Shown here piece by piece: positions 1-64,000 of a DNA stretch of 64,000 bases. The DNA lies in assembly GCA_040387635.1 (NCBI GenBank), contig JAZKDJ010000001.1, positions 179,851-243,850 of the forward strand. Reading direction: 5' to 3'. The DNA is from Patescibacteria group bacterium (GTDB lineage: Bacteria > Patescibacteriota > Minisyncoccia > Phycocordibacterales > PALSA-1337). The position numbers and the translations under genes were made by a program. The stretch's first letter is position 1. Each line of letters begins with the position of its first letter. Under the pieces are notes generated by a model, which was given only the letters and a program-made list of their open reading frames with translations, did no database searches and was not told the origin of the DNA.

Positions 1-1291
1 TAAAGTAATCGACACAGATCTCGTGCGAATCAAGAAGTCCATTACTTCTGGCGAGTATGACATCAATCCCGCCTTCCTGGAGCTTTTTGCACACATCAAA
101 AAACATGACTCAACTCTCCATGTCCAAGGACTCATTGGTACAGGAGGCGTTCACGCACACAGCGAGCATCTCTTCGCATTCCTTAAAGCAGCCAAAAAAG
201 CCGGCATAACAAAGATCGCTATCCACGCATTCACGGATGGAAGAGATACTCCACCTCAAAGTTCAGCGCAATTTCTACAGGAACTCGAAGCTGTACTTGA
301 ACAAGTTGGAATCGGCTTCATAGCGAGCGTCTCAGGAAGATTTTATGCAATGGACAGAGACAACAACTGGGATCGCCTCGCCAAAGCTGAAGAGGCTATG
401 TTTGAGTGCAAAGGAAACATCTGTACCTTGAAGCCTTCTGAATTCGTAGGTGCCCTTCACAAAGAAGGAAAGCTTGATGAACACCTTGAGCCCATTGTGT
501 GCGTTGATAGCCAAGGTAAAAATTATCCCATCAAGCCCAATGACGGAGTGTTTTTCTTCAATTTCCGTGCAGATCGCGCTCGCATGCTTTCCAAGAAAAT
601 GCTTGAGAAGCAGAGCAAGGAAAATATATGCTTCGTAACACTTACAGAATACGGAAATGACTTTAAGACCCTTACAGCCTTCCCTTCAATTAAAATTGAA
701 ACGACTCTTGCAAAAGAAGTTTCTGACGCCGACCTTACTCAGGCGCATATTGCTGAGACCGAAAAGTTTCCTCATGCAACTTACTTCCTAAATGGAGGAA
801 AAGAAACTCCTCACAAAGGAGAAGCTCACATCCTTCTAGATAGCCGAAAGGATGTTAAAACCCATGACTTGGCCCCTAAGATGAGAGCTGAAGCCATCGC
901 AGACAAAGCAATTGAAGAAATAAACAAAGGAACTAATTTTATTTTTATCAACTTCGCAAATCCTGATATGGTAGGACACACTGCCAATGCCCCTGCCATC
1001 ATCGAAGCCATCGAGGAAGTAGACTTACAGCTCGGAAGAGTTATTGAAGCGCTCACTGCAAAGCATGGTACAGCCTTCATCACTGCAGACCATGGAAATG
1101 CTGAAGTAAACATTGATCTTATTACTGGTGACAAACACACAGCCCACACAATTAATCCGGTCCCAGCCATTGTTACAAAGTACGAAATCCATCTCACTAC
1201 AGGAGGTCTTTCTGATATTGCTCCAACTATATTAAATCTTTTGGATATCAAAAAACCGGACTCAATGACCGGTTCAAGCCTCATATCATAA
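1..1291 (+). CDS. gpmI: 2,3-bisphosphoglycerate-independent phosphoglycerate mutase (5' end outside window)
   Basis: Translation carries iPGM hallmarks (GGVHAHSEHL, FTDGRDTPP, SGRFYAMDRDNNWDR, NPDMVGHT, ITADHGNAE). The frame stays open upstream of the GTG at 23 to the window edge, and 422 aa is shorter than the usual ~510 aa. Confidence 0.9.
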   Translation, partial: KVIDTDLVRIKKSITSGEYDINPAFLELFAHIKKHDSTLHVQGLIGTGGVHAHSEHLFAFLKAAKKAGITKIAIHAFTDGRDTPPQSSAQFLQELEAVLEQVGIGFIASVSGRFYAMDRDNNWDRLAKAEEAMFECKGNICTLKPSEFVGALHKEGKLDEHLEPIVCVDSQGKNYPIKPNDGVFFFNFRADRARMLSKKMLEKQSKENICFVTLTEYGNDFKTLTAFPSIKIETTLAKEVSDADLTQAHIAETEKFPHATYFLNGGKETPHKGEAHILLDSRKDVKTHDLAPKMRAEAIADKAIEEINKGTNFIFINFANPDMVGHTANAPAIIEAIEEVDLQLGRVIEALTAKHGTAFITADHGNAEVNIDLITGDKHTAHTINPVPAIVTKYEIHLTTGGLSDIAPTILNLLDIKKPDSMTGSSLIS

Positions 1292-1307
1292 GCAGCAGAT
1301 TCTAGTT

Positions 1308-2582
1308 CTAGTGTAGCTGCTTTGCTTTTCTTCCCCTTATCAAAGCTTCCACGTACCTGATCGTCAGGACTGAGAACGTGAACCAAAAGATACCGAGAGC
1401 ATATCCTGCAACAACATCGCTGAACCAATGAACGCCGATATAGAGCCGGCTGAATCCGATGAGTGCTGCTGCAATCACAGCAAGCACAATCTGCACTTCT
1501 CTCCTTATGCGATGACGTGAATGTTGGATAGCTAGATATACAATAATTGAGAAAAAGAGTGCCGAAGCAGTTGCATGGCCACTTGGGAAACTAAAACCAG
1601 TTTCTGGCACAAGCATTGTAAGTGGTCGCACTCTTCCGACGACTGCTTTCAAGGTATAGGCCCACGCCAATCCCACTGGATATGAAGCGAGAATTATCCA
1701 TACGTTATGCCAATGTCTTTTGTATGCATACCAAATCGCCATGGCAAAGGCGGCGAATGTTAACGTCTCTGGACTGATAATATGACTGATTGCTCCCATG
1801 GTCGTAATTGCCCACCCTGTATGGAAGAATGTAATCATCTCAGCCACCCAAACATCCAAGTTCGCCATGTATGACGGAATTGAAATCGTATCCTGCAACG
1901 TCTTGAAGAAAATATAAAGAGAAAATACTGAAATGATGAGCGTATAGAGCTGGTACTTCGCAAAGATATGGCGTCTCTTGTTTATAAATCGATACGCAAT
2001 AACAAGCAGGAGTGACAAACCTAGTCCAATCAGTGTAAATCTTCCTATGTAATGCGCCACGATGGTATAGCTCGCTCCAAATACATATCCGATAAGGACA
2101 GAGCTCACCGCCCAGATAATTCCACCTACAATGTTGTAGACCCAAAACCGCACAGGATCTACCCTACTCGTACCTGCAAAGAACGGCATGAAGGCCCGAG
2201 AGATAGGATTAAACCTTCCGAATACCAAAGACTTTCCAGTGTGCTTAGCAAGAAGAGCTTTTGCCTTGTCGATCTGTTCCTGGTTAACAAGAAAATATTT
2301 TCCATACCTTGTTACAAGCGAGTAGCCATAACGTTTACCGAGATAGTAACCAATTCCATCTCCCACGATGGCACCTAGTGTTGCTAGACCGATAACATAA
2401 TACAAATTAAGTACTCCGAGCTTAGCGAAGAATCCGCCAGCTACAACGACTGTATGTCCTGGAACAATAGATCCAATGAGAGGCAACGCTTCTAGACATG
2501 ATATCAACGTAATAATCCAGTATCCCCCGTGTTCAAGGACTTGCTGTAGTAATGAAACCACTGTTGTTACTGCGTCACTCAT
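1308..2582 (-). CDS. Fusion membrane protein: N-terminal DedA/VTT domain plus C-terminal PAP2 (type 2 phosphatidic acid / undecaprenyl-diphosphate phosphatase) domain
   Basis: The N-terminal half has DedA signatures (GAIVGDGIGYYLGKRYG; FGRFNPISRAFMPFFAG). The C-terminal half has all three PAP2 motifs (KAVVGRVRP = KX6RP; SFPSGH = PSGH; SRLYIGVHWFSD = SRX5HX3D). It is one uninterrupted 424-aa ORF. Confidence 0.85.
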   Translation of the reverse strand: MSDAVTTVVSLLQQVLEHGGYWIITLISCLEALPLIGSIVPGHTVVVAGGFFAKLGVLNLYYVIGLATLGAIVGDGIGYYLGKRYGYSLVTRYGKYFLVNQEQIDKAKALLAKHTGKSLVFGRFNPISRAFMPFFAGTSRVDPVRFWVYNIVGGIIWAVSSVLIGYVFGASYTIVAHYIGRFTLIGLGLSLLLVIAYRFINKRRHIFAKYQLYTLIISVFSLYIFFKTLQDTISIPSYMANLDVWVAEMITFFHTGWAITTMGAISHIISPETLTFAAFAMAIWYAYKRHWHNVWIILASYPVGLAWAYTLKAVVGRVRPLTMLVPETGFSFPSGHATASALFFSIIVYLAIQHSRHRIRREVQIVLAVIAAALIGFSRLYIGVHWFSDVVAGYALGIFWFTFSVLTIRYVEALIRGRKAKQLH

Positions 2583-2597
2583 GTGTCGATTATAGCC

Positions 2598-2630
2598 TTA
2601 TACCACGGCTTATTTGATGGATTATACCAC
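2598..2630. promoter_or_regulatory. Direct repeat TTATACCAC (2598-2606 and 2622-2630) in the divergent DedA-PAP2 / response-regulator intergenic region; candidate regulator binding site
   Basis: An exact 9-mer occurs twice, 24 nt apart, in a 188-nt AT-rich intergenic region next to an OmpR-family regulator gene. No functional evidence. Confidence 0.25.
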
Positions 2631-2770
2631 ATTCCTACACAATCGAGATAAAATAAAAATAAAGAAATAATAAAATTCTGATGAAAAGAATCTCAGGAAT
2701 TCCATCGTTTTATTTTACAAACATCATATAATGACGAAGACAATAATTAAACGCAGTAACCATATTACCC

Positions 2771-3445
2771 ATGAGAATACTTGTAGTAGATGATGATCCT
2801 GATATGATCGACTTTCTAAGATTGAGTCTGGAGGCCGAGGGTTACGCGGTAGACTGCGAATCAGACGGACTCAAGGGATCTTACACCGCTCGCACCAATG
2901 ACTACGACCTCGCAATTCTCGACTACAATCTTCCAGGGCGAAATGGTCTGGACATATGCAGGGATATTCGAGCAGCCAAGAGAACCTTCCCTATTCTCAT
3001 TCTTTCAGTAGTTGGAGCTATAGATATCAAGGTCAATATTCTTACAGCAGGCGCGGACGATTACCTCACCAAACCATTCTCTTTCGAAGAGTTACTCGCA
3101 CGAATGAGAGCTTTGCTTCGCAGGCCAACAACTATGGAGGAAAGCGAACTTACAATAGGAGACATGACTATAGATGTCCGCAGCCAGAAAGTCTCTCGCG
3201 GCAAGAAAAAGATATACCTTACGAAAAAGGAATTTTCCCTTCTCGAATATCTCATTAGGAACAGAGGAGGTGTTGTCTCTCGAGGAATGATTATGGAGCA
3301 TGTTTGGAGTATCGACAGCGACCCTTTCTCAAACACCATCGAAGCCCACATACTCAATCTCAGGAAGAAGCTCAACAAAGGAGGAAGAAAGAACTACATC
3401 CACAATGTTCCCGGCAGAGGATACAAAATAGACGAGATCAAATAG
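2771..3445 (+). CDS. OmpR/PhoB-family response regulator (receiver plus winged-helix DNA-binding domain)
   Basis: Receiver motifs are present (MRILVVDDD, DLAILDYNLPG, YLTKPF). The C-terminal wHTH is present (LTKKEFSLLEYL..., VPGRGYKI). Confidence 0.9.
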   Translation: MRILVVDDDPDMIDFLRLSLEAEGYAVDCESDGLKGSYTARTNDYDLAILDYNLPGRNGLDICRDIRAAKRTFPILILSVVGAIDIKVNILTAGADDYLTKPFSFEELLARMRALLRRPTTMEESELTIGDMTIDVRSQKVSRGKKKIYLTKKEFSLLEYLIRNRGGVVSRGMIMEHVWSIDSDPFSNTIEAHILNLRKKLNKGGRKNYIHNVPGRGYKIDEIK

Positions 3446-3466
3446 TCCCAAACAAACTAAAGTGCC

Positions 3467-4303
3467 TTAAGCCAAATACATATCACGGTTGTATCCCCCA
3501 ATACCTACATACTTAGCTTCGCCCTTAATGATTTTCTCAAATGGCTGACAACAGAAACATCCTCGCTCTCCCCGAGGACATACGAACGAAACATCCTCGC
3601 GTGCTTTCTTTACCTTGAGCGCCACTTCCATAACTCTTGCGAGCGACTCTTCTTTTGTTGGAAGCTCTTTTACAATAGGCTCATCATCACGATCAAGATA
3701 CCAATAGCTCGCGCCTGTAACCTTACGCTTTTGTAGGGTCGTAAGAAGAAGTAAATATATAGGAAGCTGCAGCGAATCATCACTCTCTTCGTTTTTTCCT
3801 GTCTTAAAATCTAAGATATGGATACTGTCATCCTTTGGCTCATACATGATCCAGTCCACCTTGCCGCACAGTATTATGTTTTCTTCTTCTGATAGAAAAT
3901 ACGAAGGCAGCTCATCCTTGAGTCGTATTGCCTTTTGTTCCAGAGGCTTGGGGTTTGCGATAATTCTTTCAATCATTGCCCTACCTCGTGCCTTAGCATC
4001 AGCTTCTTCTTCTGGAGATTCGAAACCACCCTGGAGACCTGAGACCTGCTTCCACTCTTTCTCGAAGATATCGAGGAGCGGCTGCTTCATTCTGCTTTCG
4101 GCTGGGAATTTTACCAAAGGCTCAACAGTATTATGAACGGCCTGACCCAACGCCAAAGCCGGACTGACGGTACATATTTTCCTACCTGTCTTTGGGTCCT
4201 TGTACATATTCTTCAAATAGTACCCTCGCGGACACTTCAAAAAATCTCCCATTGAAGAATGAGACACCCAGACCGCGCTGAATTTGTCTTTTTTTGGAGC
4301 CAT
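3467..4303 (-). CDS. PD-(D/E)XK nuclease family protein with Cas4/AddB-like Cys cluster
   Basis: It has an N-terminal Cys (KCPRGYY), a D...DFKTGK (D/ExK) core, a QLPIYLLL (QxxxY) motif and a C-terminal CPRGERGCFCC cluster typical of Fe-S RecB/Cas4-like nucleases. No CRISPR or cas context. Confidence 0.7.
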   Translation of the reverse strand: MAPKKDKFSAVWVSHSSMGDFLKCPRGYYLKNMYKDPKTGRKICTVSPALALGQAVHNTVEPLVKFPAESRMKQPLLDIFEKEWKQVSGLQGGFESPEEEADAKARGRAMIERIIANPKPLEQKAIRLKDELPSYFLSEEENIILCGKVDWIMYEPKDDSIHILDFKTGKNEESDDSLQLPIYLLLLTTLQKRKVTGASYWYLDRDDEPIVKELPTKEESLARVMEVALKVKKAREDVSFVCPRGERGCFCCQPFEKIIKGEAKYVGIGGYNRDMYLA

Positions 4304-4308
4304 AATGT

Positions 4309-5310
4309 TTAGAGTGCTTTTATATACTCATCCACCACCTTCACGACCGCATTCCGAGCTTCCTCCAGGCTTGCTTTCATATGCACGCCAGCTGCTGCCT
4401 TATGTCCTCCACCTCCCAATGCCGCACTTATCTTAGACAAATCGTATACATCTGGATTTCGTGTTCTGAAGCTCATCTTCACCAATCCTGGAATTTGCTC
4501 AATCATCGCCACGCCGATGTTCCATCCTTCTACTGATTTGAGCGTATTGGCAATGAAATGACTGCTCATATCTTCAGTTGTAATATTGTTGGCTGAAATA
4601 TCCTTATGAGAAACTTTAGATATCGCCAAATTCCCGCCGCATGCCACCTCAATGTTCGAGAGAGCTAGACCATCAAAGAGAAGCTTCTCTCTGGTTGTGC
4701 TGTTCTCCATTGTAAAAAGTGCCTTGGCATAATCCGGAGCGATCTTTGCAAGCTTGGCACCAACTTCCAATAGTTCATATGTCGCACCTCTATATTTGAA
4801 TCCTCCACTATCTGTATAGACTCCTGTGAAGAGCGACTTGGCCATATCCGGTGTAACTGGTATCTCCCATATCATGAACAAGTCATACAATATCTGGCAC
4901 GTAGCCACATACGCAGCATCAATAAGATTTATATTCGCAAAGCCAGGATTGCTTACATGATGATCAATTACTATAGTTTTCAGATGCTCAGGGAAAACCA
5001 CAGGCTTGATTATAGAAATCCTGTCTATAGAAGCAGAATCAAGAATGATGAATAGATCGAAATCATTGAGGTCTACCTCGAAATAGTTCTTCTTCTCAAT
5101 TACTTCAACAAAAGGAATATCCCTAAAAGCCTTTGGTATCTGAGAATCTCCTTGAATAGCGGTCACCTTTTTACCCATACCCTTGAGGGCCTGGTACATA
5201 GCCGTAACGCTACCCACACTATCCGGATCGGGACTGACGTGACACTGAAGCAAAATATGCTGCGCTTTCTCGATTTCTGCCTTAATTTCCTGTGCTAGTT
5301 GCTTGTTCAT
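4309..5310 (-). CDS. DHH/DHHA1 phosphoesterase (NrnA-like oligoribonuclease / pAp phosphatase)
   Basis: Motifs DPDSVGS, IDHH and GGGGHKAAAG are present. I chose the start at MNKQLAQEI (5310) rather than the upstream ORF-track start at 5346. Confidence 0.85.
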   Translation of the reverse strand: MNKQLAQEIKAEIEKAQHILLQCHVSPDPDSVGSVTAMYQALKGMGKKVTAIQGDSQIPKAFRDIPFVEVIEKKNYFEVDLNDFDLFIILDSASIDRISIIKPVVFPEHLKTIVIDHHVSNPGFANINLIDAAYVATCQILYDLFMIWEIPVTPDMAKSLFTGVYTDSGGFKYRGATYELLEVGAKLAKIAPDYAKALFTMENSTTREKLLFDGLALSNIEVACGGNLAISKVSHKDISANNITTEDMSSHFIANTLKSVEGWNIGVAMIEQIPGLVKMSFRTRNPDVYDLSKISAALGGGGHKAAAGVHMKASLEEARNAVVKVVDEYIKAL

Positions 5311-6331
5311 CGCTACATGATACACCACAGGGCCTATGATTAACAATTCTAAATGGAACCATCTCGGCTTGTTTTATAGTGAGGTTTTTTGTTGTCGAAG
5401 ATATCTCGAATTTTATTGCTGCCAAGCCTCCTCTATTTTCCTCGATTCCTATTTGATCAAATATGAAATTCCCAAGTGAATAGAATATAACGCCGTCCTT
5501 ATACAATTCCATAGGCTCAGTAACATGCGGATGATGACCGATCACGGCCAGAGCACCGCTATCAACGAGCTTGCGACCAATCTCCCTCTGGCGCGCTGTT
5601 TCTGTTTTCTCGTACTCCTTACCCCAATGAATGTTAACAATCACACCATCATAGAGTGGCTTCAATTGCGCTATATATGTATAAAAAGTTTCAAGCGGAA
5701 TAGGCAGAATGGTTTCATCAATACCAACCATCAGTATCTCCGAACCTTTGACAGTCATCACATCGAAAGCATTATCAATAATACTTCCCCCACCGGCATA
5801 AACGATACCTGCCTGCTTGAGATTTTCTCTAGTATCTAACAAACCTTTGGCATAGCAGTCATTAGAATGGTTGTTCGCCAAACTCAAAAAATGGAAACCC
5901 TGGTCCCTGAGCATCCGTCCTGTAGTAGACGCAAATTTGAAGCTGTAAGCCTTCTTCTGACAAACAGGATTATCAGTAATTGGACCTTCTAGATTACCTG
6001 CGAGCAAATCTATGTTTGCTCCATACCTCACTTCAACCTCTTCTTTCAGATCACTCCAAAATTCAAAAGGATCAAGACCTCCTGCCATTGCCTTACGTAC
6101 ACCTCGATCAAACATCATGTCGCCCGTATTTACGAACAAAATAGTTGCAGGTTTCGAAGAGTCAATCTCCTCCTCAGATTCAAGCTCACCCTGAGCTACT
6201 TCAGCACTAGAGATTGAACCCACTAGCAAAGCGAGTTTTTGTGGATGTGCATTAAAATATATGTACGCTACCCCAAGCACAATGAGGATAGCTAAGACTA
6301 CTCCTAATATCCAATCAAAGGCTTTGTTCAT
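5282..6331 (-). CDS. CapA/PgsA-family metallophosphoesterase-like protein (poly-gamma-glutamate capsule synthesis family), N-terminal TM anchor
   Basis: Motifs GDMMFDRGV, LANNHSNDC and GHHPHV are present, with an N-terminal hydrophobic helix. Confidence 0.75.
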   Translation of the reverse strand: MNKAFDWILGVVLAILIVLGVAYIYFNAHPQKLALLVGSISSAEVAQGELESEEEIDSSKPATILFVNTGDMMFDRGVRKAMAGGLDPFEFWSDLKEEVEVRYGANIDLLAGNLEGPITDNPVCQKKAYSFKFASTTGRMLRDQGFHFLSLANNHSNDCYAKGLLDTRENLKQAGIVYAGGGSIIDNAFDVMTVKGSEILMVGIDETILPIPLETFYTYIAQLKPLYDGVIVNIHWGKEYEKTETARQREIGRKLVDSGALAVIGHHPHVTEPMELYKDGVIFYSLGNFIFDQIGIEENRGGLAAIKFEISSTTKNLTIKQAEMVPFRIVNHRPCGVSCSDEQATSTGN

Positions 6332-6878
6332 GGGTTATATTAAGCTTCTTCATGATGCCCTCTATTTTTCCATAGAGTTCCTCAAGAGTTCCATCATTAG
6401 ATATCGTATAGTCCGCAAGCGCCATTACCGCATATACATTCTGCTTACCGGCATCCTTACTATTCGCTTCCACTTCCTCATGTTCCTTGAACACTTCGAA
6501 AGTAATATTGTCCGTAGCGCGTGCCCTGCCTCGCGTCCAAGTGTATCGAAGCTCAAGCGGTGCGGTCACAGCGAGCAATACTCCGCCTGTTTTTTTGAAC
6601 GCAGCTGCTTCCTCCACAGCCCGCATACCACTGATGATGGCCTTATCATTTACCTTTTCCAAACCTAGCTCAACGAGATATCCTCCACCATGCTTTGCCC
6701 TGAGATTGTTAGCAACCTCTCTCATATGTTCCCGAGTAGCAATTCCAAGATTGTGCTCTGTAATATATTCCCGAATCAAATCACTTGTAGATACATGAGA
6801 GTATCCATAATTTTTGACGATAAAATTGGCGACGATATCCTTACCTACTGCTGGATGACCTACAAGTCCTATGTTCAT
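6315..6878 (-). CDS. P-loop nucleoside/deoxynucleoside monophosphate kinase-like protein
   Basis: The Walker-A-like GHPAVGKD resembles dNMP-kinase GKD(T) loops, and the size and fold pattern fit a small NMP kinase. Substrate is unknown. Confidence 0.5.
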   Translation of the reverse strand: MNIGLVGHPAVGKDIVANFIVKNYGYSHVSTSDLIREYITEHNLGIATREHMREVANNLRAKHGGGYLVELGLEKVNDKAIISGMRAVEEAAAFKKTGGVLLAVTAPLELRYTWTRGRARATDNITFEVFKEHEEVEANSKDAGKQNVYAVMALADYTISNDGTLEELYGKIEGIMKKLNITHEQSL

Positions 6879-6890
6879 CGAATATTATGG

Positions 6891-7931
6891 TTATCTTTTA
6901 AGGCAAGAATTAAGTTCCGCGGTGGGCGTCCATCCACATGAGCCGCTGGACTGTCGTTCACATTTGGCTGTCCTGTAGCATGCGTATTCTTCACGAAATT
7001 CGCATGTAGATGCAATGTCTGGATTATCACTACAAATCTGAGATGAACATCCTCCAACATAACAAGCAGCTGCGATAGGTGCTGGTGCAGCAGGCGCTGG
7101 TTTTGCAGCTGCTCCTGAAGTCTTAGTTACATTAAATACAAAACGATATGATCCAGGTGAGATAGTCGTCTCCTTCACAGGATAAGGCTCCACAGCAGTG
7201 AGTGCAATAGTTTCAGATTCAGTTGTTATAGCTCCTCCGAGGCTAACAATTTCATTACTCGTTCCCATTCCGGAAGCGACTCTAATGTTAAGGCGAACGG
7301 TACCAGCCCAAATACACTGAAGACCCTGAGCACATCGGCTGTCTTCCGCGATTGAGACAGGTGTCAGTGCAAGACCTTGGAATTGTGCTGTTTCTCCAAG
7401 CGAGAGAGTTACCTTACCAAATGGAACCGCTCGAGTACTGGTCGCTGTAGTCGTTGCGATATCATCTTCTGTTGGAAGATTTGGGACTGGAGTGACGTTA
7501 GATGTAGAATCGTAATCTTCTGTTTTCTTAAAATTCAAACCGTCTGTGCCATATATTGTCTGATCATATTCGAGAGCTATGAGATTCCCACCCTTTTTTT
7601 CAAAAAGAATATTCCGATCAACTGGATATAGTTCTGCCATATTACCCTTCAGAGTAACAGCAATTCGTCCTTCGCTATCAACGGTCCATGTTCCAATCTC
7701 TACAGTCGGTTCTTGTCCGTTAGTTCCTGCAGTTTCGAGTGACATTGTTCCAGCAGTCAAAAGACGCATTGTTCGTGCATCCTGAGATTTTGTTGCAACA
7801 TATGTGCCCGCGTATTCAGTCATGCACTGCTCTGCAACACATGACGACTCGTTATATCTTGAATATACAAAACCGGCGATCGCCAATACCACCAACACTA
7901 CGATTATTACTATAAATGGGGATCTCTTCAT
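6891..7931 (-). CDS. Membrane-anchored secreted protein; central DSRC-motif domain and C-terminal eight-cysteine cluster domain
   Basis: It has an N-terminal TM (FIVIIVVLVVLAIAGFVY). The central segment is paralogous to 28107..28577 and 55765..56307 (…AEDSRCAQGLQCIWAG…). The C-terminus has 8 Cys (CYVGGCSSQICS…CEF…CY…CE…CGW…C). Confidence 0.6.
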   Translation of the reverse strand: MKRSPFIVIIVVLVVLAIAGFVYSRYNESSCVAEQCMTEYAGTYVATKSQDARTMRLLTAGTMSLETAGTNGQEPTVEIGTWTVDSEGRIAVTLKGNMAELYPVDRNILFEKKGGNLIALEYDQTIYGTDGLNFKKTEDYDSTSNVTPVPNLPTEDDIATTTATSTRAVPFGKVTLSLGETAQFQGLALTPVSIAEDSRCAQGLQCIWAGTVRLNIRVASGMGTSNEIVSLGGAITTESETIALTAVEPYPVKETTISPGSYRFVFNVTKTSGAAAKPAPAAPAPIAAACYVGGCSSQICSDNPDIASTCEFREEYACYRTAKCERQSSGSCGWTPTAELNSCLKR

Positions 7932-7999
7932 TTTTATAATTATGTTTTAGTTCCATTATTATACCTCTGATTTTTTGAAAAGAAGATGAAGCCAAGTCA

Positions 8000-8028
8000 T
8001 TGACATATATGGTATTATGATATATAAT
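8000..8028 (+). promoter_or_regulatory. Consensus sigma70-type promoter (TTGACA-N17-TATAAT)
   Basis: TTGACA lies at 8000-8005 and TATAAT at 8023-8028, with an exact 17-nt spacer. It sits 60 nt upstream of the small ORF at 8089. Confidence 0.6.
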
Positions 8029-8088
8029 ATTAACAGCTAAACGTGGCTGTCACGTTTTCTAGAGGAAACAAACGACATTGGAGGAACT

Positions 8089-8241
8089 ATGTTTATCGGA
8101 CAAGAAATACCATTGGTCATTGGAGCTGTGCTGGCATTCGTGATTTGGGACCGCTTCCTGCACTATCGCACGCGCTATATGCCGCTGTGCAGGCAGAAAG
8201 TCCAACGAAGACTCACAACAACCAACGAATTTCGCAGGTAA
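8089..8241 (+). CDS. Small (50 aa) single-TM protein with basic C-terminus, not in the ORF track
   Basis: ATG at 8089 follows GGAGG (8080-8084). The translation is MFIGQEIPLVIGAVLAFVIWDRFLHYRTRYMPLCRQKVQRRLTTTNEFRR. A consensus promoter lies upstream and an intrinsic terminator downstream. Confidence 0.5.
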   Translation: MFIGQEIPLVIGAVLAFVIWDRFLHYRTRYMPLCRQKVQRRLTTTNEFRR

Positions 8242-8270
8242 CCCAGCGAAACAACGACGACCAATCAACA

Positions 8271-8306
8271 GACCCGGGCATGAAAATGCTCGGGTCTTTC
8301 AATTTT
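8271..8306 (+). terminator. Intrinsic terminator
   Basis: Stem GACCCG (8271-8276) pairs with CGGGTC (8291-8296) and is followed by TTTCAATTTT. Confidence 0.6.
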
Positions 8307-8448
8307 AATACTTTTTTATTTTTACTTTATCTTCCCTCCTTATACTTATTTGTATAGATAAGATCAGAATACATACCCCATTCAAACTAAATAATTTGAT
8401 AATATATAAAAGTATTATTATAGCTAAGCATTTAATGAATACCTTCTA

Positions 8449-9939
8449 GTGATAGTCTTACCGCTCAATTTAAAAATTATTGGCCAGAGTATTCATTTTT
8501 CCTATTCTCGGTTCGTAAAACCAAAATCAATTGACGAAGACAGCAGGCGTAAGGAGTTTATCCTTACCGTCATACTTCTAGGATCTATTGTTACGCTTGC
8601 TTGTTTAGACACATTAGTTTTGTACGCTTCAATTACAAAAGGTTCCGAATATACCGGGGTATCATTTTTAATGTTCAGTTCTATCCTCGCAGGTTTTGTG
8701 ATTATGTATATACTCGCCCGCATAGGCTACGTCCGTGTAATTTCTTTTGTACTGATTGGGGCATACGCACTCACAAATTCCTACGCCGTATATCGTTGGG
8801 GTATCAACTTACCATCCAGCCTTCTCTCATATGCAGTAATAATAGTAATCTCAAGCATTCTCATAAATACAAGGTTTGGATTCGCAATTACTGGCCTTCT
8901 TATGGCATTGACCGTCACAACAGGATATCTCCAAGAATACGGACTATACCACCCCAACCTATCCTGGCGAATTGAGGATCCAGAAGCAATTGATGGTATC
9001 AAGTACAGTGTCCTGTTTCTTTTACTTATGCTTATATCCTGGCTTTCAAATAGAGAAATAGAAAAGTCTCTTCAAAGAGCTAGAAAATCTGAGCAGGAAT
9101 TAAAAGTCGAACGCGATATGCTTGAGGTCAAAGTGGAGGAACGTACCCACCAACTCAAAATCGCTCAGATGGAAAAAATGAACCAGCTTTATCAATTCGC
9201 TGAATTTGGGAAACTTTCCACCGGCCTTTTTCACGATCTCCTCAATCCCCTCACATCCGTATGTCTCAATATTTCCAAACTAAAGACTGTTTCCGATTCT
9301 AACTTGCCACTTGTCAGGCAGCACTTAGAAATGGCTCTCCAAGCAAGTAAACGCATGGAGGGGTTCGCAAGTAAAGTACGTAAACAAATTAGCCGTTCTT
9401 CACAAGAAGAAATTTTTGACATGATAGCTGAGGCTCAGGATACAATTGAGCTCCAACGATTCAATGCCACTCGGAAAGGCATTAGCATTATGCATGAGCA
9501 TCTCACTAAAAGTATTGTTATTTATGGAAGCCCAGTAAAATTTAGACAGATCGTTTCCAACCTCATATCAAATTCTATTGATTCATACAGTATTGATACC
9601 AACTCGCATCAGACTAACAATATAGGCAAACGCATTATTACCCTTACCTTACAAGAAGATTCTCAGTACGTAAGAATGTCTGTGGTTGATAACGGGTCGG
9701 GCATCACCTCCTCTATTATTCACAAAATATTCGAGCCGTTCTTTACTACAAAACCTGTGGATCAAGGTACTGGATTCGGGTTACCAATGATCAAAGACAT
9801 TATCGAGAATGACTTTTCAGGAACAATAGAAGTCTTGAGCGAAGTAAACCAAGGCACAACTTTCCAGATTAATTTTCCCAAGCATGCACACCTCAGACAA
9901 ACTAAAATCCAATCAACCCATTCAACCCCCCCCCACTAA
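8449..9939 (+). CDS. Membrane sensor histidine kinase
   Basis: It has multiple N-terminal TM helices, a coiled coil, the H-box FHDLLNPL, and an HATPase region (VVDNGSGI, GTGFGLPMIKDI). It starts at GTG, and the exact start is uncertain. Confidence 0.85.
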   Translation: MIVLPLNLKIIGQSIHFSYSRFVKPKSIDEDSRRKEFILTVILLGSIVTLACLDTLVLYASITKGSEYTGVSFLMFSSILAGFVIMYILARIGYVRVISFVLIGAYALTNSYAVYRWGINLPSSLLSYAVIIVISSILINTRFGFAITGLLMALTVTTGYLQEYGLYHPNLSWRIEDPEAIDGIKYSVLFLLLMLISWLSNREIEKSLQRARKSEQELKVERDMLEVKVEERTHQLKIAQMEKMNQLYQFAEFGKLSTGLFHDLLNPLTSVCLNISKLKTVSDSNLPLVRQHLEMALQASKRMEGFASKVRKQISRSSQEEIFDMIAEAQDTIELQRFNATRKGISIMHEHLTKSIVIYGSPVKFRQIVSNLISNSIDSYSIDTNSHQTNNIGKRIITLTLQEDSQYVRMSVVDNGSGITSSIIHKIFEPFFTTKPVDQGTGFGLPMIKDIIENDFSGTIEVLSEVNQGTTFQINFPKHAHLRQTKIQSTHSTPPH

Positions 9940-10508
9940 ACCCCACTCGCCAGAGAAATAAGCCCTATTGAAAAGATACCTAAGAAGTTCATAGCAAACG
10001 AAACAGGAATGAGGACGGCTGTGCGAACGTGAGAAAATCCCATAATGGCAACACCTAATTCATCGGGCAGTGGTGAAGCGATGATAAGTGCGCCTACGAA
10101 AGGCGTTATCCATCTAAATGTTCTTCTCTTGAAGATGGCCTTGAACTTGCGATACTTCGGCATCTGAGCGAAATAATTGATGTCTTCCGCAAGTGTATCT
10201 CTGATAAAAAGGAAAAGGAGTAGGTCTCCAAGCACTGCACCCATCGCACCCCAGAGTGCCATCGAAAGAAGATTGGTAGTGTGGGCAAGGTTTGCGAAAG
10301 CGATTATAGATATTGGTGTCGTGAAGACAGAGGTGAAGAGCGTGCCGTAGATGATGCTATCGATAAACTTAATGCCGAAATTGAGTGAAGATACGTATGA
10401 GAAGAAGCCAATGCGATGGAGAAAAAAACCTAAGGCAACGCTCAGTGCGATTATGATCACATCCCTCTTAATTTTTCGAAGATGCACGTTTTGTGATTTC
10501 ACCAACAT
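9936..10508 (-). CDS. Integral membrane protein, possibly VTT/DedA-superfamily (YqaA-like)
   Basis: It has 4-5 predicted TM helices. Segments GAMGAVLGDLLLFLF and ASPLPDELGVAIMG resemble VTT-domain motifs. The family assignment is tentative. Confidence 0.45.
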   Translation of the reverse strand: MLVKSQNVHLRKIKRDVIIIALSVALGFFLHRIGFFSYVSSLNFGIKFIDSIIYGTLFTSVFTTPISIIAFANLAHTTNLLSMALWGAMGAVLGDLLLFLFIRDTLAEDINYFAQMPKYRKFKAIFKRRTFRWITPFVGALIIASPLPDELGVAIMGFSHVRTAVLIPVSFAMNFLGIFSIGLISLASGV

Positions 10509-10538
10509 AGGATAAGTATAGCAGAATTAGGATACAGC

Positions 10539-10574
10539 AAAAACAGCGCGGGCCGTACGGCCCGCGCTGTTTTA
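10539..10574. terminator. Strong GC-rich hairpin terminator (bidirectional shape)
   Basis: ACAGCGCGGGCC-GTAC-GGCCCGCGCTGT forms a 12-bp perfect stem flanked by an A-run and a T-run. It lies directly downstream of the minus-strand gene ending at 10581. Confidence 0.75.
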
Positions 10575-10580
10575 ACTTCC

Positions 10581-11990
10581 CTACTGCATCACGCTTTTGA
10601 CTGCCTCAATAATACTTTCGGCTTTGTTTAAGAGAGTAACAACATCCTGGAGCTCCTGTGCATCCTTTGCAGCTTTGGCTCGAGATGCGGATACATCCTC
10701 GACTTTCACCTCTTCCTTTGAAGGACTGATAGATTCGTTCTTTGGCTTCTTAGAGGCATCCTTGATATCTACTGCTGGAGTCGAAGTAGGCGCATCTGTA
10801 GGTGCTTCTACTGTCGTTGAAGCTGTTGAAGTTGCTGGAGTAGTTGCATCCTTAGTTGTTGAAGCTGTTGTTGTTGCACCAGCAGCAAGGTCAGTAGTTG
10901 TCGCGGTCGATGTAGACAATGCCACTGCGGCAGTTGTTGTTGATTCTGAGATATCATCCTCATCTGATTCGTTCTTAGAGTCGTCCTGGGAGTCATTCTT
11001 GGATTCATCTCCCATAGAAACTACCTTAGGAGCTTCTTCCTCTTGGTTAAGGTTCTTTAGCTTGAGCTTTGCGTCATGGATGAGTGCATCAGCTTCCTTT
11101 ACTCGTTTCTCATATTCCGCATAGACAAGAACATCAATCGTCGTTGTTGATTTCTTTGCTCCGCTGTCTACCTTCTTATCAAGCGATTCGAGATCCTCCT
11201 CGAGATCAACTAATTTCTTCTTGAGCTGCTTCTGGTACCTGTCGATACTATCTGCTGCAGCAAGTACTGTTTTCTCTTCGGTAATAAGATTGATGAAACC
11301 TTCTGTCTGGCTATTCTGTTCAGCGATCTTGGCCTGAATGTCCTTCAAATGATCTTTGACCTGTGAGTCTTTGTTAGCAGCTGATGTAATCGTCTTGTCG
11401 TACACACTGAGTACAGACTCGAAACTAACGCCGGCCTTGAGTGCCTCATCTCGATCCTGTTCCTTCACTTCCTTTATTTGATTATGAAAATTCTGGGCAT
11501 GCTCCTCGAAGTTCTTTGCGAGAAGAATCATGTCTTTGTTATCGACGTCTTTTCGGACGCTCTTGCTCTGTGCTACAAGCTCCGCTTCAGCGAGTCGTCG
11601 CTCAGCAAGTTCGGCTTCACGTTTTATTTTCTCCTTAGGATCATTTACAAAGCTGCTCACCACCTTCTCGTTAACGTTGAGCTTCACAGAATATAGAGTG
11701 TCTCCAGGCAATGTACCTTCAGCAGCAAACAGTGTTGTAACTGTCATTGCAAAGACAGCGGCCATTGAGGCGAGCGCGCCCATCTTCTTGGCACTGTGTC
11801 GTATTCCAAATGTCATATCCAACACGTACTCTCCGTATGAAAAAGGTGAAAGTATCCTCTGTGGTTTGAGGAGGAGCTTAGGACTCTCGTCCACGTACTT
11901 CAAAATAGCCTGTTTAACAGTCCTGTGTTCCGAAACCGTCATTGAGACAGTCTTGGCGCTATTGAATAGTTTGTTAAGCTCTGTTTTCAT
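10581..11990 (-). CDS. Putative anti-sigma / DUF5667-like membrane protein with coiled coil and T/A/S-rich low-complexity tail
   Basis: It overlaps the 3' end of the sigma gene by 17 nt. It has a single TM (LASMAAVFAMTVTTLFA) followed by PGDTLYSVKLNVNEK and AERRLAEAE. It is paralogous to 44023..44802. Confidence 0.55.
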   Translation of the reverse strand: MKTELNKLFNSAKTVSMTVSEHRTVKQAILKYVDESPKLLLKPQRILSPFSYGEYVLDMTFGIRHSAKKMGALASMAAVFAMTVTTLFAAEGTLPGDTLYSVKLNVNEKVVSSFVNDPKEKIKREAELAERRLAEAELVAQSKSVRKDVDNKDMILLAKNFEEHAQNFHNQIKEVKEQDRDEALKAGVSFESVLSVYDKTITSAANKDSQVKDHLKDIQAKIAEQNSQTEGFINLITEEKTVLAAADSIDRYQKQLKKKLVDLEEDLESLDKKVDSGAKKSTTTIDVLVYAEYEKRVKEADALIHDAKLKLKNLNQEEEAPKVVSMGDESKNDSQDDSKNESDEDDISESTTTAAVALSTSTATTTDLAAGATTTASTTKDATTPATSTASTTVEAPTDAPTSTPAVDIKDASKKPKNESISPSKEEVKVEDVSASRAKAAKDAQELQDVVTLLNKAESIIEAVKSVMQ

Positions 11991-12495
11991 ATTCTTGTAA
12001 AATTGTTTTCAGCTGCTTGAGCGTCCTGTGAATTCTCACCGAAATGACATTCACACTCTCTCCTGTAACGGCTGCAATTTCGTTCACTCCCATCTCGTCT
12101 ATATATCTCATAACGATGACATCGCGATTTCTCTTTGGAAGCTTGTCGAGATACTTCATCAGTATCCCTGCATCAGCATCGCTCACGATTTTCAAATCAT
12201 CGTCATTCTGAGGATCAAACCCCTCATCTTCACTCATACTATCCAAGGAAGCTTCTGACTGTTTTCTCCACTCATTAAGGATGAGGTTGTGGGCTACCCT
12301 GTAGAGAAAAGCTCGAATGTTATCGATAGTATGGCCCTGAGCCAAATACTGCCAGGTCTTGGTAAAAACCTCCTGAACCAGCTCTTTAGCCCGTTCCCTG
12401 TCATGAACCCGGAAATAGCAGTGCCGAAATATGGCATTTGCGTAGTCTTCGTAGGCCTTTTCGAACTGTCGCTTGATCTCTACCATATATGACAC
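11974..12495 (-). CDS. Sigma-70 family (ECF-like, group 4) RNA polymerase sigma factor
   Basis: Region 2 (AKELVQEVFTKTW, RAFLYRVAHNLILNEWRK) and region 4 (RDVIVMRYIDEMGVNEIAAVTGESVNVISVRIHR) are present. It is 173 aa with a GTG start. Confidence 0.9.
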   Translation of the reverse strand: MSYMVEIKRQFEKAYEDYANAIFRHCYFRVHDRERAKELVQEVFTKTWQYLAQGHTIDNIRAFLYRVAHNLILNEWRKQSEASLDSMSEDEGFDPQNDDDLKIVSDADAGILMKYLDKLPKRNRDVIVMRYIDEMGVNEIAAVTGESVNVISVRIHRTLKQLKTILQEYENRA

Positions 12496-12780
12496 ATTTA
12501 TACCTTTAATCTTACATATAATCCATAGCTTAAGCCCTTTTGTTCGCCCACCCCATTTCTACCCTCTTTTGTGACAAGACCAGGCAAAATATGAGCACAT
12601 GATGAAGAAATAACATCGAGATTCAGTAAGATAAGCCCCTCCGGAGGTGTCATCACTTACGTACCAAGCGAAACCATAGGACTAGGTCGATTCCATGATT
12701 ACGCTTAGTAATAGTCACAACTGAATAGACGACACTAAGTCATTATTACTAACATTTACTAATTATTTTAAATTACCATT

Positions 12781-14736
12781 ATGAACAGAAAGAAATTATT
12801 TCAAACTGGTTCCGTGATCGCAACAATGGCAATGACACTTGTTGCTGCATTTGCCGTCGCAGGCCAGGCATCACCGCGAGCTGAAGCTCAGGTGACAACA
12901 ACCACAACAACGGCAGTCGTGGTAACCACTCCTGCATATACTCGTGACCTTACAATAGGAAGCACGGGTGCGGATGTGGTCGCACTTCAGACGTTCTTGG
13001 TTGCAAGAGGCCACCTTGTAATGCCCCCAGGCGTTGCCATGGGTTATTTTGGACAATTGACGCGAGCAGCGCTTGCCCGATACCAGGCCTCAGCTGGAAT
13101 TCCTGCAACAGGATATTTCGGCCCAATCACCCGAGCAAATCTCAACTCAATGGGAGGAGGCCCAGTGGTGGTTATACCTCCAACATGTCCGACAGGCTTC
13201 ACATGTACTCCTAACAATCCCCCAGTAGCAGTATGTCCAGTAGGATTCGTATGTACTCCTACAACTAACCCTAATCCAACAAATGATGGAAGCGAGGGTC
13301 AGCTAACTGAAATTGAGGTATCAGGAGGAACAGACTCTTCAGTGGAAGAAGGACAGGAGGATGCACGAGTCTTGGGTATTCAGTTTGAAGCTCAGGATTC
13401 TGACATTACCCTTAGCCGAGTGGATGTTGAATTCGATCTCTCAGGAGCAGCTGGAAACGAGAGCGACAACCTAGACCGATACATCGACTCAGTCAGCCTT
13501 GTACTTGATGGAAGGGTCATCGACACAATGGATATAGACGATGCTGAGGACGACGATGAAATCTTCTCATTCCGATTCACAGGCCTTAACGCAAGAATCA
13601 ACGAGGACGCGACAGGACGACTCTACGTTACTGTGGATGCAGTTAGCTCTGTAGAGAGCGATGACGAAACAACTGACATCGTGGTCAGAATCCCAACAGA
13701 CGGAATCCGAGCAATTGACGAAGCAAACATCACAGAGACATACGTCGATAGCACAGACGATCTTGAAGACACATTCCGTGTCGGAGAGCGATCAGTAGGA
13801 GATCTCAATATCAACATTGATGACGCAGACAATGATGATAGGACAGTATCTATCGATGAAGACGAGACAACTGAAGACGTAACTCTCCTCGCATTCACAC
13901 TCGACAGCGAAGATCAGACCAACACAGTTACCGATCTTACTGTTGACCTCGATGCGACAGGAGCAGACGCGAGCGACATTATTGACACTCTTTATCTCTT
14001 TGTAGATGACGAAGAGGTGGCAAGCGAATCAGTGGGTGGAACAGGCGATGTGTCTGTATCATTCGATGACGTCGACTTCGATGTCGAAGAGGATGAAACT
14101 GTAGACGTTGAAATACGAGCCGACATTCGAGAGCTCGATGGCAACTACTCTAACGGTGCATCTATCCGAGCAACAATCCAGGAAACTGGTATTGAATCAG
14201 AGGACGAGGAAGGAGATGACACAGAGATCGGTGGTGGTGATGCAGAAGGAGGACTTCTTACCCTTCGAACATCAGGAACCATGGTTGATAATGGCACAAG
14301 GAACGCATCAGTTCGAACCAACGTCAACACAACAAACAGCGACGACCAGGGTGTATACACTATCGACTTCACTGTTGAAGCCTTCGAAGACCCAGCTTAC
14401 GTAGAGCTTTCAGCCTTCCAAGGAACAGCAGAGACTGATACTGGAGTAAACTACCTTATTGAAACTGCAAGCAACGTAACAGTTACTACAGGAACTACAA
14501 CAGCGACCCTTGAGCACCTTAACGGAGGCTCTCGAACTGGAAGCTTCGTAAGAATCAATGACGGAAGCTCAGCAACATTCCGACTCACCGTATACTTTGA
14601 TCCTTCAGTATCTGGATCATATCGAGCACAGCTTTACTCAATTAACTTCGCAGAGACCGCAGTACAACCTACAATTCAGGAGGTAACTTCACCGGAACAG
14701 GACTATGAAACTCCATCGGTACTAGTACTCGACTAG
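12781..14736 (+). CDS. Secreted peptidoglycan-binding-domain protein with long acidic beta-rich region
   Basis: It has a signal peptide (…AFAVAGQASP), a PG_binding_1-like repeat (GADVVALQTFLVARGH…GYFGQLTRAALARYQ) and duplicated CP(T/V)GF(T/V)CTP. About 450 aa of D/E/T-rich sequence follows. Confidence 0.75.
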   Translation: MNRKKLFQTGSVIATMAMTLVAAFAVAGQASPRAEAQVTTTTTTAVVVTTPAYTRDLTIGSTGADVVALQTFLVARGHLVMPPGVAMGYFGQLTRAALARYQASAGIPATGYFGPITRANLNSMGGGPVVVIPPTCPTGFTCTPNNPPVAVCPVGFVCTPTTNPNPTNDGSEGQLTEIEVSGGTDSSVEEGQEDARVLGIQFEAQDSDITLSRVDVEFDLSGAAGNESDNLDRYIDSVSLVLDGRVIDTMDIDDAEDDDEIFSFRFTGLNARINEDATGRLYVTVDAVSSVESDDETTDIVVRIPTDGIRAIDEANITETYVDSTDDLEDTFRVGERSVGDLNINIDDADNDDRTVSIDEDETTEDVTLLAFTLDSEDQTNTVTDLTVDLDATGADASDIIDTLYLFVDDEEVASESVGGTGDVSVSFDDVDFDVEEDETVDVEIRADIRELDGNYSNGASIRATIQETGIESEDEEGDDTEIGGGDAEGGLLTLRTSGTMVDNGTRNASVRTNVNTTNSDDQGVYTIDFTVEAFEDPAYVELSAFQGTAETDTGVNYLIETASNVTVTTGTTTATLEHLNGGSRTGSFVRINDGSSATFRLTVYFDPSVSGSYRAQLYSINFAETAVQPTIQEVTSPEQDYETPSVLVLD

Positions 14737-14796
14737 CCTTCTCGAATTAGCCACGGACGCACTCACACCGCAACTGTAGTGCAGCCATAGCGAAAC

Positions 14797-14827
14797 AAAA
14801 AACCACTCTATATAGGGTGGTTTTTTG
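14797..14827. terminator. Bidirectional intrinsic terminator between convergent genes
   Basis: AAAAAACCACTC-TATATA-GGGTGGTTTTTT. Confidence 0.65.
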
Positions 14828-14844
14828 TTGTGTACACAACGTAG

Positions 14845-15543
14845 TTATCTGTTCTCTATTGAACCAATGGTCACAGTATTCGCTATTCCCCTTACGAACT
14901 CTGGAGTTGCCTGCGTAGATGTAGCACCATAGGGTCTATAGATAAACAAAGCAGCGAAATCAGATTGAGGAGTAGTAGACGCAAGATCAAATGCATAGAT
15001 TGGACCAAAGAGAGAACTAATCCTCTGCCCTGTCTGTAAGTTTTCAGTCACCAATCTGTAGTAGAGTTCAGTCACCTCGAAACCCGTAGAAGTCATGTAC
15101 ATTCTCTGGCGTTCAACACGCGGACAACCAATAGTTTCTGTAGGACCATCAGATGTACACAGAAGCTGTGCGTAATCAAAAATAAAATCATTGAAATTCC
15201 TATAGCCCGCTTCCCCACTCTCGACCACGGTTCCTGCAACAAACGTATCCGATGTTCCTCCGGTTGGAATACCTATCGATACGTACTGCGATGTATTTTC
15301 TCTTGCAGCAAAACCAAGAGGATATTTCAGCTCATATACATACTTCCTATTTGTATATGTTGAGGATCTACCCAAGACAGGAGTGCCTTCCAAGGGTTCT
15401 AAAGGTTCTCTACTACCCACATTGTTATTTATATTTCCTGGCAATAGCAAATCAGGAATGCCTCTTTTGCCAAAAGCATTGTAAGCAATTCCAATAACGG
15501 CAAGAGCCGCCACGACGATAATTGTCGTAGAAATAAATCTCAT
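14845..15543 (-). CDS. Hypothetical membrane-anchored secreted protein
   Basis: It is a 232-aa ORF with an N-terminal TM (FISTTIIVVAALAVIGIAY). I recognised no family. Confidence 0.55.
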   Translation of the reverse strand: MRFISTTIIVVAALAVIGIAYNAFGKRGIPDLLLPGNINNNVGSREPLEPLEGTPVLGRSSTYTNRKYVYELKYPLGFAARENTSQYVSIGIPTGGTSDTFVAGTVVESGEAGYRNFNDFIFDYAQLLCTSDGPTETIGCPRVERQRMYMTSTGFEVTELYYRLVTENLQTGQRISSLFGPIYAFDLASTTPQSDFAALFIYRPYGATSTQATPEFVRGIANTVTIGSIENR

Positions 15544-15578
15544 GAGATGTGATTTTATCTATTGCTTCTACGGGACTT

Positions 15579-15731
15579 TTATTGAACTGGATTCCTTCCC
15601 TGGATGAGACGAATCGCAAAGACAATGATAGCTATAGCGAGAAGAACGTGGATCAGACCGCCTGCTATCTGAAAGCCTAGAAATCCGACTGCCCATAGAA
15701 CCAACAATACGATTGCAATGGTTGTAAGCAT
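15579..15731 (-). CDS. lmo0937-family small membrane protein (50 aa), not in the ORF track
   Basis: The translation is MLTTIAIVLLVLWAVGFLGFQIAGGLIHVLLAIAIIVFAIRLIQGRNPVQ. This matches the characteristic LLVLW..GF.G....GGLIH.LL.IA pattern of this family. Confidence 0.7.
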   Translation of the reverse strand: MLTTIAIVLLVLWAVGFLGFQIAGGLIHVLLAIAIIVFAIRLIQGRNPVQ

Positions 15732-15808
15732 AAATGTTTGAAATTAATTATAAACGTATCTATGCTTCCATTATCAAATTCGAGTCTGAAGAGAACATTA
15801 ATTTCTTA

Positions 15809-16615
15809 CTACTTGAGATGTGTGTTAAGAAATGTAAGTGTCTTTGCCCACGCGTCTTTTGTTTCCTCAGGAGCATAGTTCATGCCCGAAGGATTGGCGA
15901 AAGCATGTCCCACTCCAGGATAGATGTACACCTCGTTTGTTATACCCAACTCATCAAGCTGCTGTTTAAATTCCTGAACTCTGGCGACAGGTATTGAAGT
16001 ATCCTTATCTCCGAAAATACCGAGAACAGGCGCGTCCACTGATGCCAACCTATCCTTCTCTGTTACAAGCTGACCGTAGTACAAAGCAGTAGCATCAAGC
16101 TTGAGATCGCTCAACGAAAGCTGCAGAGACTGCCCTCCACCGAAACACCAGCCGAGCGAAGCAATCTTCGTGATTCCCTGATTCTGCAAGTACTGAGCCG
16201 CTGCCTTCATATTATTGAGCGCGTCTGTTTGGTTAATGCCTCTGGAATATGCCATAGCCTCACTTGAAGTAGCTGCGATTTTGCCGTTATAGAGATCGAC
16301 GGCAAGTACTTTGTAACCATTCTTTGCGAGCTCTTCTGCGGTCTGTTTTATTTGATCATTCAATCCCCACCACTCATGAATCACAATCACTCCAGGATAA
16401 TTACCCTCCTCCCTAGGTTCGGCGTACCATCCTCTCGTCGATGTACCGTAGTACGATGCTTCTCTGCTAGCAATCTCAACTGTGCTTGAAGTAGCAAGCA
16501 TATTGATATTGGTCTGATCTCCAGTGAGAGGTGCGTCAGTATTTCTGTTAGAGAAAAGCGAGATACCCACCAACACAACGATGATTATAATGATGATGTA
16601 AAGAATATTTCTCAT
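15809..16615 (-). CDS. Dienelactone hydrolase family protein, N-terminal TM anchor
   Basis: Motifs VIHEWWGLNDQIK and GWCFGG (nucleophile region) and the C-terminal YPGVGHAF are present. The ATG at 16615 is preferred over the TTG at 16642. Confidence 0.8.
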   Translation of the reverse strand: MRNILYIIIIIIVVLVGISLFSNRNTDAPLTGDQTNINMLATSSTVEIASREASYYGTSTRGWYAEPREEGNYPGVIVIHEWWGLNDQIKQTAEELAKNGYKVLAVDLYNGKIAATSSEAMAYSRGINQTDALNNMKAAAQYLQNQGITKIASLGWCFGGGQSLQLSLSDLKLDATALYYGQLVTEKDRLASVDAPVLGIFGDKDTSIPVARVQEFKQQLDELGITNEVYIYPGVGHAFANPSGMNYAPEETKDAWAKTLTFLNTHLK

Positions 16616-16704
16616 AAATAGAAAAATTAGCTGATATATCAAATTATATGGCGGATTCGATGAGTGTTCAATGAATGCCTTTAGATGTTAAGCACCTACT
16701 CGTC

Positions 16705-18498
16705 CTAACTCCTTCTCTGTCCTTTCATAAGCATGTCCATAGCATGTTCGAGCGAACCTGCAGCCTTGATCTCTCCGCCGTTTACGAAGAATATTTCATC
16801 AGCACTTTCAATTGTATTGAGGCGATGAGCGATAATAACGCGAGTTGTCTCCTTTGGAAGCTTCTTTAGAATCTCCTCAAGCAGCTCTTCAGTTATAGTG
16901 TCTATGTTTGCCGTTGCCTCATCGAGAATGAGAATCTCAGGATGGCGAAGCATGGCACGCATGAAGGCAATGATCTGTCTCTGACCAAGGCTCATAGACG
17001 TATCCGTTGTCGATGTAGGTGTATCGAGACCCTTCTCAAATCTTGAGAGGAGTTTCTCAAGTCCAGCCTCTTTCAAAACTTCCACGAATTTTTCGTTTGT
17101 GTAGTCAGCATATTTCTCATTTCCATACAGAAGGTTTTCACGAACTGTACCTGTGAACAGGAATGGTTCCTGCAAAATGAAACCAATCTTGCTTGTCCTT
17201 TCAACTGCTTCGTAGCTTCGTATATCTTGGCCATTAAGCAAAACTTTACCTGAAGTAGGATCATACAATCGTGCGAGGAGAGACGCTGTCGTAGTTTTAC
17301 CTCCTCCAGTTGGTCCAACAAGCGCATATGTTTTACCCTTCTCCATCTTGAAGTTAATATTTCTCAAAACTTCAGTTCCGTTTGAGTAGTGGAATGAAAC
17401 GTCTTTGAATTCAATAACAGGCTGTGAAGCATTGTTCGATTTGTTTTTAGAATCATCAGGAACAACCTTGAGATTAGACTCGAGCGATAGGATCTCAGAA
17501 ACTCTGTCCCAGCTCGCAAGCGCTGACTGGAATTGTGTCCAAAGCACGGCCATCATTCGGAGAGGATCATAGAACCTAGACACATAGAGCAAGAAGCTTA
17601 CGAGAAGACCTACACCAAACTGACCCAGTGAGATGAGGTAAATACCATAAACGAGAACAATGAGCTGAGCTCCATAGTTCATGAAATCATATCCCGGTCC
17701 GAAGAAGTCGTTCCAGAGACCCGCCCTCATAGCTGCCTTGTAGTTCTCGGTATTCTTCTCGCTAAATTTCTGCCTGAAATAATCACGTCGATTGAAAGCG
17801 ACAACCACTCTGAAGTTCGTGAGGCTCTCTTGGATTTCTGAGCTCAATGCTCCGTTAGCCCTGAGACTGAGCTTGCTTCGATGCTTCACTCTGCCAGATA
17901 CAAGCTGGCTGAAAACCGTAATAACAACTGCTGGGATAAGAGCAGCAATACCAAGCTTCCAATTTATTACTACGATAAATATCGCTGCACCAGCCAGAAC
18001 GAAAATGCTTCCAAGGAAACGCATGATGGTCTCCGAGAAAAAGTTGTTGAGCTTCTGAGTGTCATCATTGATGCGTGAGATAAGATCTCCAGTTCGGTTG
18101 GCGTTAAAGAATGCCAAAGGCAAAGACTGAAGTTTTACAAAAAGCGTGTTACGAAGACTGAAAAGAGTTCTCTGTCCCACCCCTCCCATGATTTTCATTT
18201 GGACGTAGCTCGCAATGAATTCCAAAATATAAACGGCCAAAAGGATACCTGAGAATACCAATACGCCATGGTAATCCTCGCCTTGCACATATGTATCAAT
18301 AGTGTAACCAACAATTAATGGACCGAGCAGGTTGAACGCAGAATCGAGAAGAATAGCAATGAGGGCCAGAATAAAATTCTTCTTCTCATCCCTCATGAGA
18401 AATCTCATCCTGCTAATTACCTCACGCACGGTCATAGAATCCTCTTTCTTCGAGGAAGATTCCCTGCTCTCAGTTATTTTTGCTAGATCATATTCCAT
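16705..18498 (-). CDS. ABC exporter, fused permease/ATPase (MsbA/MdlB-like), subunit B of a pair
   Basis: It has a six-TM domain followed by Walker A GPTGGGKTT, signature MSLGQRQ and Walker B ILILDEAT. The start at MEYDL (18498) overlaps the upstream partner's stop by 11 nt. Confidence 0.9.
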   Translation of the reverse strand: MEYDLAKITESRESSSKKEDSMTVREVISRMRFLMRDEKKNFILALIAILLDSAFNLLGPLIVGYTIDTYVQGEDYHGVLVFSGILLAVYILEFIASYVQMKIMGGVGQRTLFSLRNTLFVKLQSLPLAFFNANRTGDLISRINDDTQKLNNFFSETIMRFLGSIFVLAGAAIFIVVINWKLGIAALIPAVVITVFSQLVSGRVKHRSKLSLRANGALSSEIQESLTNFRVVVAFNRRDYFRQKFSEKNTENYKAAMRAGLWNDFFGPGYDFMNYGAQLIVLVYGIYLISLGQFGVGLLVSFLLYVSRFYDPLRMMAVLWTQFQSALASWDRVSEILSLESNLKVVPDDSKNKSNNASQPVIEFKDVSFHYSNGTEVLRNINFKMEKGKTYALVGPTGGGKTTTASLLARLYDPTSGKVLLNGQDIRSYEAVERTSKIGFILQEPFLFTGTVRENLLYGNEKYADYTNEKFVEVLKEAGLEKLLSRFEKGLDTPTSTTDTSMSLGQRQIIAFMRAMLRHPEILILDEATANIDTITEELLEEILKKLPKETTRVIIAHRLNTIESADEIFFVNGGEIKAAGSLEHAMDMLMKGQRRS

Positions 18499-20263
18499 GG
18501 CTTTTCTTTTTCTCAAATTCGTTAGTGCTCTTCTGGGACTCGTATATCTGAACGTATTCCGGAGAAGACTCCAGAAGTTCGCTATGAACACCCTTGGCAA
18601 GCAGCTCTCCTTCCATAAGAAGGATTATTTGATCATAACCTTCGACCGGTGCGATCTTCTGCGTGACAGAGATGAGTGTAAGTTCAGGATAGTTTTTCTC
18701 AACATTGCTCAAAATTTTGTGCTCTGTAGCAGAGTCTACTCGGGCAGTAAAGTCGTCGAGAAGAAGTATTCGAGGATTGAGAGCGAGCGCTCGAGCAAGC
18801 ATGAGGCGCTGCTTCTGTCCTCCTGAGAGGCTGGTACCTCGCTCTGCAACGTTGGTTTCAATACCATCAGGAAGATCCTTCACGAAATCACTGAGCTCGG
18901 CTGTCTCCAAGGCCTTCCTCATGTTTTCTTCTGATACCTCCTGGCTGAATGCGATGTTCTGTCTGATCGAAAGATTGAACATAACGCTGTCTTGGAAAAC
19001 AAACGCCACCTGCTTATGGAGTGCTTCCTTGTCATAATCAGATATGCTCACACCATCGAAAAACACATCTCCAGATGTAGGCCTGAGCAAACCCGTCATT
19101 ACATAGAGAAGCTGGCTTTTGCCGGCAGCAGTAGGACCAATGATAGCTGTCTTGCTGCCAGCTTTTACCTGAAAAGAAATATCCTTGAGTGTATTTTTGT
19201 CGCCGTAGGTAAGCGTTAGGTTTTTGACTTCCACATCTCCCTTGAGTGTTTTTGTAACAGTACCCGTCTCTTCTCTCTCCTCGTGATCAAGCACCTCGCG
19301 AATTCGTTTGTATGACTCTGTAGCTCTGCTGATAGAGCTCGCCATGAATCCAATCATGATGATTGGGAAAACAAGGATGGTGATATATGTGTTGAATGCT
19401 GCGAACTCTCCAAGTGACATGGTACCGAACACCACAAATCTTCCTCCCAGAGCCAGGACAGCCAAGATGGCCAAGTTGGCTACAAAAAATGTAATCGGGA
19501 TAACAACAGTGAAAACCGCAACAATATCTATTCCTACTTTTTTCGCCTCCTCGTTCGCTTTCATGAACTTCATGTATTCATAGTGATCCGAATTGAGAAC
19601 CCTAATTAGGGCCGAGCCGAAAATACTTTCATTGATGAGTGCATTAAGAGTATCAATCACTCCCTGTGATCGGCCGAAGAGCGGACCTGCCTTGGAGAAA
19701 ACAACGAAAAACGTTCCACCAATAAGTGGGATCATTGTAAGCACCACCAAACCAAGCTTCCAGTTGGTGATGACCATCATTATTCCCGTTCCGATAATAA
19801 GAAAAAATGATGAGATGAGAATGGCAGATGCGGACCCTACGAACTCTTTGACTGCATCTACGTCTGAGATAAGGTTAGTAAGGAGTCTTGAAGATGTAAT
19901 CTTCTCAACATATGAGTAGCTTTGCTTTGAGATCTTCGCTGAAACAGTGTTTCGCAAATCTCTCGCCACCCTCTCTGCTGAATATGTCTGCATCAAGCTT
20001 CGGCCATATGAGAGTACGAAAATGGAAATACACACAATGACAAACCACGTAGCTACCCAAGAAAGATTGAATGTTCCCTGTGTGAAGGTGTCTATACCAT
20101 GTGCCACTAATTTTGGAATAGCCAAAACAACAAGATCAGCTACCACAGCGATAAAAAGCATGGCTAAAATCAGCCATTTATAAGGCATTAGAAGCGCAAA
20201 AAGCTCGGCCATGCCGTTCTTCTCTGCCTTTGGTTTTTCGGTGGTAACAGCTGCGTCTGTCAT
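18488..20263 (-). CDS. ABC exporter, fused permease/ATPase, subunit A of a pair
   Basis: It has a TM domain plus GPTAAGKSQ, LSGGQKQR and ILLLDDFT. It is translationally coupled to 16705..18498. Confidence 0.9.
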   Translation of the reverse strand: MTDAAVTTEKPKAEKNGMAELFALLMPYKWLILAMLFIAVVADLVVLAIPKLVAHGIDTFTQGTFNLSWVATWFVIVCISIFVLSYGRSLMQTYSAERVARDLRNTVSAKISKQSYSYVEKITSSRLLTNLISDVDAVKEFVGSASAILISSFFLIIGTGIMMVITNWKLGLVVLTMIPLIGGTFFVVFSKAGPLFGRSQGVIDTLNALINESIFGSALIRVLNSDHYEYMKFMKANEEAKKVGIDIVAVFTVVIPITFFVANLAILAVLALGGRFVVFGTMSLGEFAAFNTYITILVFPIIMIGFMASSISRATESYKRIREVLDHEEREETGTVTKTLKGDVEVKNLTLTYGDKNTLKDISFQVKAGSKTAIIGPTAAGKSQLLYVMTGLLRPTSGDVFFDGVSISDYDKEALHKQVAFVFQDSVMFNLSIRQNIAFSQEVSEENMRKALETAELSDFVKDLPDGIETNVAERGTSLSGGQKQRLMLARALALNPRILLLDDFTARVDSATEHKILSNVEKNYPELTLISVTQKIAPVEGYDQIILLMEGELLAKGVHSELLESSPEYVQIYESQKSTNEFEKKKSHGI

Positions 20264-20318
20264 AAATACTTAGAAAAGATAACATACTTTAGATAAAAAA
20301 TGTATGAAGTTTAATAAA

Positions 20319-20353
20319 AGAAAAACCGCCTTTCTCAAGGCGGTTTTTCTTTT
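20319..20353 (-). terminator. Intrinsic terminator after the cupredoxin gene
   Basis: AACCGCC-TTTCTCAA-GGCGGTT has T-runs on both sides. Confidence 0.7.
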
Positions 20354-20364
20354 CCATTCTACGT

Positions 20365-20853
20365 TTACTCAACAATCAGATTTCCTTTCATTCCCATCTG
20401 TCGATGTGTTCCCACCGAGCAGTAGTATTCGAAGGTTCCCTTCTTGTCAGCAACGAACTCAATCGTCTGCTGTTGTCCTCCATCGAGAACCGCTGTGCGA
20501 GCATTGAATTCATCGAGGACGAAATCATGCCTGCCAGTTTGGTTATCGAGAGTCACCCTGACTCTGTCGCCCTGTTTTACACGCATCTCAACAGGTTGAA
20601 ACTTGAAGTTTGTTGCAGCGACAGTGAACGCCTTGGTTCCCACAGGTACACCCGTAGTAACTGTCGTTGTCGAGGTAGTCGTCACAGTATTCACTGTTCC
20701 TGGAGTGCCTGTATTATTATTCGAATTTGTAGCCGCAGGAACATTCTGCAAATCATTATCGGTATCAGGATAATCATTTCTGTTTGCTAGCCAGATACCC
20801 AGAAGAATAATGAGAATGACGACAACTACTATGATTGATGTATTTTTGTTCAT
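20365..20853 (-). CDS. Membrane-anchored cupredoxin (plastocyanin/azurin-like type 1 copper protein)
   Basis: It has an N-terminal TM, a T/N-rich linker and a cupredoxin domain. Putative ligands are His (GRHDF) and Cys/His/Met (YYCSVGTHRQMGM). Confidence 0.75.
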   Translation of the reverse strand: MNKNTSIIVVVVILIILLGIWLANRNDYPDTDNDLQNVPAATNSNNNTGTPGTVNTVTTTSTTTVTTGVPVGTKAFTVAATNFKFQPVEMRVKQGDRVRVTLDNQTGRHDFVLDEFNARTAVLDGGQQQTIEFVADKKGTFEYYCSVGTHRQMGMKGNLIVE

Positions 20854-20920
20854 GGAATATGCGTTAGTCTATAAACTAATCTGACCAACTATAGTAAACC
20901 ATCGAAGAATGAGATTTGAA

Positions 20921-21451
20921 TTAACGGAATGTTACACCGCTTGGCAACTCAAACTTTGACATATCTGCATTCCAATCTTTGCATGTGTACTTGAACTTCT
21001 GTGTAAGATCTACTGGAGGCTTAGCTGATGCTGGCACGCTTGCAGATGTATTCTGAGCGGCTGCTAGTGAAAACTTGAATCCCTGCGGAAGACTTGGTGA
21101 CCATCCGTAGATGAATCCATCTTTCTGGATCATGTTGCTTTCAACCTTTGCATCTATAGAAGAACTCGCCTGATCAACTTCAGTCTTATACTCTCCTCTG
21201 ATATTAGCTCCTGAGATATAGATTGTTCCCTCTGTTTCTGAGGTGTCAGTCTTCTGATCAAATGTACATGTGTAGTTACCTCCACGTGCTGCCAATTCTG
21301 CGAATGATCCCTCAAATGTTCCTGCTTCCTTGAAATCAACTTGTGCTTGAGGATTATTTGGCTCTGGATCCTTAGGTGCTGCGACTGCGTACAAGATGAC
21401 ACCTATAACTACGATTGCGATTACGATCCAAACAATAGATTTTGTATTCAT
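20921..21451 (-). CDS. Hypothetical membrane-anchored secreted protein
   Basis: It is a 176-aa ORF with an N-terminal TM (IVWIVIAIVVIGVILYAV). I recognised no family. Confidence 0.55.
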   Translation of the reverse strand: MNTKSIVWIVIAIVVIGVILYAVAAPKDPEPNNPQAQVDFKEAGTFEGSFAELAARGGNYTCTFDQKTDTSETEGTIYISGANIRGEYKTEVDQASSSIDAKVESNMIQKDGFIYGWSPSLPQGFKFSLAAAQNTSASVPASAKPPVDLTQKFKYTCKDWNADMSKFELPSGVTFR

Positions 21452-21574
21452 AACTTAAATAATAATGCGATTAAATAACGTGCGATATTAACTAAAATTG
21501 ACCACCTTTGACATTAAGCCATATGAACATGAGCTCTTCATGAAGAAGGCTTCATATATCATACAGTATCAACA

Positions 21575-21612
21575 GAAGAAAACCCCGCCGTCTTGCGACA
21601 GCGGGGTTCTTG
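21575..21612 (-). terminator. Intrinsic terminator after purL
   Basis: Stem AACCCCGC pairs with GCGGGGTT, with a minus-strand T-run (TTTTCTTCTG) after the stem. Confidence 0.7.
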
Positions 21613-21654
21613 TTTAAGGTTCTTACTCAACTCCAAGCCGGTTAGGGCTTAGTT

Positions 21655-24600
21655 TTATGTCCACAACTTGGCATTCTCGAAGACCTGCGCCCATGGGCTT
21701 ACTTTGAAGTTGGCCCACGAGTCAGGCATCCATGGCCATACGAGATCACGAGTAAGACGTTCTGGATGAGGCATCACGAACAGATGTCTGCCGTCGCGAC
21801 TGGTAATGCCGGCGATACCGTGAGGAGAGCCGTTCGGGTTGAACGGATATTCTTGAGTTGGTGTGCCGTTCGGCAGAGTGTAGCGCAACGCTACGAGCTG
21901 TTCTCGTTCAATGAGCGACAGCGCTTCTCTGTTTGGAAAGACAAACCTTCCCTCTCCATGTGATACGATCACTCCAAGCGTGGATCCTTCCATCCCCCGC
22001 AACATTATCGACGGGGTTTTCTCAATTCTGACGTTGGATAATCCTGATTCAAATTTCCCTGACACGTTGTGATCCATGTAGGGCTGATGTTCTTCTCCGA
22101 GTCCCGGAGCGATACCCAGCAAGGTGCCAAGCTGGCAACCATTGCATGGGCCGAATGTAAACGTATCCGCACGACCGATGAACCTTTGGAAGGCTTTGGC
22201 AAGCGGGCTGAACTTGATAAGAGCAGCCTGCCCCCTAGCACTTCCCAGCGCATCGGCGTATGAGAAACCGCCCACAAATGCCGCTCCACGAAACTCCTGG
22301 AGATTGGCCTTACCTCTGAGCAAGTCGCTCATGGTAACGTCGTAAGCCCTGAAGCCTACGTAGTTGAATGCGGCCTGCATTTCGCGATGGCCGTTGCTCC
22401 CTCGAGCACGAATGACGGCAACCTTAGGAGATGTCCGAACAGATTTTCTGCGCACCGCCTTCGGCGTAAACGAGAGATTCCACTGCGGCACTTCATGCCG
22501 ATGCGGACTCTTCGCCATTTGCCGGACGAGGCGCTTGTTCATCTGCTCTTCCTCCATGCGGTCGCTTGTTGCTTCCCACCACATCCGGATGGTCTTGATG
22601 TCCTCTTCGAGAACAACAGGACCGTCAGATCCAAACGCAATGGAGAACTTTTCGTCCTTGATCGTACAACCAACTTCCTGGAAGTGTTCCATGAGTCCGT
22701 ATTCGTGCAGAACATCCAAGATTTCCTTGTGATGCTCGCGCTCGTACTCGATCGCAAAACCGAGCTCCTCATTAAAGAGAAAAGCGGCGTAGTCTGCATC
22801 ATTGGGACGGAAGCGAAGTTTCATGCCGCTTGGCCCAGATATAGCCATTTCGGCAAGCATAGTGATGAGGCCCCCATCGCTCCGATCGTGACCGGAGAGA
22901 ATAAGGCCTTTGCGAATAAGGGACTGAACCGCATTAAACCCATCACTAAGGAGTTTGATGTCCGCATCGGGACTATTGTTTCCGACCTGTTTAAAGGTCT
23001 GAGCGATAGCCGAACCACCAAGTCGCTGATGACCTCGTGAGAGATCGACAAACCCGATAAGGCTTTCGCCTGATCGCTTGATGTTCGGAGTGATAATTTT
23101 ACGCGCATCACGCGTTGAGCCGTATGCTGAAACAACCACTGTTCCAGGTGACATTACTTCTTCATCACCAACTTTGGCCAGAAGAGACAAGCTGTCCTTG
23201 CCTCCGTCAGGCTGCATTCCCCGAAGGGCGCAGAAGAAGTCGCTGATAGCTTTAACCCCGCGATACATGAGTACCGCTTGGCCCGGACGCTTCGCTGGAC
23301 ACATCCAGTTGACTGAACATTTAAGCGCCGATAGCCCTCCATCGATAGGTGCCCACATAATATTCATGAGCGCCTCGGCTGCTGACATACGGACACCCGC
23401 CTCAGTGCTGACAAGCATCTTGATCGGCTGTTCGCCGACCGCAGATACGGCCGCCCTTTCGGTGTAGAGGCTGAGCGTGATAGCCGCAAGATTGGAAATA
23501 GGAAGTTGGAATGGTCCACATCCCTGCTGCCGCGCTATGCGACCTCCAACACTGCGGTCTTTTTTCCGAATGATCCAATTTTTCGATCCTACGGATGGCA
23601 AAGCCATGACGCGCTTGAGCAATGAGGCCAAACTTTTCCCTTTCGGAATTTTGAATGGCTTGAGCTTGCACTCCTTCGTACTGTCGACGAAGCGCTTGCG
23701 AGGAACATTTTCGAGAATAGGGCCCAGAGGCAGGTTGACCGGTGTGACGGCAGAGTGTGAGTCTTCCAGCACGATACGGCCCTTACCTGTAACTTTGCCC
23801 AAAACATCGATTGGAAGTCCTTCGCGCAAACAGATAGCCCTGAGAATCCGAAGACCCGCAGGCGTAACCAAGACGGCATTCCGTTCTTGGAATTCTGAGC
23901 ACCAAATCTTGAGCACTCCCATAGTCGTATCACCGAGTGTCACCTTGCGGATATTCAATCGGGCGCCGGCAGGAGAAACAATTTCAGTGATGACGTTGCA
24001 AAGACCTCCTGCACCTTGATCGTGCGCGGAAATGATTGGGTTCCATTTCCCCATCATGATACAGGCGTAGATAACTTCATCCATCATCCTTTCCTCAGCA
24101 GCATTGCCGCGTTGGACGGAAGCGAAATCAAGCTTCACGCTGTTGTCGCCGCCAGCCATGCTGGAAGCCGCGCCTCCTCCCGTTCCCACCGGATACGCCA
24201 CTCCACCGATCGATACCACAAGCAATCCCTTGCGGGGCTTACCTTTAGTTCGATGGGTATCAGGCATGAATCCGCCGGTACCTGCGAAGAGAATGGGCTT
24301 AATATATTCCCGTCTCTTACCACCGACCATTTGGCCGAAGGTACGAGTGAAGCCGATCGGGCACGGAATGCCAAACTCATTTCCATAGCGGGCGCAGCCA
24401 TTGCTACCCTCGATCATGATTCTGAGCGGGCTCGCAAATCGGTCTGACAAAGCAAACCTACTCTCGCCCGGAATAATGTAATTACGGAGATTGAGATTCC
24501 CCGTCGCGTAGCCGCACATGGTCCATGCCGGAGTTCCTCCACGACGCATCATTTGAACATCGCGAATGCAACCGCCAGTGCCGGTAGCAGCTCCCCAGAA

Positions 24601-25464
24601 TGGGGAAACTCCAGTCGGATGACAGTGCGTTTCCGCAGTCCAGATGATATGCGTTCTACATTCGCGCAATACGATCTCACTTAAATTCCCCGGATGGAGA
24701 GGTACATACGTAGGTACCGTGAAGCCTTCGATTGAGCTCGAGTTGTCATCGAAAGCAGCGCGACTATTAGTCTTGCCGCGTGCAATCTGCTCCTGAAGCG
24801 GACGACGGATAAGATCAAGGAGGGACTCCTTCATATCTTCGCCGTCGAGACACATGATTCCCTTGAAGAACCAGTGCCTGCAATGTTCGCTGTTCATCTG
24901 AGCGAGCTGGAACAGCTCGACGTCAGTAGGGTCACGACCGATCACCTTGATGATAAGGTCGTACACCATTTCAATATCCCAGTCGTCCCAGCCGAGGCCG
25001 AGCAACTTGTTGATTTTGATGAGAGCTTTCTTGCCATGCTTGCTCACCAGGACCGTACGTACCTTTTCGGGACGCAGGTTGACCCTGAATGATTCAAGCG
25101 GCTTTTCGAAAACGTCTTCGACAAGAGGATCGTGGTGCGACAAAGCAAACTGCTTAAAGTCGCTTCCCCGCGGCACGACGAGTCTTCGATTCTCTTCCAC
25201 GCGAGTGACCGGCAAGCCGATTTCCTTACATATGGAGACAATGTTGGAAGACGCAGGTGTTTCAATTGCTACCCGCGGTCCAACTTCGAGAACCCTGCCC
25301 TGGAGATCACTCTCCTTGCTAAGGTTGTGAATTTCAATCGGACCAGCAATAAGCCAGTCCAACATAACGCTCTCCGATCTCGTAAGAGGTCGAGTAAGCC
25401 CAATATTCAGGCATCGTTCCTGCCCTGGTTTTCGACCAGGAAGAAACATTCGTTGAATTCTCAT
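21655..25464 (-). CDS. purL: Phosphoribosylformylglycinamidine (FGAM) synthase, large single-chain form with C-terminal glutaminase domain
   Basis: The 1269-aa protein has an N-terminal domain, a duplicated AIR-synthase-like core (e.g. EQPIKMLVS, GGKDSLS) and a C-terminal class I amidotransferase (GGFSYADALG, GPCNGCQLG, HGEGRF). Confidence 0.95.
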   Translation of the reverse strand: MRIQRMFLPGRKPGQERCLNIGLTRPLTRSESVMLDWLIAGPIEIHNLSKESDLQGRVLEVGPRVAIETPASSNIVSICKEIGLPVTRVEENRRLVVPRGSDFKQFALSHHDPLVEDVFEKPLESFRVNLRPEKVRTVLVSKHGKKALIKINKLLGLGWDDWDIEMVYDLIIKVIGRDPTDVELFQLAQMNSEHCRHWFFKGIMCLDGEDMKESLLDLIRRPLQEQIARGKTNSRAAFDDNSSSIEGFTVPTYVPLHPGNLSEIVLRECRTHIIWTAETHCHPTGVSPFWGAATGTGGCIRDVQMMRRGGTPAWTMCGYATGNLNLRNYIIPGESRFALSDRFASPLRIMIEGSNGCARYGNEFGIPCPIGFTRTFGQMVGGKRREYIKPILFAGTGGFMPDTHRTKGKPRKGLLVVSIGGVAYPVGTGGGAASSMAGGDNSVKLDFASVQRGNAAEERMMDEVIYACIMMGKWNPIISAHDQGAGGLCNVITEIVSPAGARLNIRKVTLGDTTMGVLKIWCSEFQERNAVLVTPAGLRILRAICLREGLPIDVLGKVTGKGRIVLEDSHSAVTPVNLPLGPILENVPRKRFVDSTKECKLKPFKIPKGKSLASLLKRVMALPSVGSKNWIIRKKDRSVGGRIARQQGCGPFQLPISNLAAITLSLYTERAAVSAVGEQPIKMLVSTEAGVRMSAAEALMNIMWAPIDGGLSALKCSVNWMCPAKRPGQAVLMYRGVKAISDFFCALRGMQPDGGKDSLSLLAKVGDEEVMSPGTVVVSAYGSTRDARKIITPNIKRSGESLIGFVDLSRGHQRLGGSAIAQTFKQVGNNSPDADIKLLSDGFNAVQSLIRKGLILSGHDRSDGGLITMLAEMAISGPSGMKLRFRPNDADYAAFLFNEELGFAIEYEREHHKEILDVLHEYGLMEHFQEVGCTIKDEKFSIAFGSDGPVVLEEDIKTIRMWWEATSDRMEEEQMNKRLVRQMAKSPHRHEVPQWNLSFTPKAVRRKSVRTSPKVAVIRARGSNGHREMQAAFNYVGFRAYDVTMSDLLRGKANLQEFRGAAFVGGFSYADALGSARGQAALIKFSPLAKAFQRFIGRADTFTFGPCNGCQLGTLLGIAPGLGEEHQPYMDHNVSGKFESGLSNVRIEKTPSIMLRGMEGSTLGVIVSHGEGRFVFPNREALSLIEREQLVALRYTLPNGTPTQEYPFNPNGSPHGIAGITSRDGRHLFVMPHPERLTRDLVWPWMPDSWANFKVSPWAQVFENAKLWT

Positions 25465-25497
25465 AATTGTGTAGTTGAGTTGTCAAAATCTGACTTA

Positions 25498-25525
25498 AAA
25501 CTAGCATTTGAAGGCCTTATGTCAA
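25498..25525 (-). promoter_or_regulatory. Candidate purL promoter (TTGACA-N16-TAGTTT with TGc extended -10)
   Basis: The minus strand reads TTGACA (25525-25520), a 16-nt spacer ending TGC, then TAGTTT (25503-25498). This is about 34 nt upstream of the purL ATG. Confidence 0.45.
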
Positions 25526-25582
25526 TCTATTTACTATCTTCTGGTTGTTTCCTTTTTCTCAGGGCCTTGTATACTGTATGGA

Positions 25583-27358
25583 ATGTCTCTTGAATCTCCT
25601 TCTAAAAAATTCAAGCCGTATACGAATGTTGATTTAATCAAAGACTTCGCTGTATTTATAAGGCCATACAAATGGCAATTTTTCGGTTCGACGTTTCTAA
25701 GAATCATAAGCGACATAGTCTGGCTCTATCCTACATACGCCCTTGCTACGACAATTACGTTTTTTACGCACTACCAAGCAGGACAATCGCTAGCGCCTTT
25801 CTGGGCAGTTCTCACAATTTGGATTGCAGCAGTAATAATAAGATATGTAGGAATCTTCTACTCAAAAATGCTAGGCAACAAAATGAGCGAAAGAATTGCG
25901 CTCGATGCCCAGCTCAAGACCATGAATCATCTCTTCAAGCTTGATATGGCTTGGCACGAGAAAGAAAATGCCGGCAACAAGCTCAAAAGAATAGACCGCG
26001 GATCATACGCCTTCGACAAAATCATGAGGATGTGGACTGGGACTTTCCTTGAGACATCAGTAAACCTTATAGGTATCCTCCTTATCATCAGCAGTTTTGA
26101 CAGAACCATCACCCTTATTACGATTGTATTTCTTATAACTTACTTCATCATTTCGTTTCTTTTCACACGACGAGCTGCTGCAGCCTCCAGGGTAGTAAAT
26201 GCAAAAGAAGAAGATCTTTCAGGATTGCTGTTTGAATCCGTCAATAACGTCAGAAGCATCAAGGTGATGTCCATGATCAAACCACTCTCTGAGATACTCA
26301 ACCGGACCACGTCAGAACTTTTTGGATTCATTCGGACCAGATTGTTTTGGTATCAAACAGCCTATGGCGTCAAAGGCTTGTGGGGTCAGGGATTCCGACT
26401 TATGTTCGTAGTAATCATAGTAATCGGCATTGCTAAAGGCAGATACGAAGTCGGCTTCCTTGTTCTTTTCTACAACTACTTCAACAGCCTTTGGCAATCA
26501 TTCGCGGAGCTCTCTGAAGTTGCTCAGGAATTCATCATAGCGAAAATCAGCATCGCTCGACTTACTGATATCCTTCAAACCCCACTAACGATTGATAACG
26601 AATCAAACAAAGTCCCCTTCCCAAAGGATTGGAAAAAGATCAGGATTTCAAATCTTTCTTTTGCATATGGCGACAAGAAAGTGCTCGATAATATTTCGTT
26701 TGACATAAATAGAGGTGAACGAATTGGTATCGTCGGACTATCTGGTGCCGGCAAATCAACCTTGTTCAAAATGCTTCTCAAGGAACACGAAAGCTACACC
26801 GGAAATATTTTCATTGATGATGTACCTCTCAACACCATCAGCAAGACTGACTACTTCAAACATCTAGCAGTAGTACTCCAGGAGACTGAAGTCTTTGATT
26901 TCACATTGCGAGAAAACATTACGATCACTAACCATGACGAGGCGAATAATGAAGAGTTGTTCAACAAGTCGACAGACATTGCCCACGTTACTGACTTTGC
27001 ACGGAAGCTCCCTAACGGGGCCGATACAATGATCGGTGAGAAAGGTGTAAAGCTATCAGGCGGAGAGAAACAGCGTGTTGGTATCGCTCGCGCAGTTTTC
27101 AAAAATCCTCAAATACTACTTCTTGATGAGGCAACTTCGCATTTGGATATTGAGTCAGAAGAAAAAATCCGTGACTCCCTACACCAGTTCTTCCAGACAG
27201 TTACAGCGGTAGTAATCGCTCACAGACTAACGACAATTAAGGAAATGGACAGAATCTTCGTGCTTGAATATGGAAAAGTAATTGAATCAGGAAACTTCAA
27301 GGAGCTCCATGCTCAAAAGGGCCGATTCTACGACCTTTGGGAGAAGCAAAAACTATAG
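25583..27358 (+). CDS. ABC exporter, fused permease/ATPase
   Basis: It has a TM domain plus [17 protein letters not shown] and ILLLDEAT. The start at MSLESP (25583) is preferred because the 25508 extension overlaps the purL promoter region. Confidence 0.9.
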   Translation: MSLESPSKKFKPYTNVDLIKDFAVFIRPYKWQFFGSTFLRIISDIVWLYPTYALATTITFFTHYQAGQSLAPFWAVLTIWIAAVIIRYVGIFYSKMLGNKMSERIALDAQLKTMNHLFKLDMAWHEKENAGNKLKRIDRGSYAFDKIMRMWTGTFLETSVNLIGILLIISSFDRTITLITIVFLITYFIISFLFTRRAAAASRVVNAKEEDLSGLLFESVNNVRSIKVMSMIKPLSEILNRTTSELFGFIRTRLFWYQTAYGVKGLWGQGFRLMFVVIIVIGIAKGRYEVGFLVLFYNYFNSLWQSFAELSEVAQEFIIAKISIARLTDILQTPLTIDNESNKVPFPKDWKKIRISNLSFAYGDKKVLDNISFDINRGERIGIVGLSGAGKSTLFKMLLKEHESYTGNIFIDDVPLNTISKTDYFKHLAVVLQETEVFDFTLRENITITNHDEANNEELFNKSTDIAHVTDFARKLPNGADTMIGEKGVKLSGGEKQRVGIARAVFKNPQILLLDEATSHLDIESEEKIRDSLHQFFQTVTAVVIAHRLTTIKEMDRIFVLEYGKVIESGNFKELHAQKGRFYDLWEKQKL

Positions 27359-27449
27359 AAGTCCAGATATAAACAAGTCCCTCATCGGGACTTGTGTTCG
27401 CTGCAATCTGTCATACAGAATCGCAGGCTGTATGAAGATGACATTGGCG

Positions 27450-27494
27450 AAAAAAACATCAGGGTCTCGTTTCTAGCCGGCCTGAGACCCGATG
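27450..27494 (-). terminator. Intrinsic terminator after the uridine-kinase-like gene
   Basis: The minus strand reads CATCGGGTCTC…GAGACCCTGATG followed by TTTTTTT. Confidence 0.65.
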
Positions 27495-27540
27495 CTATAC
27501 AAAGTATAGCTACAAACAATTAAGACATGATGAATGTTCC

Positions 27541-28086
27541 TTATTGGTGAACATAGTCAGTAAGCAGCTTTTTTACCCTTTTAATTACTGTATAAATTGG
27601 CCTATCTGTCCTAACGATTGCATTGGCGTATTTCTTTTGCATTACGCCGTACTTTTTGAATTCTGGCAGTGTGACCATTCTGTCATATTGAGCGAGCTCA
27701 TTCGTTCCTAGGCGCTTTCTTCTGCGCTTAATGACAAGCCTTTGTGGAAGGTCGAAATACACCTTGTAGTCCAGCAACTTCCTGATTTTGGGATACTTGA
27801 ACAAAAGAAATCCCTCAACAAAGATGTACTTCTTGTGCGATGCAGCGGCTTTCAGTTTCTTGAGATCTGAATATAATTTTTTGAAGTTAAAATTTGCTGG
27901 CTTTTCCCAATTCACGTATCCAGCTTTCTTTGAGAAAAACTTCTGAGATTTAAAATAGTCATCCAATCGCACATGACCAAACCGCCGAGAAGCCTTGATA
28001 AACCTCTCAGACACAGTAGTTTTGCCGGCACCTGATGGACCCGCTATCCCTATCAAGACCGGATACGTCTCTCGTTGCTGAGGCAT
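27541..28086 (-). CDS. Uridine kinase / PRK-family P-loop kinase-like protein
   Basis: It has the Walker A IGIAGPSGAGKTT and Udk-like size and layout. Substrate is not established. Confidence 0.6.
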   Translation of the reverse strand: MPQQRETYPVLIGIAGPSGAGKTTVSERFIKASRRFGHVRLDDYFKSQKFFSKKAGYVNWEKPANFNFKKLYSDLKKLKAAASHKKYIFVEGFLLFKYPKIRKLLDYKVYFDLPQRLVIKRRRKRLGTNELAQYDRMVTLPEFKKYGVMQKKYANAIVRTDRPIYTVIKRVKKLLTDYVHQ

Positions 28087-28106
28087 GGCATTGGAAGATT
28101 ATGAGG

Positions 28107-28577
28107 TTAGATACCAGGATTTTCCTGAACATTCTGAAGAGCCAACGGAGCTACCCTGAAACTCACTTCATACTCAGGGTCGGTAATCTGCTGACTGAGT
28201 TTCCTATCAGGAGCAACCTTCACAATAGATACTGCATATCCAGCAAATTCGAGCGGTACTTCATCAGAAGCAATGTTGCCAGTTGCTGTTGTACCTTCGT
28301 TCGCCTTCAAGCTGATATTAAGTGTTACCCCTCCAGCCTCAGGACAATTCTCCTGATCTACAGGACATCTATTATCCTGAACAAATTTATTAAACGTTAC
28401 CTGCAGACCTGAAATCTCTTTAGTCTCGCCGATCTTTACGCTTGCCACTTCAGCGGCACGCACTCGTCCATCGGGCGTTTCTGTCAAAGGCCTCGAGTCG
28501 GTTCCGTACTGTCGAATAAGCATGAAAATCAGCGCGAATACCACAACGATCACAATTACATAAATTATTTTCTTCAT
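28107..28577 (-). CDS. Membrane-anchored secreted protein of the DSRC-motif paralog family
   Basis: It has an N-terminal TM. The domain …GLQVTFNKFVQDNRCPVDQENCPEAGGVTLNISL…VSIVKVAP…YEVSFRV aligns by eye with 6891..7931 and 55765..56307. Confidence 0.6.
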   Translation of the reverse strand: MKKIIYVIVIVVVFALIFMLIRQYGTDSRPLTETPDGRVRAAEVASVKIGETKEISGLQVTFNKFVQDNRCPVDQENCPEAGGVTLNISLKANEGTTATGNIASDEVPLEFAGYAVSIVKVAPDRKLSQQITDPEYEVSFRVAPLALQNVQENPGI

Positions 28578-28639
28578 ATGTTTAAAATTATACCCTCACT
28601 TTAGGTATAGCAACGCTTTATAAAGATAGGATGAAGAAG

Positions 28640-29134
28640 CTACATCAACTTACTCTTTATGAACGGTGAGAAATACTCCTTGTACTTGGTCCTGAGTTTG
28701 GTGCGCGTCCAGTCTTTTCCTGTGATTATGTTCCTGCAGTTTCTTGCCTTGCACTGACAAATCATTGTTCCATCTTCATTGTCATCAATCATCGCATAAT
28801 CAATCGTAAGCTCCTCATCTGTCTTGATGTTTCTCATAGCAACAAAGGTAACAGCATCACCCATACCAACATTTGGGTTGCAGGAATGATTTATAAAAAT
28901 CATACTGTCGTCGAATTCAGCCTCACTACCAGGAGCAATGTACACCCCTTCTTCTATCTGAAGCTCAGGATGACCATAGAGCCCAGCTTTTTTGAACTGG
29001 CGTTTTGAGAGACGTTTGCCTCGTTTGATGGCAACGATTTCATTTTTTTTGATTGGCCTAACCGCAAAAAGACCCCTACCGTGAATCTTGCTTGGAAGGC
29101 CCTTGATTGCCTTCGGGGAGATATATGACCTCAT
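28640..29134 (-). CDS. SET-domain protein (putative protein-lysine methyltransferase)
   Basis: Motifs GRGLFA, FINHSCNPN and ELTIDY are present, plus a post-SET-like Cys cluster CQCKARNC. Confidence 0.85.
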   Translation of the reverse strand: MRSYISPKAIKGLPSKIHGRGLFAVRPIKKNEIVAIKRGKRLSKRQFKKAGLYGHPELQIEEGVYIAPGSEAEFDDSMIFINHSCNPNVGMGDAVTFVAMRNIKTDEELTIDYAMIDDNEDGTMICQCKARNCRNIITGKDWTRTKLRTKYKEYFSPFIKSKLM

Positions 29135-29160
29135 GCCGTAACACTACTAAATATTGACCA

Positions 29161-29206
29161 AAAAGAAAAGTGCGGGTCCTTACGGCCCCGCACCTCTTGT
29201 TTTGTT
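29161..29206. terminator. Hairpin terminator downstream of purK (bidirectional shape)
   Basis: GTGCGGG…CCCGCAC is flanked by AAAAGAAAA and CTTGTTTTG. Confidence 0.65.
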
Positions 29207-29208
29207 GT

Positions 29209-30306
29209 TCAGTGAAATTCCACGACATGTCCCAGCTTCCTTCCTGGAGCCGGCACCTTACCATAACGATGCACAATCGTACTCGTCTGGGCAAAGTAAT
29301 CTTGGAATGAGCTTTCATCGCCGATGATATTAGTCATACGGCCACCGCACCGCGGGGCTGTATTTCCTAATGGCAGACCAGTTACTGCACGAACATGTTG
29401 TTCGAACTGACTGGTAGCAGCACACTCAATCGTAACGTGGCCGCTGTTATGCGGTCTCGGGGCGATCTCGTTAAAAACCAACCCACCGTTACGCTCAAAA
29501 AAGAATTCCACCGCGAGCAATCCCACCACATTGAGGTGACTTGCGAGTTTGCGTGCAGCTTCATTAGCCTCGCCCAACACCCTTCGAGTGATAAACTCCA
29601 CCGGCCAATCGGTCGTACGGAGAATCCCATCCTTATGAATGTTGTGAAAGGGCGCGTAAGAAGCTACTTGCCCTTTTGCATTGCGCGCGATGATCACAGA
29701 CATCTCGAAGTCGATATCAATCATCTCCTCCACAACGCAAGGTACCTTTTTAAATTCGACCCATGCCGCCCAGAGTTCATCGACATTTCCAACTCGACGC
29801 TGTCCCTTGCCGTCGTAGCCGTTTGTACAGGTTTTCACGATCACGGGAAAGTTAGCCTCTGTAATTGCATCGAAGTCTTTTGGCAGAGTGAGGGACCAAT
29901 ATTTGAGCGTTGGAATCCCCAACTCTTTCGCAACCGCCTTCTCGTAAGAGCGATTCTGCGATACACGAAGCGCTTTGTCACCGGGATAAATCCCAATCTT
30001 GCCGCCCGTAATGCTCTGCAAAATATCGAGCGTACTGAGCGGAATGTTTTCGAACTCCAGCGTAATGACGCTGCAGTGTTCCGCGAAGCGAGTAAGATCT
30101 TCGACACTTGTGAAGCTTCCCACTACGACTTTGGACGCTGCATCGAATCCACAGCAATCTTGCTTGGTATCCATCATGCATGTCCGGTATCCGAACTGTG
30201 AGGCAGACTGTGCGAACATCTTCGCCAACTGTCCTGCTCCCAGCATGCCGATCATTGCTCCCCTCGGCAAAGGGGTTTCTACACCCTGCATCATATCTGG
30301 TTTCAA
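29209..30306 (-). CDS. purK: N5-carboxyaminoimidazole ribonucleotide synthase (ATP-grasp)
   Basis: It has GMLGAGQLAKMF, an ATP-grasp core (VIVKT…GYDGKGQ) and the C-terminal RKLGHV. No purE is adjacent. Confidence 0.88.
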   Translation of the reverse strand: MKPDMMQGVETPLPRGAMIGMLGAGQLAKMFAQSASQFGYRTCMMDTKQDCCGFDAASKVVVGSFTSVEDLTRFAEHCSVITLEFENIPLSTLDILQSITGGKIGIYPGDKALRVSQNRSYEKAVAKELGIPTLKYWSLTLPKDFDAITEANFPVIVKTCTNGYDGKGQRRVGNVDELWAAWVEFKKVPCVVEEMIDIDFEMSVIIARNAKGQVASYAPFHNIHKDGILRTTDWPVEFITRRVLGEANEAARKLASHLNVVGLLAVEFFFERNGGLVFNEIAPRPHNSGHVTIECAATSQFEQHVRAVTGLPLGNTAPRCGGRMTNIIGDESSFQDYFAQTSTIVHRYGKVPAPGRKLGHVVEFH

Positions 30307-30332
30307 TCAATCTACGCCCATACTAGCGCACC

Positions 30333-30911
30333 TTATATCAGATGCAAGCACTCTTCGATTTGCTCCTTCACATCAGGTCGAGACGTATCAAATGTATATA
30401 TGAAATCAAACGTGAGATTCTCCTTCTCCCTCTTCGCTTTTTGACTTAAATAATTATCGATCATTACCTGCGGATTGTCTGCGAGCCAAGATGGCGGATG
30501 ATTTCTGAATTTCTCAAATATGAAATCCTGAGGCGTATTAATATGAACCCAAATAACTTTTGCACCGAGACGTTCTGCTTCTGAACTAATCGCATCTTTT
30601 GCTTCCTTACTGCCGCAATCAAAATCAAAAGCAATGCTGTAGCCCTGATTGGTATATTCGCGCACGATTTTGTAATAAAGTTCCTTGAGGTGCTCGTATG
30701 TATGACCACTTTCCTTAAGAAGTTTCCTGAGCTCGTCCGTAGAGAGCCGGAGTAAATGCAGCCTTTCTGAGATTGGTTTAATTATCGTCGTCTTCCCAGC
30801 TCCCACCAATCCTACAGGGCAAAAGAAAATTTGCTGGGCAGGCTTCTCAGGCATTACCAAACTCGCCTTAAATTCCTGCTCAATTTGTTCTAAATTTTTT
30901 GTGGGATTCAT
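30333..30911 (-). CDS. P-loop kinase-like ATPase (AAA_33 / zeta-toxin-like fold), function unknown
   Basis: It has the Walker A GLVGAGKTT in 192 aa. No further motif was assigned. Confidence 0.5.
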   Translation of the reverse strand: MNPTKNLEQIEQEFKASLVMPEKPAQQIFFCPVGLVGAGKTTIIKPISERLHLLRLSTDELRKLLKESGHTYEHLKELYYKIVREYTNQGYSIAFDFDCGSKEAKDAISSEAERLGAKVIWVHINTPQDFIFEKFRNHPPSWLADNPQVMIDNYLSQKAKREKENLTFDFIYTFDTSRPDVKEQIEECLHLI

Positions 30912-30922
30912 TGAGGTGGCAC

Positions 30923-31903
30923 TTACTTCTTCTCTTCGAATATCACTCGGATAATGTCATCAATTGGCATTTCATCAATCAAGATGTCGTCAATTGGAAG
31001 ATTAGAAGTAATTATCTGCGCGGCTATAGCCTTCACCTGCTCACGAGGAACACGGATAGAAGCGCGTACATCCTGGTATTCTTCCACATGGCCAAACTTC
31101 TCGAACTCGCTCTTCGCAACACTCTCTGTCGTAGTGACTTTGATTACTTTATCCTTCGCATACTTAGCAATAAGTTCACTCAGCTTGCCGTCATAGATAA
31201 TGGTACCGAAGTTGATGATGATAACTCTCTCGCACAGTTCTCTAATGTCATCCATGTAGTGCGACGTAAGTAGAATGGTCGTTTTCTTGGTGGTGTTATA
31301 TTTCCTGATGAAATCCCGAATGTTCTTCTGTGCAACCACATCAAGTCCGATTGTAGGTTCATCGAGAAAAAGCACCTTAGGTTCGTGAAGCAGCGCCGCC
31401 GCAAGTTCGCATTTCATACGCTGTCCGAGGGAGAGTTTTCTTACTGGTATATCCAGAAAATCATGTAGTCCAAGTAAGTCACTAAGCTCTTTCAACTTTT
31501 TATCAAAAGCATCATCAGAAATATTACAAAACTCTTTGAACAACAAGAAGCTATCCATGGCTGGAAGATTTCGAATGAGCTGATCCTTTTGTCCCATCAC
31601 GATACCGAATTTATTCTTGAATTCATTCTTTCGTTCCTGCGGTACATACCCCAAAACATCCACACTGCCGGAAGTTGGAAAAAGAAGTCCTGAGAGCATT
31701 TTGAGCGTGGTAGTTTTGCCCGCACCATTAGGTCCGAGGAATCCGACAATCTCACCTTCTTTGATATCGAATGTAATGTCCTTTACCGCTTCAGCATAAA
31801 GCTTCTTACGATAGAACAACGTCTTGAGTGTACCTCGAAGTCCCGCCTGCTTGCGGAAGAATTCGTATTTCTTTGATAAATTTTTAACAGTTATTACATT
31901 CAT
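30923..31903 (-). CDS. ABC transporter ATP-binding protein (ABC-2 type system)
   Basis: Motifs GPNGAGKTT, LSLGQRMK and VLFLDEPT are present, with a ~80-aa C-terminal extension. Confidence 0.9.
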   Translation of the reverse strand: MNVITVKNLSKKYEFFRKQAGLRGTLKTLFYRKKLYAEAVKDITFDIKEGEIVGFLGPNGAGKTTTLKMLSGLLFPTSGSVDVLGYVPQERKNEFKNKFGIVMGQKDQLIRNLPAMDSFLLFKEFCNISDDAFDKKLKELSDLLGLHDFLDIPVRKLSLGQRMKCELAAALLHEPKVLFLDEPTIGLDVVAQKNIRDFIRKYNTTKKTTILLTSHYMDDIRELCERVIIINFGTIIYDGKLSELIAKYAKDKVIKVTTTESVAKSEFEKFGHVEEYQDVRASIRVPREQVKAIAAQIITSNLPIDDILIDEMPIDDIIRVIFEEKK

Positions 31904-31906
31904 ATA

Positions 31907-32710
31907 TTACATTCCCGTTGCTTCATATCTCTTCAATCCTCTCTTCCAGATAAATGCCAAAATAAGAGAAAGAAGAATAATCCAGACCACCTGCACCACT
32001 AGCCCTTTAATTCCTTGAGCAAGATCAATTTTCTTAAGATAGAGCTGAGCGGGAATGAAAAATGAGTACGCAAATGGCAGATAACTGCTCGCAACAGCGA
32101 GTGATGCAGGAAGAAGGCTTAATGGGAAATATCCTCCTGCAAAAAATCTTTTTACCCTTTCAATCGTCGTATAAATTCCATCAACCTCATCAGTCCAAAA
32201 CGCGATCATTCCTATCGAGAAACTCAGCAAAAGTTCCATGATAAATGCGAGAAATACCATGACAACTATTATGCCCAAATACCGAATATCCGTATTGAAT
32301 ACAATTTTGTTAGCAAAGAAAACGATGATCGCAGCCTGAGTCGTAACTGAAATTATTGTCGAAAGGAACATTCTTCCCAACTCATTAACAAACACATACT
32401 TGATATATGAGATGGGCTTGATAAGAAACGTCGAAAGCCTTCCTAACTCAATATCCCTAGATACATAGCTTGTCAGGAAGTTTCTCGCTGCCACTGCACA
32501 AAGATTACCAACGAGAACGTAGGTAATCATTTCTTCCATAGAAAAGCCCTTAATAGTACCCATCTCGTTCGAGTATATAGCCGTCCACATCAGCACAACA
32601 ACAAGGACTTCCACCATTTCGCCCACCCTATAGGCCATCACACTAAAACGGTAGTTGAGGTTTCTCTGCCATGCCGTTTTCATTATTATCCATGCCTGCT
32701 TGAGATTCAT
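31907..32710 (-). CDS. ABC-2 family transporter permease
   Basis: It is a 267-aa protein with about 6 TM helices, lying 3 nt upstream of the ATPase gene. Confidence 0.75.
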   Translation of the reverse strand: MNLKQAWIIMKTAWQRNLNYRFSVMAYRVGEMVEVLVVVLMWTAIYSNEMGTIKGFSMEEMITYVLVGNLCAVAARNFLTSYVSRDIELGRLSTFLIKPISYIKYVFVNELGRMFLSTIISVTTQAAIIVFFANKIVFNTDIRYLGIIVVMVFLAFIMELLLSFSIGMIAFWTDEVDGIYTTIERVKRFFAGGYFPLSLLPASLAVASSYLPFAYSFFIPAQLYLKKIDLAQGIKGLVVQVVWIILLSLILAFIWKRGLKRYEATGM

Positions 32711-32982
32711 GAAAGGATTATATCAGAAGTTTTGATCAGCCTTAGTTTCTCATCTCTTTTGAGCCGTTTGAGCTCGGCTTCACGCCGACGCGCCACGCTG
32801 AGATTCTCAGCTGATTCTTTGTATACCAATCTAACCGGTCTGCGGATTTTTGTATAGTGTGCACCTTGTTTGGAGGTATTGTGCTGCACCAAGCGCCTTT
32901 CTAGATTGTTGGTTGATCCAATATAAAATGTTTTATCCGAACATTCGAGAATATAGACTGTGTAGATTAGGTCGGAGCTCAT
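32707..32982 (-). CDS. GIY-YIG nuclease family protein (small URI-domain type)
   Basis: It has YTVYILEC…FYIGSTNNLERRLVQHN in 91 aa. It overlaps the permease start by 4 nt. Confidence 0.85.
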   Translation of the reverse strand: MSSDLIYTVYILECSDKTFYIGSTNNLERRLVQHNTSKQGAHYTKIRRPVRLVYKESAENLSVARRREAELKRLKRDEKLRLIKTSDIILS

Positions 32983-32985
32983 GAT

Positions 32986-33528
32986 TTACATAATACCACT
33001 GCCCGTCTTGGAGAGTTCCCTTCGAGCTTCTTTGTAATCGGGCATTGCCCTGGCTACCAGCTCCCAAAATTTCTTACCATGATTGTGTTCACCAAGATGG
33101 CACAGCTCATGAATCACAATGTACTCAGCAAGCTTCTCGGGCAGAAGCATGATTTTGTAATTAAAATTAAGATTGCCCTTTCTTGAGCAACTTCCCCAGC
33201 GCGTTCGTTGGCTCTTGATTGAAATTTTATTATAGGTAAAACCATACATGGAGTTAAATTTCTCCAACTTGTTGCGGACAAATTCGAGAGCCGGTCCTTT
33301 GTACTTTTGATAATCTCCTCGCTTTGTCACGATCACATTCCTAGGACCAAGCTTCTGGAAGCGAAGAATCTTGCTCTGAATCCAAGAGGATTTTTGTTTT
33401 ACAAATGTATCCGCAGCAGAAGCCATAGATGGCGAAGGTAGCGTAACAACACAGCTGCCGTCATGATAGACAGTGAGCCGAATACGACGAGCTTTCTTGC
33501 TTATGCGCACGGAATAAGTGATATCCAT
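32986..33528 (-). CDS. YgjP-like (DUF45) zinc metallopeptidase family protein
   Basis: It has the HEXXH motif in VIHELCHLGEHNHGKKFW. The start at MDITYS (33528) is preferred over 33594. Confidence 0.8.
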   Translation of the reverse strand: MDITYSVRISKKARRIRLTVYHDGSCVVTLPSPSMASAADTFVKQKSSWIQSKILRFQKLGPRNVIVTKRGDYQKYKGPALEFVRNKLEKFNSMYGFTYNKISIKSQRTRWGSCSRKGNLNFNYKIMLLPEKLAEYIVIHELCHLGEHNHGKKFWELVARAMPDYKEARRELSKTGSGIM

Positions 33529-33626
33529 ATGTCCAGTATACAATAAGGCTCTGTTAGAGAGCCTTTTAAAGAGAGCCTTATTGTCCGCAACCATTCGCTG
33601 TGAGAAGCGAAACTAACTACTTTTTT

Positions 33627-34094
33627 CTAATCCCGATGTAATCTCAGGCTTTTACGGAATCCCCTTTTGCCCTTAAGATTGCTCTTGTCGACAATATTCC
33701 CATCGAAAATCTTGGTAGCTTCAACGCTTGTGCCGTTTATTTCTCCTCGAACAATTACTGTGTCGCCTTCCTTAATGTCAGATACTCCTACTTTTGTCTT
33801 AACAGATCCCTTGAAAATTACCGCATCTGACGCATCAATCGTGTATGTTTTTTCGTCTGCAGCCCTAACGCCTTCTCTTCCTAGTACTTTAAGTTTCGAG
33901 CCGTCGATATCCGTTACCTTGCCAAAAACAGCCGGCATGTGAGGCACATGCAAGCTTTTTGCGGGCTTCCAGTTAGTCTGGTAAGTGTAAGTAGCAGCCT
34001 CAGCCGGGATGTATATCGCCCATCCGATTCCTGAAATAATCACGATAATAGCCGTTACTGGGAGAAGCCCGTATTTTTTTCTTTTATTCGCCAT
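33627..34094 (-). CDS. Hypothetical membrane-anchored protein (possibly DUF5666-like beta domain)
   Basis: It has an N-terminal TM. The C-terminal …VSDIKEGDTVIVRGEINGTSVEATKI pattern is present. The family call is tentative. Confidence 0.5.
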   Translation of the reverse strand: MANKRKKYGLLPVTAIIVIISGIGWAIYIPAEAATYTYQTNWKPAKSLHVPHMPAVFGKVTDIDGSKLKVLGREGVRAADEKTYTIDASDAVIFKGSVKTKVGVSDIKEGDTVIVRGEINGTSVEATKIFDGNIVDKSNLKGKRGFRKSLRLHRD

Positions 34095-34427
34095 GAATTT
34101 TGTAGAACGTTAGTAGTAATCGAACCGACTCGCACCTTAATTAATTTGTAAATCTGATAAATCTAATCAGTGTTCTGTGTGGGATAGCAGTAATTTGAAT
34201 TCAGCCGTTTCACTGACGTATCTATATATACGTTCCAAAAGCCTCCACTGGTGCAGATTTTGCTTGGACGTTGGTGTAAATTTGTGTCTTATTTAAAATC
34301 TTAAGCTTTGTTATCAATAATTAAAGTACGCAACAAATCACATAGACAAAAGGGCGTTTTTGGGTAGTATTGGCAACAGAGCAATTTGAAAAGGTTTGGT
34401 AAAAAACCAGATCAGGGAAACCTACCT

Positions 34428-35627
34428 ATGACACGAAGAACTAACAACTACGCCAAACGTGGCGTAGAATCCGGTAAGCAAAGCGTCCACAAAGCAGTCG
34501 CGGCACTTTATAAAGGAGTCTACCCAAATGCCTTCTGCAAGATTTATCAGCATCCCGTTTTGGCATCATATTGCCGGACGCTCCATGCCGATACCGCAGG
34601 ATCAAAACCAAGCCTTGCATGGTTGGTATATATCCTGACAGGAGACATCGAACTCGCGACTCAAGTCGCTCTCGATTCGGCCTTCATGAACGTTGACGAC
34701 GTGGGGTGCATTGGTGCTGTGGATGATCTCATCCTCAATCAGACCATCGGTTTCAATTCGCACGTGGTTCCAGCAGCCCTCTATCAACGCCTGATCGTGC
34801 GGACTGAAGAACTATGTCAACTTCTCAGGAAGTGGGGCATCGGCATCCGATTCGCCGGTGGCGAAACTGCAAGTGTCGGTAACATTGTGCGGACGTTCGA
34901 TGTCGGCAACAGTCTGTATGCCGAACTCAAGCACAAAGACGTTATCGATGCAGGCAATATGGGTCCGGGAGACATACTGATCGGGATCAGCTCTACGGGC
35001 CAAGCCTCATGGGAGACCGTCAAGAACTCTGGGATGGGGTCAAATGGCCTCACAAGCAGTATTCACGATATGTTGCGGCCATACTATCGCCGCTACAAAG
35101 AAGCTTGCGCACCTCAATTGGTACGCAAAGGAATGGCGTTTCGCGGAAAACACTGGATCGATGATCTCCTGCCAAGCGATCATACATTCACTGTTGGCCA
35201 AGCCCTGCTTTCAGCCACACGGACGTACATGCCGCTTATCAAGCTCGTGCTTGAGCATGTCGGCCGCAAACACATTACAGGAATCATCCACTGTTCAGGT
35301 GGTGGACAGTCAAAGATCATGAAATTCGGCAAGCCCGGAAACCTGTATCTCATCGACCAACCCTTCCCTGTTCCGCCGCTCTTCCGGGACATTCAGCGTG
35401 ACTCACAGACATCCTGGGAAGAAATGTACGAGGTCTTCAACATGGGTTGGCGGCTCATCTTCGCGACCAAAGACAAAGGAGCTGGAGCGGAGATCATTCA
35501 GATCTCTGAAAAGTCCAACATCGATGCTGACCGGGTCGGCAAGATCATCCCTCTTGAAGGAAGCGGTCCTAATGCCGTAAAAGTCATCTCTGCTTACGGT
35601 GAATTGGATCTGGGAAAAGAAAAATAA
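34428..35627 (+). CDS. purM: Phosphoribosylformylglycinamidine cyclo-ligase (AIR synthase), divergent long form
   Basis: PurM-family motifs are present (HADTAGSK, MNVDDVGCIGA, AGGETASVG, SSTG…GSNGLTS, HCSGGGQSK). From memory, the N-terminus YAKRGVESGKQSVHKAV…FCKI resembles the long PurM form of Bacteroidetes. The start at 34428 (MTRRT) is preferred. Confidence 0.8.
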   Translation: MTRRTNNYAKRGVESGKQSVHKAVAALYKGVYPNAFCKIYQHPVLASYCRTLHADTAGSKPSLAWLVYILTGDIELATQVALDSAFMNVDDVGCIGAVDDLILNQTIGFNSHVVPAALYQRLIVRTEELCQLLRKWGIGIRFAGGETASVGNIVRTFDVGNSLYAELKHKDVIDAGNMGPGDILIGISSTGQASWETVKNSGMGSNGLTSSIHDMLRPYYRRYKEACAPQLVRKGMAFRGKHWIDDLLPSDHTFTVGQALLSATRTYMPLIKLVLEHVGRKHITGIIHCSGGGQSKIMKFGKPGNLYLIDQPFPVPPLFRDIQRDSQTSWEEMYEVFNMGWRLIFATKDKGAGAEIIQISEKSNIDADRVGKIIPLEGSGPNAVKVISAYGELDLGKEK

Positions 35628-35652
35628 CCAAACCAAGCACCTCATTAACAGA

Positions 35653-35686
35653 AAGCCGCGGAATGTGACATCCGCGGCTTTTTTCT
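35653..35686 (+). terminator. Intrinsic terminator after purM
   Basis: AAGCCGCGGA-ATGTGACA-TCCGCGGCTT forms a 10-bp stem followed by TTTTTCTTT. Confidence 0.8.
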
Positions 35687-35738
35687 TTATTCTATATTTT
35701 ATTTTTTTATTATTCTTTCTCATCTCTCTTTTTCACTA

Positions 35739-35829
35739 TTTCTAAATGCGAAAATCTTTTTCCAAAATTTTTCCAAAATATCCTTATTCTTCCACGGAGC
35801 CATGTGTCTGAGATTTTCGCATTTAGAAA
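35739..35829. repeat. Perfect 19-bp inverted repeat enclosing a 53-nt spacer with a tandem 11-mer
   Basis: TTTCTAAATGCGAAAATCT (35739-35757) is the exact reverse complement of AGATTTTCGCATTTAGAAA (35811-35829). The spacer begins TTTTCCAAAAT-TTTTCCAAAAT. Confidence 0.85.
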
Positions 35830-35889
35830 GTCGCATTATTGCTATCCTTCCAAGAAAAATCTATAGTATCAAGGTACTCACAAATCTCA

Positions 35890-36555
35890 ATGAGCAATCC
35901 AACCAACAACAACAACGATCTCCACCTCAAACTTCAAGCCGAGTCTCTCGACGAAATGGCGACTCGAAAACCATATATGAGAACTTTGGCAGGCATTACC
36001 TACGAAGTCGGTCCTAAGGTTTACAAAGGAAGCACCGATACCGAACTACTTTGCAACAGCATTGTTGTTAACGACGGCGACTATGTCTGGGACATTGGTA
36101 CGGGAACAGGCTTGGTTGCACTCTATGCCAAGAAGCAGGGCGCGACATATGTGCTTGCTACCGACCTCAATCCCGACGCGCTCAAAAATGCTCGACGTAA
36201 CAGCAAGCTCCTCAATCTAAATATTGTCGTGCGTAAAGCCGATGTGTTCGGCAAAGTCAAAACTCGATTTGATGTTATCACTTGGAATCCCCCGTTTACC
36301 GATCATCCAGCAACGAGAAGTCACGACATAAGTTTCTGGGACAAGAATCATGTATCAGTTAAAAAGTTTTTCAAAAATGTTTCAAATCATTTGAAACCTG
36401 GAGGCCGAGCCTACATTTGTTGGTCATCCTTCGGAGACACAGACCTTATCAAGAAAATTGCTGATGAGAATGGCTATAAATTAGAAGAAGTTGGCCACAA
36501 AGAAGGAAAAGAGAATTTTATCTACTACGTATACCAGATTCATATCAAAATGTAG
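35890..36555 (+). CDS. Class I SAM-dependent methyltransferase (small MTase / HemK-RsmC-like, NPPF motif)
   Basis: It has the SAM motif VWDIGTGTGLVAL and the catalytic NPPF. The start is uncertain: the ORF is open from 35839, with ATG at 35890. Confidence 0.7.
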   Translation: MSNPTNNNNDLHLKLQAESLDEMATRKPYMRTLAGITYEVGPKVYKGSTDTELLCNSIVVNDGDYVWDIGTGTGLVALYAKKQGATYVLATDLNPDALKNARRNSKLLNLNIVVRKADVFGKVKTRFDVITWNPPFTDHPATRSHDISFWDKNHVSVKKFFKNVSNHLKPGGRAYICWSSFGDTDLIKKIADENGYKLEEVGHKEGKENFIYYVYQIHIKM

Positions 36556-36627
36556 GTCGATTGTGTCATTTAGTGCCTAAGTAGCAATTTCATGGTATTT
36601 ATGGTGTAACAATGCTAGGATATATTT

Positions 36628-37182
36628 ATGTTCAATAACCGACGACAATCATCTCCGAGCTCAGGAGGTTCACGAGGACCTCGACGATTTTCCCCTTCAA
36701 GGAAGCCATTTTCTCCATCTCGTTCCCAGTCTCAGTCTACATCTCGTCCGACTCGACCCTCTCATTCATCCCCGAGTCCTTCTCATTCGTCTCGTCCGCC
36801 ATATCCATCTCAGCGACCTTCTCACGCATCTCGACCTCCATATTCATCACGCCCATCTCGACCATCATATCCATCGCAGCGTCCTCCAATGCCAGCAAAG
36901 CCAATGGTTCCAAAGAAACCAGGACCTTCCCCTATTCCTGATCCGAACAAGCCTGAATTCCCAATGCGAGTAAACAAGTTCCTCGCGGCACAGGGTCATG
37001 GAAGCAGACGAGATATCGATCGAATGATCACTCAGGGTCAGATTTTCATTAACGGTAAGCGCGCAGTTCTTGGTGACAAGGTTATGGAGAGCGACGTTGT
37101 TACATCAAAATTCCGCCGACGAATGTCAAAAGCGGAACGAGAAGAAATTAAGAACCAGCCAAAGGCACCGAGAGGATACTAA
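36628..37182 (+). CDS. Stand-alone S4 RNA-binding-domain protein with ~110-aa S/R/P-rich disordered N-terminus
   Basis: It has the S4 domain MRVNKFLAAQGHGSRRDIDRMITQGQIFINGKRA. The N-terminus carries SRP/SQRP repeats. No pseudouridine-synthase catalytic domain follows. Confidence 0.75.
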   Translation: MFNNRRQSSPSSGGSRGPRRFSPSRKPFSPSRSQSQSTSRPTRPSHSSPSPSHSSRPPYPSQRPSHASRPPYSSRPSRPSYPSQRPPMPAKPMVPKKPGPSPIPDPNKPEFPMRVNKFLAAQGHGSRRDIDRMITQGQIFINGKRAVLGDKVMESDVVTSKFRRRMSKAEREEIKNQPKAPRGY

Positions 37183-37189
37183 GTCGATC

Positions 37190-37705
37190 TCAAAACGACT
37201 TCAGTCTAAATCTCCATTTTTTCTTGGACCAAATTGGTCCGGCAAAATCTACTCCGATTCTTGGGAGTTTCAAAATATCTTTTTTAGAAATCACCTCACC
37301 CCTATCCTCTATCCAAAGTCCGCTTTCCTTAGCGGCTTTTTTGTTATTAAATCTTCGATCAATATGTAAAGCTTTGGTGAGTTTTCCTGGACCATCAAAT
37401 CCCTCAATACCTCTAATCAAAACTGCAGCTGGGTGATCTTTGTTACCTGTGACCACATTAAGCATTTCATATATTCCATAAATGAGATACACGTACCAGA
37501 CGCCGCCCTCTTCGAACATCACTTCAGTGCGCTTGGTTTTACCTTTGGATGCATGACAGGCCAAATCACCTTCACCATCATAGGCTTCCACCTCGGTGAT
37601 CATGTGGGCAGTTATCTTGCCTCCATAGGAAACAACTAAATATTTACCGATGAGATCTGGAGCGACCTTGAGCACCGGCCTTTTGTAGAAATCTTTTCGA
37701 AGCAT
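37190..37705 (-). CDS. mpg: DNA-3-methyladenine glycosylase (AAG/Mpg family)
   Basis: Motifs VAPDLIGKYLV, TEVEAY, DLACHASKGKTKRTEVMF and GGVWYVYLIYG are present. Confidence 0.9.
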   Translation of the reverse strand: MLRKDFYKRPVLKVAPDLIGKYLVVSYGGKITAHMITEVEAYDGEGDLACHASKGKTKRTEVMFEEGGVWYVYLIYGIYEMLNVVTGNKDHPAAVLIRGIEGFDGPGKLTKALHIDRRFNNKKAAKESGLWIEDRGEVISKKDILKLPRIGVDFAGPIWSKKKWRFRLKSF

Positions 37706-37729
37706 TTCTTTATTCTATCTACACTGCGT

Positions 37730-39181
37730 CTACTTCTCTAGATCAAGAGTATTGTCTATTCTGATTTGCTTTACGAATTCAGGAACGTGGCTGACGAGAA
37801 TCATAGCTCCTTCATACTGATCAAGCGCCTTAGCGATGACGGGTAGATGTCGGAAGTTGATATGGTTAGTAGGCTCGTCGAGAATGAGGAGACCTGGCTT
37901 CTGCAAAACCAATCGCGCGAACGCAACGAGACCCTTCTGGCCTTCCGAGAGGTTTCCAATTTTTGTATTGATGACGTCGGATGTTATGAGAAAACTTGAA
38001 GCTACTCCTCGAAGCTTGGCTTCATCAGGGCTTTCCATAATACCTCGAAGCGATTCGAACACTGTGTCTTCAAAATTGAGTGTCGAGAAATCCTGACGAT
38101 AGTATCCAACACGAACACCTTCAGTGATAAAGCTTCCTTCAGAAGTTCCGTTAGCAATTGCTTCAAGGAGTGTTGATTTACCAATACCGTTTGGACCGCG
38201 AAGCAGAAGATGCTCTTTGCGTCTAAGCGAGATGTTTGTCTTACGAGCTACTGCCTTATGATCCTTAATCACCTTGTACGAAACAATCTTCAACACTTCT
38301 CCTGAAAGATCAGTCTGTGCAGGGATTACGAAATCCTTGATAGTCCTGTCTTCTTTTCGCACATCAACAATCTCACCTTCGAGCTCTTCAGCCTTCTCCC
38401 TCATTCGCTTAGCAACAAGTCGCATCTGTCCTCCCTTGTTAGCAAAGAAGTTTGCCTTGTCCTTGTTCTCCTGGATTTCTTTCTCGAGCTGAGCGTTCTT
38501 GCGGTTTTCTTTTTCGATACGAGCTGAAATTTCTTTCAAGAGATTGAAATAGTTTCCTACATACTGCTCAACCTTTCGAGTATGAACATCAAGGTACAAA
38601 ACTCCATCAGTGAATGAATTGAGGAAATCCGCGTCGTGGGAAATGACAACACATGTCTTGTTGTGGCTGATGATGAACTGCGTGAGATGTTCAATACCTG
38701 CCTTGTCGAGATTGTTAGTAGGCTCATCAAGAAGAAGGATGTCTGGATCCTGAATCAATGCAGAAGCAAGCAAAAGTCTTGCCTGCTGACCTCCTGAGAA
38801 TGACCTAACAATCCTGTCATGCGGCGCAGTTAGATGAACAACTTCGAGAACCTCATCGATCTTTGGATCGATATCATAGATCTTCTTGTCGAAACTTTTC
38901 TCGAAGAATTCTCTGATCGTAAGATCGAGCTGATCTCGAGGAATAACCTGGCGAGCAGTAGCGATCGTAACTCCGTTGGTGCGATGGATTTTTCCTTCAG
39001 TAGGCTGAATGGCTCCAGTAATCATTCCGAAGATGGTTGATTTACCTGCACCGTTCTGGCCCATGATGGTAATTTTTGAACCCCGACGCACGGAAAAGCC
39101 AACCTCTTCCAAGATTGGCTTTTTTATTCCGTATTCGAAGGAAACATCCTCGAATCGTATGATTACGTCACCTTGCGCCAT
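37730..39181 (-). CDS. ABC-F family ATPase (two tandem ABC domains, no TM domain)
   Basis: It has two Walker A sites (GQNGAGKST, GPNGIGKST), two signature motifs and a charged inter-domain linker. Confidence 0.9.
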   Translation of the reverse strand: MAQGDVIIRFEDVSFEYGIKKPILEEVGFSVRRGSKITIMGQNGAGKSTIFGMITGAIQPTEGKIHRTNGVTIATARQVIPRDQLDLTIREFFEKSFDKKIYDIDPKIDEVLEVVHLTAPHDRIVRSFSGGQQARLLLASALIQDPDILLLDEPTNNLDKAGIEHLTQFIISHNKTCVVISHDADFLNSFTDGVLYLDVHTRKVEQYVGNYFNLLKEISARIEKENRKNAQLEKEIQENKDKANFFANKGGQMRLVAKRMREKAEELEGEIVDVRKEDRTIKDFVIPAQTDLSGEVLKIVSYKVIKDHKAVARKTNISLRRKEHLLLRGPNGIGKSTLLEAIANGTSEGSFITEGVRVGYYRQDFSTLNFEDTVFESLRGIMESPDEAKLRGVASSFLITSDVINTKIGNLSEGQKGLVAFARLVLQKPGLLILDEPTNHINFRHLPVIAKALDQYEGAMILVSHVPEFVKQIRIDNTLDLEK

Positions 39182-39186
39182 TGCTT

Positions 39187-40761
39187 TTACTCTACGAACG
39201 TGAGGGCGATACCCTTCTTATTGTTTCGTCCTGTTCGGCCAATTCGGTGAACATAGTCATCGTAGGTCGCAGGAATGTCGTAGTTAATAACGTGGCTAAC
39301 ATCTGGGATGTCGAGACCTCGAGCTGCAACGTCTGTCGCAACGAGAATCTTGCTGTAGTTATTTTTGAATGCCGTAAGCGCCTTCTGTCGGCTGCCGTGA
39401 GTCTTGTTTCCATGGATAGCTTCTGCCTTGAATCCCTTCTGAACAAGGAGCTTTGAAAGCTTCTCAACGCCGTGCTTTGTGCGGCCGAAGATAATTACCT
39501 TGTTGAATTCTGGATTTGAAAGAAGCTTATGGAGAACATCAACCTTATCTGAACCTCGTTCAATTCGAACGATATCCTGGTCGATATTCTTTGACGTGTC
39601 GCGCGTCTTAACTGAGACTCGTACTGGCTGCTTGAGGAACTCTCCAATCAGCTTCTCGATGTCTGATGACAACGTAGCTGAGAAGAAAAGCGTGTGACGG
39701 TCCTTTGGCATACCTGCCATGACCTCTCGCATATCATTGATGAATCCCATGTCGAGCATTCGGTCGGCCTCGTCGAGGACAACTGTCTTGAATGACGCGA
39801 GATTGATCCGGCCACGCTGGATGAGGTCTTTGACTCGTCCTGGCGTACCAATAATGAAGTTGTTTGGGTGGCGAAGCTCCATCATCTGCTGATGAATGCT
39901 CATACCTCCTACGCAGCAAACTGAGTAAATTCTTGAGCCCTTTGTGAAGCCCTTGAGCTCCTGGTCAATCTGAATCGCAAGTTCCCGTGTAGGAACGAGG
40001 ATAAGGATGTGCTGCTTTGGATCAAGTTTTACCTTGTTGATGAGAGGAATAAGGAATGCTCCTGTCTTACCCGTACCAGTGTTCGCGATACCTACAATGT
40101 CAGAGCCTCGAAGAATATGAGGAATGGACTTGTCCTGGATTGGGGTTGGAAGGCTGTATCCTTTCGCGAGGATAGCGTCCTTCAAAGTTTGGTCGATCTG
40201 AAAATCCGCGAACTTATGTTCTGGGATGTAATTCTCGACAACTTCTGTAACTACTGCTTTGTTGATGAATTTTGAGAAGTGAATGTTATCGGTTTTACCT
40301 CGATTACCTCCGCCTCTGTTGCCTCCTCGGTTTCCACCGAATCTGCTGCCACCGCCAAATCGGCTAGATGAACCAGCTGAGCTTCCTCGGCTTCCGCCGA
40401 ATCTGCTAGGTGCTGAACTTGAGCTACCAAATCTGCTTGGCGCTCCGGATCGTGATCCGAATCGGCTTGGAGCTGAGCTCGTACCTCCAAATCTGCTAGG
40501 AGATGAAGGCCTGCTTGAGCTACCAAATCGGCTAGATGAGCTTGAACCTCCAAAACGGCTTGGTCCAGAATGTGAACCACCGAATCGGCTAGGTCCGCCG
40601 AACTTGCTTGGGCTAGATGGTCGAGCTGCACCCGTAGATGAACCCTGACCTGCGCTAGCTGGTGAACTATGAGAACTGCCTCCTCTTTCAGTCCGGTTTC
40701 GGAATGAAGAAGATGGTCGGAAAGGCTTCTTAAAGCCTCCGCTTGAATGTGATGTTTGCAT
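39187..40761 (-). CDS. DEAD-box ATP-dependent RNA helicase with ~150-aa N-terminal SRFGG/RGG repeat region
   Basis: Helicase motifs are present (Q-motif F…TPIQ, ANTGTGKT, PTRELA, DEAD, SAT, HGN…Q…R…F, ATDVAARGLD, YVHRIGRTGR). The N-terminus has about 9 PSRFG(G/S) repeats. Confidence 0.92.
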   Translation of the reverse strand: MQTSHSSGGFKKPFRPSSSFRNRTERGGSSHSSPASAGQGSSTGAARPSSPSKFGGPSRFGGSHSGPSRFGGSSSSSRFGSSSRPSSPSRFGGTSSAPSRFGSRSGAPSRFGSSSSAPSRFGGSRGSSAGSSSRFGGGSRFGGNRGGNRGGGNRGKTDNIHFSKFINKAVVTEVVENYIPEHKFADFQIDQTLKDAILAKGYSLPTPIQDKSIPHILRGSDIVGIANTGTGKTGAFLIPLINKVKLDPKQHILILVPTRELAIQIDQELKGFTKGSRIYSVCCVGGMSIHQQMMELRHPNNFIIGTPGRVKDLIQRGRINLASFKTVVLDEADRMLDMGFINDMREVMAGMPKDRHTLFFSATLSSDIEKLIGEFLKQPVRVSVKTRDTSKNIDQDIVRIERGSDKVDVLHKLLSNPEFNKVIIFGRTKHGVEKLSKLLVQKGFKAEAIHGNKTHGSRQKALTAFKNNYSKILVATDVAARGLDIPDVSHVINYDIPATYDDYVHRIGRTGRNNKKGIALTFVE

Positions 40762-41026
40762 TTATTTGCTTTATCTAGAAGAGTCCGTTCTTTATTGAGC
40801 GGCCTTCATAACTCTCTGATCTTTAGAATAATAGACGATCAGGCTGTCTCGTGAGTTTTAGATAGAGCTTTTCCAGAAAGAATCTGGGAGACCTCGAAAA
40901 CAAAGAGATTTAGTTACTTGGGTAGTATATACCAAAATAAGGAATAAGTCAACTATGGCTCAGTTGGGCGAGCTTTACATCCTTACTATTCAATGTAGTA
41001 TTCAGGTCAGAACAACACGAACTTTG

Positions 41027-42325
41027 ATGAATAAAGCACGAAAAGCCCTCATTTTAGGCAGCGGCGCACGCGAAGACTCGATTGTCTGGCGGCTCTTGCG
41101 CTTCGATCCAACGATGGAAGTGTACGCGGCTCCAGGTAATCCAGGCATGGCGATGAGAGGATGCAAGCTCATTCCTCTCTCCCTCGACCACAAAAATTTC
41201 GAGCTCCTGAAGGATATCGCCCTCAATCTCGGAATCACCCTTGTCATTGTCGGCCCTGATAACGCCTTGGTTGATGGTGTTGTAGGAGTTTTCACCCAGG
41301 CAGGTATCCCGACCTTCGGGCCAGAAACTGCCTGCGTTATCGAAGCCAGCAAAAATTATGCCAAAAATCTCATGCGTAACATCGGTATTCCAACGGCACC
41401 ATTCGAGACATTCTCGAACTATGACGATGCGGCTGCGTATGTCCGCAAAAAAGATGGGCAGGTCGTCGTCAAAGCCGATGGCCTAGCACTCGGCAAAGGG
41501 GTGCGCGTCTGCAATAGTGTGAACGAAGCACTTCAGGCCCTCACGGACTTCATGATCAACGAGAAAGTCGGCGCTGCCGGCAAAACCGTAGTCATTGAAG
41601 ACAAACTCGTGGGCACGGAACTTTCGATTCATGCATTCTGCGACGGCACCGATGCAGCAATGCTCTTGCCTGTACGCGATCACAAAACCCTCACCAGCGA
41701 TCCCAAAAGCCCAATGACGGGCGGCATGGGAGTCTGGGGTCCGATCGATATCGATTCCGAGCTGATGACCACGATCAAGGAAACCATTGTCATGCCATGC
41801 CTTCAAGAATTGAACAAGCGACGCACGCCGTTCCGCGGGTGTCTCTACCCCGGATTAATGCTGACCGCCGACGGTCCCAAAGTCCTGGAGTTCAATGCCA
41901 GACTCGGGGATCCCGAAGCTCAGTGGTACATGCGCATGCTTCGCGAGGACGTTGATGTGTATGACGTGTTTCTCGCTTGCGCTGAAGGAAACCTGAAAAG
42001 ACTCGGGTATGGATCAGAGCCATTCCAGTGGCACAACGCAAACTGTTCCGTAATCACACTGGCTGCGGCGGGATATCCAGAGAAACCTCAAAAAGGTGAC
42101 CCTATCGAAGGTTTGCAGAATTATACCTCCCCGAATGGCAAGACTGTGGTTTTCCACGGCGGCACTGCATGGGTAAACGGTGAGCTCGTCACAAACGGTG
42201 GCCGAGTTCTCTCGGTGAGCACAGTATTGGGTAACGCTGAACCTGTACGCAATGCCTACGAACCCCTGCGAATGGGTCTTGGTTTCTCCCGTTTCCACTA
42301 CCGTGGTGACATTGGCGAGAATTGA
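41027..42325 (+). CDS. purD: Phosphoribosylamine--glycine ligase
   Basis: It has KALILGSGAREDS, ATP-grasp motifs and the C-terminal VTNGGRVL. An in-frame ATG at 40955 (24 extra aa) is an alternative start. Confidence 0.9.
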   Translation: MNKARKALILGSGAREDSIVWRLLRFDPTMEVYAAPGNPGMAMRGCKLIPLSLDHKNFELLKDIALNLGITLVIVGPDNALVDGVVGVFTQAGIPTFGPETACVIEASKNYAKNLMRNIGIPTAPFETFSNYDDAAAYVRKKDGQVVVKADGLALGKGVRVCNSVNEALQALTDFMINEKVGAAGKTVVIEDKLVGTELSIHAFCDGTDAAMLLPVRDHKTLTSDPKSPMTGGMGVWGPIDIDSELMTTIKETIVMPCLQELNKRRTPFRGCLYPGLMLTADGPKVLEFNARLGDPEAQWYMRMLREDVDVYDVFLACAEGNLKRLGYGSEPFQWHNANCSVITLAAAGYPEKPQKGDPIEGLQNYTSPNGKTVVFHGGTAWVNGELVTNGGRVLSVSTVLGNAEPVRNAYEPLRMGLGFSRFHYRGDIGEN

Positions 42326-42348
42326 GCACGAAACGATTCAACAACACG

Positions 42349-42390
42349 AAAGCCGGCGCGACATTGATTGTCGTCGCGCCGGCTTTTTTT
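42349..42390. terminator. Strong bidirectional terminator between convergent genes
   Basis: AAAGCCGGCGCGAC…GTCGCGCCGGCTTT forms a 14-bp stem followed by TTTTTT. Confidence 0.8.
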
Positions 42391-42394
42391 CTAC

Positions 42395-42925
42395 CTAAAT
42401 TTTATCTATCTCTCCTCTTTTGAATTTCCTTTTTCTATAGAAGTACACAGCATAGATTACTACCAAACAAATTACGTTGGTGAAAAATATAATAGGCGTT
42501 GACCAAGGAATTCCATTTACTTCTGCAAATGGCAAAGGCCATAGATATGGAGTTGGAAAAAACTTCGTTGAATGCGTAAAGAGATCAAGGAAAATATGAA
42601 ATGGCCACGCCATCATTGCCCAGAGAGGACCTCTGATTTTTCCACGTATTGCCCAAACAATGAGAAACGCTACAAGAAAAACAACGAAGCTGTGAGTTAT
42701 ATCATAGAGCGTATCAACATATTGAGGAATAGACGAAAGCTCTGGCGGACCCGCCTGCCATTCCCATGTACCTGTAACCAAGGATTGGAAAAGTCGTTGA
42801 GCTGTAAATATTCCGAAAGAGAAAAGATCAGGTGCGATACCAAAAACAAATGACAGCCAAAATAGCTTACGATTTTTTCTGCCCCAAATAATTGCACCCC
42901 ATAGGCCGTGCGAAAGAATATCCAT
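42395..42925 (-). CDS. Membrane-bound metal-dependent hydrolase family protein (YdjM-like)
   Basis: It starts MDILSHGLWG and has several His in TM segments across 4-5 TM helices. The start at 42925 is preferred. Confidence 0.55.
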   Translation of the reverse strand: MDILSHGLWGAIIWGRKNRKLFWLSFVFGIAPDLFSFGIFTAQRLFQSLVTGTWEWQAGPPELSSIPQYVDTLYDITHSFVVFLVAFLIVWAIRGKIRGPLWAMMAWPFHIFLDLFTHSTKFFPTPYLWPLPFAEVNGIPWSTPIIFFTNVICLVVIYAVYFYRKRKFKRGEIDKI

Positions 42926-43026
42926 GTCACAAAGTATACCAAACATATCGTTGCAACACCCACTCAACCTTGACAAACATCGTTTTTCGTTTAAATTTGA
43001 TTTAGATTTGAAAAACCACTCTTACT

Positions 43027-43962
43027 GTGAAAATTAATAAACGCGTGAGGATTTGTGCGGGCAAAGGCGGCGTTGGAAAGACATTCTGTGCCGTATCGAC
43101 TGCTATTTTCCTGGCCAGTATCGGCCAGAAGACCCTTATCATTGATTACGATGGCGGGCATAATGTTCTCCATACGTTAGGTATCACGGAGAAAATCGCG
43201 AAAAACAAGATCGTGAAGCTTCGTGACAATCTCTATATCTGCATCATTGCAGGCATCAGATTTGACAGCATCCGCGCGTGCCAGGAGCATAAAATCGGAT
43301 TCGAGCAGTACTTCTCCCAGTTCCCCAAAGACTACGGGATGATCGCTCTCAACGACATGGTCCACAAATTTTTTGGCGTCTCCACGGACATCCCGACGCT
43401 CCAAAAGTTTCTTTCACTGGTGATTATGCTGGAGTTTGCGCAAAAGGAAAACTTCGAGAACATTGTCATTGACGTGGAACCAACCGCAGGTCTCGAACGT
43501 TTGCTTTCGGAGGCGAAGACATTGATTGAAAGCATGTCCAATCTCAAGGACAAAGGACTGATTGCGCTGACGTTTATCGGCGCTAACTGGCCCGACATCA
43601 AGAAATTTCTGCAATCGGATTATATCGCCAACATCGATACGTACATGCAAAACGTTGCTCATACTGTCGATTTCCTGGGCAATGCATCCTACGGCATTGT
43701 TTGTACGGCGGAATCATCTTCCATCGTCCAGGTGGAAGAAGTGGTGAACATCATCCGCTCATACGCCGGCAATATTCAAGGGTTCATCGTCAACAATACC
43801 CGCGATGAATCCTTCGAAGCCGGTAACATTGCCCGACTGGATGCCTACGTCCTGAAGCGGGTACTCAATCCGCGGACGCCTGAAATTCACTTGGGCAACG
43901 ATCCTATCCCCCTCCTCATCAAGACGGGCGAGCGGCTCTTCGAAACGTTTTGGGAAAACTAA
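43027..43962 (+). CDS. ArsA/Get3-like (deviant Walker A, SIMIBI class) ATPase, function unknown
   Basis: It has GKGGVGKT at the N-terminus and DVEPTAG (like ArsA DTAPTGHT). It has a GTG start and is GC-rich relative to its neighbours. Confidence 0.65.
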   Translation: MKINKRVRICAGKGGVGKTFCAVSTAIFLASIGQKTLIIDYDGGHNVLHTLGITEKIAKNKIVKLRDNLYICIIAGIRFDSIRACQEHKIGFEQYFSQFPKDYGMIALNDMVHKFFGVSTDIPTLQKFLSLVIMLEFAQKENFENIVIDVEPTAGLERLLSEAKTLIESMSNLKDKGLIALTFIGANWPDIKKFLQSDYIANIDTYMQNVAHTVDFLGNASYGIVCTAESSSIVQVEEVVNIIRSYAGNIQGFIVNNTRDESFEAGNIARLDAYVLKRVLNPRTPEIHLGNDPIPLLIKTGERLFETFWEN

Positions 43963-43983
43963 ATCCCTGACAATACTTTCAAG

Positions 43984-44016
43984 AAAGCTTCGCGACAACG
44001 CGAAGCTTTTTCTTTT
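43984..44016. terminator. Bidirectional terminator between convergent genes
   Basis: AAAGCTTCGCG-ACAA-CGCGAAGCTTT forms an 11-bp stem followed by TTCTTTT. Confidence 0.8.
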
Positions 44017-44022
44017 GTAGTT

Positions 44023-44802
44023 TTATTTTACTGAACCCTTTTTTTCGTTTCCAGAATTGCTTTTGTCTTCCCTGACTTTCTTAACCTTTTCTTTAACGTT
44101 TCTTTCAAGCTCTTGGATTTCTTTCTTTTGAGACTCATTTGAAGATTTCTTGATGTGTTCGAGCTTCTCAGTTTCTAGTTCGATTTCGGCTTCGAATTTC
44201 TCATGCATTTCTGAATTCTTTGCTGAGTTAACGGAACCTCGGCCCTTGTTCTTGTTTGGATTATTTGAATTTCCTGGACCGTTGTTTTCATCTTCGTTCT
44301 CCACGTCTTCTTCAACTCCCTCATTTCTGCTTTCTTTTGAAAGCTCGCTAAACTTCTCCGAGTGAAGATTGAATTTTGCTTCAATGTCTTTTCGTTTGCT
44401 TTCGTTGAGCTTTCCTTCAGATGCTAGGATTCGAGCTTCTGTAAGACGTCGTTCGGCTTTCTTAGCTTCCCATTCTGCCTTGGCTTCTTTCTTAACTGCC
44501 ACAGCACTTCGCAAAGGCTCGTTTATGTTTACTTTAATTGGATACAAAATATCTCCAGGGACCGCCTTCTCTGCCGCATAAGATGTTCCTACGCTTCCCG
44601 CAACAAATACAAGTACGACGAGAGCGTACGCCATAGTTCGCAATGACATGCTTGAAAAATATGTGCTTATCAAAAATGGAGACTCTACTGGAATGCTCGC
44701 AGGTTTTCCTAGAACACGCTGAAGCATCTCGCTCTTCTCTACATGAGAAAGACCGGTCTTCTTGAAATCCTTTATTCCTTTGTTTAGGTTGAAGTTTTTC
44801 AT
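44023..44802 (-). CDS. Putative anti-sigma / DUF5667-like membrane protein
   Basis: It starts 1 nt after the sigma stop codon. It has a TM (LVVLVFVAGSVGTSYA) followed by PGDILYPIKVNINEP and AERRLTEA. It is paralogous to 10581..11990. Confidence 0.55.
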   Translation of the reverse strand: MKNFNLNKGIKDFKKTGLSHVEKSEMLQRVLGKPASIPVESPFLISTYFSSMSLRTMAYALVVLVFVAGSVGTSYAAEKAVPGDILYPIKVNINEPLRSAVAVKKEAKAEWEAKKAERRLTEARILASEGKLNESKRKDIEAKFNLHSEKFSELSKESRNEGVEEDVENEDENNGPGNSNNPNKNKGRGSVNSAKNSEMHEKFEAEIELETEKLEHIKKSSNESQKKEIQELERNVKEKVKKVREDKSNSGNEKKGSVK

Positions 44803-44803
44803 G

Positions 44804-45349
44804 TTAGTTCTTTTTAGCTTCTTGGCTATACCCACTTATTTGTCGAAGCTTCTCTAATCCTCGAGTTATTCGTACTGATACAACGTTCACTGTTTCTCCG
44901 AGTACTTCCGCGATCTCCTGAGGTCTCATACCTTCCACAAATCTCAGGTAAACCGCCTGCTGATATGTCGGATCCAGTTCTCGTATCTTCGTTATTAAAA
45001 ACCTTGCTTCGGCTGTCATTTCGGCTGAGAGCTCCGCTTCATCATCCACAAGTCCGATCTCGCCATGTGGATCTTCATCCGCCATCTGATCGAGAGACGA
45101 GGCTTTTTTCTTACGATACCAGTCAATAATAAGGTTCCTGGTTATCTTGAACACAAAGGCTCGTGGGTTTTGGATGTCGTTGCCAGCCTGCATACTTACC
45201 CATATCTTTGTGAAAGCTTCCTGGGCAATATCCTTGGCCACATCCCTGTTTGATGTCCTTAAGAGACAAAAGCGAAAGACGGCATCAGCTTCCTTTGTAT
45301 AGAGCGCGACAAATTCCTTTTCTGTATTGTGCGGATGGCTTGTGGGCAT
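44804..45349 (-). CDS. Sigma-70 family (ECF-like) RNA polymerase sigma factor
   Basis: Region 2 (AKDIAQEAFTKIW, RAFVFKITRNLIIDWYRK) and region 4 (AVYLRFVEGMRPQEIAEVLGETVNVVSVRITR) are present. It is a paralog of 11974..12495. Confidence 0.9.
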   Translation of the reverse strand: MPTSHPHNTEKEFVALYTKEADAVFRFCLLRTSNRDVAKDIAQEAFTKIWVSMQAGNDIQNPRAFVFKITRNLIIDWYRKKKASSLDQMADEDPHGEIGLVDDEAELSAEMTAEARFLITKIRELDPTYQQAVYLRFVEGMRPQEIAEVLGETVNVVSVRITRGLEKLRQISGYSQEAKKN

Positions 45350-45498
45350 TTGGGGGCTCTGTTAATTAAGACGAGTGAGGAATGGTTTCCTTACTTTATT
45401 CGGATAATAATACAACACTTTGCAAGATATGTCCATGTAAGGATGTCCAACCTGCCCCGTCATCTGGAGCGTGAGATTAGCAGTTAATCAATCAAACT

Positions 45499-46422
45499 AT
45501 GACTAAAAATAATACTTCTTTTACTAGACTTGCAGTACTTATGGCACTTGGAGCAGTTATCGCAATCAGTCCGTCTGTAGGTTTCGCAAAGGAAAACGAC
45601 AAGAATAATGGCAACAAGGGCAAGAACAAGCAGAGCTGTGCTCGAGCCTACGGCCACCTTATCGCCCCAGGATGGATCAAGATGAACGGAGGTGTTTCAG
45701 CTGATGCAGCCGACCGATGCCACATTCCTAAGGGAATCGCCAAGAAACTCGTTAACTGGCACAATGATAACGACAACAATGGAAACGGCAACGATGACGA
45801 CGATTCAGATGACACAACCGCACCTATAATTAGCTCTATCGAAACATCAACTACTCGGAACAGCGCAGTGATCCGATGGGAGACAAACGAAGACACTACA
45901 ACTAAGGTGTACGTAAGCACAACATCACCTGTATCAAAGACAGCTACAGGCACACAGGTAATCACACGACGAGGAATGACTGAAACTCATGCAGTTACAG
46001 TACCAAACCTTAGTGCAACTACTACGTATTACGTTCTTATCGAAGCAAAGGATGATAACGGAAATGTAAGCACATCTAACCAGTTCTCATTCGTAACTAA
46101 AGGCAGCTCAACAAGCACAGACATCCGAGCTCCTTTCATAACCAATCTTTTCTCAACAGTAGCTTCTACTTCAGCGAGAATCTTCTGGGACACGAATGAA
46201 TCAGCAACGACCCGAGTCTATTACTCAACAACTAGCCCAGTAGTAACAAGTTCAACAAGCACAGCGTACGTTGAGAACACTTCCCTTGTAACTGACCACG
46301 AGATCATGGTCTCAGGCCTCAGCACATCAACAAGGTACTACATGGTAGCTGAATCACGAGATAGCTCAGGAAACGTTCGAACATCAAGCCAGTTCAGAAT
46401 CACTACTGATCTAGGTTTGTAA
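45499..46422 (+). CDS. Secreted protein with two fibronectin-type-III-like repeats
   Basis: It has a signal peptide. There are two repeats of the pattern AP-I-(S/T)…S(A)-I-(R/F)W(E/D)TNE…T-(K/R)VY(V/Y)STTSP…NGNV.TS.QF. Confidence 0.7.
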   Translation: MTKNNTSFTRLAVLMALGAVIAISPSVGFAKENDKNNGNKGKNKQSCARAYGHLIAPGWIKMNGGVSADAADRCHIPKGIAKKLVNWHNDNDNNGNGNDDDDSDDTTAPIISSIETSTTRNSAVIRWETNEDTTTKVYVSTTSPVSKTATGTQVITRRGMTETHAVTVPNLSATTTYYVLIEAKDDNGNVSTSNQFSFVTKGSSTSTDIRAPFITNLFSTVASTSARIFWDTNESATTRVYYSTTSPVVTSSTSTAYVENTSLVTDHEIMVSGLSTSTRYYMVAESRDSSGNVRTSSQFRITTDLGL

Positions 46423-46491
46423 TCTAGAGTCAGTAAAAAAAAACGCAACCAAACTGCTAAATTAGAGTCGACATATTCCAATTGGCGCAAC

Positions 46492-46520
46492 AAAAAGCAC
46501 CCGCAAGGGTGCTTTTTGTT
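46492..46520 (+). terminator. Intrinsic terminator
   Basis: GCACCC-GCAA-GGGTGC is followed by TTTTTGTTTT. Confidence 0.75.
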
Positions 46521-46525
46521 TTGCA

Positions 46526-46553
46526 TTGACATAACATCAGCCAATGGTAGTGT
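46526..46553 (+). promoter_or_regulatory. Candidate promoter of the purO-like gene (TTGACA-N16-TAGTGT with TGg extended -10)
   Basis: TTGACA lies at 46526-46531, TG at 46545-46546 and TAGTGT at 46548-46553. Confidence 0.55.
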
Positions 46554-46577
46554 TTGGGCAGAACCTACATCGACATA

Positions 46578-47360
46578 ATGGATACGTCAATCAATGCAGA
46601 AGCCAGCAACAACTTCAATTTGTTTGCGAGCAACCCCTACCCCGGCCGCTTCATCCTCATTGGAAGGGATAGTGTCAGTGGAAACTTGGTTCAGGTGTAC
46701 GGCCTAACTGGCCGTAGCGAGAACAGCCGCAACCGCGTCTTCTCTTCCGATGACGACGGGCGCCTCTTCACCGAAGCCGCGGATCCGGCCAAGGTCAAAG
46801 ACCCTAGCCTCATCATCTACAACGCGATGCTCGAGACTGTCTGTGACGGCAAGAAACGCTGCATCGTCAGCAACGGCGATCAAACTGATTCTGTTATCGC
46901 TTATTTCAATCGAGGTGAAAACAATGACGGAGATACGCTTGTAGCGGCGCTTCAAGGCAGACAGTACGAACCCGACCAACCCAACTTCACACCTCGCATT
47001 ACGGGAATGTGTTTTCCTGCCTTCACCAAGCACATCACACTCTCAGTACTCCGGAAATCCGTTTTCAACGATAGTTGTGATCGCTGCTTCTATCATTACG
47101 TAAACATTCCAGCCGGCTACGGAATGCTCATCTCGACCTACAGCGGCGACGGCAATCCGCTTCCCTCGTTCAGGGGCGAGCCGATGCTGATGCCGCTCAA
47201 GGGCGATCCGACCGACATCCTCGAGACCTACTGGGGCGCGCTGAATGAAGCGAACCGCGTCGCACTGGCAGTCAAGATCATCGACGCCAAAACCGGCGTC
47301 TCTGAAATCCGCATCAAGAACAAGCTTGAAAAAGTCTCGGCACCTACTGCCACGGCCTGA
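46578..47360 (+). CDS. purO: IMP cyclohydrolase-like protein (archaeal PurO family)
   Basis: Motifs YPGRFILIGR…VYGLTGRSENSRNR, SNGDQTD and YEPDQPNFTPRITG match my recollection of the PurO/IMP_cyclohyd family. The start at ATG 46578 is preferred given the promoter position. Confidence 0.65.
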   Translation: MDTSINAEASNNFNLFASNPYPGRFILIGRDSVSGNLVQVYGLTGRSENSRNRVFSSDDDGRLFTEAADPAKVKDPSLIIYNAMLETVCDGKKRCIVSNGDQTDSVIAYFNRGENNDGDTLVAALQGRQYEPDQPNFTPRITGMCFPAFTKHITLSVLRKSVFNDSCDRCFYHYVNIPAGYGMLISTYSGDGNPLPSFRGEPMLMPLKGDPTDILETYWGALNEANRVALAVKIIDAKTGVSEIRIKNKLEKVSAPTATA

Positions 47361-47394
47361 TCCAAGCTCAACAACGCTCTTTCCTTTTAACAAG

Positions 47395-47428
47395 AATCAC
47401 CGCACTCGTGGCGGTGATTTTCTTTTGC
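47395..47428 (+). terminator. Intrinsic terminator
   Basis: AATCACCGC…GCGGTGATT is followed by TTCTTTT. Confidence 0.75.
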
Positions 47429-47448
47429 TTAATTAACTCTTTTTTCAA

Positions 47449-47479
47449 CATAGTACCTTGCACTACAAGGTACTATGTA
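47449..47479. promoter_or_regulatory. 13-bp perfect palindrome, candidate PadR operator
   Basis: ACATAGTACCTTG-cacta-CAAGGTACTATGT ends 14 nt before the padR ATG. Its outer ACAT…ATGT halves resemble known PadR-family operators. Confidence 0.55.
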
Positions 47480-47492
47480 TTAATATAGGGGT

Positions 47493-47831
47493 ATGGCACC
47501 AAAAGAATCAACATCAGAAAATACAAAAGCGCAAATGCGGAAAGGCATCCTGGAGTTCTGCATCTTGCTCGTGATCGCGAGAGACCGGGTCTACGCGTCG
47601 GAAATTTTATCCGAACTTAAAAAAGCAGATCTCATAGTGGTCGAAGGAACGCTCTATCCCCTCTTAAGTCGCCTTCGCTCAGCAGGTCTCCTGCGTCACA
47701 GCTGGGAGGAATCAAAGTCAGGCCCACCGCGCAAGTACTACACTCTGACTGAAGCAGGTCGTGAATCACTCGAAGAACTCAAGGCAACATGGAAGGTCCT
47801 AGCATCATCCATCGCCACTCTAACCAAGTAA
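47493..47831 (+). CDS. PadR-family transcriptional regulator
   Basis: It has the wHTH pattern …YASEILSELKK…VVEGTLYPLLSRLRSAGLL…YYTLTEAG in 112 aa. Confidence 0.9.
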   Translation: MAPKESTSENTKAQMRKGILEFCILLVIARDRVYASEILSELKKADLIVVEGTLYPLLSRLRSAGLLRHSWEESKSGPPRKYYTLTEAGRESLEELKATWKVLASSIATLTK

Positions 47832-47848
47832 CCTATCCAATACATTTT

Positions 47849-49540
47849 ATGAAAAAAGCATTACAGATAACACTTTCAGGCAGTCTCTTCACCATCGAGG
47901 AGGACGCTTTCGAACGTCTCCGGAATTACCTCGATTCGATCAAGGCATATTTCTCAAAAATTCCTGACAGCCAGGATGTGGTTGAGGATATAGAAGCAAG
48001 AATATCGGAACAGCTCCTTGAGAATATTCAGAATCACAACAATATCGTTACAATAAACGATGTCGATAATGTCATGAAGTCTATGGGTAGCATTGAGGAG
48101 ATCAGCGGTTCAACTCCTGAAGACAAGAAAAAACAAACTCCAGAAGAATCCACTTCCCCTCGCAAACTCTATCGAAACGGAGACGATGCTGTTATCGCAG
48201 GAGTAGCTTCCGGCATGGCTGCGTACTTCAATCTCGATCCATTGATCATGCGCATAATATTTATCATTCTCGCTCTCTTCACGAGTGGTGGCTTCGTCAT
48301 AGTCTATATCATTCTCGCACTCATCATTCCAAAAGCAGTGACAGCCGCAGACAAGGTCAAAATGCGCGGTGGCCCAGTAACTCTCTCTTCATTCAAAAAT
48401 ACCCTTGAGGATCAAGTTGATACTATGAAGGCTAATGGAGCTGATCTAGTTTCTAAAGGTTCACCGATCAGAACATGGCTTGAGAAAACATTTCGATTTC
48501 TCGGCTCAATTGTTCGCTTGATTGGCAGGATTGCATTGAAAGTTCTCGGCGTATTACTTACCCTGATTCCTGTTTTCATCTGTATTGGTCTCATCTTCGC
48601 GGCGATAAATCTCATCTTCACTGTCCAGTCGCCGTATGTTGATTTTCCAATCACACAAGTAATTCCTATCGGACTCTATTATCTCTTCGTCATCATTGCC
48701 TTCCTCGCAATCTTCATTCCAGCCCTGTTTGCAGCATCCCTTGGCTTCTCCCTTCTCACGGGTAAACGAAAGATGAGTGGACCAACTGCTATGACGCTTG
48801 GAGGAATATGGATTGTGACGATACTACTCGCAGGAACACTTGCACTTCGATACGTTCCTGAAATCCAACAGAAAGTTCAAGCACTTCCTGAATACCGTGA
48901 GACTTCCCGAACATTTGACCAAAAAGATTTCAGCAAGCTTGATCTTCATGGAGTTAACAAAGTTACAGTCGTACAAAGCGATACGTACATGATTACTGCT
49001 GAAGGAAGACAAATAGATGTGGATTCTTCTGAGTTCAACGTCAAAGATGGAATACTCTCAGTAAGTCATCGACAAAACGAAAATGTTTGCTTCCTCTGTT
49101 TCGGAAACAGACCACTGGAGATTACAATCGCTATGCCAACTATAGAATCAATAACTGCTTCTGATGTAGTTTCCCTCTCAGGAAAAAATATCCAAAGTGA
49201 GGCACTTGCGATAACTATTGGCGATGCAGCATCTGCTGATCTTGGCCTTGGTATCAAAAATCTTCAGGTAGAGTTAAAAGATATTGGCCGCCTAACACTG
49301 CACGGAACTTCAACTGATCTAAAGTTATCTCAGAGCGATGCTTCAAGATTTGATGGTCATGACTATGTTGTAGAGAGTGCAAAAGTAACAACGAATGGCG
49401 TGTCCCGAACTCATATCAGAGCTTCAAGCAGCCTTGAAGTCACAGCTATCGATGCGAGCCGTGTTATATACGAAGGAGCAACGCCGGTTATCCATCAGAG
49501 AGACGCGGCAAGAGTAACGAATGAGAGTGATGCGGATTAA
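47849..49540 (+). CDS. PspC-domain membrane protein with C-terminal DUF2807/DUF4097-like beta-helical domain
   Basis: It has the PspC motif LYRNGDDAVIAGVASGMAAYFNLDPLIMRIIFII and several TM helices. The C-terminus has repetitive beta segments. The start at MKKALQ (47849) is preferred. Confidence 0.75.
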   Translation: MKKALQITLSGSLFTIEEDAFERLRNYLDSIKAYFSKIPDSQDVVEDIEARISEQLLENIQNHNNIVTINDVDNVMKSMGSIEEISGSTPEDKKKQTPEESTSPRKLYRNGDDAVIAGVASGMAAYFNLDPLIMRIIFIILALFTSGGFVIVYIILALIIPKAVTAADKVKMRGGPVTLSSFKNTLEDQVDTMKANGADLVSKGSPIRTWLEKTFRFLGSIVRLIGRIALKVLGVLLTLIPVFICIGLIFAAINLIFTVQSPYVDFPITQVIPIGLYYLFVIIAFLAIFIPALFAASLGFSLLTGKRKMSGPTAMTLGGIWIVTILLAGTLALRYVPEIQQKVQALPEYRETSRTFDQKDFSKLDLHGVNKVTVVQSDTYMITAEGRQIDVDSSEFNVKDGILSVSHRQNENVCFLCFGNRPLEITIAMPTIESITASDVVSLSGKNIQSEALAITIGDAASADLGLGIKNLQVELKDIGRLTLHGTSTDLKLSQSDASRFDGHDYVVESAKVTTNGVSRTHIRASSSLEVTAIDASRVIYEGATPVIHQRDAARVTNESDAD

Positions 49541-49560
49541 GTTGGTTTAAGATAAGTAAC

Positions 49561-49592
49561 AAAAAACGGCGCCCGATGGGCGCCGTTTTTTA
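49561..49592. terminator. Bidirectional terminator between convergent genes
   Basis: AAAAAACGGCGCCC-GAT-GGGCGCCGTTTTTT. Confidence 0.85.
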
Positions 49593-49606
49593 ATTCAAGC
49601 TTCAGA

Positions 49607-50392
49607 CTATCTGTTGCTTGTAACTGAGCTTACACACTCTCCCTGATTCTTGAAGCTTGGGTTAGTGAATGTCATCCAACCACCGTTCTTACATGCATCC
49701 TTGTCTGCAGGTGCTGTAACAGGTGCTTCAACTTCGAAATCATAGGTTACGCCATTGAATACAACGCCATCAGTATAGACATCATATCCAGGGTTGTTTG
49801 ATCCAATGTTCACACCGAATCCAATAACAACTGCTCCAGGACAATCAGTCTGAAGGTCTTCTAGGCTATAGAATGGTGCTCCTCCGCCTCCAGCTTCTAC
49901 TGAACAAGTTCCCTCAGTGAATGATCTGCTTGACCAGAATTGTCCTGCATCAACATCCCACTGCTGCCATGTTCCTGAAGCAACAGTTCCATTCTGATAT
50001 GGTTCATACACGAATGTCGTGAAGCCTCCTGTTGTCGTGCCGTTAAGGTCGACAAGAAGCTGGTATGAAGCCGCAGCGTGTGTTGGTCCGGAAATCTGCT
50101 TGGTGTAATAGCTTAGGTCTGTCACCTCAGCGAGCGTTGTGCTTGCTTCGTGAAGGTACTGAGCTTTCGCCGTTGTGGTATCGTCTGTCGTTAACTGGAG
50201 TGCTCCATCTGGAAACGGCGACGTAGCGTCAGCTACATAATTAACTGCTCCACCTGGGCGGGTATCAGCCGTTGACCATCCCTCCGTATCCGTAGGTGTA
50301 ACTATTACCGTTGACGCCGCACTTGCTGACGTTGCGAGGACTACTGCAGCGAGCAGTGCTGTGAAGCCTCCTAATGCTAGTTTTTTTATCAT
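49607..50392 (-). CDS. Secreted hypothetical protein
   Basis: It has a signal peptide (…LATSASAAS), is T/G-rich, and has a C-terminal Cys pair (KDACKNGGW…FKNQGECVS). I assigned no family. Confidence 0.55.
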   Translation of the reverse strand: MIKKLALGGFTALLAAVVLATSASAASTVIVTPTDTEGWSTADTRPGGAVNYVADATSPFPDGALQLTTDDTTTAKAQYLHEASTTLAEVTDLSYYTKQISGPTHAAASYQLLVDLNGTTTGGFTTFVYEPYQNGTVASGTWQQWDVDAGQFWSSRSFTEGTCSVEAGGGGAPFYSLEDLQTDCPGAVVIGFGVNIGSNNPGYDVYTDGVVFNGVTYDFEVEAPVTAPADKDACKNGGWMTFTNPSFKNQGECVSSVTSNR

Positions 50393-50427
50393 AGGTGTTT
50401 GTTGTTTGTTAGAGATAATAAATTAAG

Positions 50428-50466
50428 AATAAAGAGTACGCCTGCCAAAAAGAAGGCGTACTCTTT
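50428..50466 (-). terminator. Intrinsic terminator after the M14 peptidase gene
   Basis: AGAGTACGCC…GGCGTACTCT forms a 10-bp stem with a minus-strand T-rich tail. Confidence 0.65.
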
Positions 50467-50523
50467 AGGATACCTCGCTAAAAGGAAGATTGGGTGAAGA
50501 CGATGTGTATAACTTAATTAAAC

Positions 50524-51414
50524 CTAGATACTTCCCTTATATGACTCCAAAATTGCCTTAACACCCGCAAGATTTTTCTCCCATTCTAGCGTTGCATGTG
50601 TGGAAAGCTCTACAGTTATCGCAGGAATTCCAATTGAAGCAAGCCATCCTTCTGCATCTCCTGTCACTTCATAACTATCGAAGCTGCTCACTGCCTTGTA
50701 TCCAGATGCCACAGAATATTTATTCATTAGGTCCAATGTCTTGGGCAAGATTCCATTCTGACACTCTGACGCATAGACCGCATTAGCTTGGCTATGCCAG
50801 AAAACCACCGCGCTCGGACTTGTTGTTGCAACGAAATCTCTCACTGCTCGTGCTTCAGGTTCAGAAAAAGCAGAAGTTCCAGCACTCACCTTCTTGCTCC
50901 TCCACATACTCTCAGGTTTCCACTTACAGTCGAAGTTTCGATTGAGGTCTACATTGTTTGCATTGAATCGTCCAAGACCACTAGCAGTTCCATCATCTGC
51001 AGGAACATCCGTAAGCGCAAATCGCCCATTAACCCCAATCACTTTATACACTCCATCTGGATTAGCTGAAGGAATAATATTTACAGTAACGTTAGGCGGA
51101 ATCAATTCAGGATGTGCCGTAAAGTAATCGATAAACTGATACGCAAGGAGAACACTGTTCCACTCATAGCCTCCATGAATACCTCCAACAAACGCTAGAT
51201 TAATTGGTCCCTTACCAAATGCATATGACTCTATAGCCCGTCCCTCAACAGACGATCCTATTTTGCTGATCCGAGGATCAGGACTCACAACCACAGGCTT
51301 AGGCGCCTCTACTGGAGGTTTTTTTGCTGCATATTGTCCATAAACGACAGCAACCACTATTACTATAATGGCTGCAACGCTAACGGCTATTCGTTTGTTA
51401 AATGAGCCCTGCAT
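50524..51414 (-). CDS. M14-family zinc carboxypeptidase-like protein, membrane anchored (paralog A)
   Basis: It has GGIHGGYEWN, NANNVDLNRNFDC and an N-terminal TM. Confidence 0.72.
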   Translation of the reverse strand: MQGSFNKRIAVSVAAIIVIVVAVVYGQYAAKKPPVEAPKPVVVSPDPRISKIGSSVEGRAIESYAFGKGPINLAFVGGIHGGYEWNSVLLAYQFIDYFTAHPELIPPNVTVNIIPSANPDGVYKVIGVNGRFALTDVPADDGTASGLGRFNANNVDLNRNFDCKWKPESMWRSKKVSAGTSAFSEPEARAVRDFVATTSPSAVVFWHSQANAVYASECQNGILPKTLDLMNKYSVASGYKAVSSFDSYEVTGDAEGWLASIGIPAITVELSTHATLEWEKNLAGVKAILESYKGSI

Positions 51415-51426
51415 TATGTCGTACGT

Positions 51427-52335
51427 TTATTTTGCGAAGTAATTCAATACCGCCTTAACACCCGCGAGATTCTTGGTCCATTCTGTATCTGTGTGATTTG
51501 TAAGAAGAACGCTGATCGCTGGAATGTTGAGCTTTGCTAGCCAGTTCACCGCGTCACCTGTGATCTCATAGAAATTAAACTGCTCATGCGCTGGATACTT
51601 CGATGCTGTCGCAAATGCCTTTGTTAGATCCAATGTTGCTGGAGACACTCCATTGTGGCAGCTTGATGCATATACTCCTCCTGCAGCGCTGTACCACACC
51701 ACAGCACCTGCTGGCTTGTTGTTTTCTATATATGCCTTGAGTGCACTGCTCTCTGCTTCAGAAAATGGCTCTGATCCTCCGCTCACAGTTCGGTTCTGCC
51801 ATACGCCATCTTTCTTCCAATCACAATCAAAGTTTCGGTTGAGGTCTACGTTGTTTGCATTGAATCGTCCGCTAATAAGAGTGGTGCTATTTTTAGAAAC
51901 ATCAGCTGCAGTGAATCGTCCCACCTTGCCCGTAACCTTCTCTAATCCATCTGGGTTGAGAACTGGAATAACAGTAACGCTTACATTCTCAGGAATTGTT
52001 GTTGGGTTTGCCTGCAAGTGATCCATGAGTTCATACGCGACAAGTGCCGTGTTCCATTCATATCCTCCATGGATACCTCCAACGAAGAGAACGTTCTTCT
52101 CACCTGTTCCATAATGATATGCAACAATCTCTGTACCATTCTCTGATGTTCCAATGACTGTCTGTGTCTTGTCCTGAGTAGTTGTCGTCGCAGGTGTTGT
52201 TTGAGTCTGACCAGTTGGCGCAGGATTATTACCCGTTGCTGGAGTTACATTATCAAGGTTAGGTCCTCTGAAAATAAAATAACCTCCTACTGCAAGAATA
52301 ATGAGTACTACGATTGTGATTATGGTGGTTTTCAT
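51427..52335 (-). CDS. M14-family zinc carboxypeptidase-like protein, membrane anchored (paralog B)
   Basis: It has the same motifs as paralog A and about half of the residues are identical by eye. The start at MKTTIITIV (52335) is preferred. Confidence 0.72.
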   Translation of the reverse strand: MKTTIITIVVLIILAVGGYFIFRGPNLDNVTPATGNNPAPTGQTQTTPATTTTQDKTQTVIGTSENGTEIVAYHYGTGEKNVLFVGGIHGGYEWNTALVAYELMDHLQANPTTIPENVSVTVIPVLNPDGLEKVTGKVGRFTAADVSKNSTTLISGRFNANNVDLNRNFDCDWKKDGVWQNRTVSGGSEPFSEAESSALKAYIENNKPAGAVVWYSAAGGVYASSCHNGVSPATLDLTKAFATASKYPAHEQFNFYEITGDAVNWLAKLNIPAISVLLTNHTDTEWTKNLAGVKAVLNYFAK

Positions 52336-52427
52336 ATGTATATAGTATACCGTAAAAGCGAAACAAATTCGCATGGAGGCACGTCACGCCCTCATGGCAA
52401 GTTTTTAAAATCAGCTTTACGATTCCT

Positions 52428-52463
52428 AAGTGCTCTGGCTATAAGCTGGAGCACTTTGTTTTA
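52428..52463 (+). terminator. Orphan plus-strand terminator-like hairpin (no plus-strand CDS upstream)
   Basis: The 12-bp stem 52428-52439/52445-52456 includes two G-U pairs that exist only in the plus-strand transcript. TTGTTTT follows. Confidence 0.4.
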
Positions 52464-52531
52464 TCTATGAATGAATCTCTCCCAACCTTCAAGGCGTGAA
52501 TGCTATCACAGAAGACTCAGTGATTCTTGTG

Positions 52532-53083
52532 TTACTTAATTACCTTCTTCATCTTAGGTAAAAAATTCTTGAACAAAACTTTGTTTTTGGCATACCCCGT
52601 TGGGTTGGCCGGTGACGGATGAAAGATTGGAAATATTTTGTATGACCTTCCATTGAGTTCGATATCCACCATTTCACCCATAGTTAGATCTCTTTCGATA
52701 ATCTTTGAGAGAATGGCTGTGGTTTGAACTCCTAATATGATTAATAGTTTATAGTCTTCCCCACTAATTTGATCGAGAAAAATTGGCCAGCATTTCTTGC
52801 CGCATGATTCGAGCTCTGTTCGCTTAGAAACGAAGCATTTGGATAATTCAGTAAATCCACTATTCTCCACCGACAATCCCAACGGCTCTAGAAGCTCGTT
52901 CAATCTTTTACCTGTTGGCAATAGTTTACCATCAGGTCTGTAGCAAGCTTTACCAGAAAGTATCCAACCTTTTGGAGCTGGAGATTCTCCTACAATCAGA
53001 AGATTTCTCCCCTTACCACTTCCGATTTGATGAAATTTTTCTAAAGGAAAATCTTCAATGCTGCTACAAACATGATTACTCAT
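52532..53083 (-). CDS. Uracil-DNA glycosylase superfamily protein
   Basis: It has LLIVGESPAPKGW (motif A-like) and FHPSPANP (motif B-like). The start at 53083 is preferred. Confidence 0.68.
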   Translation of the reverse strand: MSNHVCSSIEDFPLEKFHQIGSGKGRNLLIVGESPAPKGWILSGKACYRPDGKLLPTGKRLNELLEPLGLSVENSGFTELSKCFVSKRTELESCGKKCWPIFLDQISGEDYKLLIILGVQTTAILSKIIERDLTMGEMVDIELNGRSYKIFPIFHPSPANPTGYAKNKVLFKNFLPKMKKVIK

Positions 53084-53090
53084 TATTTCC

Positions 53091-53582
53091 TTATTTAACT
53101 TTTCCTTCTCCTTTTGCGAGCATAGAGCAGACTTTCTCAATTCGGCTTTTGCTTGTCTCCGGCGGTTTTACTGATTCTATCCAACTAACTAGATCCCTAC
53201 GCGTGGTCGGTGCAAGAACTCTCCACTGAGCCTTCGCCTTCGAGTTTGTTCCGAGGGCTCTGTAGAATTCCATAGGCACCATCGAATAGCAGCATGGGCG
53301 TCGCTTTCCCTTCATAAGCATGTCGCAAGCTCTCTCGATTCGACGCTTACGTGTTTCGGACTGCTTCGCTCCAACTATCCATCTAATAAAGTCATGTCGT
53401 GCGATTGGTGTGAGGTCTCGCCATGCAGCCTCTGCTGAAGAAGCTCCAGAAAGGACTTTGCGAAAGTCTGCAGGAACCGTTGGCTCTGCGGCTTTTGGGG
53501 TATTTCCAGTAAATGTAGAGTTGATTTTGTTCATAGTTTTACCGTTTAGATACGAATGCCTAGAATGGCTTTTCATAATCAT
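53091..53582 (-). CDS. YdeI/OmpD-associated family protein with two tandem domain copies
   Basis: There are two repeats of the pattern W(R)(D/V)L(T/A)P…R(H/R)D(F/L)(I/V)(R/S)WI…(K/V)(Q/K)(S/P)ETR/SK(K/S)RRIE(R/K)(A/V)C(D/S)ML.KG. The start is uncertain. Confidence 0.65.
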   Translation of the reverse strand: MIMKSHSRHSYLNGKTMNKINSTFTGNTPKAAEPTVPADFRKVLSGASSAEAAWRDLTPIARHDFIRWIVGAKQSETRKRRIERACDMLMKGKRRPCCYSMVPMEFYRALGTNSKAKAQWRVLAPTTRRDLVSWIESVKPPETSKSRIEKVCSMLAKGEGKVK

Positions 53583-53673
53583 TATTGATTAAATAGCCAA
53601 AACAATCAATCCTACTTGAAAAACAAGTGATTTTAGGGTATTTTATGATGACCGATTTGAAAATTGAATATAT

Positions 53674-53744
53674 TGCGGGATCGTCTAAAGGTAGGACGTC
53701 GCTCTCTGAAAGCGAAAATTTTGGTTCGATTCCAAGTCCCGCAG
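53674..53744 (+). tRNA. tRNA-Gln (anticodon CUG)
   Basis: I folded the cloverleaf by hand. The acceptor is TGCGGGA/TCCCGCA (U1-A72, G73 as in bacterial tRNA-Gln) and the D arm is GTCT/GGAC with a GG loop. The anticodon arm is TCGCT-CTCTGAA-AGCGA and the T arm is TTTGG-TTCGATT-CCAAG. The CCA end is not encoded. Confidence 0.9.
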
Positions 53745-53749
53745 CAAAC

Positions 53750-54520
53750 ATGATCGATAAATTTAAAAAGCTATTTGGTTCGCAGGCTGCAAATTATACA
53801 AAGTACAGAGAACCTTATCCAAGTGAGCTTTTTGATCTATTGATTGAGCAGATACCCGAAGGTAGTAATAATATTCTCGATATTGCATGCGGTACTGGAA
53901 AATCTACCGAACCTCTTGTTGATACTAATTTAAAAGTATTCGGAGTTGATCATGATCCACAGATGATTGAAGAGGCGCTAAAACAAGCTCAACTTAAAAA
54001 CCTTAGGGTCGATTATCAGGTTTCAAACGCTGAACATCTACCATTTCCGGATAATTATTTTGATGTAGTTACAGTAGGAACTGCTTTTCACTTTTTTGTG
54101 AATGAGGCTGCAATATCTGAAATCAAAAGAGTGCTTAAGCCAAAAGGACTTTTGTTTGTGTATTGGACACTAACAACAAAAGACATACCTGAACAAGATG
54201 AGATTCCGGGGACTATCTATAGGAAATACAACTGGATGAAAGTGCCTTCTGAACTTCGCGACCTTGCCCATATATCAGATTTTTTTAGCAAAGCTGACCT
54301 ACACAAAGTTTCTACAAAAAGAATACCGATCACTTTCAATACCACAGTTGAAGAGCGGGTTGGGCTTCAAACCACTTCCGGTACTTATGAACTTTTATCT
54401 GAGGAAGATAAGAAAAGCTTCTTATCTGAAGTAAAAGATGTACTGACTCAAAAATTGGGAGATCGTCCATACTTTACCCTAGAAGAAGAGATACAGGTTT
54501 GTTATGGATTTAAAGACTAA
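53750..54520 (+). CDS. Class I SAM-dependent methyltransferase (Methyltransf_11-like)
   Basis: It has ILDIACGTGKST and …DVVTVGTAFHFF. The start is moved to ATG 53750 because the upstream part of ORF 53627..54520 overlaps the tRNA. Confidence 0.82.
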   Translation: MIDKFKKLFGSQAANYTKYREPYPSELFDLLIEQIPEGSNNILDIACGTGKSTEPLVDTNLKVFGVDHDPQMIEEALKQAQLKNLRVDYQVSNAEHLPFPDNYFDVVTVGTAFHFFVNEAAISEIKRVLKPKGLLFVYWTLTTKDIPEQDEIPGTIYRKYNWMKVPSELRDLAHISDFFSKADLHKVSTKRIPITFNTTVEERVGLQTTSGTYELLSEEDKKSFLSEVKDVLTQKLGDRPYFTLEEEIQVCYGFKD

Positions 54521-55151
54521 TCCAAACTATCTACTTACCTCTTCTTCGCTCTCCAAAAAGTATAATAATGTGAAAAAGATTGCATACATAATTCCAGGAT
54601 ACAGCGAATCACATCTCCGACAGCGGGGTTATCACAAGGTTGCAAAATTTTTTGAGGAACGTGGAATTGAGCCGGTCCATGTAGATATTGAATGGAAAAA
54701 GAACAATCCTAAAAGATTCAGTGATTATACTGAGCAATTTCTGGAGATCTTTAAGAAACCAAAATGTACAGAAGTGTATGTTCTGGGATTTTCGTATGGA
54801 GCCACTACTGCTTTCCTCACTGCTTCAAAAACAAAGCCCAAGGCTCTTATCCTCTGCTCCCTCTCACCTTATTTCGAAGAGGACTTGATATATGTGAAGC
54901 CGTCTTGGGTTAGATGGTTTCGGAAGAACTTTGTAGAGAGTGATTATTCATTTACAAAGTTAGCCCCTAAGATCAAGACAAAAACCTATTTAATAGTTGG
55001 TCAAAAGGAAGATGAGTCTTGTTTACTCAGGGCAAAGGATGCAAAAAAGAGACTCTCAGACAGTCATTTAACTCTTGCAAAAGGTGCGGAACACAAGATT
55101 GGACAGAAGGAGTATTTGGAAACTGTTCGGAAGGTAATTTCAAAATTGTAG
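54504..55151 (+). CDS. Alpha/beta hydrolase fold protein
   Basis: It has the nucleophile elbow GFSYG and a C-terminal AEHKIG (His). It overlaps the previous gene by 17 nt. Confidence 0.55.
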   Translation: MDLKTNPNYLLTSSSLSKKYNNVKKIAYIIPGYSESHLRQRGYHKVAKFFEERGIEPVHVDIEWKKNNPKRFSDYTEQFLEIFKKPKCTEVYVLGFSYGATTAFLTASKTKPKALILCSLSPYFEEDLIYVKPSWVRWFRKNFVESDYSFTKLAPKIKTKTYLIVGQKEDESCLLRAKDAKKRLSDSHLTLAKGAEHKIGQKEYLETVRKVISKL

Positions 55152-55274
55152 TGGTTCCGAGGAAGTTAGCCAATAGGTACCAAGGTTATCACCCACGGGA
55201 CACATCGATAAATAGCATAGTTGCATTCTGAATAGGAGCTTAAGGAAAGCCGTCATTTTTGATAAAATAGTTCC

Positions 55275-55655
55275 ATGCCAATATCATCAAATAAGAAGGT
55301 GGAAACAGTATCTGAATATATTAATCAAGCACCGAAAGATGCACAAAAGAAATTACGAGAGATGCGAGCAATCTTGAAAAGCGTTTCTCCGAAAGCCATA
55401 GAAAGCATTAAATGGAGAGTGCCTGCTTTTTCATACGAAAGGATTTTGTACGCGTACGCTGGATTCAAACACCACATAGGCTTCTATCCAACTCCAGCCG
55501 CTATGAAAGCGTTTGAAAAAGATCTGGAGAAATATAAGACAGGAAAGGGATCAATCAATTTTCCGCTTGATAAACCATTACCAAAGATGCTCATTCAAAA
55601 GATAGCGAAGTTCAGGATAAAGGATCTCAAAGAGAATGATGCTAGGTGGATGTAG
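55275..55655 (+). CDS. DUF1801 (YdhG-like) domain protein
   Basis: The pattern VSEYINQAPKDAQKKLREMRAILKSVSPKAIESIKWRVPAF…HIGFYP is present. Confidence 0.65.
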   Translation: MPISSNKKVETVSEYINQAPKDAQKKLREMRAILKSVSPKAIESIKWRVPAFSYERILYAYAGFKHHIGFYPTPAAMKAFEKDLEKYKTGKGSINFPLDKPLPKMLIQKIAKFRIKDLKENDARWM

Positions 55656-55764
55656 TTTTTGATAGGCTTAAGACATGAAAAAATTCTTGGTAACATTTTA
55701 TGGAGACGCACCGTGAAATAGTTAAAAGCGTTCTAACTTCGTACAAACAGCCAGCACCTACCCC

Positions 55765-56307
55765 CTATTTCTTCCTCGCTTCAAAAACAAACCAATAGGA
55801 TTTTTCGGGATCTTTTGTCTCAACTTGAGTGGAAGGTCTTACTTCTACAAGTGTCACGAGGAGATTACCGATAGTAAGAGGTTCGTTAAGTTTGAATACA
55901 TTTTCTCCATGAGCAACCTTAGTCTCAACTATAACTTTTACCTCTACAGTATTAGATCCTTCGCACTGCGTACCTGGCGCACATCTAGTATCTAAAATAA
56001 CCTTCTGTGGTCTTAGAGTAAGATTCAAGCCTCCATCACGTCCTCCAAGATATGTTTCGATTCTTGCAAATGTTGCGTCTGGCGAAGGACAAGCTTGGAA
56101 TGTACATGTCGGTCCAGTACGTCCAACTGAAGATCCATCAGGACACATCATCGCATCTGCGTTACAAGCCCAAACCTGTTCTGTAGTGGTAGCAATTTCT
56201 GGCGTAGGATTAGACACACTTGTTCGACGCTCAGAGTTTAAATACGCGAGCCACATAACTACTCCGACAGCGACTATAAGTCCAGCAATAATGAGTATTC
56301 TTTTCAT
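55765..56307 (-). CDS. Membrane-anchored secreted protein of the DSRC-motif paralog family, with N-terminal Cys-rich module
   Basis: It has an N-terminal TM and CNADAMMCPDGSSVGRTGPTCTFQACP. The following …LRPQKVILDTRCAPGTQCEG…VTLVEVRP…YWFVFE aligns with 28107..28577 and 6891..7931. Confidence 0.6.
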   Translation of the reverse strand: MKRILIIAGLIVAVGVVMWLAYLNSERRTSVSNPTPEIATTTEQVWACNADAMMCPDGSSVGRTGPTCTFQACPSPDATFARIETYLGGRDGGLNLTLRPQKVILDTRCAPGTQCEGSNTVEVKVIVETKVAHGENVFKLNEPLTIGNLLVTLVEVRPSTQVETKDPEKSYWFVFEARKK

Positions 56308-56358
56308 ATAATCAGTATACCAGACGGGACCATGAACGTTGGGTCATATAACAAAAAA

Positions 56359-56388
56359 TTGCTCGGAGATGGTGTGTCTCCGAGCAAC
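56359..56388 (-). terminator. Intrinsic terminator after 56415..56867
   Basis: TTGCTCGGAGA…TCTCCGAGCAA forms an 11-bp stem followed by minus-strand TTTTTTG. Confidence 0.75.
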
Positions 56389-56414
56389 TTAGACATAGAA
56401 CTTGTTGGTTTTTG

Positions 56415-56867
56415 TTAACTCGGCAATTCGTCCCAGAATTGTTCGGCTCTGAGCCATCCGGCAATGAGCGATCCCTTGTTAGAGACCCCGAACTCGACCA
56501 CTCCGTCTTTCCGGCGAATACCGAGAATAGTCGCCATCACGACACCCATTGGAGTAAGGACGGGTGCCTCAGCCCCCTTCTCTGCAATGGCAACTCCACG
56601 AATGTTCCGCTCTTCGGTAGTAAAGTTTTCGAATGGTTCCGAAGTTTGGTCAACTTCTGGAGCAAACGACACTTTGTTCTGCTTGGCCAACTCTTCAGTA
56701 GTTAGCCTAATACATTCGACAGCTCCGCTATTGGTCGCCATGAGAGCGTTATAAAGAATGCGGATAACGGCCAATGAAGCTTCAGTATCCTTATCATCAC
56801 CCACCAACGGAACCAGAACCTCGAGCCTGTGCATGAGACTTACTCGGTCTATTGTAACCCTACTCAT
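56415..56867 (-). CDS. Hypothetical cytoplasmic protein (150 aa), GC-rich
   Basis: It is a clean ORF with its own terminator. I recognised no motif. A hand count gives about 54% GC at 56461-56560. Confidence 0.55.
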   Translation of the reverse strand: MSRVTIDRVSLMHRLEVLVPLVGDDKDTEASLAVIRILYNALMATNSGAVECIRLTTEELAKQNKVSFAPEVDQTSEPFENFTTEERNIRGVAIAEKGAEAPVLTPMGVVMATILGIRRKDGVVEFGVSNKGSLIAGWLRAEQFWDELPS

Positions 56868-56945
56868 ATAGATTGCTTTGTGCTTTTAACTAAACATGAT
56901 ACTACTCGTTCCACCAAGAAAATCAAACTTTGATATAATTACTTT

Positions 56946-57119
56946 ATGGAATCACGATCTAAAAAATTTGAAATAGCGATTGTTATTGCAGCCTTAATAA
57001 TACTTGTTGCTGTATGGGCAATAAATGGATTCGAAGACACTTGGATGTATCTAACTGCCTTCATCATTTTTATCCCAGCTTCATGGTTTTTCTTCAGCAA
57101 GAAAAATAAGGATCAGTAG
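56946..57119 (+). CDS. Small (57 aa) two-TM membrane protein, probably leaderless; not in the ORF track
   Basis: The extended -10 TGaTATAAT (56931-56939) ends 6 nt before ATG 56946. The translation is MESRSKKFEIAIVIAALIILVAVWAINGFEDTWMYLTAFIIFIPASWFFFSKKNKDQ. A hairpin terminator follows. Confidence 0.45.
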   Translation: MESRSKKFEIAIVIAALIILVAVWAINGFEDTWMYLTAFIIFIPASWFFFSKKNKDQ

Positions 57120-57123
57120 CTGA

Positions 57124-57165
57124 ACAAAAAAACAGGAGGCAGCATATAGCTCCTCCTGTTCGTTG
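57124..57165. terminator. Hairpin terminator between convergent genes
   Basis: AACAGGAGG…CCTCCTGTT forms a 9-bp outer stem plus 3 inner pairs, with an A-run upstream. Confidence 0.6.
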
Positions 57166-57205
57166 TTCTAAATTCCCTAGTGGTATATTCAACCTTCTTG
57201 TTCTG

Positions 57206-57838
57206 CTACCTTTCCCTTACCTGCTCGGGCACGACGCTCACCACGTAGTACTCATCGGCTTCGCCGTTAGTGAGTGGCGTTGGACAAATGATGGTCGCGA
57301 GCGCTGCTATGGAAGCACCACTCGTGCGCGCCGCCGAACAAAGAGCTTCGGTCTGGCCCGTGAGATCCAAGACATCGTCGAGCACAATGACAGATTTGCC
57401 TTTTACATGCTCAACAAGATTCTTGCCGACAGTGAACCGGCCTGAATTCAACCTGTCGAAGAGCACGAACCTGATCGGCTCCTGTTTACCCTGCTTGTTC
57501 GGGGTCTGCCGATACACTTCATTCAGTCTCGCCGTAAGGAGCTTTGCGAGATCGCTCTTTTCAGTCACACTGGATGCGACAACTGCGGTAATGGGCCGGA
57601 GGCACATTGCAGGATAAAGCCGGTAAGCAAGGTCGCAGACCAGAGCGTCGAGCGAAAGCTTGTGGCACTCTGGATAAAGAAACGCAGGTTCCACAGATTG
57701 GAACGTGCTACCTGTCAAAACTCCCATCCCCCTCATCAAAGCACAGGCCTTGTCAACGCCTAAGCAACCATTGTTTAACATAGATTGGTAATGTAGATCT
57801 ATGTACAGATTACTCGCAACCAGCGCTATGTCAACCAA
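57206..57838 (-). CDS. Phosphoribosyltransferase-fold protein, substrate unknown
   Basis: It has a PRPP-binding-like motif VIVLDDVLDLTGQT. The ORF-track start at 57838 is TTG. An alternative ATG at 57781 lies behind a TTGACA-N16-TAATCT promoter-like sequence (57834-57807, minus strand). Confidence 0.5.
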   Translation of the reverse strand: MVDIALVASNLYIDLHYQSMLNNGCLGVDKACALMRGMGVLTGSTFQSVEPAFLYPECHKLSLDALVCDLAYRLYPAMCLRPITAVVASSVTEKSDLAKLLTARLNEVYRQTPNKQGKQEPIRFVLFDRLNSGRFTVGKNLVEHVKGKSVIVLDDVLDLTGQTEALCSAARTSGASIAALATIICPTPLTNGEADEYYVVSVVPEQVRER

Positions 57839-57876
57839 AAGAAAAACAGGAGAAGCACCGATCGCCTCCCCTGTTT
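57836..57876 (-). terminator. Intrinsic terminator after the pyrE-like gene
   Basis: The minus-strand stem ACAGGGGA/TCTCCTGT contains a G-U pair that exists only in the minus-strand RNA. TTTTTCTTTT follows. Confidence 0.6.
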
Positions 57877-57898
57877 CTGTGTTTTAAAGTACTCGTAA

Positions 57899-58588
57899 CT
57901 ATGCCGCAGCCGTTTGACGTGCGAGGAATGCCGCGCCGTGACCCAGGTCAGTACGAACTGGGATTTGCTTGGCATCGCAGATTGGACATTTACCTTCCGC
58001 GAATTTGTCCATTTTAACATTGAGCAGAACTTCGAGATGTGGAACACCTATACCTTTAGCCGTGACTCCACCCCGATTGCAAAGAGCGGCAACAATGATT
58101 GGACAACCTCCGAATCGGCGTACAGCTTCGCATGTTGCTTCAGCGCTGCGACCTGAATTGAGAATGTCCTCAACAACAATGACATTCTTTCCACCTACAA
58201 TCTTGTCGTAGCCACGTCGTAGTTCGAACCTGTCACCTCCAGTCTTTTCTGCGTAAACTGAAGGAAAACAAGATCCGACAAGTTGAGTGAGCCAAAACGA
58301 AAGCCATGTCGAGAGGATTAGTCCTCCTTTTTCCGGCCCCACAATCACATAGGAAGTGGTTGGGCGTTGAGTAATTACGCCCACAACACGATGTGCCAAC
58401 TCATAACAAAGTTTGGAAACAGCAACAGAGTCAACGTATACTGCGTCCTTATTGATATAAGCAGGCCCGTGGTCGCCATGACCTTCTGGCTTCGAATACA
58501 CGAAGTGCGAATCAGCGATGACTGCCCGAGCGTCATCAAGAATCTGTCGGATTTTTGCTTCATCCAACCGTTCCATATTAATATTCAT
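57899..58588 (-). CDS. pyrE: Orotate phosphoribosyltransferase-like PRTase
   Basis: It has the PRPP motif VIVVEDILNSGRS and an OPRT-like layout (…YAEKTGG…ELRRG…). It sits immediately downstream of pyrF. The start at MNINMERL (58588) is preceded by AAGGAG. Confidence 0.6.
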   Translation of the reverse strand: MNINMERLDEAKIRQILDDARAVIADSHFVYSKPEGHGDHGPAYINKDAVYVDSVAVSKLCYELAHRVVGVITQRPTTSYVIVGPEKGGLILSTWLSFWLTQLVGSCFPSVYAEKTGGDRFELRRGYDKIVGGKNVIVVEDILNSGRSAEATCEAVRRFGGCPIIVAALCNRGGVTAKGIGVPHLEVLLNVKMDKFAEGKCPICDAKQIPVRTDLGHGAAFLARQTAAA

Positions 58589-58614
58589 AATTCTCCTTAT
58601 TTTGAGGTTGAGGT

Positions 58615-59370
58615 TTAGTTCTGACTCCACGCCTCATCGATCTCCGCGAGAATCCGACAAGCTGCGTTGAAAGGAGTTTTGATGTTCGTAGGCGGCGCAT
58701 AAACAGGCCGACCAACGACGAGGAAATTACTGCCAGCCTCGACAGCTTCCTGCACCGTCGTAGCACGCTTCTGATCATCAGGAGTCGCTGCCCATGGAGG
58801 GCGGATCGCCGGAGTAACCAGGATGAGAGTATCGGCGTAATCACCGAAATTGCGAAGAGAATTAACCTCTTGCGGGCTGCACACCATGCCTCGAATACCA
58901 TTCGAACATCCCAATCGTACGAGATCCATAACTTGTTCGATTGGGACCATAGGGTGTCCGGCCACCTTCCTGACGTTTACCTCAATAAGCGTCTTCGGGG
59001 TGCTGCTTGTAAGTACAGTCACACCAAGAAGAGTCATGCCGGGAAATTCGCTCGCAGCTTTCGCTGCCGCGGCAATCATTTCGCTTCCGCCGTCGAGATG
59101 GATGTTCACCATATCAACGCCGAGTTTACCCGCCGCCTTGATCGCGCGGCTAACAGTATTCGGAATGTCCTTGAATTTGAGGTCGAGAAAAACTTTGAAC
59201 CCCAGCGCTTTGGCGGATTTGATAACCTCGTGACCTTCAGCCACAAAAAGCTCCATACCCACTTTCAGCCACTCAACAGTTCCCCGAAGGTCTGTCATGA
59301 GGGTGAGGGCTTCATCGTGCGAACCAACATCGAGAGCCACAATCAATTGCGGCTTAGTCTTTGCTTTCAT
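58615..59370 (-). CDS. pyrF: Orotidine-5'-phosphate decarboxylase
   Basis: Motifs LIVALDV, LKVGMELF, FLDLKFKDIPNTV and VVGRPV are present. Confidence 0.9.
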   Translation of the reverse strand: MKAKTKPQLIVALDVGSHDEALTLMTDLRGTVEWLKVGMELFVAEGHEVIKSAKALGFKVFLDLKFKDIPNTVSRAIKAAGKLGVDMVNIHLDGGSEMIAAAAKAASEFPGMTLLGVTVLTSSTPKTLIEVNVRKVAGHPMVPIEQVMDLVRLGCSNGIRGMVCSPQEVNSLRNFGDYADTLILVTPAIRPPWAATPDDQKRATTVQEAVEAGSNFLVVGRPVYAPPTNIKTPFNAACRILAEIDEAWSQN

Positions 59371-59423
59371 AGTTGTTTCAATTTGCTTGTCTGTCTACAA
59401 GACTACCAATATTGACTGAGGTG

Positions 59424-59855
59424 TCAACAAACGATATCCCTAATGTTTTTTACACTCATCCAAGCCGCCATAGCCCCAAATCCCCTTTTGTTTATATTAA
59501 AAGGCTTTACTGGTTGAGGATTTTTGAGGAAAACGAGAATGCAGTATTTTTTGTCTTTCAGATCGTTATAAAAATTGGTGAGATCTTTTTTCTCAATACC
59601 GATACGAGAACCGTATGTGTGCAAAATTTCTTTTACTCTAGATGGAGTAAGATTTTCAAACTGGAGAACATTGTCAGTTGTTGCTTTAAGACCCACAGGC
59701 TTGCCCGAGTCTTTGAAAAATATCTTGTCACCTGCCTTCACCCTTCCCCACGGAGCACGCTTGGAGAGATACCAACGTGATTCGACGGTTTTGCGGCCGT
59801 CTTTGATTTTCTCAAGAAAGCCCCAGGAAGATTTCATTATAGCGACATGATTCAT
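59424..59855 (-). CDS. ASCH-domain (PUA-like fold) protein
   Basis: The pattern …AIMKSSWGFLEKIKDGRKTVESRWY…GDKIFF… is typical of ASCH domains. Confidence 0.65.
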   Translation of the reverse strand: MNHVAIMKSSWGFLEKIKDGRKTVESRWYLSKRAPWGRVKAGDKIFFKDSGKPVGLKATTDNVLQFENLTPSRVKEILHTYGSRIGIEKKDLTNFYNDLKDKKYCILVFLKNPQPVKPFNINKRGFGAMAAWMSVKNIRDIVC

Positions 59856-60002
59856 AGTGGCTCTAGTACATCATCCAAGCAACGAATCCGTACATCATTC
59901 CGAAAACTACAATAAGCATCAGTAAAATATCCTTTATGGCCATCGATTTTTGAATTCTGAATAAACTTTAGGGGTACATTATACCAAACCCCGCCAGTTT
60001 AT

Positions 60003-61682
60003 TTAAGACTTCTTGATGGCTGCTCGTAGGAATTCACTAAAAAGTGGATGCGGCGAAAGAGGACGTGCCAAGAATTCTGGATGGAACTGAGTACCCAGAA
60101 AGAATGGGTGCTTCTCTTGTGGTAGCTCGGCTATTTCCATAAGCTTGCCGTCAGGAGATGTTCCTGAGAAAACGAGGCCCGCCTTCTCGAGCTGTGGAAT
60201 ATACGCGTTGTTAACCTCGTATCGATGGCGATGTCGTTCGATAGCTGAGTCCTTACCATAGGCCTTGCGAGCTACTGTACCCTTCTTGAGCTCTGCCTGG
60301 TATGCTCCGAGTCTCATAGTTGCTCCGTAACGTCCCTGAGCGAGCATAGCCTTCTGTTCAAGCATGATGTCGATGAGTGGGTTCTTCGTCTTGGGATCAA
60401 TCTCAGTAGTCTGTGCATCCTTGAGACCACACACATTACGAGCATATTCGATAACCAAAAGCTGCATACCGTAGCAGAGGCCGAAATATGGAATCTTTTT
60501 CTCACGAGCGTATTTGATAACTGCGAGCTTACCCTCTATTCCCGACTCTCCGAAACCTCCAGGAACAATGATGCCGTCGAACTTTGAAAGTGCGCTCACT
60601 GCCATTTTGCCTGTCTCAAAATCTTTGGAGTTGATCCATGTAAGCTCAGCCCGAACTCCCTCTTGGTATGCAGAGTATTTGATCGCCTCAATCACTGACA
60701 AATACGAGTCAGCGAGAACGAAGTCTCCTGTGTCGAAATATTTACCGACAACAGCTACCTTTACGACTGGAGCCTTAGCTGAAGCTTTGCTTCGATCTAC
60801 GAATCGCTTCCAATCACCAATACCTGGAGCATTTCTTTTCTCTTTGAGTTTCAAAGAATTGAGAATGGTATCTCCGATCTTGTCGCGCTCGAAGTTGATA
60901 GGTACGTCATAGACACTGTCGATATCGGGAGCAGAGATAACATGATCAACTCTCACTGAACATGAGATGGCGATCTTTTCTTTTCGTTTGCTATCAAGCG
61001 GAGAACGGCTTCGGGCGATGATAATGTCAGGCTGCACTCCATAAGAGTTGAGCTGGCGTACGGCATTCTGAGTAGGTCGAGTCTTCATCTCACCGAGCGT
61101 GCTTGGCACTGGCAAGTAGCTCACCATAACGAAAATGACATCATCTGGATGTTTGATCTTCATTACTCGAGCCGCTTCAATGAATAGAATGTTTTGGTAG
61201 TCACCGATAGTTCCTCCGATCTCTACAATAGAGATCTCTGAGCCATGAGCTTTGGCAGCGGCCTCGAATCTGCTCGTTATCTCCTGAGTCACATGTGGAA
61301 TCGCTTCTACACATTTTCCTTTGTAGCCAAGATTCCTCTCACGATCAATAACTGTCTTATACACCATTCCTGATGTCATGTAGTCATGAGCCGATAGATC
61401 AATACCCATGAAGCGCTCGTAGTTACCCATATCCTGATCTGTCTCGAGTCCTGAATTGAGAACGAACACTTCACCGTGCTCGGTAGGATTCATAGTACCT
61501 GCATCCACATTAAGATAAGGGTCAACCTTGACCGGGTTGACCTTGTATCCTGTGGACTCCAAAATTTTTCCAATGGAGGCTGTTGCAATTCCCTTTCCTA
61601 CTCCCGACATCACTCCTCCGACGACAAAAATATACTTATGATTCGATGCGCGCGTCTTTGGTGTGCGTGTAGTGGTAGCCAT
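60003..61682 (-). CDS. pyrG: CTP synthase
   Basis: Motifs YIFVVGGVMSGVGKG, GGTIGDY, GLCYGMQ and HRHRYEVN are present. Confidence 0.95.
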   Translation of the reverse strand: MATTTRTPKTRASNHKYIFVVGGVMSGVGKGIATASIGKILESTGYKVNPVKVDPYLNVDAGTMNPTEHGEVFVLNSGLETDQDMGNYERFMGIDLSAHDYMTSGMVYKTVIDRERNLGYKGKCVEAIPHVTQEITSRFEAAAKAHGSEISIVEIGGTIGDYQNILFIEAARVMKIKHPDDVIFVMVSYLPVPSTLGEMKTRPTQNAVRQLNSYGVQPDIIIARSRSPLDSKRKEKIAISCSVRVDHVISAPDIDSVYDVPINFERDKIGDTILNSLKLKEKRNAPGIGDWKRFVDRSKASAKAPVVKVAVVGKYFDTGDFVLADSYLSVIEAIKYSAYQEGVRAELTWINSKDFETGKMAVSALSKFDGIIVPGGFGESGIEGKLAVIKYAREKKIPYFGLCYGMQLLVIEYARNVCGLKDAQTTEIDPKTKNPLIDIMLEQKAMLAQGRYGATMRLGAYQAELKKGTVARKAYGKDSAIERHRHRYEVNNAYIPQLEKAGLVFSGTSPDGKLMEIAELPQEKHPFFLGTQFHPEFLARPLSPHPLFSEFLRAAIKKS

Positions 61683-61759
61683 GGGGATAGAATAGCTTTT
61701 GTATGAAATTGTTTAATGTACCTCTATTGTAGATAGTTTAGAGGCGCACGTCTAGTTGA

Positions 61760-62683
61760 CTAAATCTTCAAATATCTTCGTACCGCTAAGTAGCTTGATA
61801 CTCCTCCGAGGATGACTCCTGCGGCAAGAATAACAATGAATATCTCTGAGAAGTTAGCTATATAGAACTGCATGAGGGTAAAATCCTTGGAGAAGTTGTC
61901 GGTAACTCGGGTGGCATAATACGCGATTGGATACATCACAATAAGCGAAATGATGCCTGATATTACTCCACACATAGCACCGCTGATAACAAAGGGTCCT
62001 CTGATCTGGAAGTTGCTTGCTCCCACGAGCTTCATGACAGAGATCTCATCTCGGCGGGTATACATAACCAGTCGTACTGTGTTAAGAGTAACTATGATAG
62101 CAACTCCAACAAGTACAATCACAATTCCGATACCTACACGTTCAATAGTTTTAAGTATAAGGCTTAGGCGGTCAATGATAAGGAGTTTCTTGTTGTCGCT
62201 CACCTTCTCCACAAGGGCTGAGCCGCTCTTCGAAAGAGCCTGAGGTCCCTGTAGGAATTTGATCACGCTTTCATAACGAGATGGATCTTTGGCTTTAATG
62301 TTAAATGACGCAGGTAGTGGGTTTTCTCCAACTTCCTCAAGACCTTGTAGGATAAGCGTATCGTTCTTGTGTTCTTCCTTAAATTGTTCAAGAGCCTTCT
62401 CTCGAGAAACATATTCAACAGTTGCGACCTCAGGAAGAGTTCCCAGAGTCTTCTGCAGTGCCAAAATTTCTTCCTCAGGAGCATTCAAGGCAAAGTATAC
62501 GTTCACGTCCACCTGACTTCGCACCTCATTGAGATATGCCGATGCCATTCCTGTTAAGAAAATAAGACCTCCGATCACAAGGAGTGACAATGTCAGCACG
62601 ACGATGGAAGAGAACGACAAGAAGCCGTTTCTCCAAAAACTAACGAACCCTCCCTTGATCATTCTTTTTGTGGTGATAAGCAT
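61760..62683 (-). CDS. ftsX: Cell-division ABC transporter permease FtsX
   Basis: It has four TM helices with a large first extracellular loop, the conserved MKLVGA segment, and lies directly downstream of ftsE. Confidence 0.85.
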   Translation of the reverse strand: MLITTKRMIKGGFVSFWRNGFLSFSSIVVLTLSLLVIGGLIFLTGMASAYLNEVRSQVDVNVYFALNAPEEEILALQKTLGTLPEVATVEYVSREKALEQFKEEHKNDTLILQGLEEVGENPLPASFNIKAKDPSRYESVIKFLQGPQALSKSGSALVEKVSDNKKLLIIDRLSLILKTIERVGIGIVIVLVGVAIIVTLNTVRLVMYTRRDEISVMKLVGASNFQIRGPFVISGAMCGVISGIISLIVMYPIAYYATRVTDNFSKDFTLMQFYIANFSEIFIVILAAGVILGGVSSYLAVRRYLKI

Positions 62684-62697
62684 GCGAAATTTAAGAG

Positions 62698-63381
62698 TTA
62701 AAGTATATATTTTCCATTAGGATCGTCCCTGATGATCTGTCCCTTCTCGATGGTGATGACCCGTCCCCCAATCTCATCTACCACGCCCTTGTTGTGCGTT
62801 GTAAGAAGAACCGTTGTACCGAGATCATTGATCTTCTTGAATATCCGGATAATCTCGTAAGCGTTAATTGGATCAAGGTTTCCAGTCGGCTCATCAGCAA
62901 TAACAATATCTGGCTGGTTAACGATGGCACGCGCAATAGCAACGCGCTGCTTCTCTCCTCCTGACATTTCATGAGGAAAACTCCACATCTTGTTGCTGAG
63001 GTCTACGAGCTCAAGCACATGAGGCACATCGGCCGCGATCTCCGCATCCGTCCTTCCAGCAGCTTCCATAGCGAAAGCGATGTTCTCGTATGCAGTCTTG
63101 TTTGGAATTAATCGGTAATCCTGAAATACCACACCGATTCGTCGGCGAAGTTTGTTTACGTCTCTGCGAGCTAGCCTATGAATATTAGTAGATTCGAGGA
63201 AAACAGCACCGTCAGTAGGCTCATCCTCGACAATGAGCATCTTGAGAAGCGTTGATTTACCAGCACCGGAATGGCCCACAATAGTTACGAAATCCTCAGG
63301 TTCTACGGCAAAAGTAACCTTATGGAGCGCGGGTTCATCCTCGTTGTCGTAAATCTTCGTTACATTGTCGTAATAGATCAT
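62698..63381 (-). CDS. ftsE: Cell-division ABC transporter ATP-binding protein FtsE
   Basis: Motifs [17 protein letters not shown] and [12 protein letters not shown] are present in 227 aa. Confidence 0.9.
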
Positions 63382-63446
63382 ACGCCAATTATACTACATA
63401 TCACTTTAAGGTTCTACGAAAAAACAAGTGAAAAGTTAAAACCTAC

Positions 63447-64000
63447 CTATAGATCCTTTTCAGCTTCGATAAACTCATCAATATCGCCTTCAAGCACACT
63501 ATCTACTTTAGCCGTTTCTACGTCAGTTCGATGATCTTTGATCATTTTATATGGATGGAGGACATATGACCGAATCTGATTACCCCAATCAATGGACGTA
63601 GTCTTGCTGATATAAAGTCCCTTCTCTTTAGCCTTACGTTCGTCTTCCATTGTTTTATAAATCTTTGCCTTGAGAATCTCGATGGCCTTCTCCTTGTTCT
63701 GGGCCTGTGATCGCTCGGATGTCACATGTACTGACAGCTTAGTTGGAATATGAACAATACGCACAGCTGTCTCACGCTTATTCACGTTCTGCCCTCCTGG
63801 ACCTCCTGACTTCGCAATAGAGATTTCGATATCCTTGTCTGGAAGATCAAAATCAGCAGACTGTGCTTTCTCAAATTTTGGAATAACTTCAACCAAAGAA
63901 AACGAAGTCTGCCTCAAGCCCTTGGAGTTGAATGGCGACTGTCGAACAAGACGATGCACGCCGGATTCATTCTTAAGAATTCCATAAGGACCCCGTCCAT
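63447..64000 (-). CDS. prfB: Peptide chain release factor 2 (N-terminal part outside window)
   Basis: It has GVHRLVRQSPF, the GGQ motif (SGGPGGQNVNK) and an RF2-type C-terminus. The frame is open from the annotated GTG (63959) to the window edge (…GRGPYGILKNESG-VHRLVR). Confidence 0.9.
   Translation of the reverse strand, partial: GRGPYGILKNESGVHRLVRQSPFNSKGLRQTSFSLVEVIPKFEKAQSADFDLPDKDIEISIAKSGGPGGQNVNKRETAVRIVHIPTKLSVHVTSERSQAQNKEKAIEILKAKIYKTMEDERKAKEKGLYISKTTSIDWGNQIRSYVLHPYKMIKDHRTDVETAKVDSVLEGDIDEFIEAEKDL

Follow-up and report, generated by a model that had tools for sequence, protein, structure and literature searches.

The window analysed here, a 64,000-nt stretch of contig JAZKDJ010000001.1 (GCA_040387635.1, Patescibacteria), raises the question of how genes for de novo nucleotide synthesis with GC-rich codons came to be scattered, one at a time, through an AT-rich backbone. 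A first-pass annotation made from the nucleotide letters had suggested horizontal acquisition, possibly from one GC-richer donor. The most likely explanation, to which we give a probability of roughly 50%, is lateral acquisition of eight genes from GC-richer donors, probably CPR. De novo purine synthesis had also been described as generally missing in CPR genomes, which is overstated: the route to IMP is reported as complete in ~32% of 399 groundwater CPR MAGs (PMC11608272), and the pathway is thus not rare in CPR.

Gene identities and layout

Profile, Pfam, and PDB matches bear out the six enzyme assignments originally proposed. PurL (21655..25464, minus strand; start at 25449 per NCBI) is a large single-chain FGAM synthase (TIGR01735, 1255 bits; cutoff 1123), PurK (29209..30306, minus strand; 29209-30294 per NCBI) is an N5-CAIR synthetase (NF004679, 344.5 bits; cutoff 326), and PurD (41027..42325, plus strand; mechanical ORF from 40955) is a GAR synthetase (TIGR00877, 378.5 bits; cutoff 288). 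The purM gene (34428..35627, plus strand; mechanical ORF from 34386) encodes a long-form AIR synthetase of 399 aa that matches PDB 3kiz (4e-91) and 3mdo (1e-87), both over the full length; TIGR00878 covers its C-terminal part only, and a Pfam search returned no Pfam match. Homologues of this long form adjoin purL in loci L038 and L015, and in L022 the two genes are fused. A 260-aa PurO-type IMP cyclohydrolase-like protein (46578..47360, plus strand) matches the full PF07826 domain (E = 2.5e-40) and scores under the archaeal PurO equivalog cutoffs. PyrF (58615..59370, minus strand) is an OMP decarboxylase (NF001273, 220 bits; cutoff 193; PDB OMP decarboxylases, 1e-38).

One of two proposed phosphoribosyltransferases (PRTases) was recovered as such, the pyrE-like PRTase at 57899..58630 (minus strand; PF00156; TIGR01367, 82 bits, under the cutoff of 150). 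The other, an ORF at 57206..57838 (minus strand; 57206-57781 per NCBI), gave sub-threshold signals only (Pfam Pribosyltran, E = 0.002, below cutoff; PDB PRPP-loop matches, E = 0.07-0.9) and is possibly a divergent type-I PRTase; a 150-aa ORF that adjoins it (56415..56867, minus strand) had no match in family searches. Also present are a non-nucleotide gene for an ArsA/GET3-family P-loop ATPase (43027..43962, plus strand; PF02374, 5e-23; PDB ArsA/Get3 matches) and a PadR-family regulator (47493..47831, plus strand; PF03551) adjoining PurO.

The focal genes are nonadjacent, as first described, lying on both strands at spacings of 3.7-9.8 kb, and purK belongs to a compact array of 10 genes that share its direction (27541-34094), spaced 3-74 bp apart. 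This dispersal is real, and pur genes in other CPR (L085 and L086) are likewise scattered among unrelated housekeeping genes. Bacteria such as E. coli also commonly have scattered pur genes.

Most of these genes had been credited with their own promoter-like and terminator sequences. Strong terminator-like hairpins do follow purL directly (21579..21610, minus strand; intrinsic type, 14-bp stem with 8 GC pairs), purM (35650..35683, plus strand; 13-bp stem), purD, the ArsA-like gene (43982-44011), PurO (47393-47421), and the pyrE-like gene (57842-57878), whereas purK lacks a strong one. The purD hairpin (42349..42386; 15-bp stem with 10 GC pairs) is GC-rich, lies between the convergent purD and YdjM genes, and is a possible bidirectional terminator. 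Promoter-like sites showed no excess over shuffled sequence (27 vs 23 ± 5.5 and 27 vs 29.7 ± 5.1).

Composition at synonymous sites

Hand counts on 100-nt samples had put the focal genes at 52-59% GC. These samples fall within the true ranges, but whole genes reach 51-54% against a background of 44%, a contrast of ~8 rather than ~20 points (purL 52.8, PurO 53.9, pyrF 52.5, purM 50.8, purD 52.8, and purK 50.8, compared with 40.1 for the sensor kinase, 42-45 for ABC exporters, 43.8 for gpmI, and 47.0 for pyrG). The GC3 values first reported for the initial 60 codons of PurO, the kinase, and gpmI (0.68, 0.37, and 0.50) are exact. At fourfold-degenerate sites the separation is clear: GC4 is 0.51-0.69 in the focal genes vs a background mean of 0.345 (Mann-Whitney p ~1e-4), and no gene of at least 250 aa has a GC4 between 0.41 and 0.51. 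Individual values are 0.522 for purL, 0.534 for purK, 0.515 for purM, 0.579 for purD, 0.514 for pyrF, 0.688 for PurO (GC3 0.669), and 0.600 for the PRTase-like ORF (GC 0.524).

An unsupervised principal component analysis of RSCU set apart on PC1 exactly eight genes, namely purL, purK, long-form purM, purD, the PurO-type gene, pyrF, the PRTase-like ORF, and the ArsA-like ATPase, the last being the compositional extreme of the window (GC3 0.631, GC4 0.724). The idea that the nucleotide genes look foreign in composition stands at synonymous sites, with two amendments: the pyrE-like gene resembles the background (GC4 0.344) and falls outside the GC-rich class, and the non-nucleotide ArsA-like gene falls within it. 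Two further genes show borderline shifts, the PadR regulator (GC4 0.524, n = 63), which may belong to the PurO patch, and the ORF at 56415..56867 (GC 0.501, GC4 0.481).

Native genes are AT-ending, with GC4 values of 0.257 for eno, 0.303 for groEL, 0.366 for groES, 0.344 for secG, 0.269 for RNase J, 0.319 for pyrG, and 0.31 for gpmI. The focal genes lie outside the range of native highly expressed genes (eno, groEL, RNase J, and pyrG), and expression or amino-acid bias thus does not explain their codon usage. Composition changes at gene edges within at most 90 nt, and intergenic DNA is host-like. The eight genes themselves are heterogeneous in GC4 (p = 5e-5) and form two classes, six genes near 0.54 that are mutually homogeneous (p = 0.45) and PurO with the ArsA-like gene near 0.70, which argues against the single GC-richer donor initially proposed.

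At purL, GC4 exceeds that of the flanks by 0.16; the same difference stays within about ±0.06 at purL loci of other genomes below 0.47 GC, with L038 (-0.15) as the sole exception. Likewise, pur genes equal their flanks at fourfold sites in the CPR loci L085, L086, L015, and L087. By a regression over 73 purL orthologues, the window purL points to a long-term host GC of 0.48-0.55, with GC2 implying a higher host GC than GC3, which is a pattern of amelioration. The strand-dependent G/C skew at fourfold sites is host-like in the rich genes (-0.28 and +0.03 vs -0.33 and 0.00 in native genes; p = 0.057, n = 4 vs 4), a match that hints at long residence.

Relatives and synteny

In sister Paceibacteria, the collinear backbone is kept (prfB-ftsE-ftsX-pyrG ... 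DEAD/ABC-F ... GIY-YIG, with backbone proteins 58-75% identical), and the rich genes are absent at those positions. One anchor, the ABC-F ATPase and DEAD-box helicase (37730..40761, minus strand; GC4 0.281 and 0.253), is 72-74% and 61% identical, respectively, to sister loci; the pair is adjacent in L082, and ABC-F occurs alone in L083 (74%). The other, pyrG-ftsX-ftsE-prfB (60003..63959, minus strand; GC4 0.30-0.36), is a syntenic block in L083 and L084, where pyrG is not followed by pyrF, pyrE, or the PRTase-like ORF. Native pyrG has over 100 CPR relatives at 69-75% identity and does not stand out among them. Since the sisters are only moderately close, synteny cannot separate gain from loss. 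The locus L087 carries PurO in the same backbone interval, adjoining DEAD and ABC-F, and its PurO identity to the window (54%) falls between those of native ABC-F (65%) and DEAD (42%); this arrangement is also compatible with an ancestral PurO that the sisters later lost.

The named nearest relatives of PurO (50-58% identity) are almost all other CPR, and the window protein is a typical member of its match set (0.542 vs 0.556). Both relatives examined come from GC-richer genomes in which PurO looks native (L087, 48% GC; L118, 53% GC). Any transfer was thus most likely within Patescibacteria rather than from outside. The placement of PurL shifts with the outgroup: in the unrooted tree 92/100 bootstraps join it to a Paceibacterota copy as its sister, but with an outgroup 56/60 make it basal to all the other bacterial sequences. 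Its outgroup distance of 1.141 lies ~10 SD above the others (0.928 ± 0.021), and an outlier test gave 0.481 vs 0.674. PurL is extremely divergent and rate-accelerated and has no stable phylogenetic placement.

A search of 5.8 billion proteins found no sampled donor, the best identities being 49% for PurL, 49-52% (full-length) for PurD, and 58% for PurO; a metagenome scan yielded a 53-aa fragment only. Unless the donor belongs to an unsampled lineage, a transfer recent enough to leave donor-like synonymous sites should have closer relatives than these. Repeats, integrases, and tRNA-linked scars are absent.

Gain, retention, and artefact as possible explanations

We infer gain rather than loss. 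The eight genes would be gene-precise patches in gaps of an AT-ending Paceibacteria-type backbone, brought in on two or more occasions or from two or more sources. Probable donors are genomes of ~48-55% GC, most probably other Patescibacteria already carrying CPR-type purine genes, and amelioration toward the AT-biased codon usage of the host would still be incomplete. Composition, absence from the sisters, and the GC-richer CPR genomes that carry the PurO relatives examined back acquisition; the purL phylogeny, the donor search, and the hunt for scars do not. Also counted against it are the L087 PurO interval, the host-like strand skew, the position of purK within its co-directional array, and the need for genes of one pathway to have entered a single 38-kb region at least five to six separate times without leaving scars.

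A real if less probable competitor, at perhaps half the weight, is vertical inheritance of ancestral CPR genes, retained in this genome but lost one gene at a time from the sampled sisters. Their GC-rich codons would then be no relic of history but actively maintained by a gene-specific force, such as codon selection or GC-biased gene conversion in accessory genes that recombine often. Losses of single genes in this way typify reductive evolution. The CPR affinity of PurO and its L087 position, the dispersal of pur genes in other CPR, the lack of donor or scar, and the shared skew all speak for it, and the rate acceleration and raised GC of purL would fit biased conversion. However, no known mechanism keeps synonymous GC high in just these genes, native highly expressed genes shift the opposite way, and other CPR with pur genes show no fourfold-site contrast. 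The signature is moreover common to the unrelated ArsA-like ATPase and to the unassigned ORF at 57206..57838, and GC2 of purL implies a GC-richer history at the amino-acid level too.

That the GC difference is a by-product of amino-acid composition or of the expression of conserved enzymes in an AT-rich genome is very improbable, although it accounts for part of the raw contrast: across 73 genomes purL is expected ~4 GC points above flanks of 0.44 GC, pur genes in L086 exceed their flanks by 8-10 points at equal GC4, and the focal genes exceed the background in GC1 and GC2. The contrast nevertheless survives at fourfold sites and in RSCU, which largely refutes this explanation; native conserved, highly expressed genes have the lowest GC4, and the within-locus contrast of purL lies ~3 SD (SD by our own estimate) beyond the spread of other genomes. 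Least credible of all is a chimeric assembly or binning of two organisms. Assembly GCA_040384225.1, in which the analysis placed the window on a 586-kb contig, does contain two or more distinct CPR genomes, as its 981-kb contig bears another prfB-ftsE-ftsX-pyrG block that is 69-72% identical in amino acids. The switches, however, match gene boundaries at eight separate genes with intact frames, and an independently made Logan assembly (SRR26324620) reproduces 23.7 kb, from purL through purK into purM, at 100% identity. The same proteins are also found on another long contig (566 kb).

In function, the genes would supply purine steps 2, 4, 5, and 6a, IMP cyclohydrolase, and the final one or two steps of UMP synthesis; combined with pathway genes located elsewhere in the genome, they would lower dependence on scavenged nucleotides. 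CPR offer well-documented cases of sparse metabolic traits that were transferred laterally (PMC7304191), and the eight foreign-looking genes would be a modest new example of this known process.

Codon usage of the GC-rich genes

The window has a GC content of 44.8%, and its focal nucleotide-metabolism genes lie at 50.8–53.9%, whereas background genes average 43.8% (SD 3.0). The contrast is real and persists at fourfold-degenerate sites, but it is smaller than claimed in the first-pass annotation, whose GC3 values over the first 60 codons were exact and whose 100-nt samples were in range, while its whole-gene GC was overstated. GC at fourfold sites (GC4) is 0.522 in purL, 0.534 in purK, 0.515 in purM, 0.579 in purD, 0.688 in a PurO-like gene, 0.600 in a PRTase-like ORF, and 0.514 in pyrF, compared with a background mean of 0.345 and a maximum of 0.41 among native genes of at least 250 aa. 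When relative synonymous codon usage was analyzed by unsupervised PCA, one extreme of PC1 was occupied by exactly eight genes, these seven and an ArsA/GET3-like ATPase gene (43027-43962, + strand; GC3 0.631, GC4 0.724). This ATPase has no link to nucleotide metabolism; its GC3 is the highest of any gene in the window, and it groups with PurO in codon usage. A pyrE-like gene is background-like (GC4 0.344), and two short neighbors of rich genes, PadR and a 150-aa ORF, are borderline in composition.

The shift in the rich genes is toward C-ending and NCG codons, with Lys, Glu, and Gln codons keeping their A-versus-G preference. Composition changes within at most 90 nt of rich-gene edges, and the intergenic DNA is AT-rich. 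The host codon usage is itself unusual: fourfold boxes are strongly A/T-ending, yet Lys/Glu/Gln codons are 45–68% G-ending, so that GC4, for a genome of 44% GC, is low relative to other CPR loci. Two proteins have repetitive N-termini that raise GC2, namely a DEAD-box helicase with an extension of ~150 aa (40150-40761, − strand) composed of Ser/Gly-rich "PSRFGG" repeats ending in an RGG-like tract and an S4-domain protein with a Pro/Ser-rich N-terminus (36628-36950, + strand).

Expression or conservation as a cause of the rich codons was ruled out, since conserved and highly expressed native genes, compared in a set that includes genes up to 9 kb beyond the window, are the lowest in GC4 (eno 0.257, RNase J 0.269, groEL 0.303, secG 0.344, groES 0.366; also DEAD 0.253, ABC-F 0.281, gpmI 0.31, and pyrG 0.319). 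Focal codon usage, which the first-pass annotation had allowed might fall inside the native highly expressed range, lies outside it, and the contrast stands. Amino-acid composition does contribute to the raw GC difference. With flanks at 0.44 GC, the purL GC expected from a regression over 73 purL orthologs is 0.484, and the pur genes of one CPR locus (L086) are 8–10 points GC-richer than their flanks with equal GC4; both effects are insufficient to explain the synonymous-site contrast. Ordinary amino-acid composition is about half of the raw GC contrast, and raw GC differences are therefore unsafe as a sign of transfer.

A general property of purL was ruled out against 80 purL loci from other genomes. 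Among those with GC below 0.47, the purL-minus-flank difference in GC4 is about ±0.06, save for −0.15 at one locus (L038), compared with +0.16 in the window. The adjacent purL-purM pair of L038 (78-5071) is AT-richer than its flanks, the opposite of the window contrast. An assembly chimera is very unlikely, as the Logan assembly of SRR26324620 is 100% identical across 23.7 kb covering purL, purK, and part of purM. That the AT-rich neighbors are the newcomers was likewise rejected, the conserved syntenic backbone being itself AT-ending. Selection for purine-sparing mRNA would fit the change from A to C that the rich genes show at fourfold sites, but finds no support, since pyrF is pyrimidine-rich.

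Gene identities and pathway coverage

Annotation of ~65 window ORFs with NCBIfam and Pfam upheld the names given earlier to purL, purK, purM, purD, and pyrF, purM by way of PDB entry 3kiz. PurL is of the large single-chain type (TIGR01735, 1255 bits, above the equivalog cutoff), and its conserved catalytic positions are apparently intact, the invariant alignment columns including the window sequence. PurK (equivalog NF004679, 344.5 bits against a cutoff of 326), PurD (equivalog TIGR00877, 378.5 bits), and the OMP decarboxylase PyrF (NF001273, 220 bits) also score above their cutoffs. PurM is of the long form (~390–400 aa) seen in Bacteroidota, aligning over its full length with 3kiz and 3mdo (E = 4e-91), which we take to be the Cytophaga hutchinsonii and Parabacteroides distasonis enzymes; the difference is that this copy sits in a CPR genome. 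Of the canonical PurM models, TIGR00878 covers only the C-terminal part and Pfam AIRS/AIRS_C gives no match.

The PurO-like protein resembles archaeal PurO IMP cyclohydrolase through a full-length match to Pfam PF07826 (E = 2.5e-40), although it falls far under the archaeal equivalog cutoffs (TIGR01922 and NF003167; 43.6 and 36.4 bits against 150 and 158), and a search of the PDB returned no sequence match. Its sequence places it in a bacterial branch of the PF07826 family that is made up largely of CPR proteins, with putative IMP cyclohydrolase activity. Of two PRTases named in the first-pass annotation, the gene at 57899-58630 does encode a PRTase, pyrE-like though below cutoff (82 bits against 150), while the ORF at 57206-57838 gives sub-threshold PRTase signals only, and its AF2 single-sequence model (pLDDT 34) is unusable. 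Three supposed native salvage kinases (6315-6878, 27541-28086, and 30333-30911) do have native composition but are P-loop kinases of uncertain specificity.

PurD, PurL, PurM, and PurK of the de novo route to IMP are thus recognizable as enzymes in the window, and PurF, PurN/T, PurE, PurC, PurB, and AICAR transformylase were found neither there nor in ~9 kb on each side. In other purL-bearing CPR, some of the remaining steps are present: purN in L085 and L015, and purC and purE in L086.

Gene arrangement, relatives, and origin

Native conserved proteins, by sequence comparison, group with Patescibacteria, and NCBI labels the window proteins "Patescibacteria group bacterium". The top 120 matches of native PyrG share 69–75% identity, every named lineage among them is Paceibacterota, Parcubacteria, or Minisyncoccota, and window PyrG does not stand out from them (0.711 versus 0.706). 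Three sister Paceibacteria loci share the backbone: L083 and L084 retain prfB-ftsE-ftsX-pyrG, L082 retains ABC-F adjoining DEAD, and L083 also keeps the order pyrG ... ABC-F ... GIY-YIG. At the matching positions of these sisters, pyrF, pyrE, purD, and the other rich genes were not found. Backbone proteins are 58–75% identical to those of the window (FtsX 46%), and because the sisters are this distant, synteny alone cannot separate gain from gene-by-gene loss.

The window is part of contig JAWVHC010000019.1, of 586,594 bp, in assembly GCA_040384225.1. The L083 block lies in that same assembly, on JAWVHC010000005.1 (981,549 bp, 36% GC), and its proteins are only 69–72% identical to the set encoded at 60003-63959 (FtsX 46%). 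Since this second block is diverged and on a different contig, no fewer than two distinct CPR genomes are mixed in the assembly, a point to bear in mind for any metabolic reconstruction from it.

The reading that we favor, at about even odds (probability ~0.5), is that the eight rich genes came in by two or more lateral acquisitions, the donors being GC-richer and probably Patescibacteria, and would be incompletely ameliorated. The first-pass annotation had proposed acquisition, possibly from one GC-richer donor; the foreign codon usage and the absence from sisters hold, whereas a single donor is unlikely, given that the eight genes differ in GC4 by more than chance (chi-square p = 5.5e-5). 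Six genes (purL, purK, purM, purD, pyrF, and the PRTase-like ORF) share a GC4 of ~0.54 with no significant spread (p = 0.45), while PurO and the ArsA-like gene form a richer class at ~0.70.

The relatives of these genes are distant. The best non-self match of PurL is at 49%, and matches at 44–49% come from Actinomycetota, several CPR, Acidobacteriota, Nitrospirota, and Chloroflexota; these are 67% identical among themselves, while window PurL averages 48% to them and is an extreme outlier. An NJ tree without a root joins it to a Paceibacterota PurL in 92 of 100 bootstraps, but once giant-virus PurL is added as outgroup it falls basal to every bacterial sequence (56/60), at an outgroup distance of 1.141 versus 0.928 ± 0.021 for all others. 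These distances and trees indicate that purL is rate-accelerated and subject to long-branch attraction, for which reason it cannot be placed. Window PurO is a typical member of its match set (best matches 50–58%; named sources Andersenbacteria, Paceibacterota, Staskawiczbacteria, Moranbacteria, and one Rectinemataceae). Two relatives at 54–55% identity lie in GC-richer genomes in which PurO is like its neighbors, namely L087 (Paceibacterota, 48% GC, GC4 ~0.6) and L118 (53% GC). The best full-length relatives of PurD are at 49–52%, with one 197-aa fragment at 69%. Homologs of purM adjoin purL in two loci, L038 (41.5%) and L015 of Moraniibacteriota. In L022 the two genes are fused, and the 1652-aa purL-purM fusion (9965-14923) is accompanied by a GC-rich purN-like gene among AT-rich neighbors. 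A scan of genome contigs for a purL donor gave 44–49% matches only, and JGI metagenome contigs gave a 53-aa fragment and no closer relatives. Viral contigs returned giant-virus matches alone for purL (26–39%), none for PurO, and one spurious match (26%) for the ArsA-like gene. By codon usage, the rich class is like any genome of ~49–57% GC, with no specific match.

Alternatively, these could be ancestral CPR genes, inherited vertically and lost from the sisters, with their composition maintained by a gene-specific force, an account that we consider rather unlikely. The distances just described speak in its favor, as a recent transfer with donor codons kept should leave relatives closer than 49–58%, barring an unsampled donor lineage. 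So does the position of PurO in L087, in the same backbone interval beside DEAD and ABC-F. The arrangement of the rich genes points the same way: no direct or inverted repeats flank the rich patches in the window, no integrase or transposase is found among its annotated genes, and gain would need at least 5–6 scarless same-pathway insertions in one 38-kb stretch. GC-rich purK sits amid AT-rich genes in a tight operon-like array, in which ten co-directional genes follow one another at intervals of −4 to 74 bp (27541-34094, − strand: unk155, YgjP, GIY-YIG, ABC-2 permease, ABC ATPase, AAA_33 kinase, purK, SET-domain protein, unk156, and Udk-like kinase). Strand-dependent fourfold G/C skew, alike in rich and native genes, is a hint only (rich −0.28 and +0.03, native −0.33 and 0.00; n = 4 versus 4, p = 0.057). 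Against vertical inheritance, no mechanism maintaining the composition is evident, the contrast is missing in other CPR, and the unrelated ATPase has the same signature.

Improbable, in our estimate, is a third possibility, namely a scarless gene-by-gene rebuilding of nucleotide autonomy from a lineage absent from databases, in which at least eight genes (five purine, one or two pyrimidine) may have entered a collinear backbone singly in a host-dependent CPR, or else a gene-class-specific process holding codons GC-rich, which may be, for example, GC-biased conversion on recombining accessory genes that also accelerates purL; either would reveal a new way in which the genomes of reduced symbionts evolve.

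Regarding transcription, strong terminator-like hairpins directly follow purL, purM, purD (common to the convergent YdjM gene), the ArsA-like gene, PurO, and the pyrE-like gene. The earlier proposal of own terminators is thus largely borne out, purK having none, and most patches, purK apart, are plausibly monocistronic. That of own promoters is not, sigma-70-like hexamers occurring at chance frequency, no more commonly than in shuffles. The only RNA gene found in the window, tRNA-Gln(CTG) (53674-53745, + strand), adjoins no patch; a mechanical ORF (53627-54520) overlaps it, so this methyltransferase gene must start downstream of the tRNA.

Other features of the arrangement include the SET-domain gene (28640-29134, − strand), annotated as a lysine methyltransferase, between purK and kinase genes; three paralogous ABC exporters with fused transmembrane and ATPase domains, two in tandem (16705-20263, − strand) and one divergent from purL (25508-27358, + strand); and two tandem M14 zinc carboxypeptidase paralogs (50524-52374, − strand) with a 119-nt segment 71% identical. 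Two ECF-type sigma factor genes (11974-12495 and 44023-45349, − strand) each overlap or abut the gene downstream. Of these neighbors, one is an unassigned 469-aa ORF and one encodes a DUF5667 protein, and the two couples may be sigma/anti-sigma pairs.

If lateral gain is correct, the window offers a clean, datable case of a reduced CPR genome gaining biosynthetic genes and not only losing them, with evidence from codon usage rather than contested deep phylogenies.

Comparison with known systems

In E. coli, pur genes occur as singles or pairs around the chromosome. The window resembles such dispersed regulons and the CPR loci L085, L086, and L015 in that the same enzymes are non-operonic and interleaved with unrelated genes. 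Scatter among housekeeping genes is seen in L086 (purC and purE, then valS and tyrS, then purL), and purL adjoins purN in L085. The window differs in having five purine genes in 26 kb, none adjacent and with a composition unlike that of their neighbors, whereas the compact purN-purL-purM cluster of L015 (3083-8849) keeps native composition.

The rich genes resemble Lawrence–Ochman amelioration in their atypical GC3 and codon usage, gene-precise boundaries, absence from the syntenic positions of relatives, and a GC2-implied GC above the GC3-implied GC. They differ in forming single-gene patches in place of a multi-gene island with an integrase, tRNA linkage, or direct repeats, in having no identifiable donor, and in nearest homologs at only 49–58%.

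Nucleotide synthesis is described as often missing from CPR (PMC7304191, PMC5220378), and a survey of 399 groundwater CPR MAGs found a complete de novo route to IMP in 32% (PMC11608272); the window adds caution against treating CPR as uniformly without purine synthesis. The accepted account of sparse CPR traits is lateral transfer, its source often obscured, and such transfer has shaped RuBisCO, NiFe hydrogenases, and glycolytic enzymes (Jaffe et al. 2020, PMC7304191). Those traits share with the window sparse accessory metabolic genes in reduced genomes, variable context, and sequences set apart from other bacteria, which obscures their source. In the window, it is de novo nucleotide synthesis that is concerned, and the chief evidence is an intragenomic codon-usage contrast rather than conflict between gene and species trees. 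No description of compositional mosaicism of this kind was found in the papers examined. The window case is a further instance of a known process, distinguished by a clean codon-usage dichotomy at single-gene resolution.
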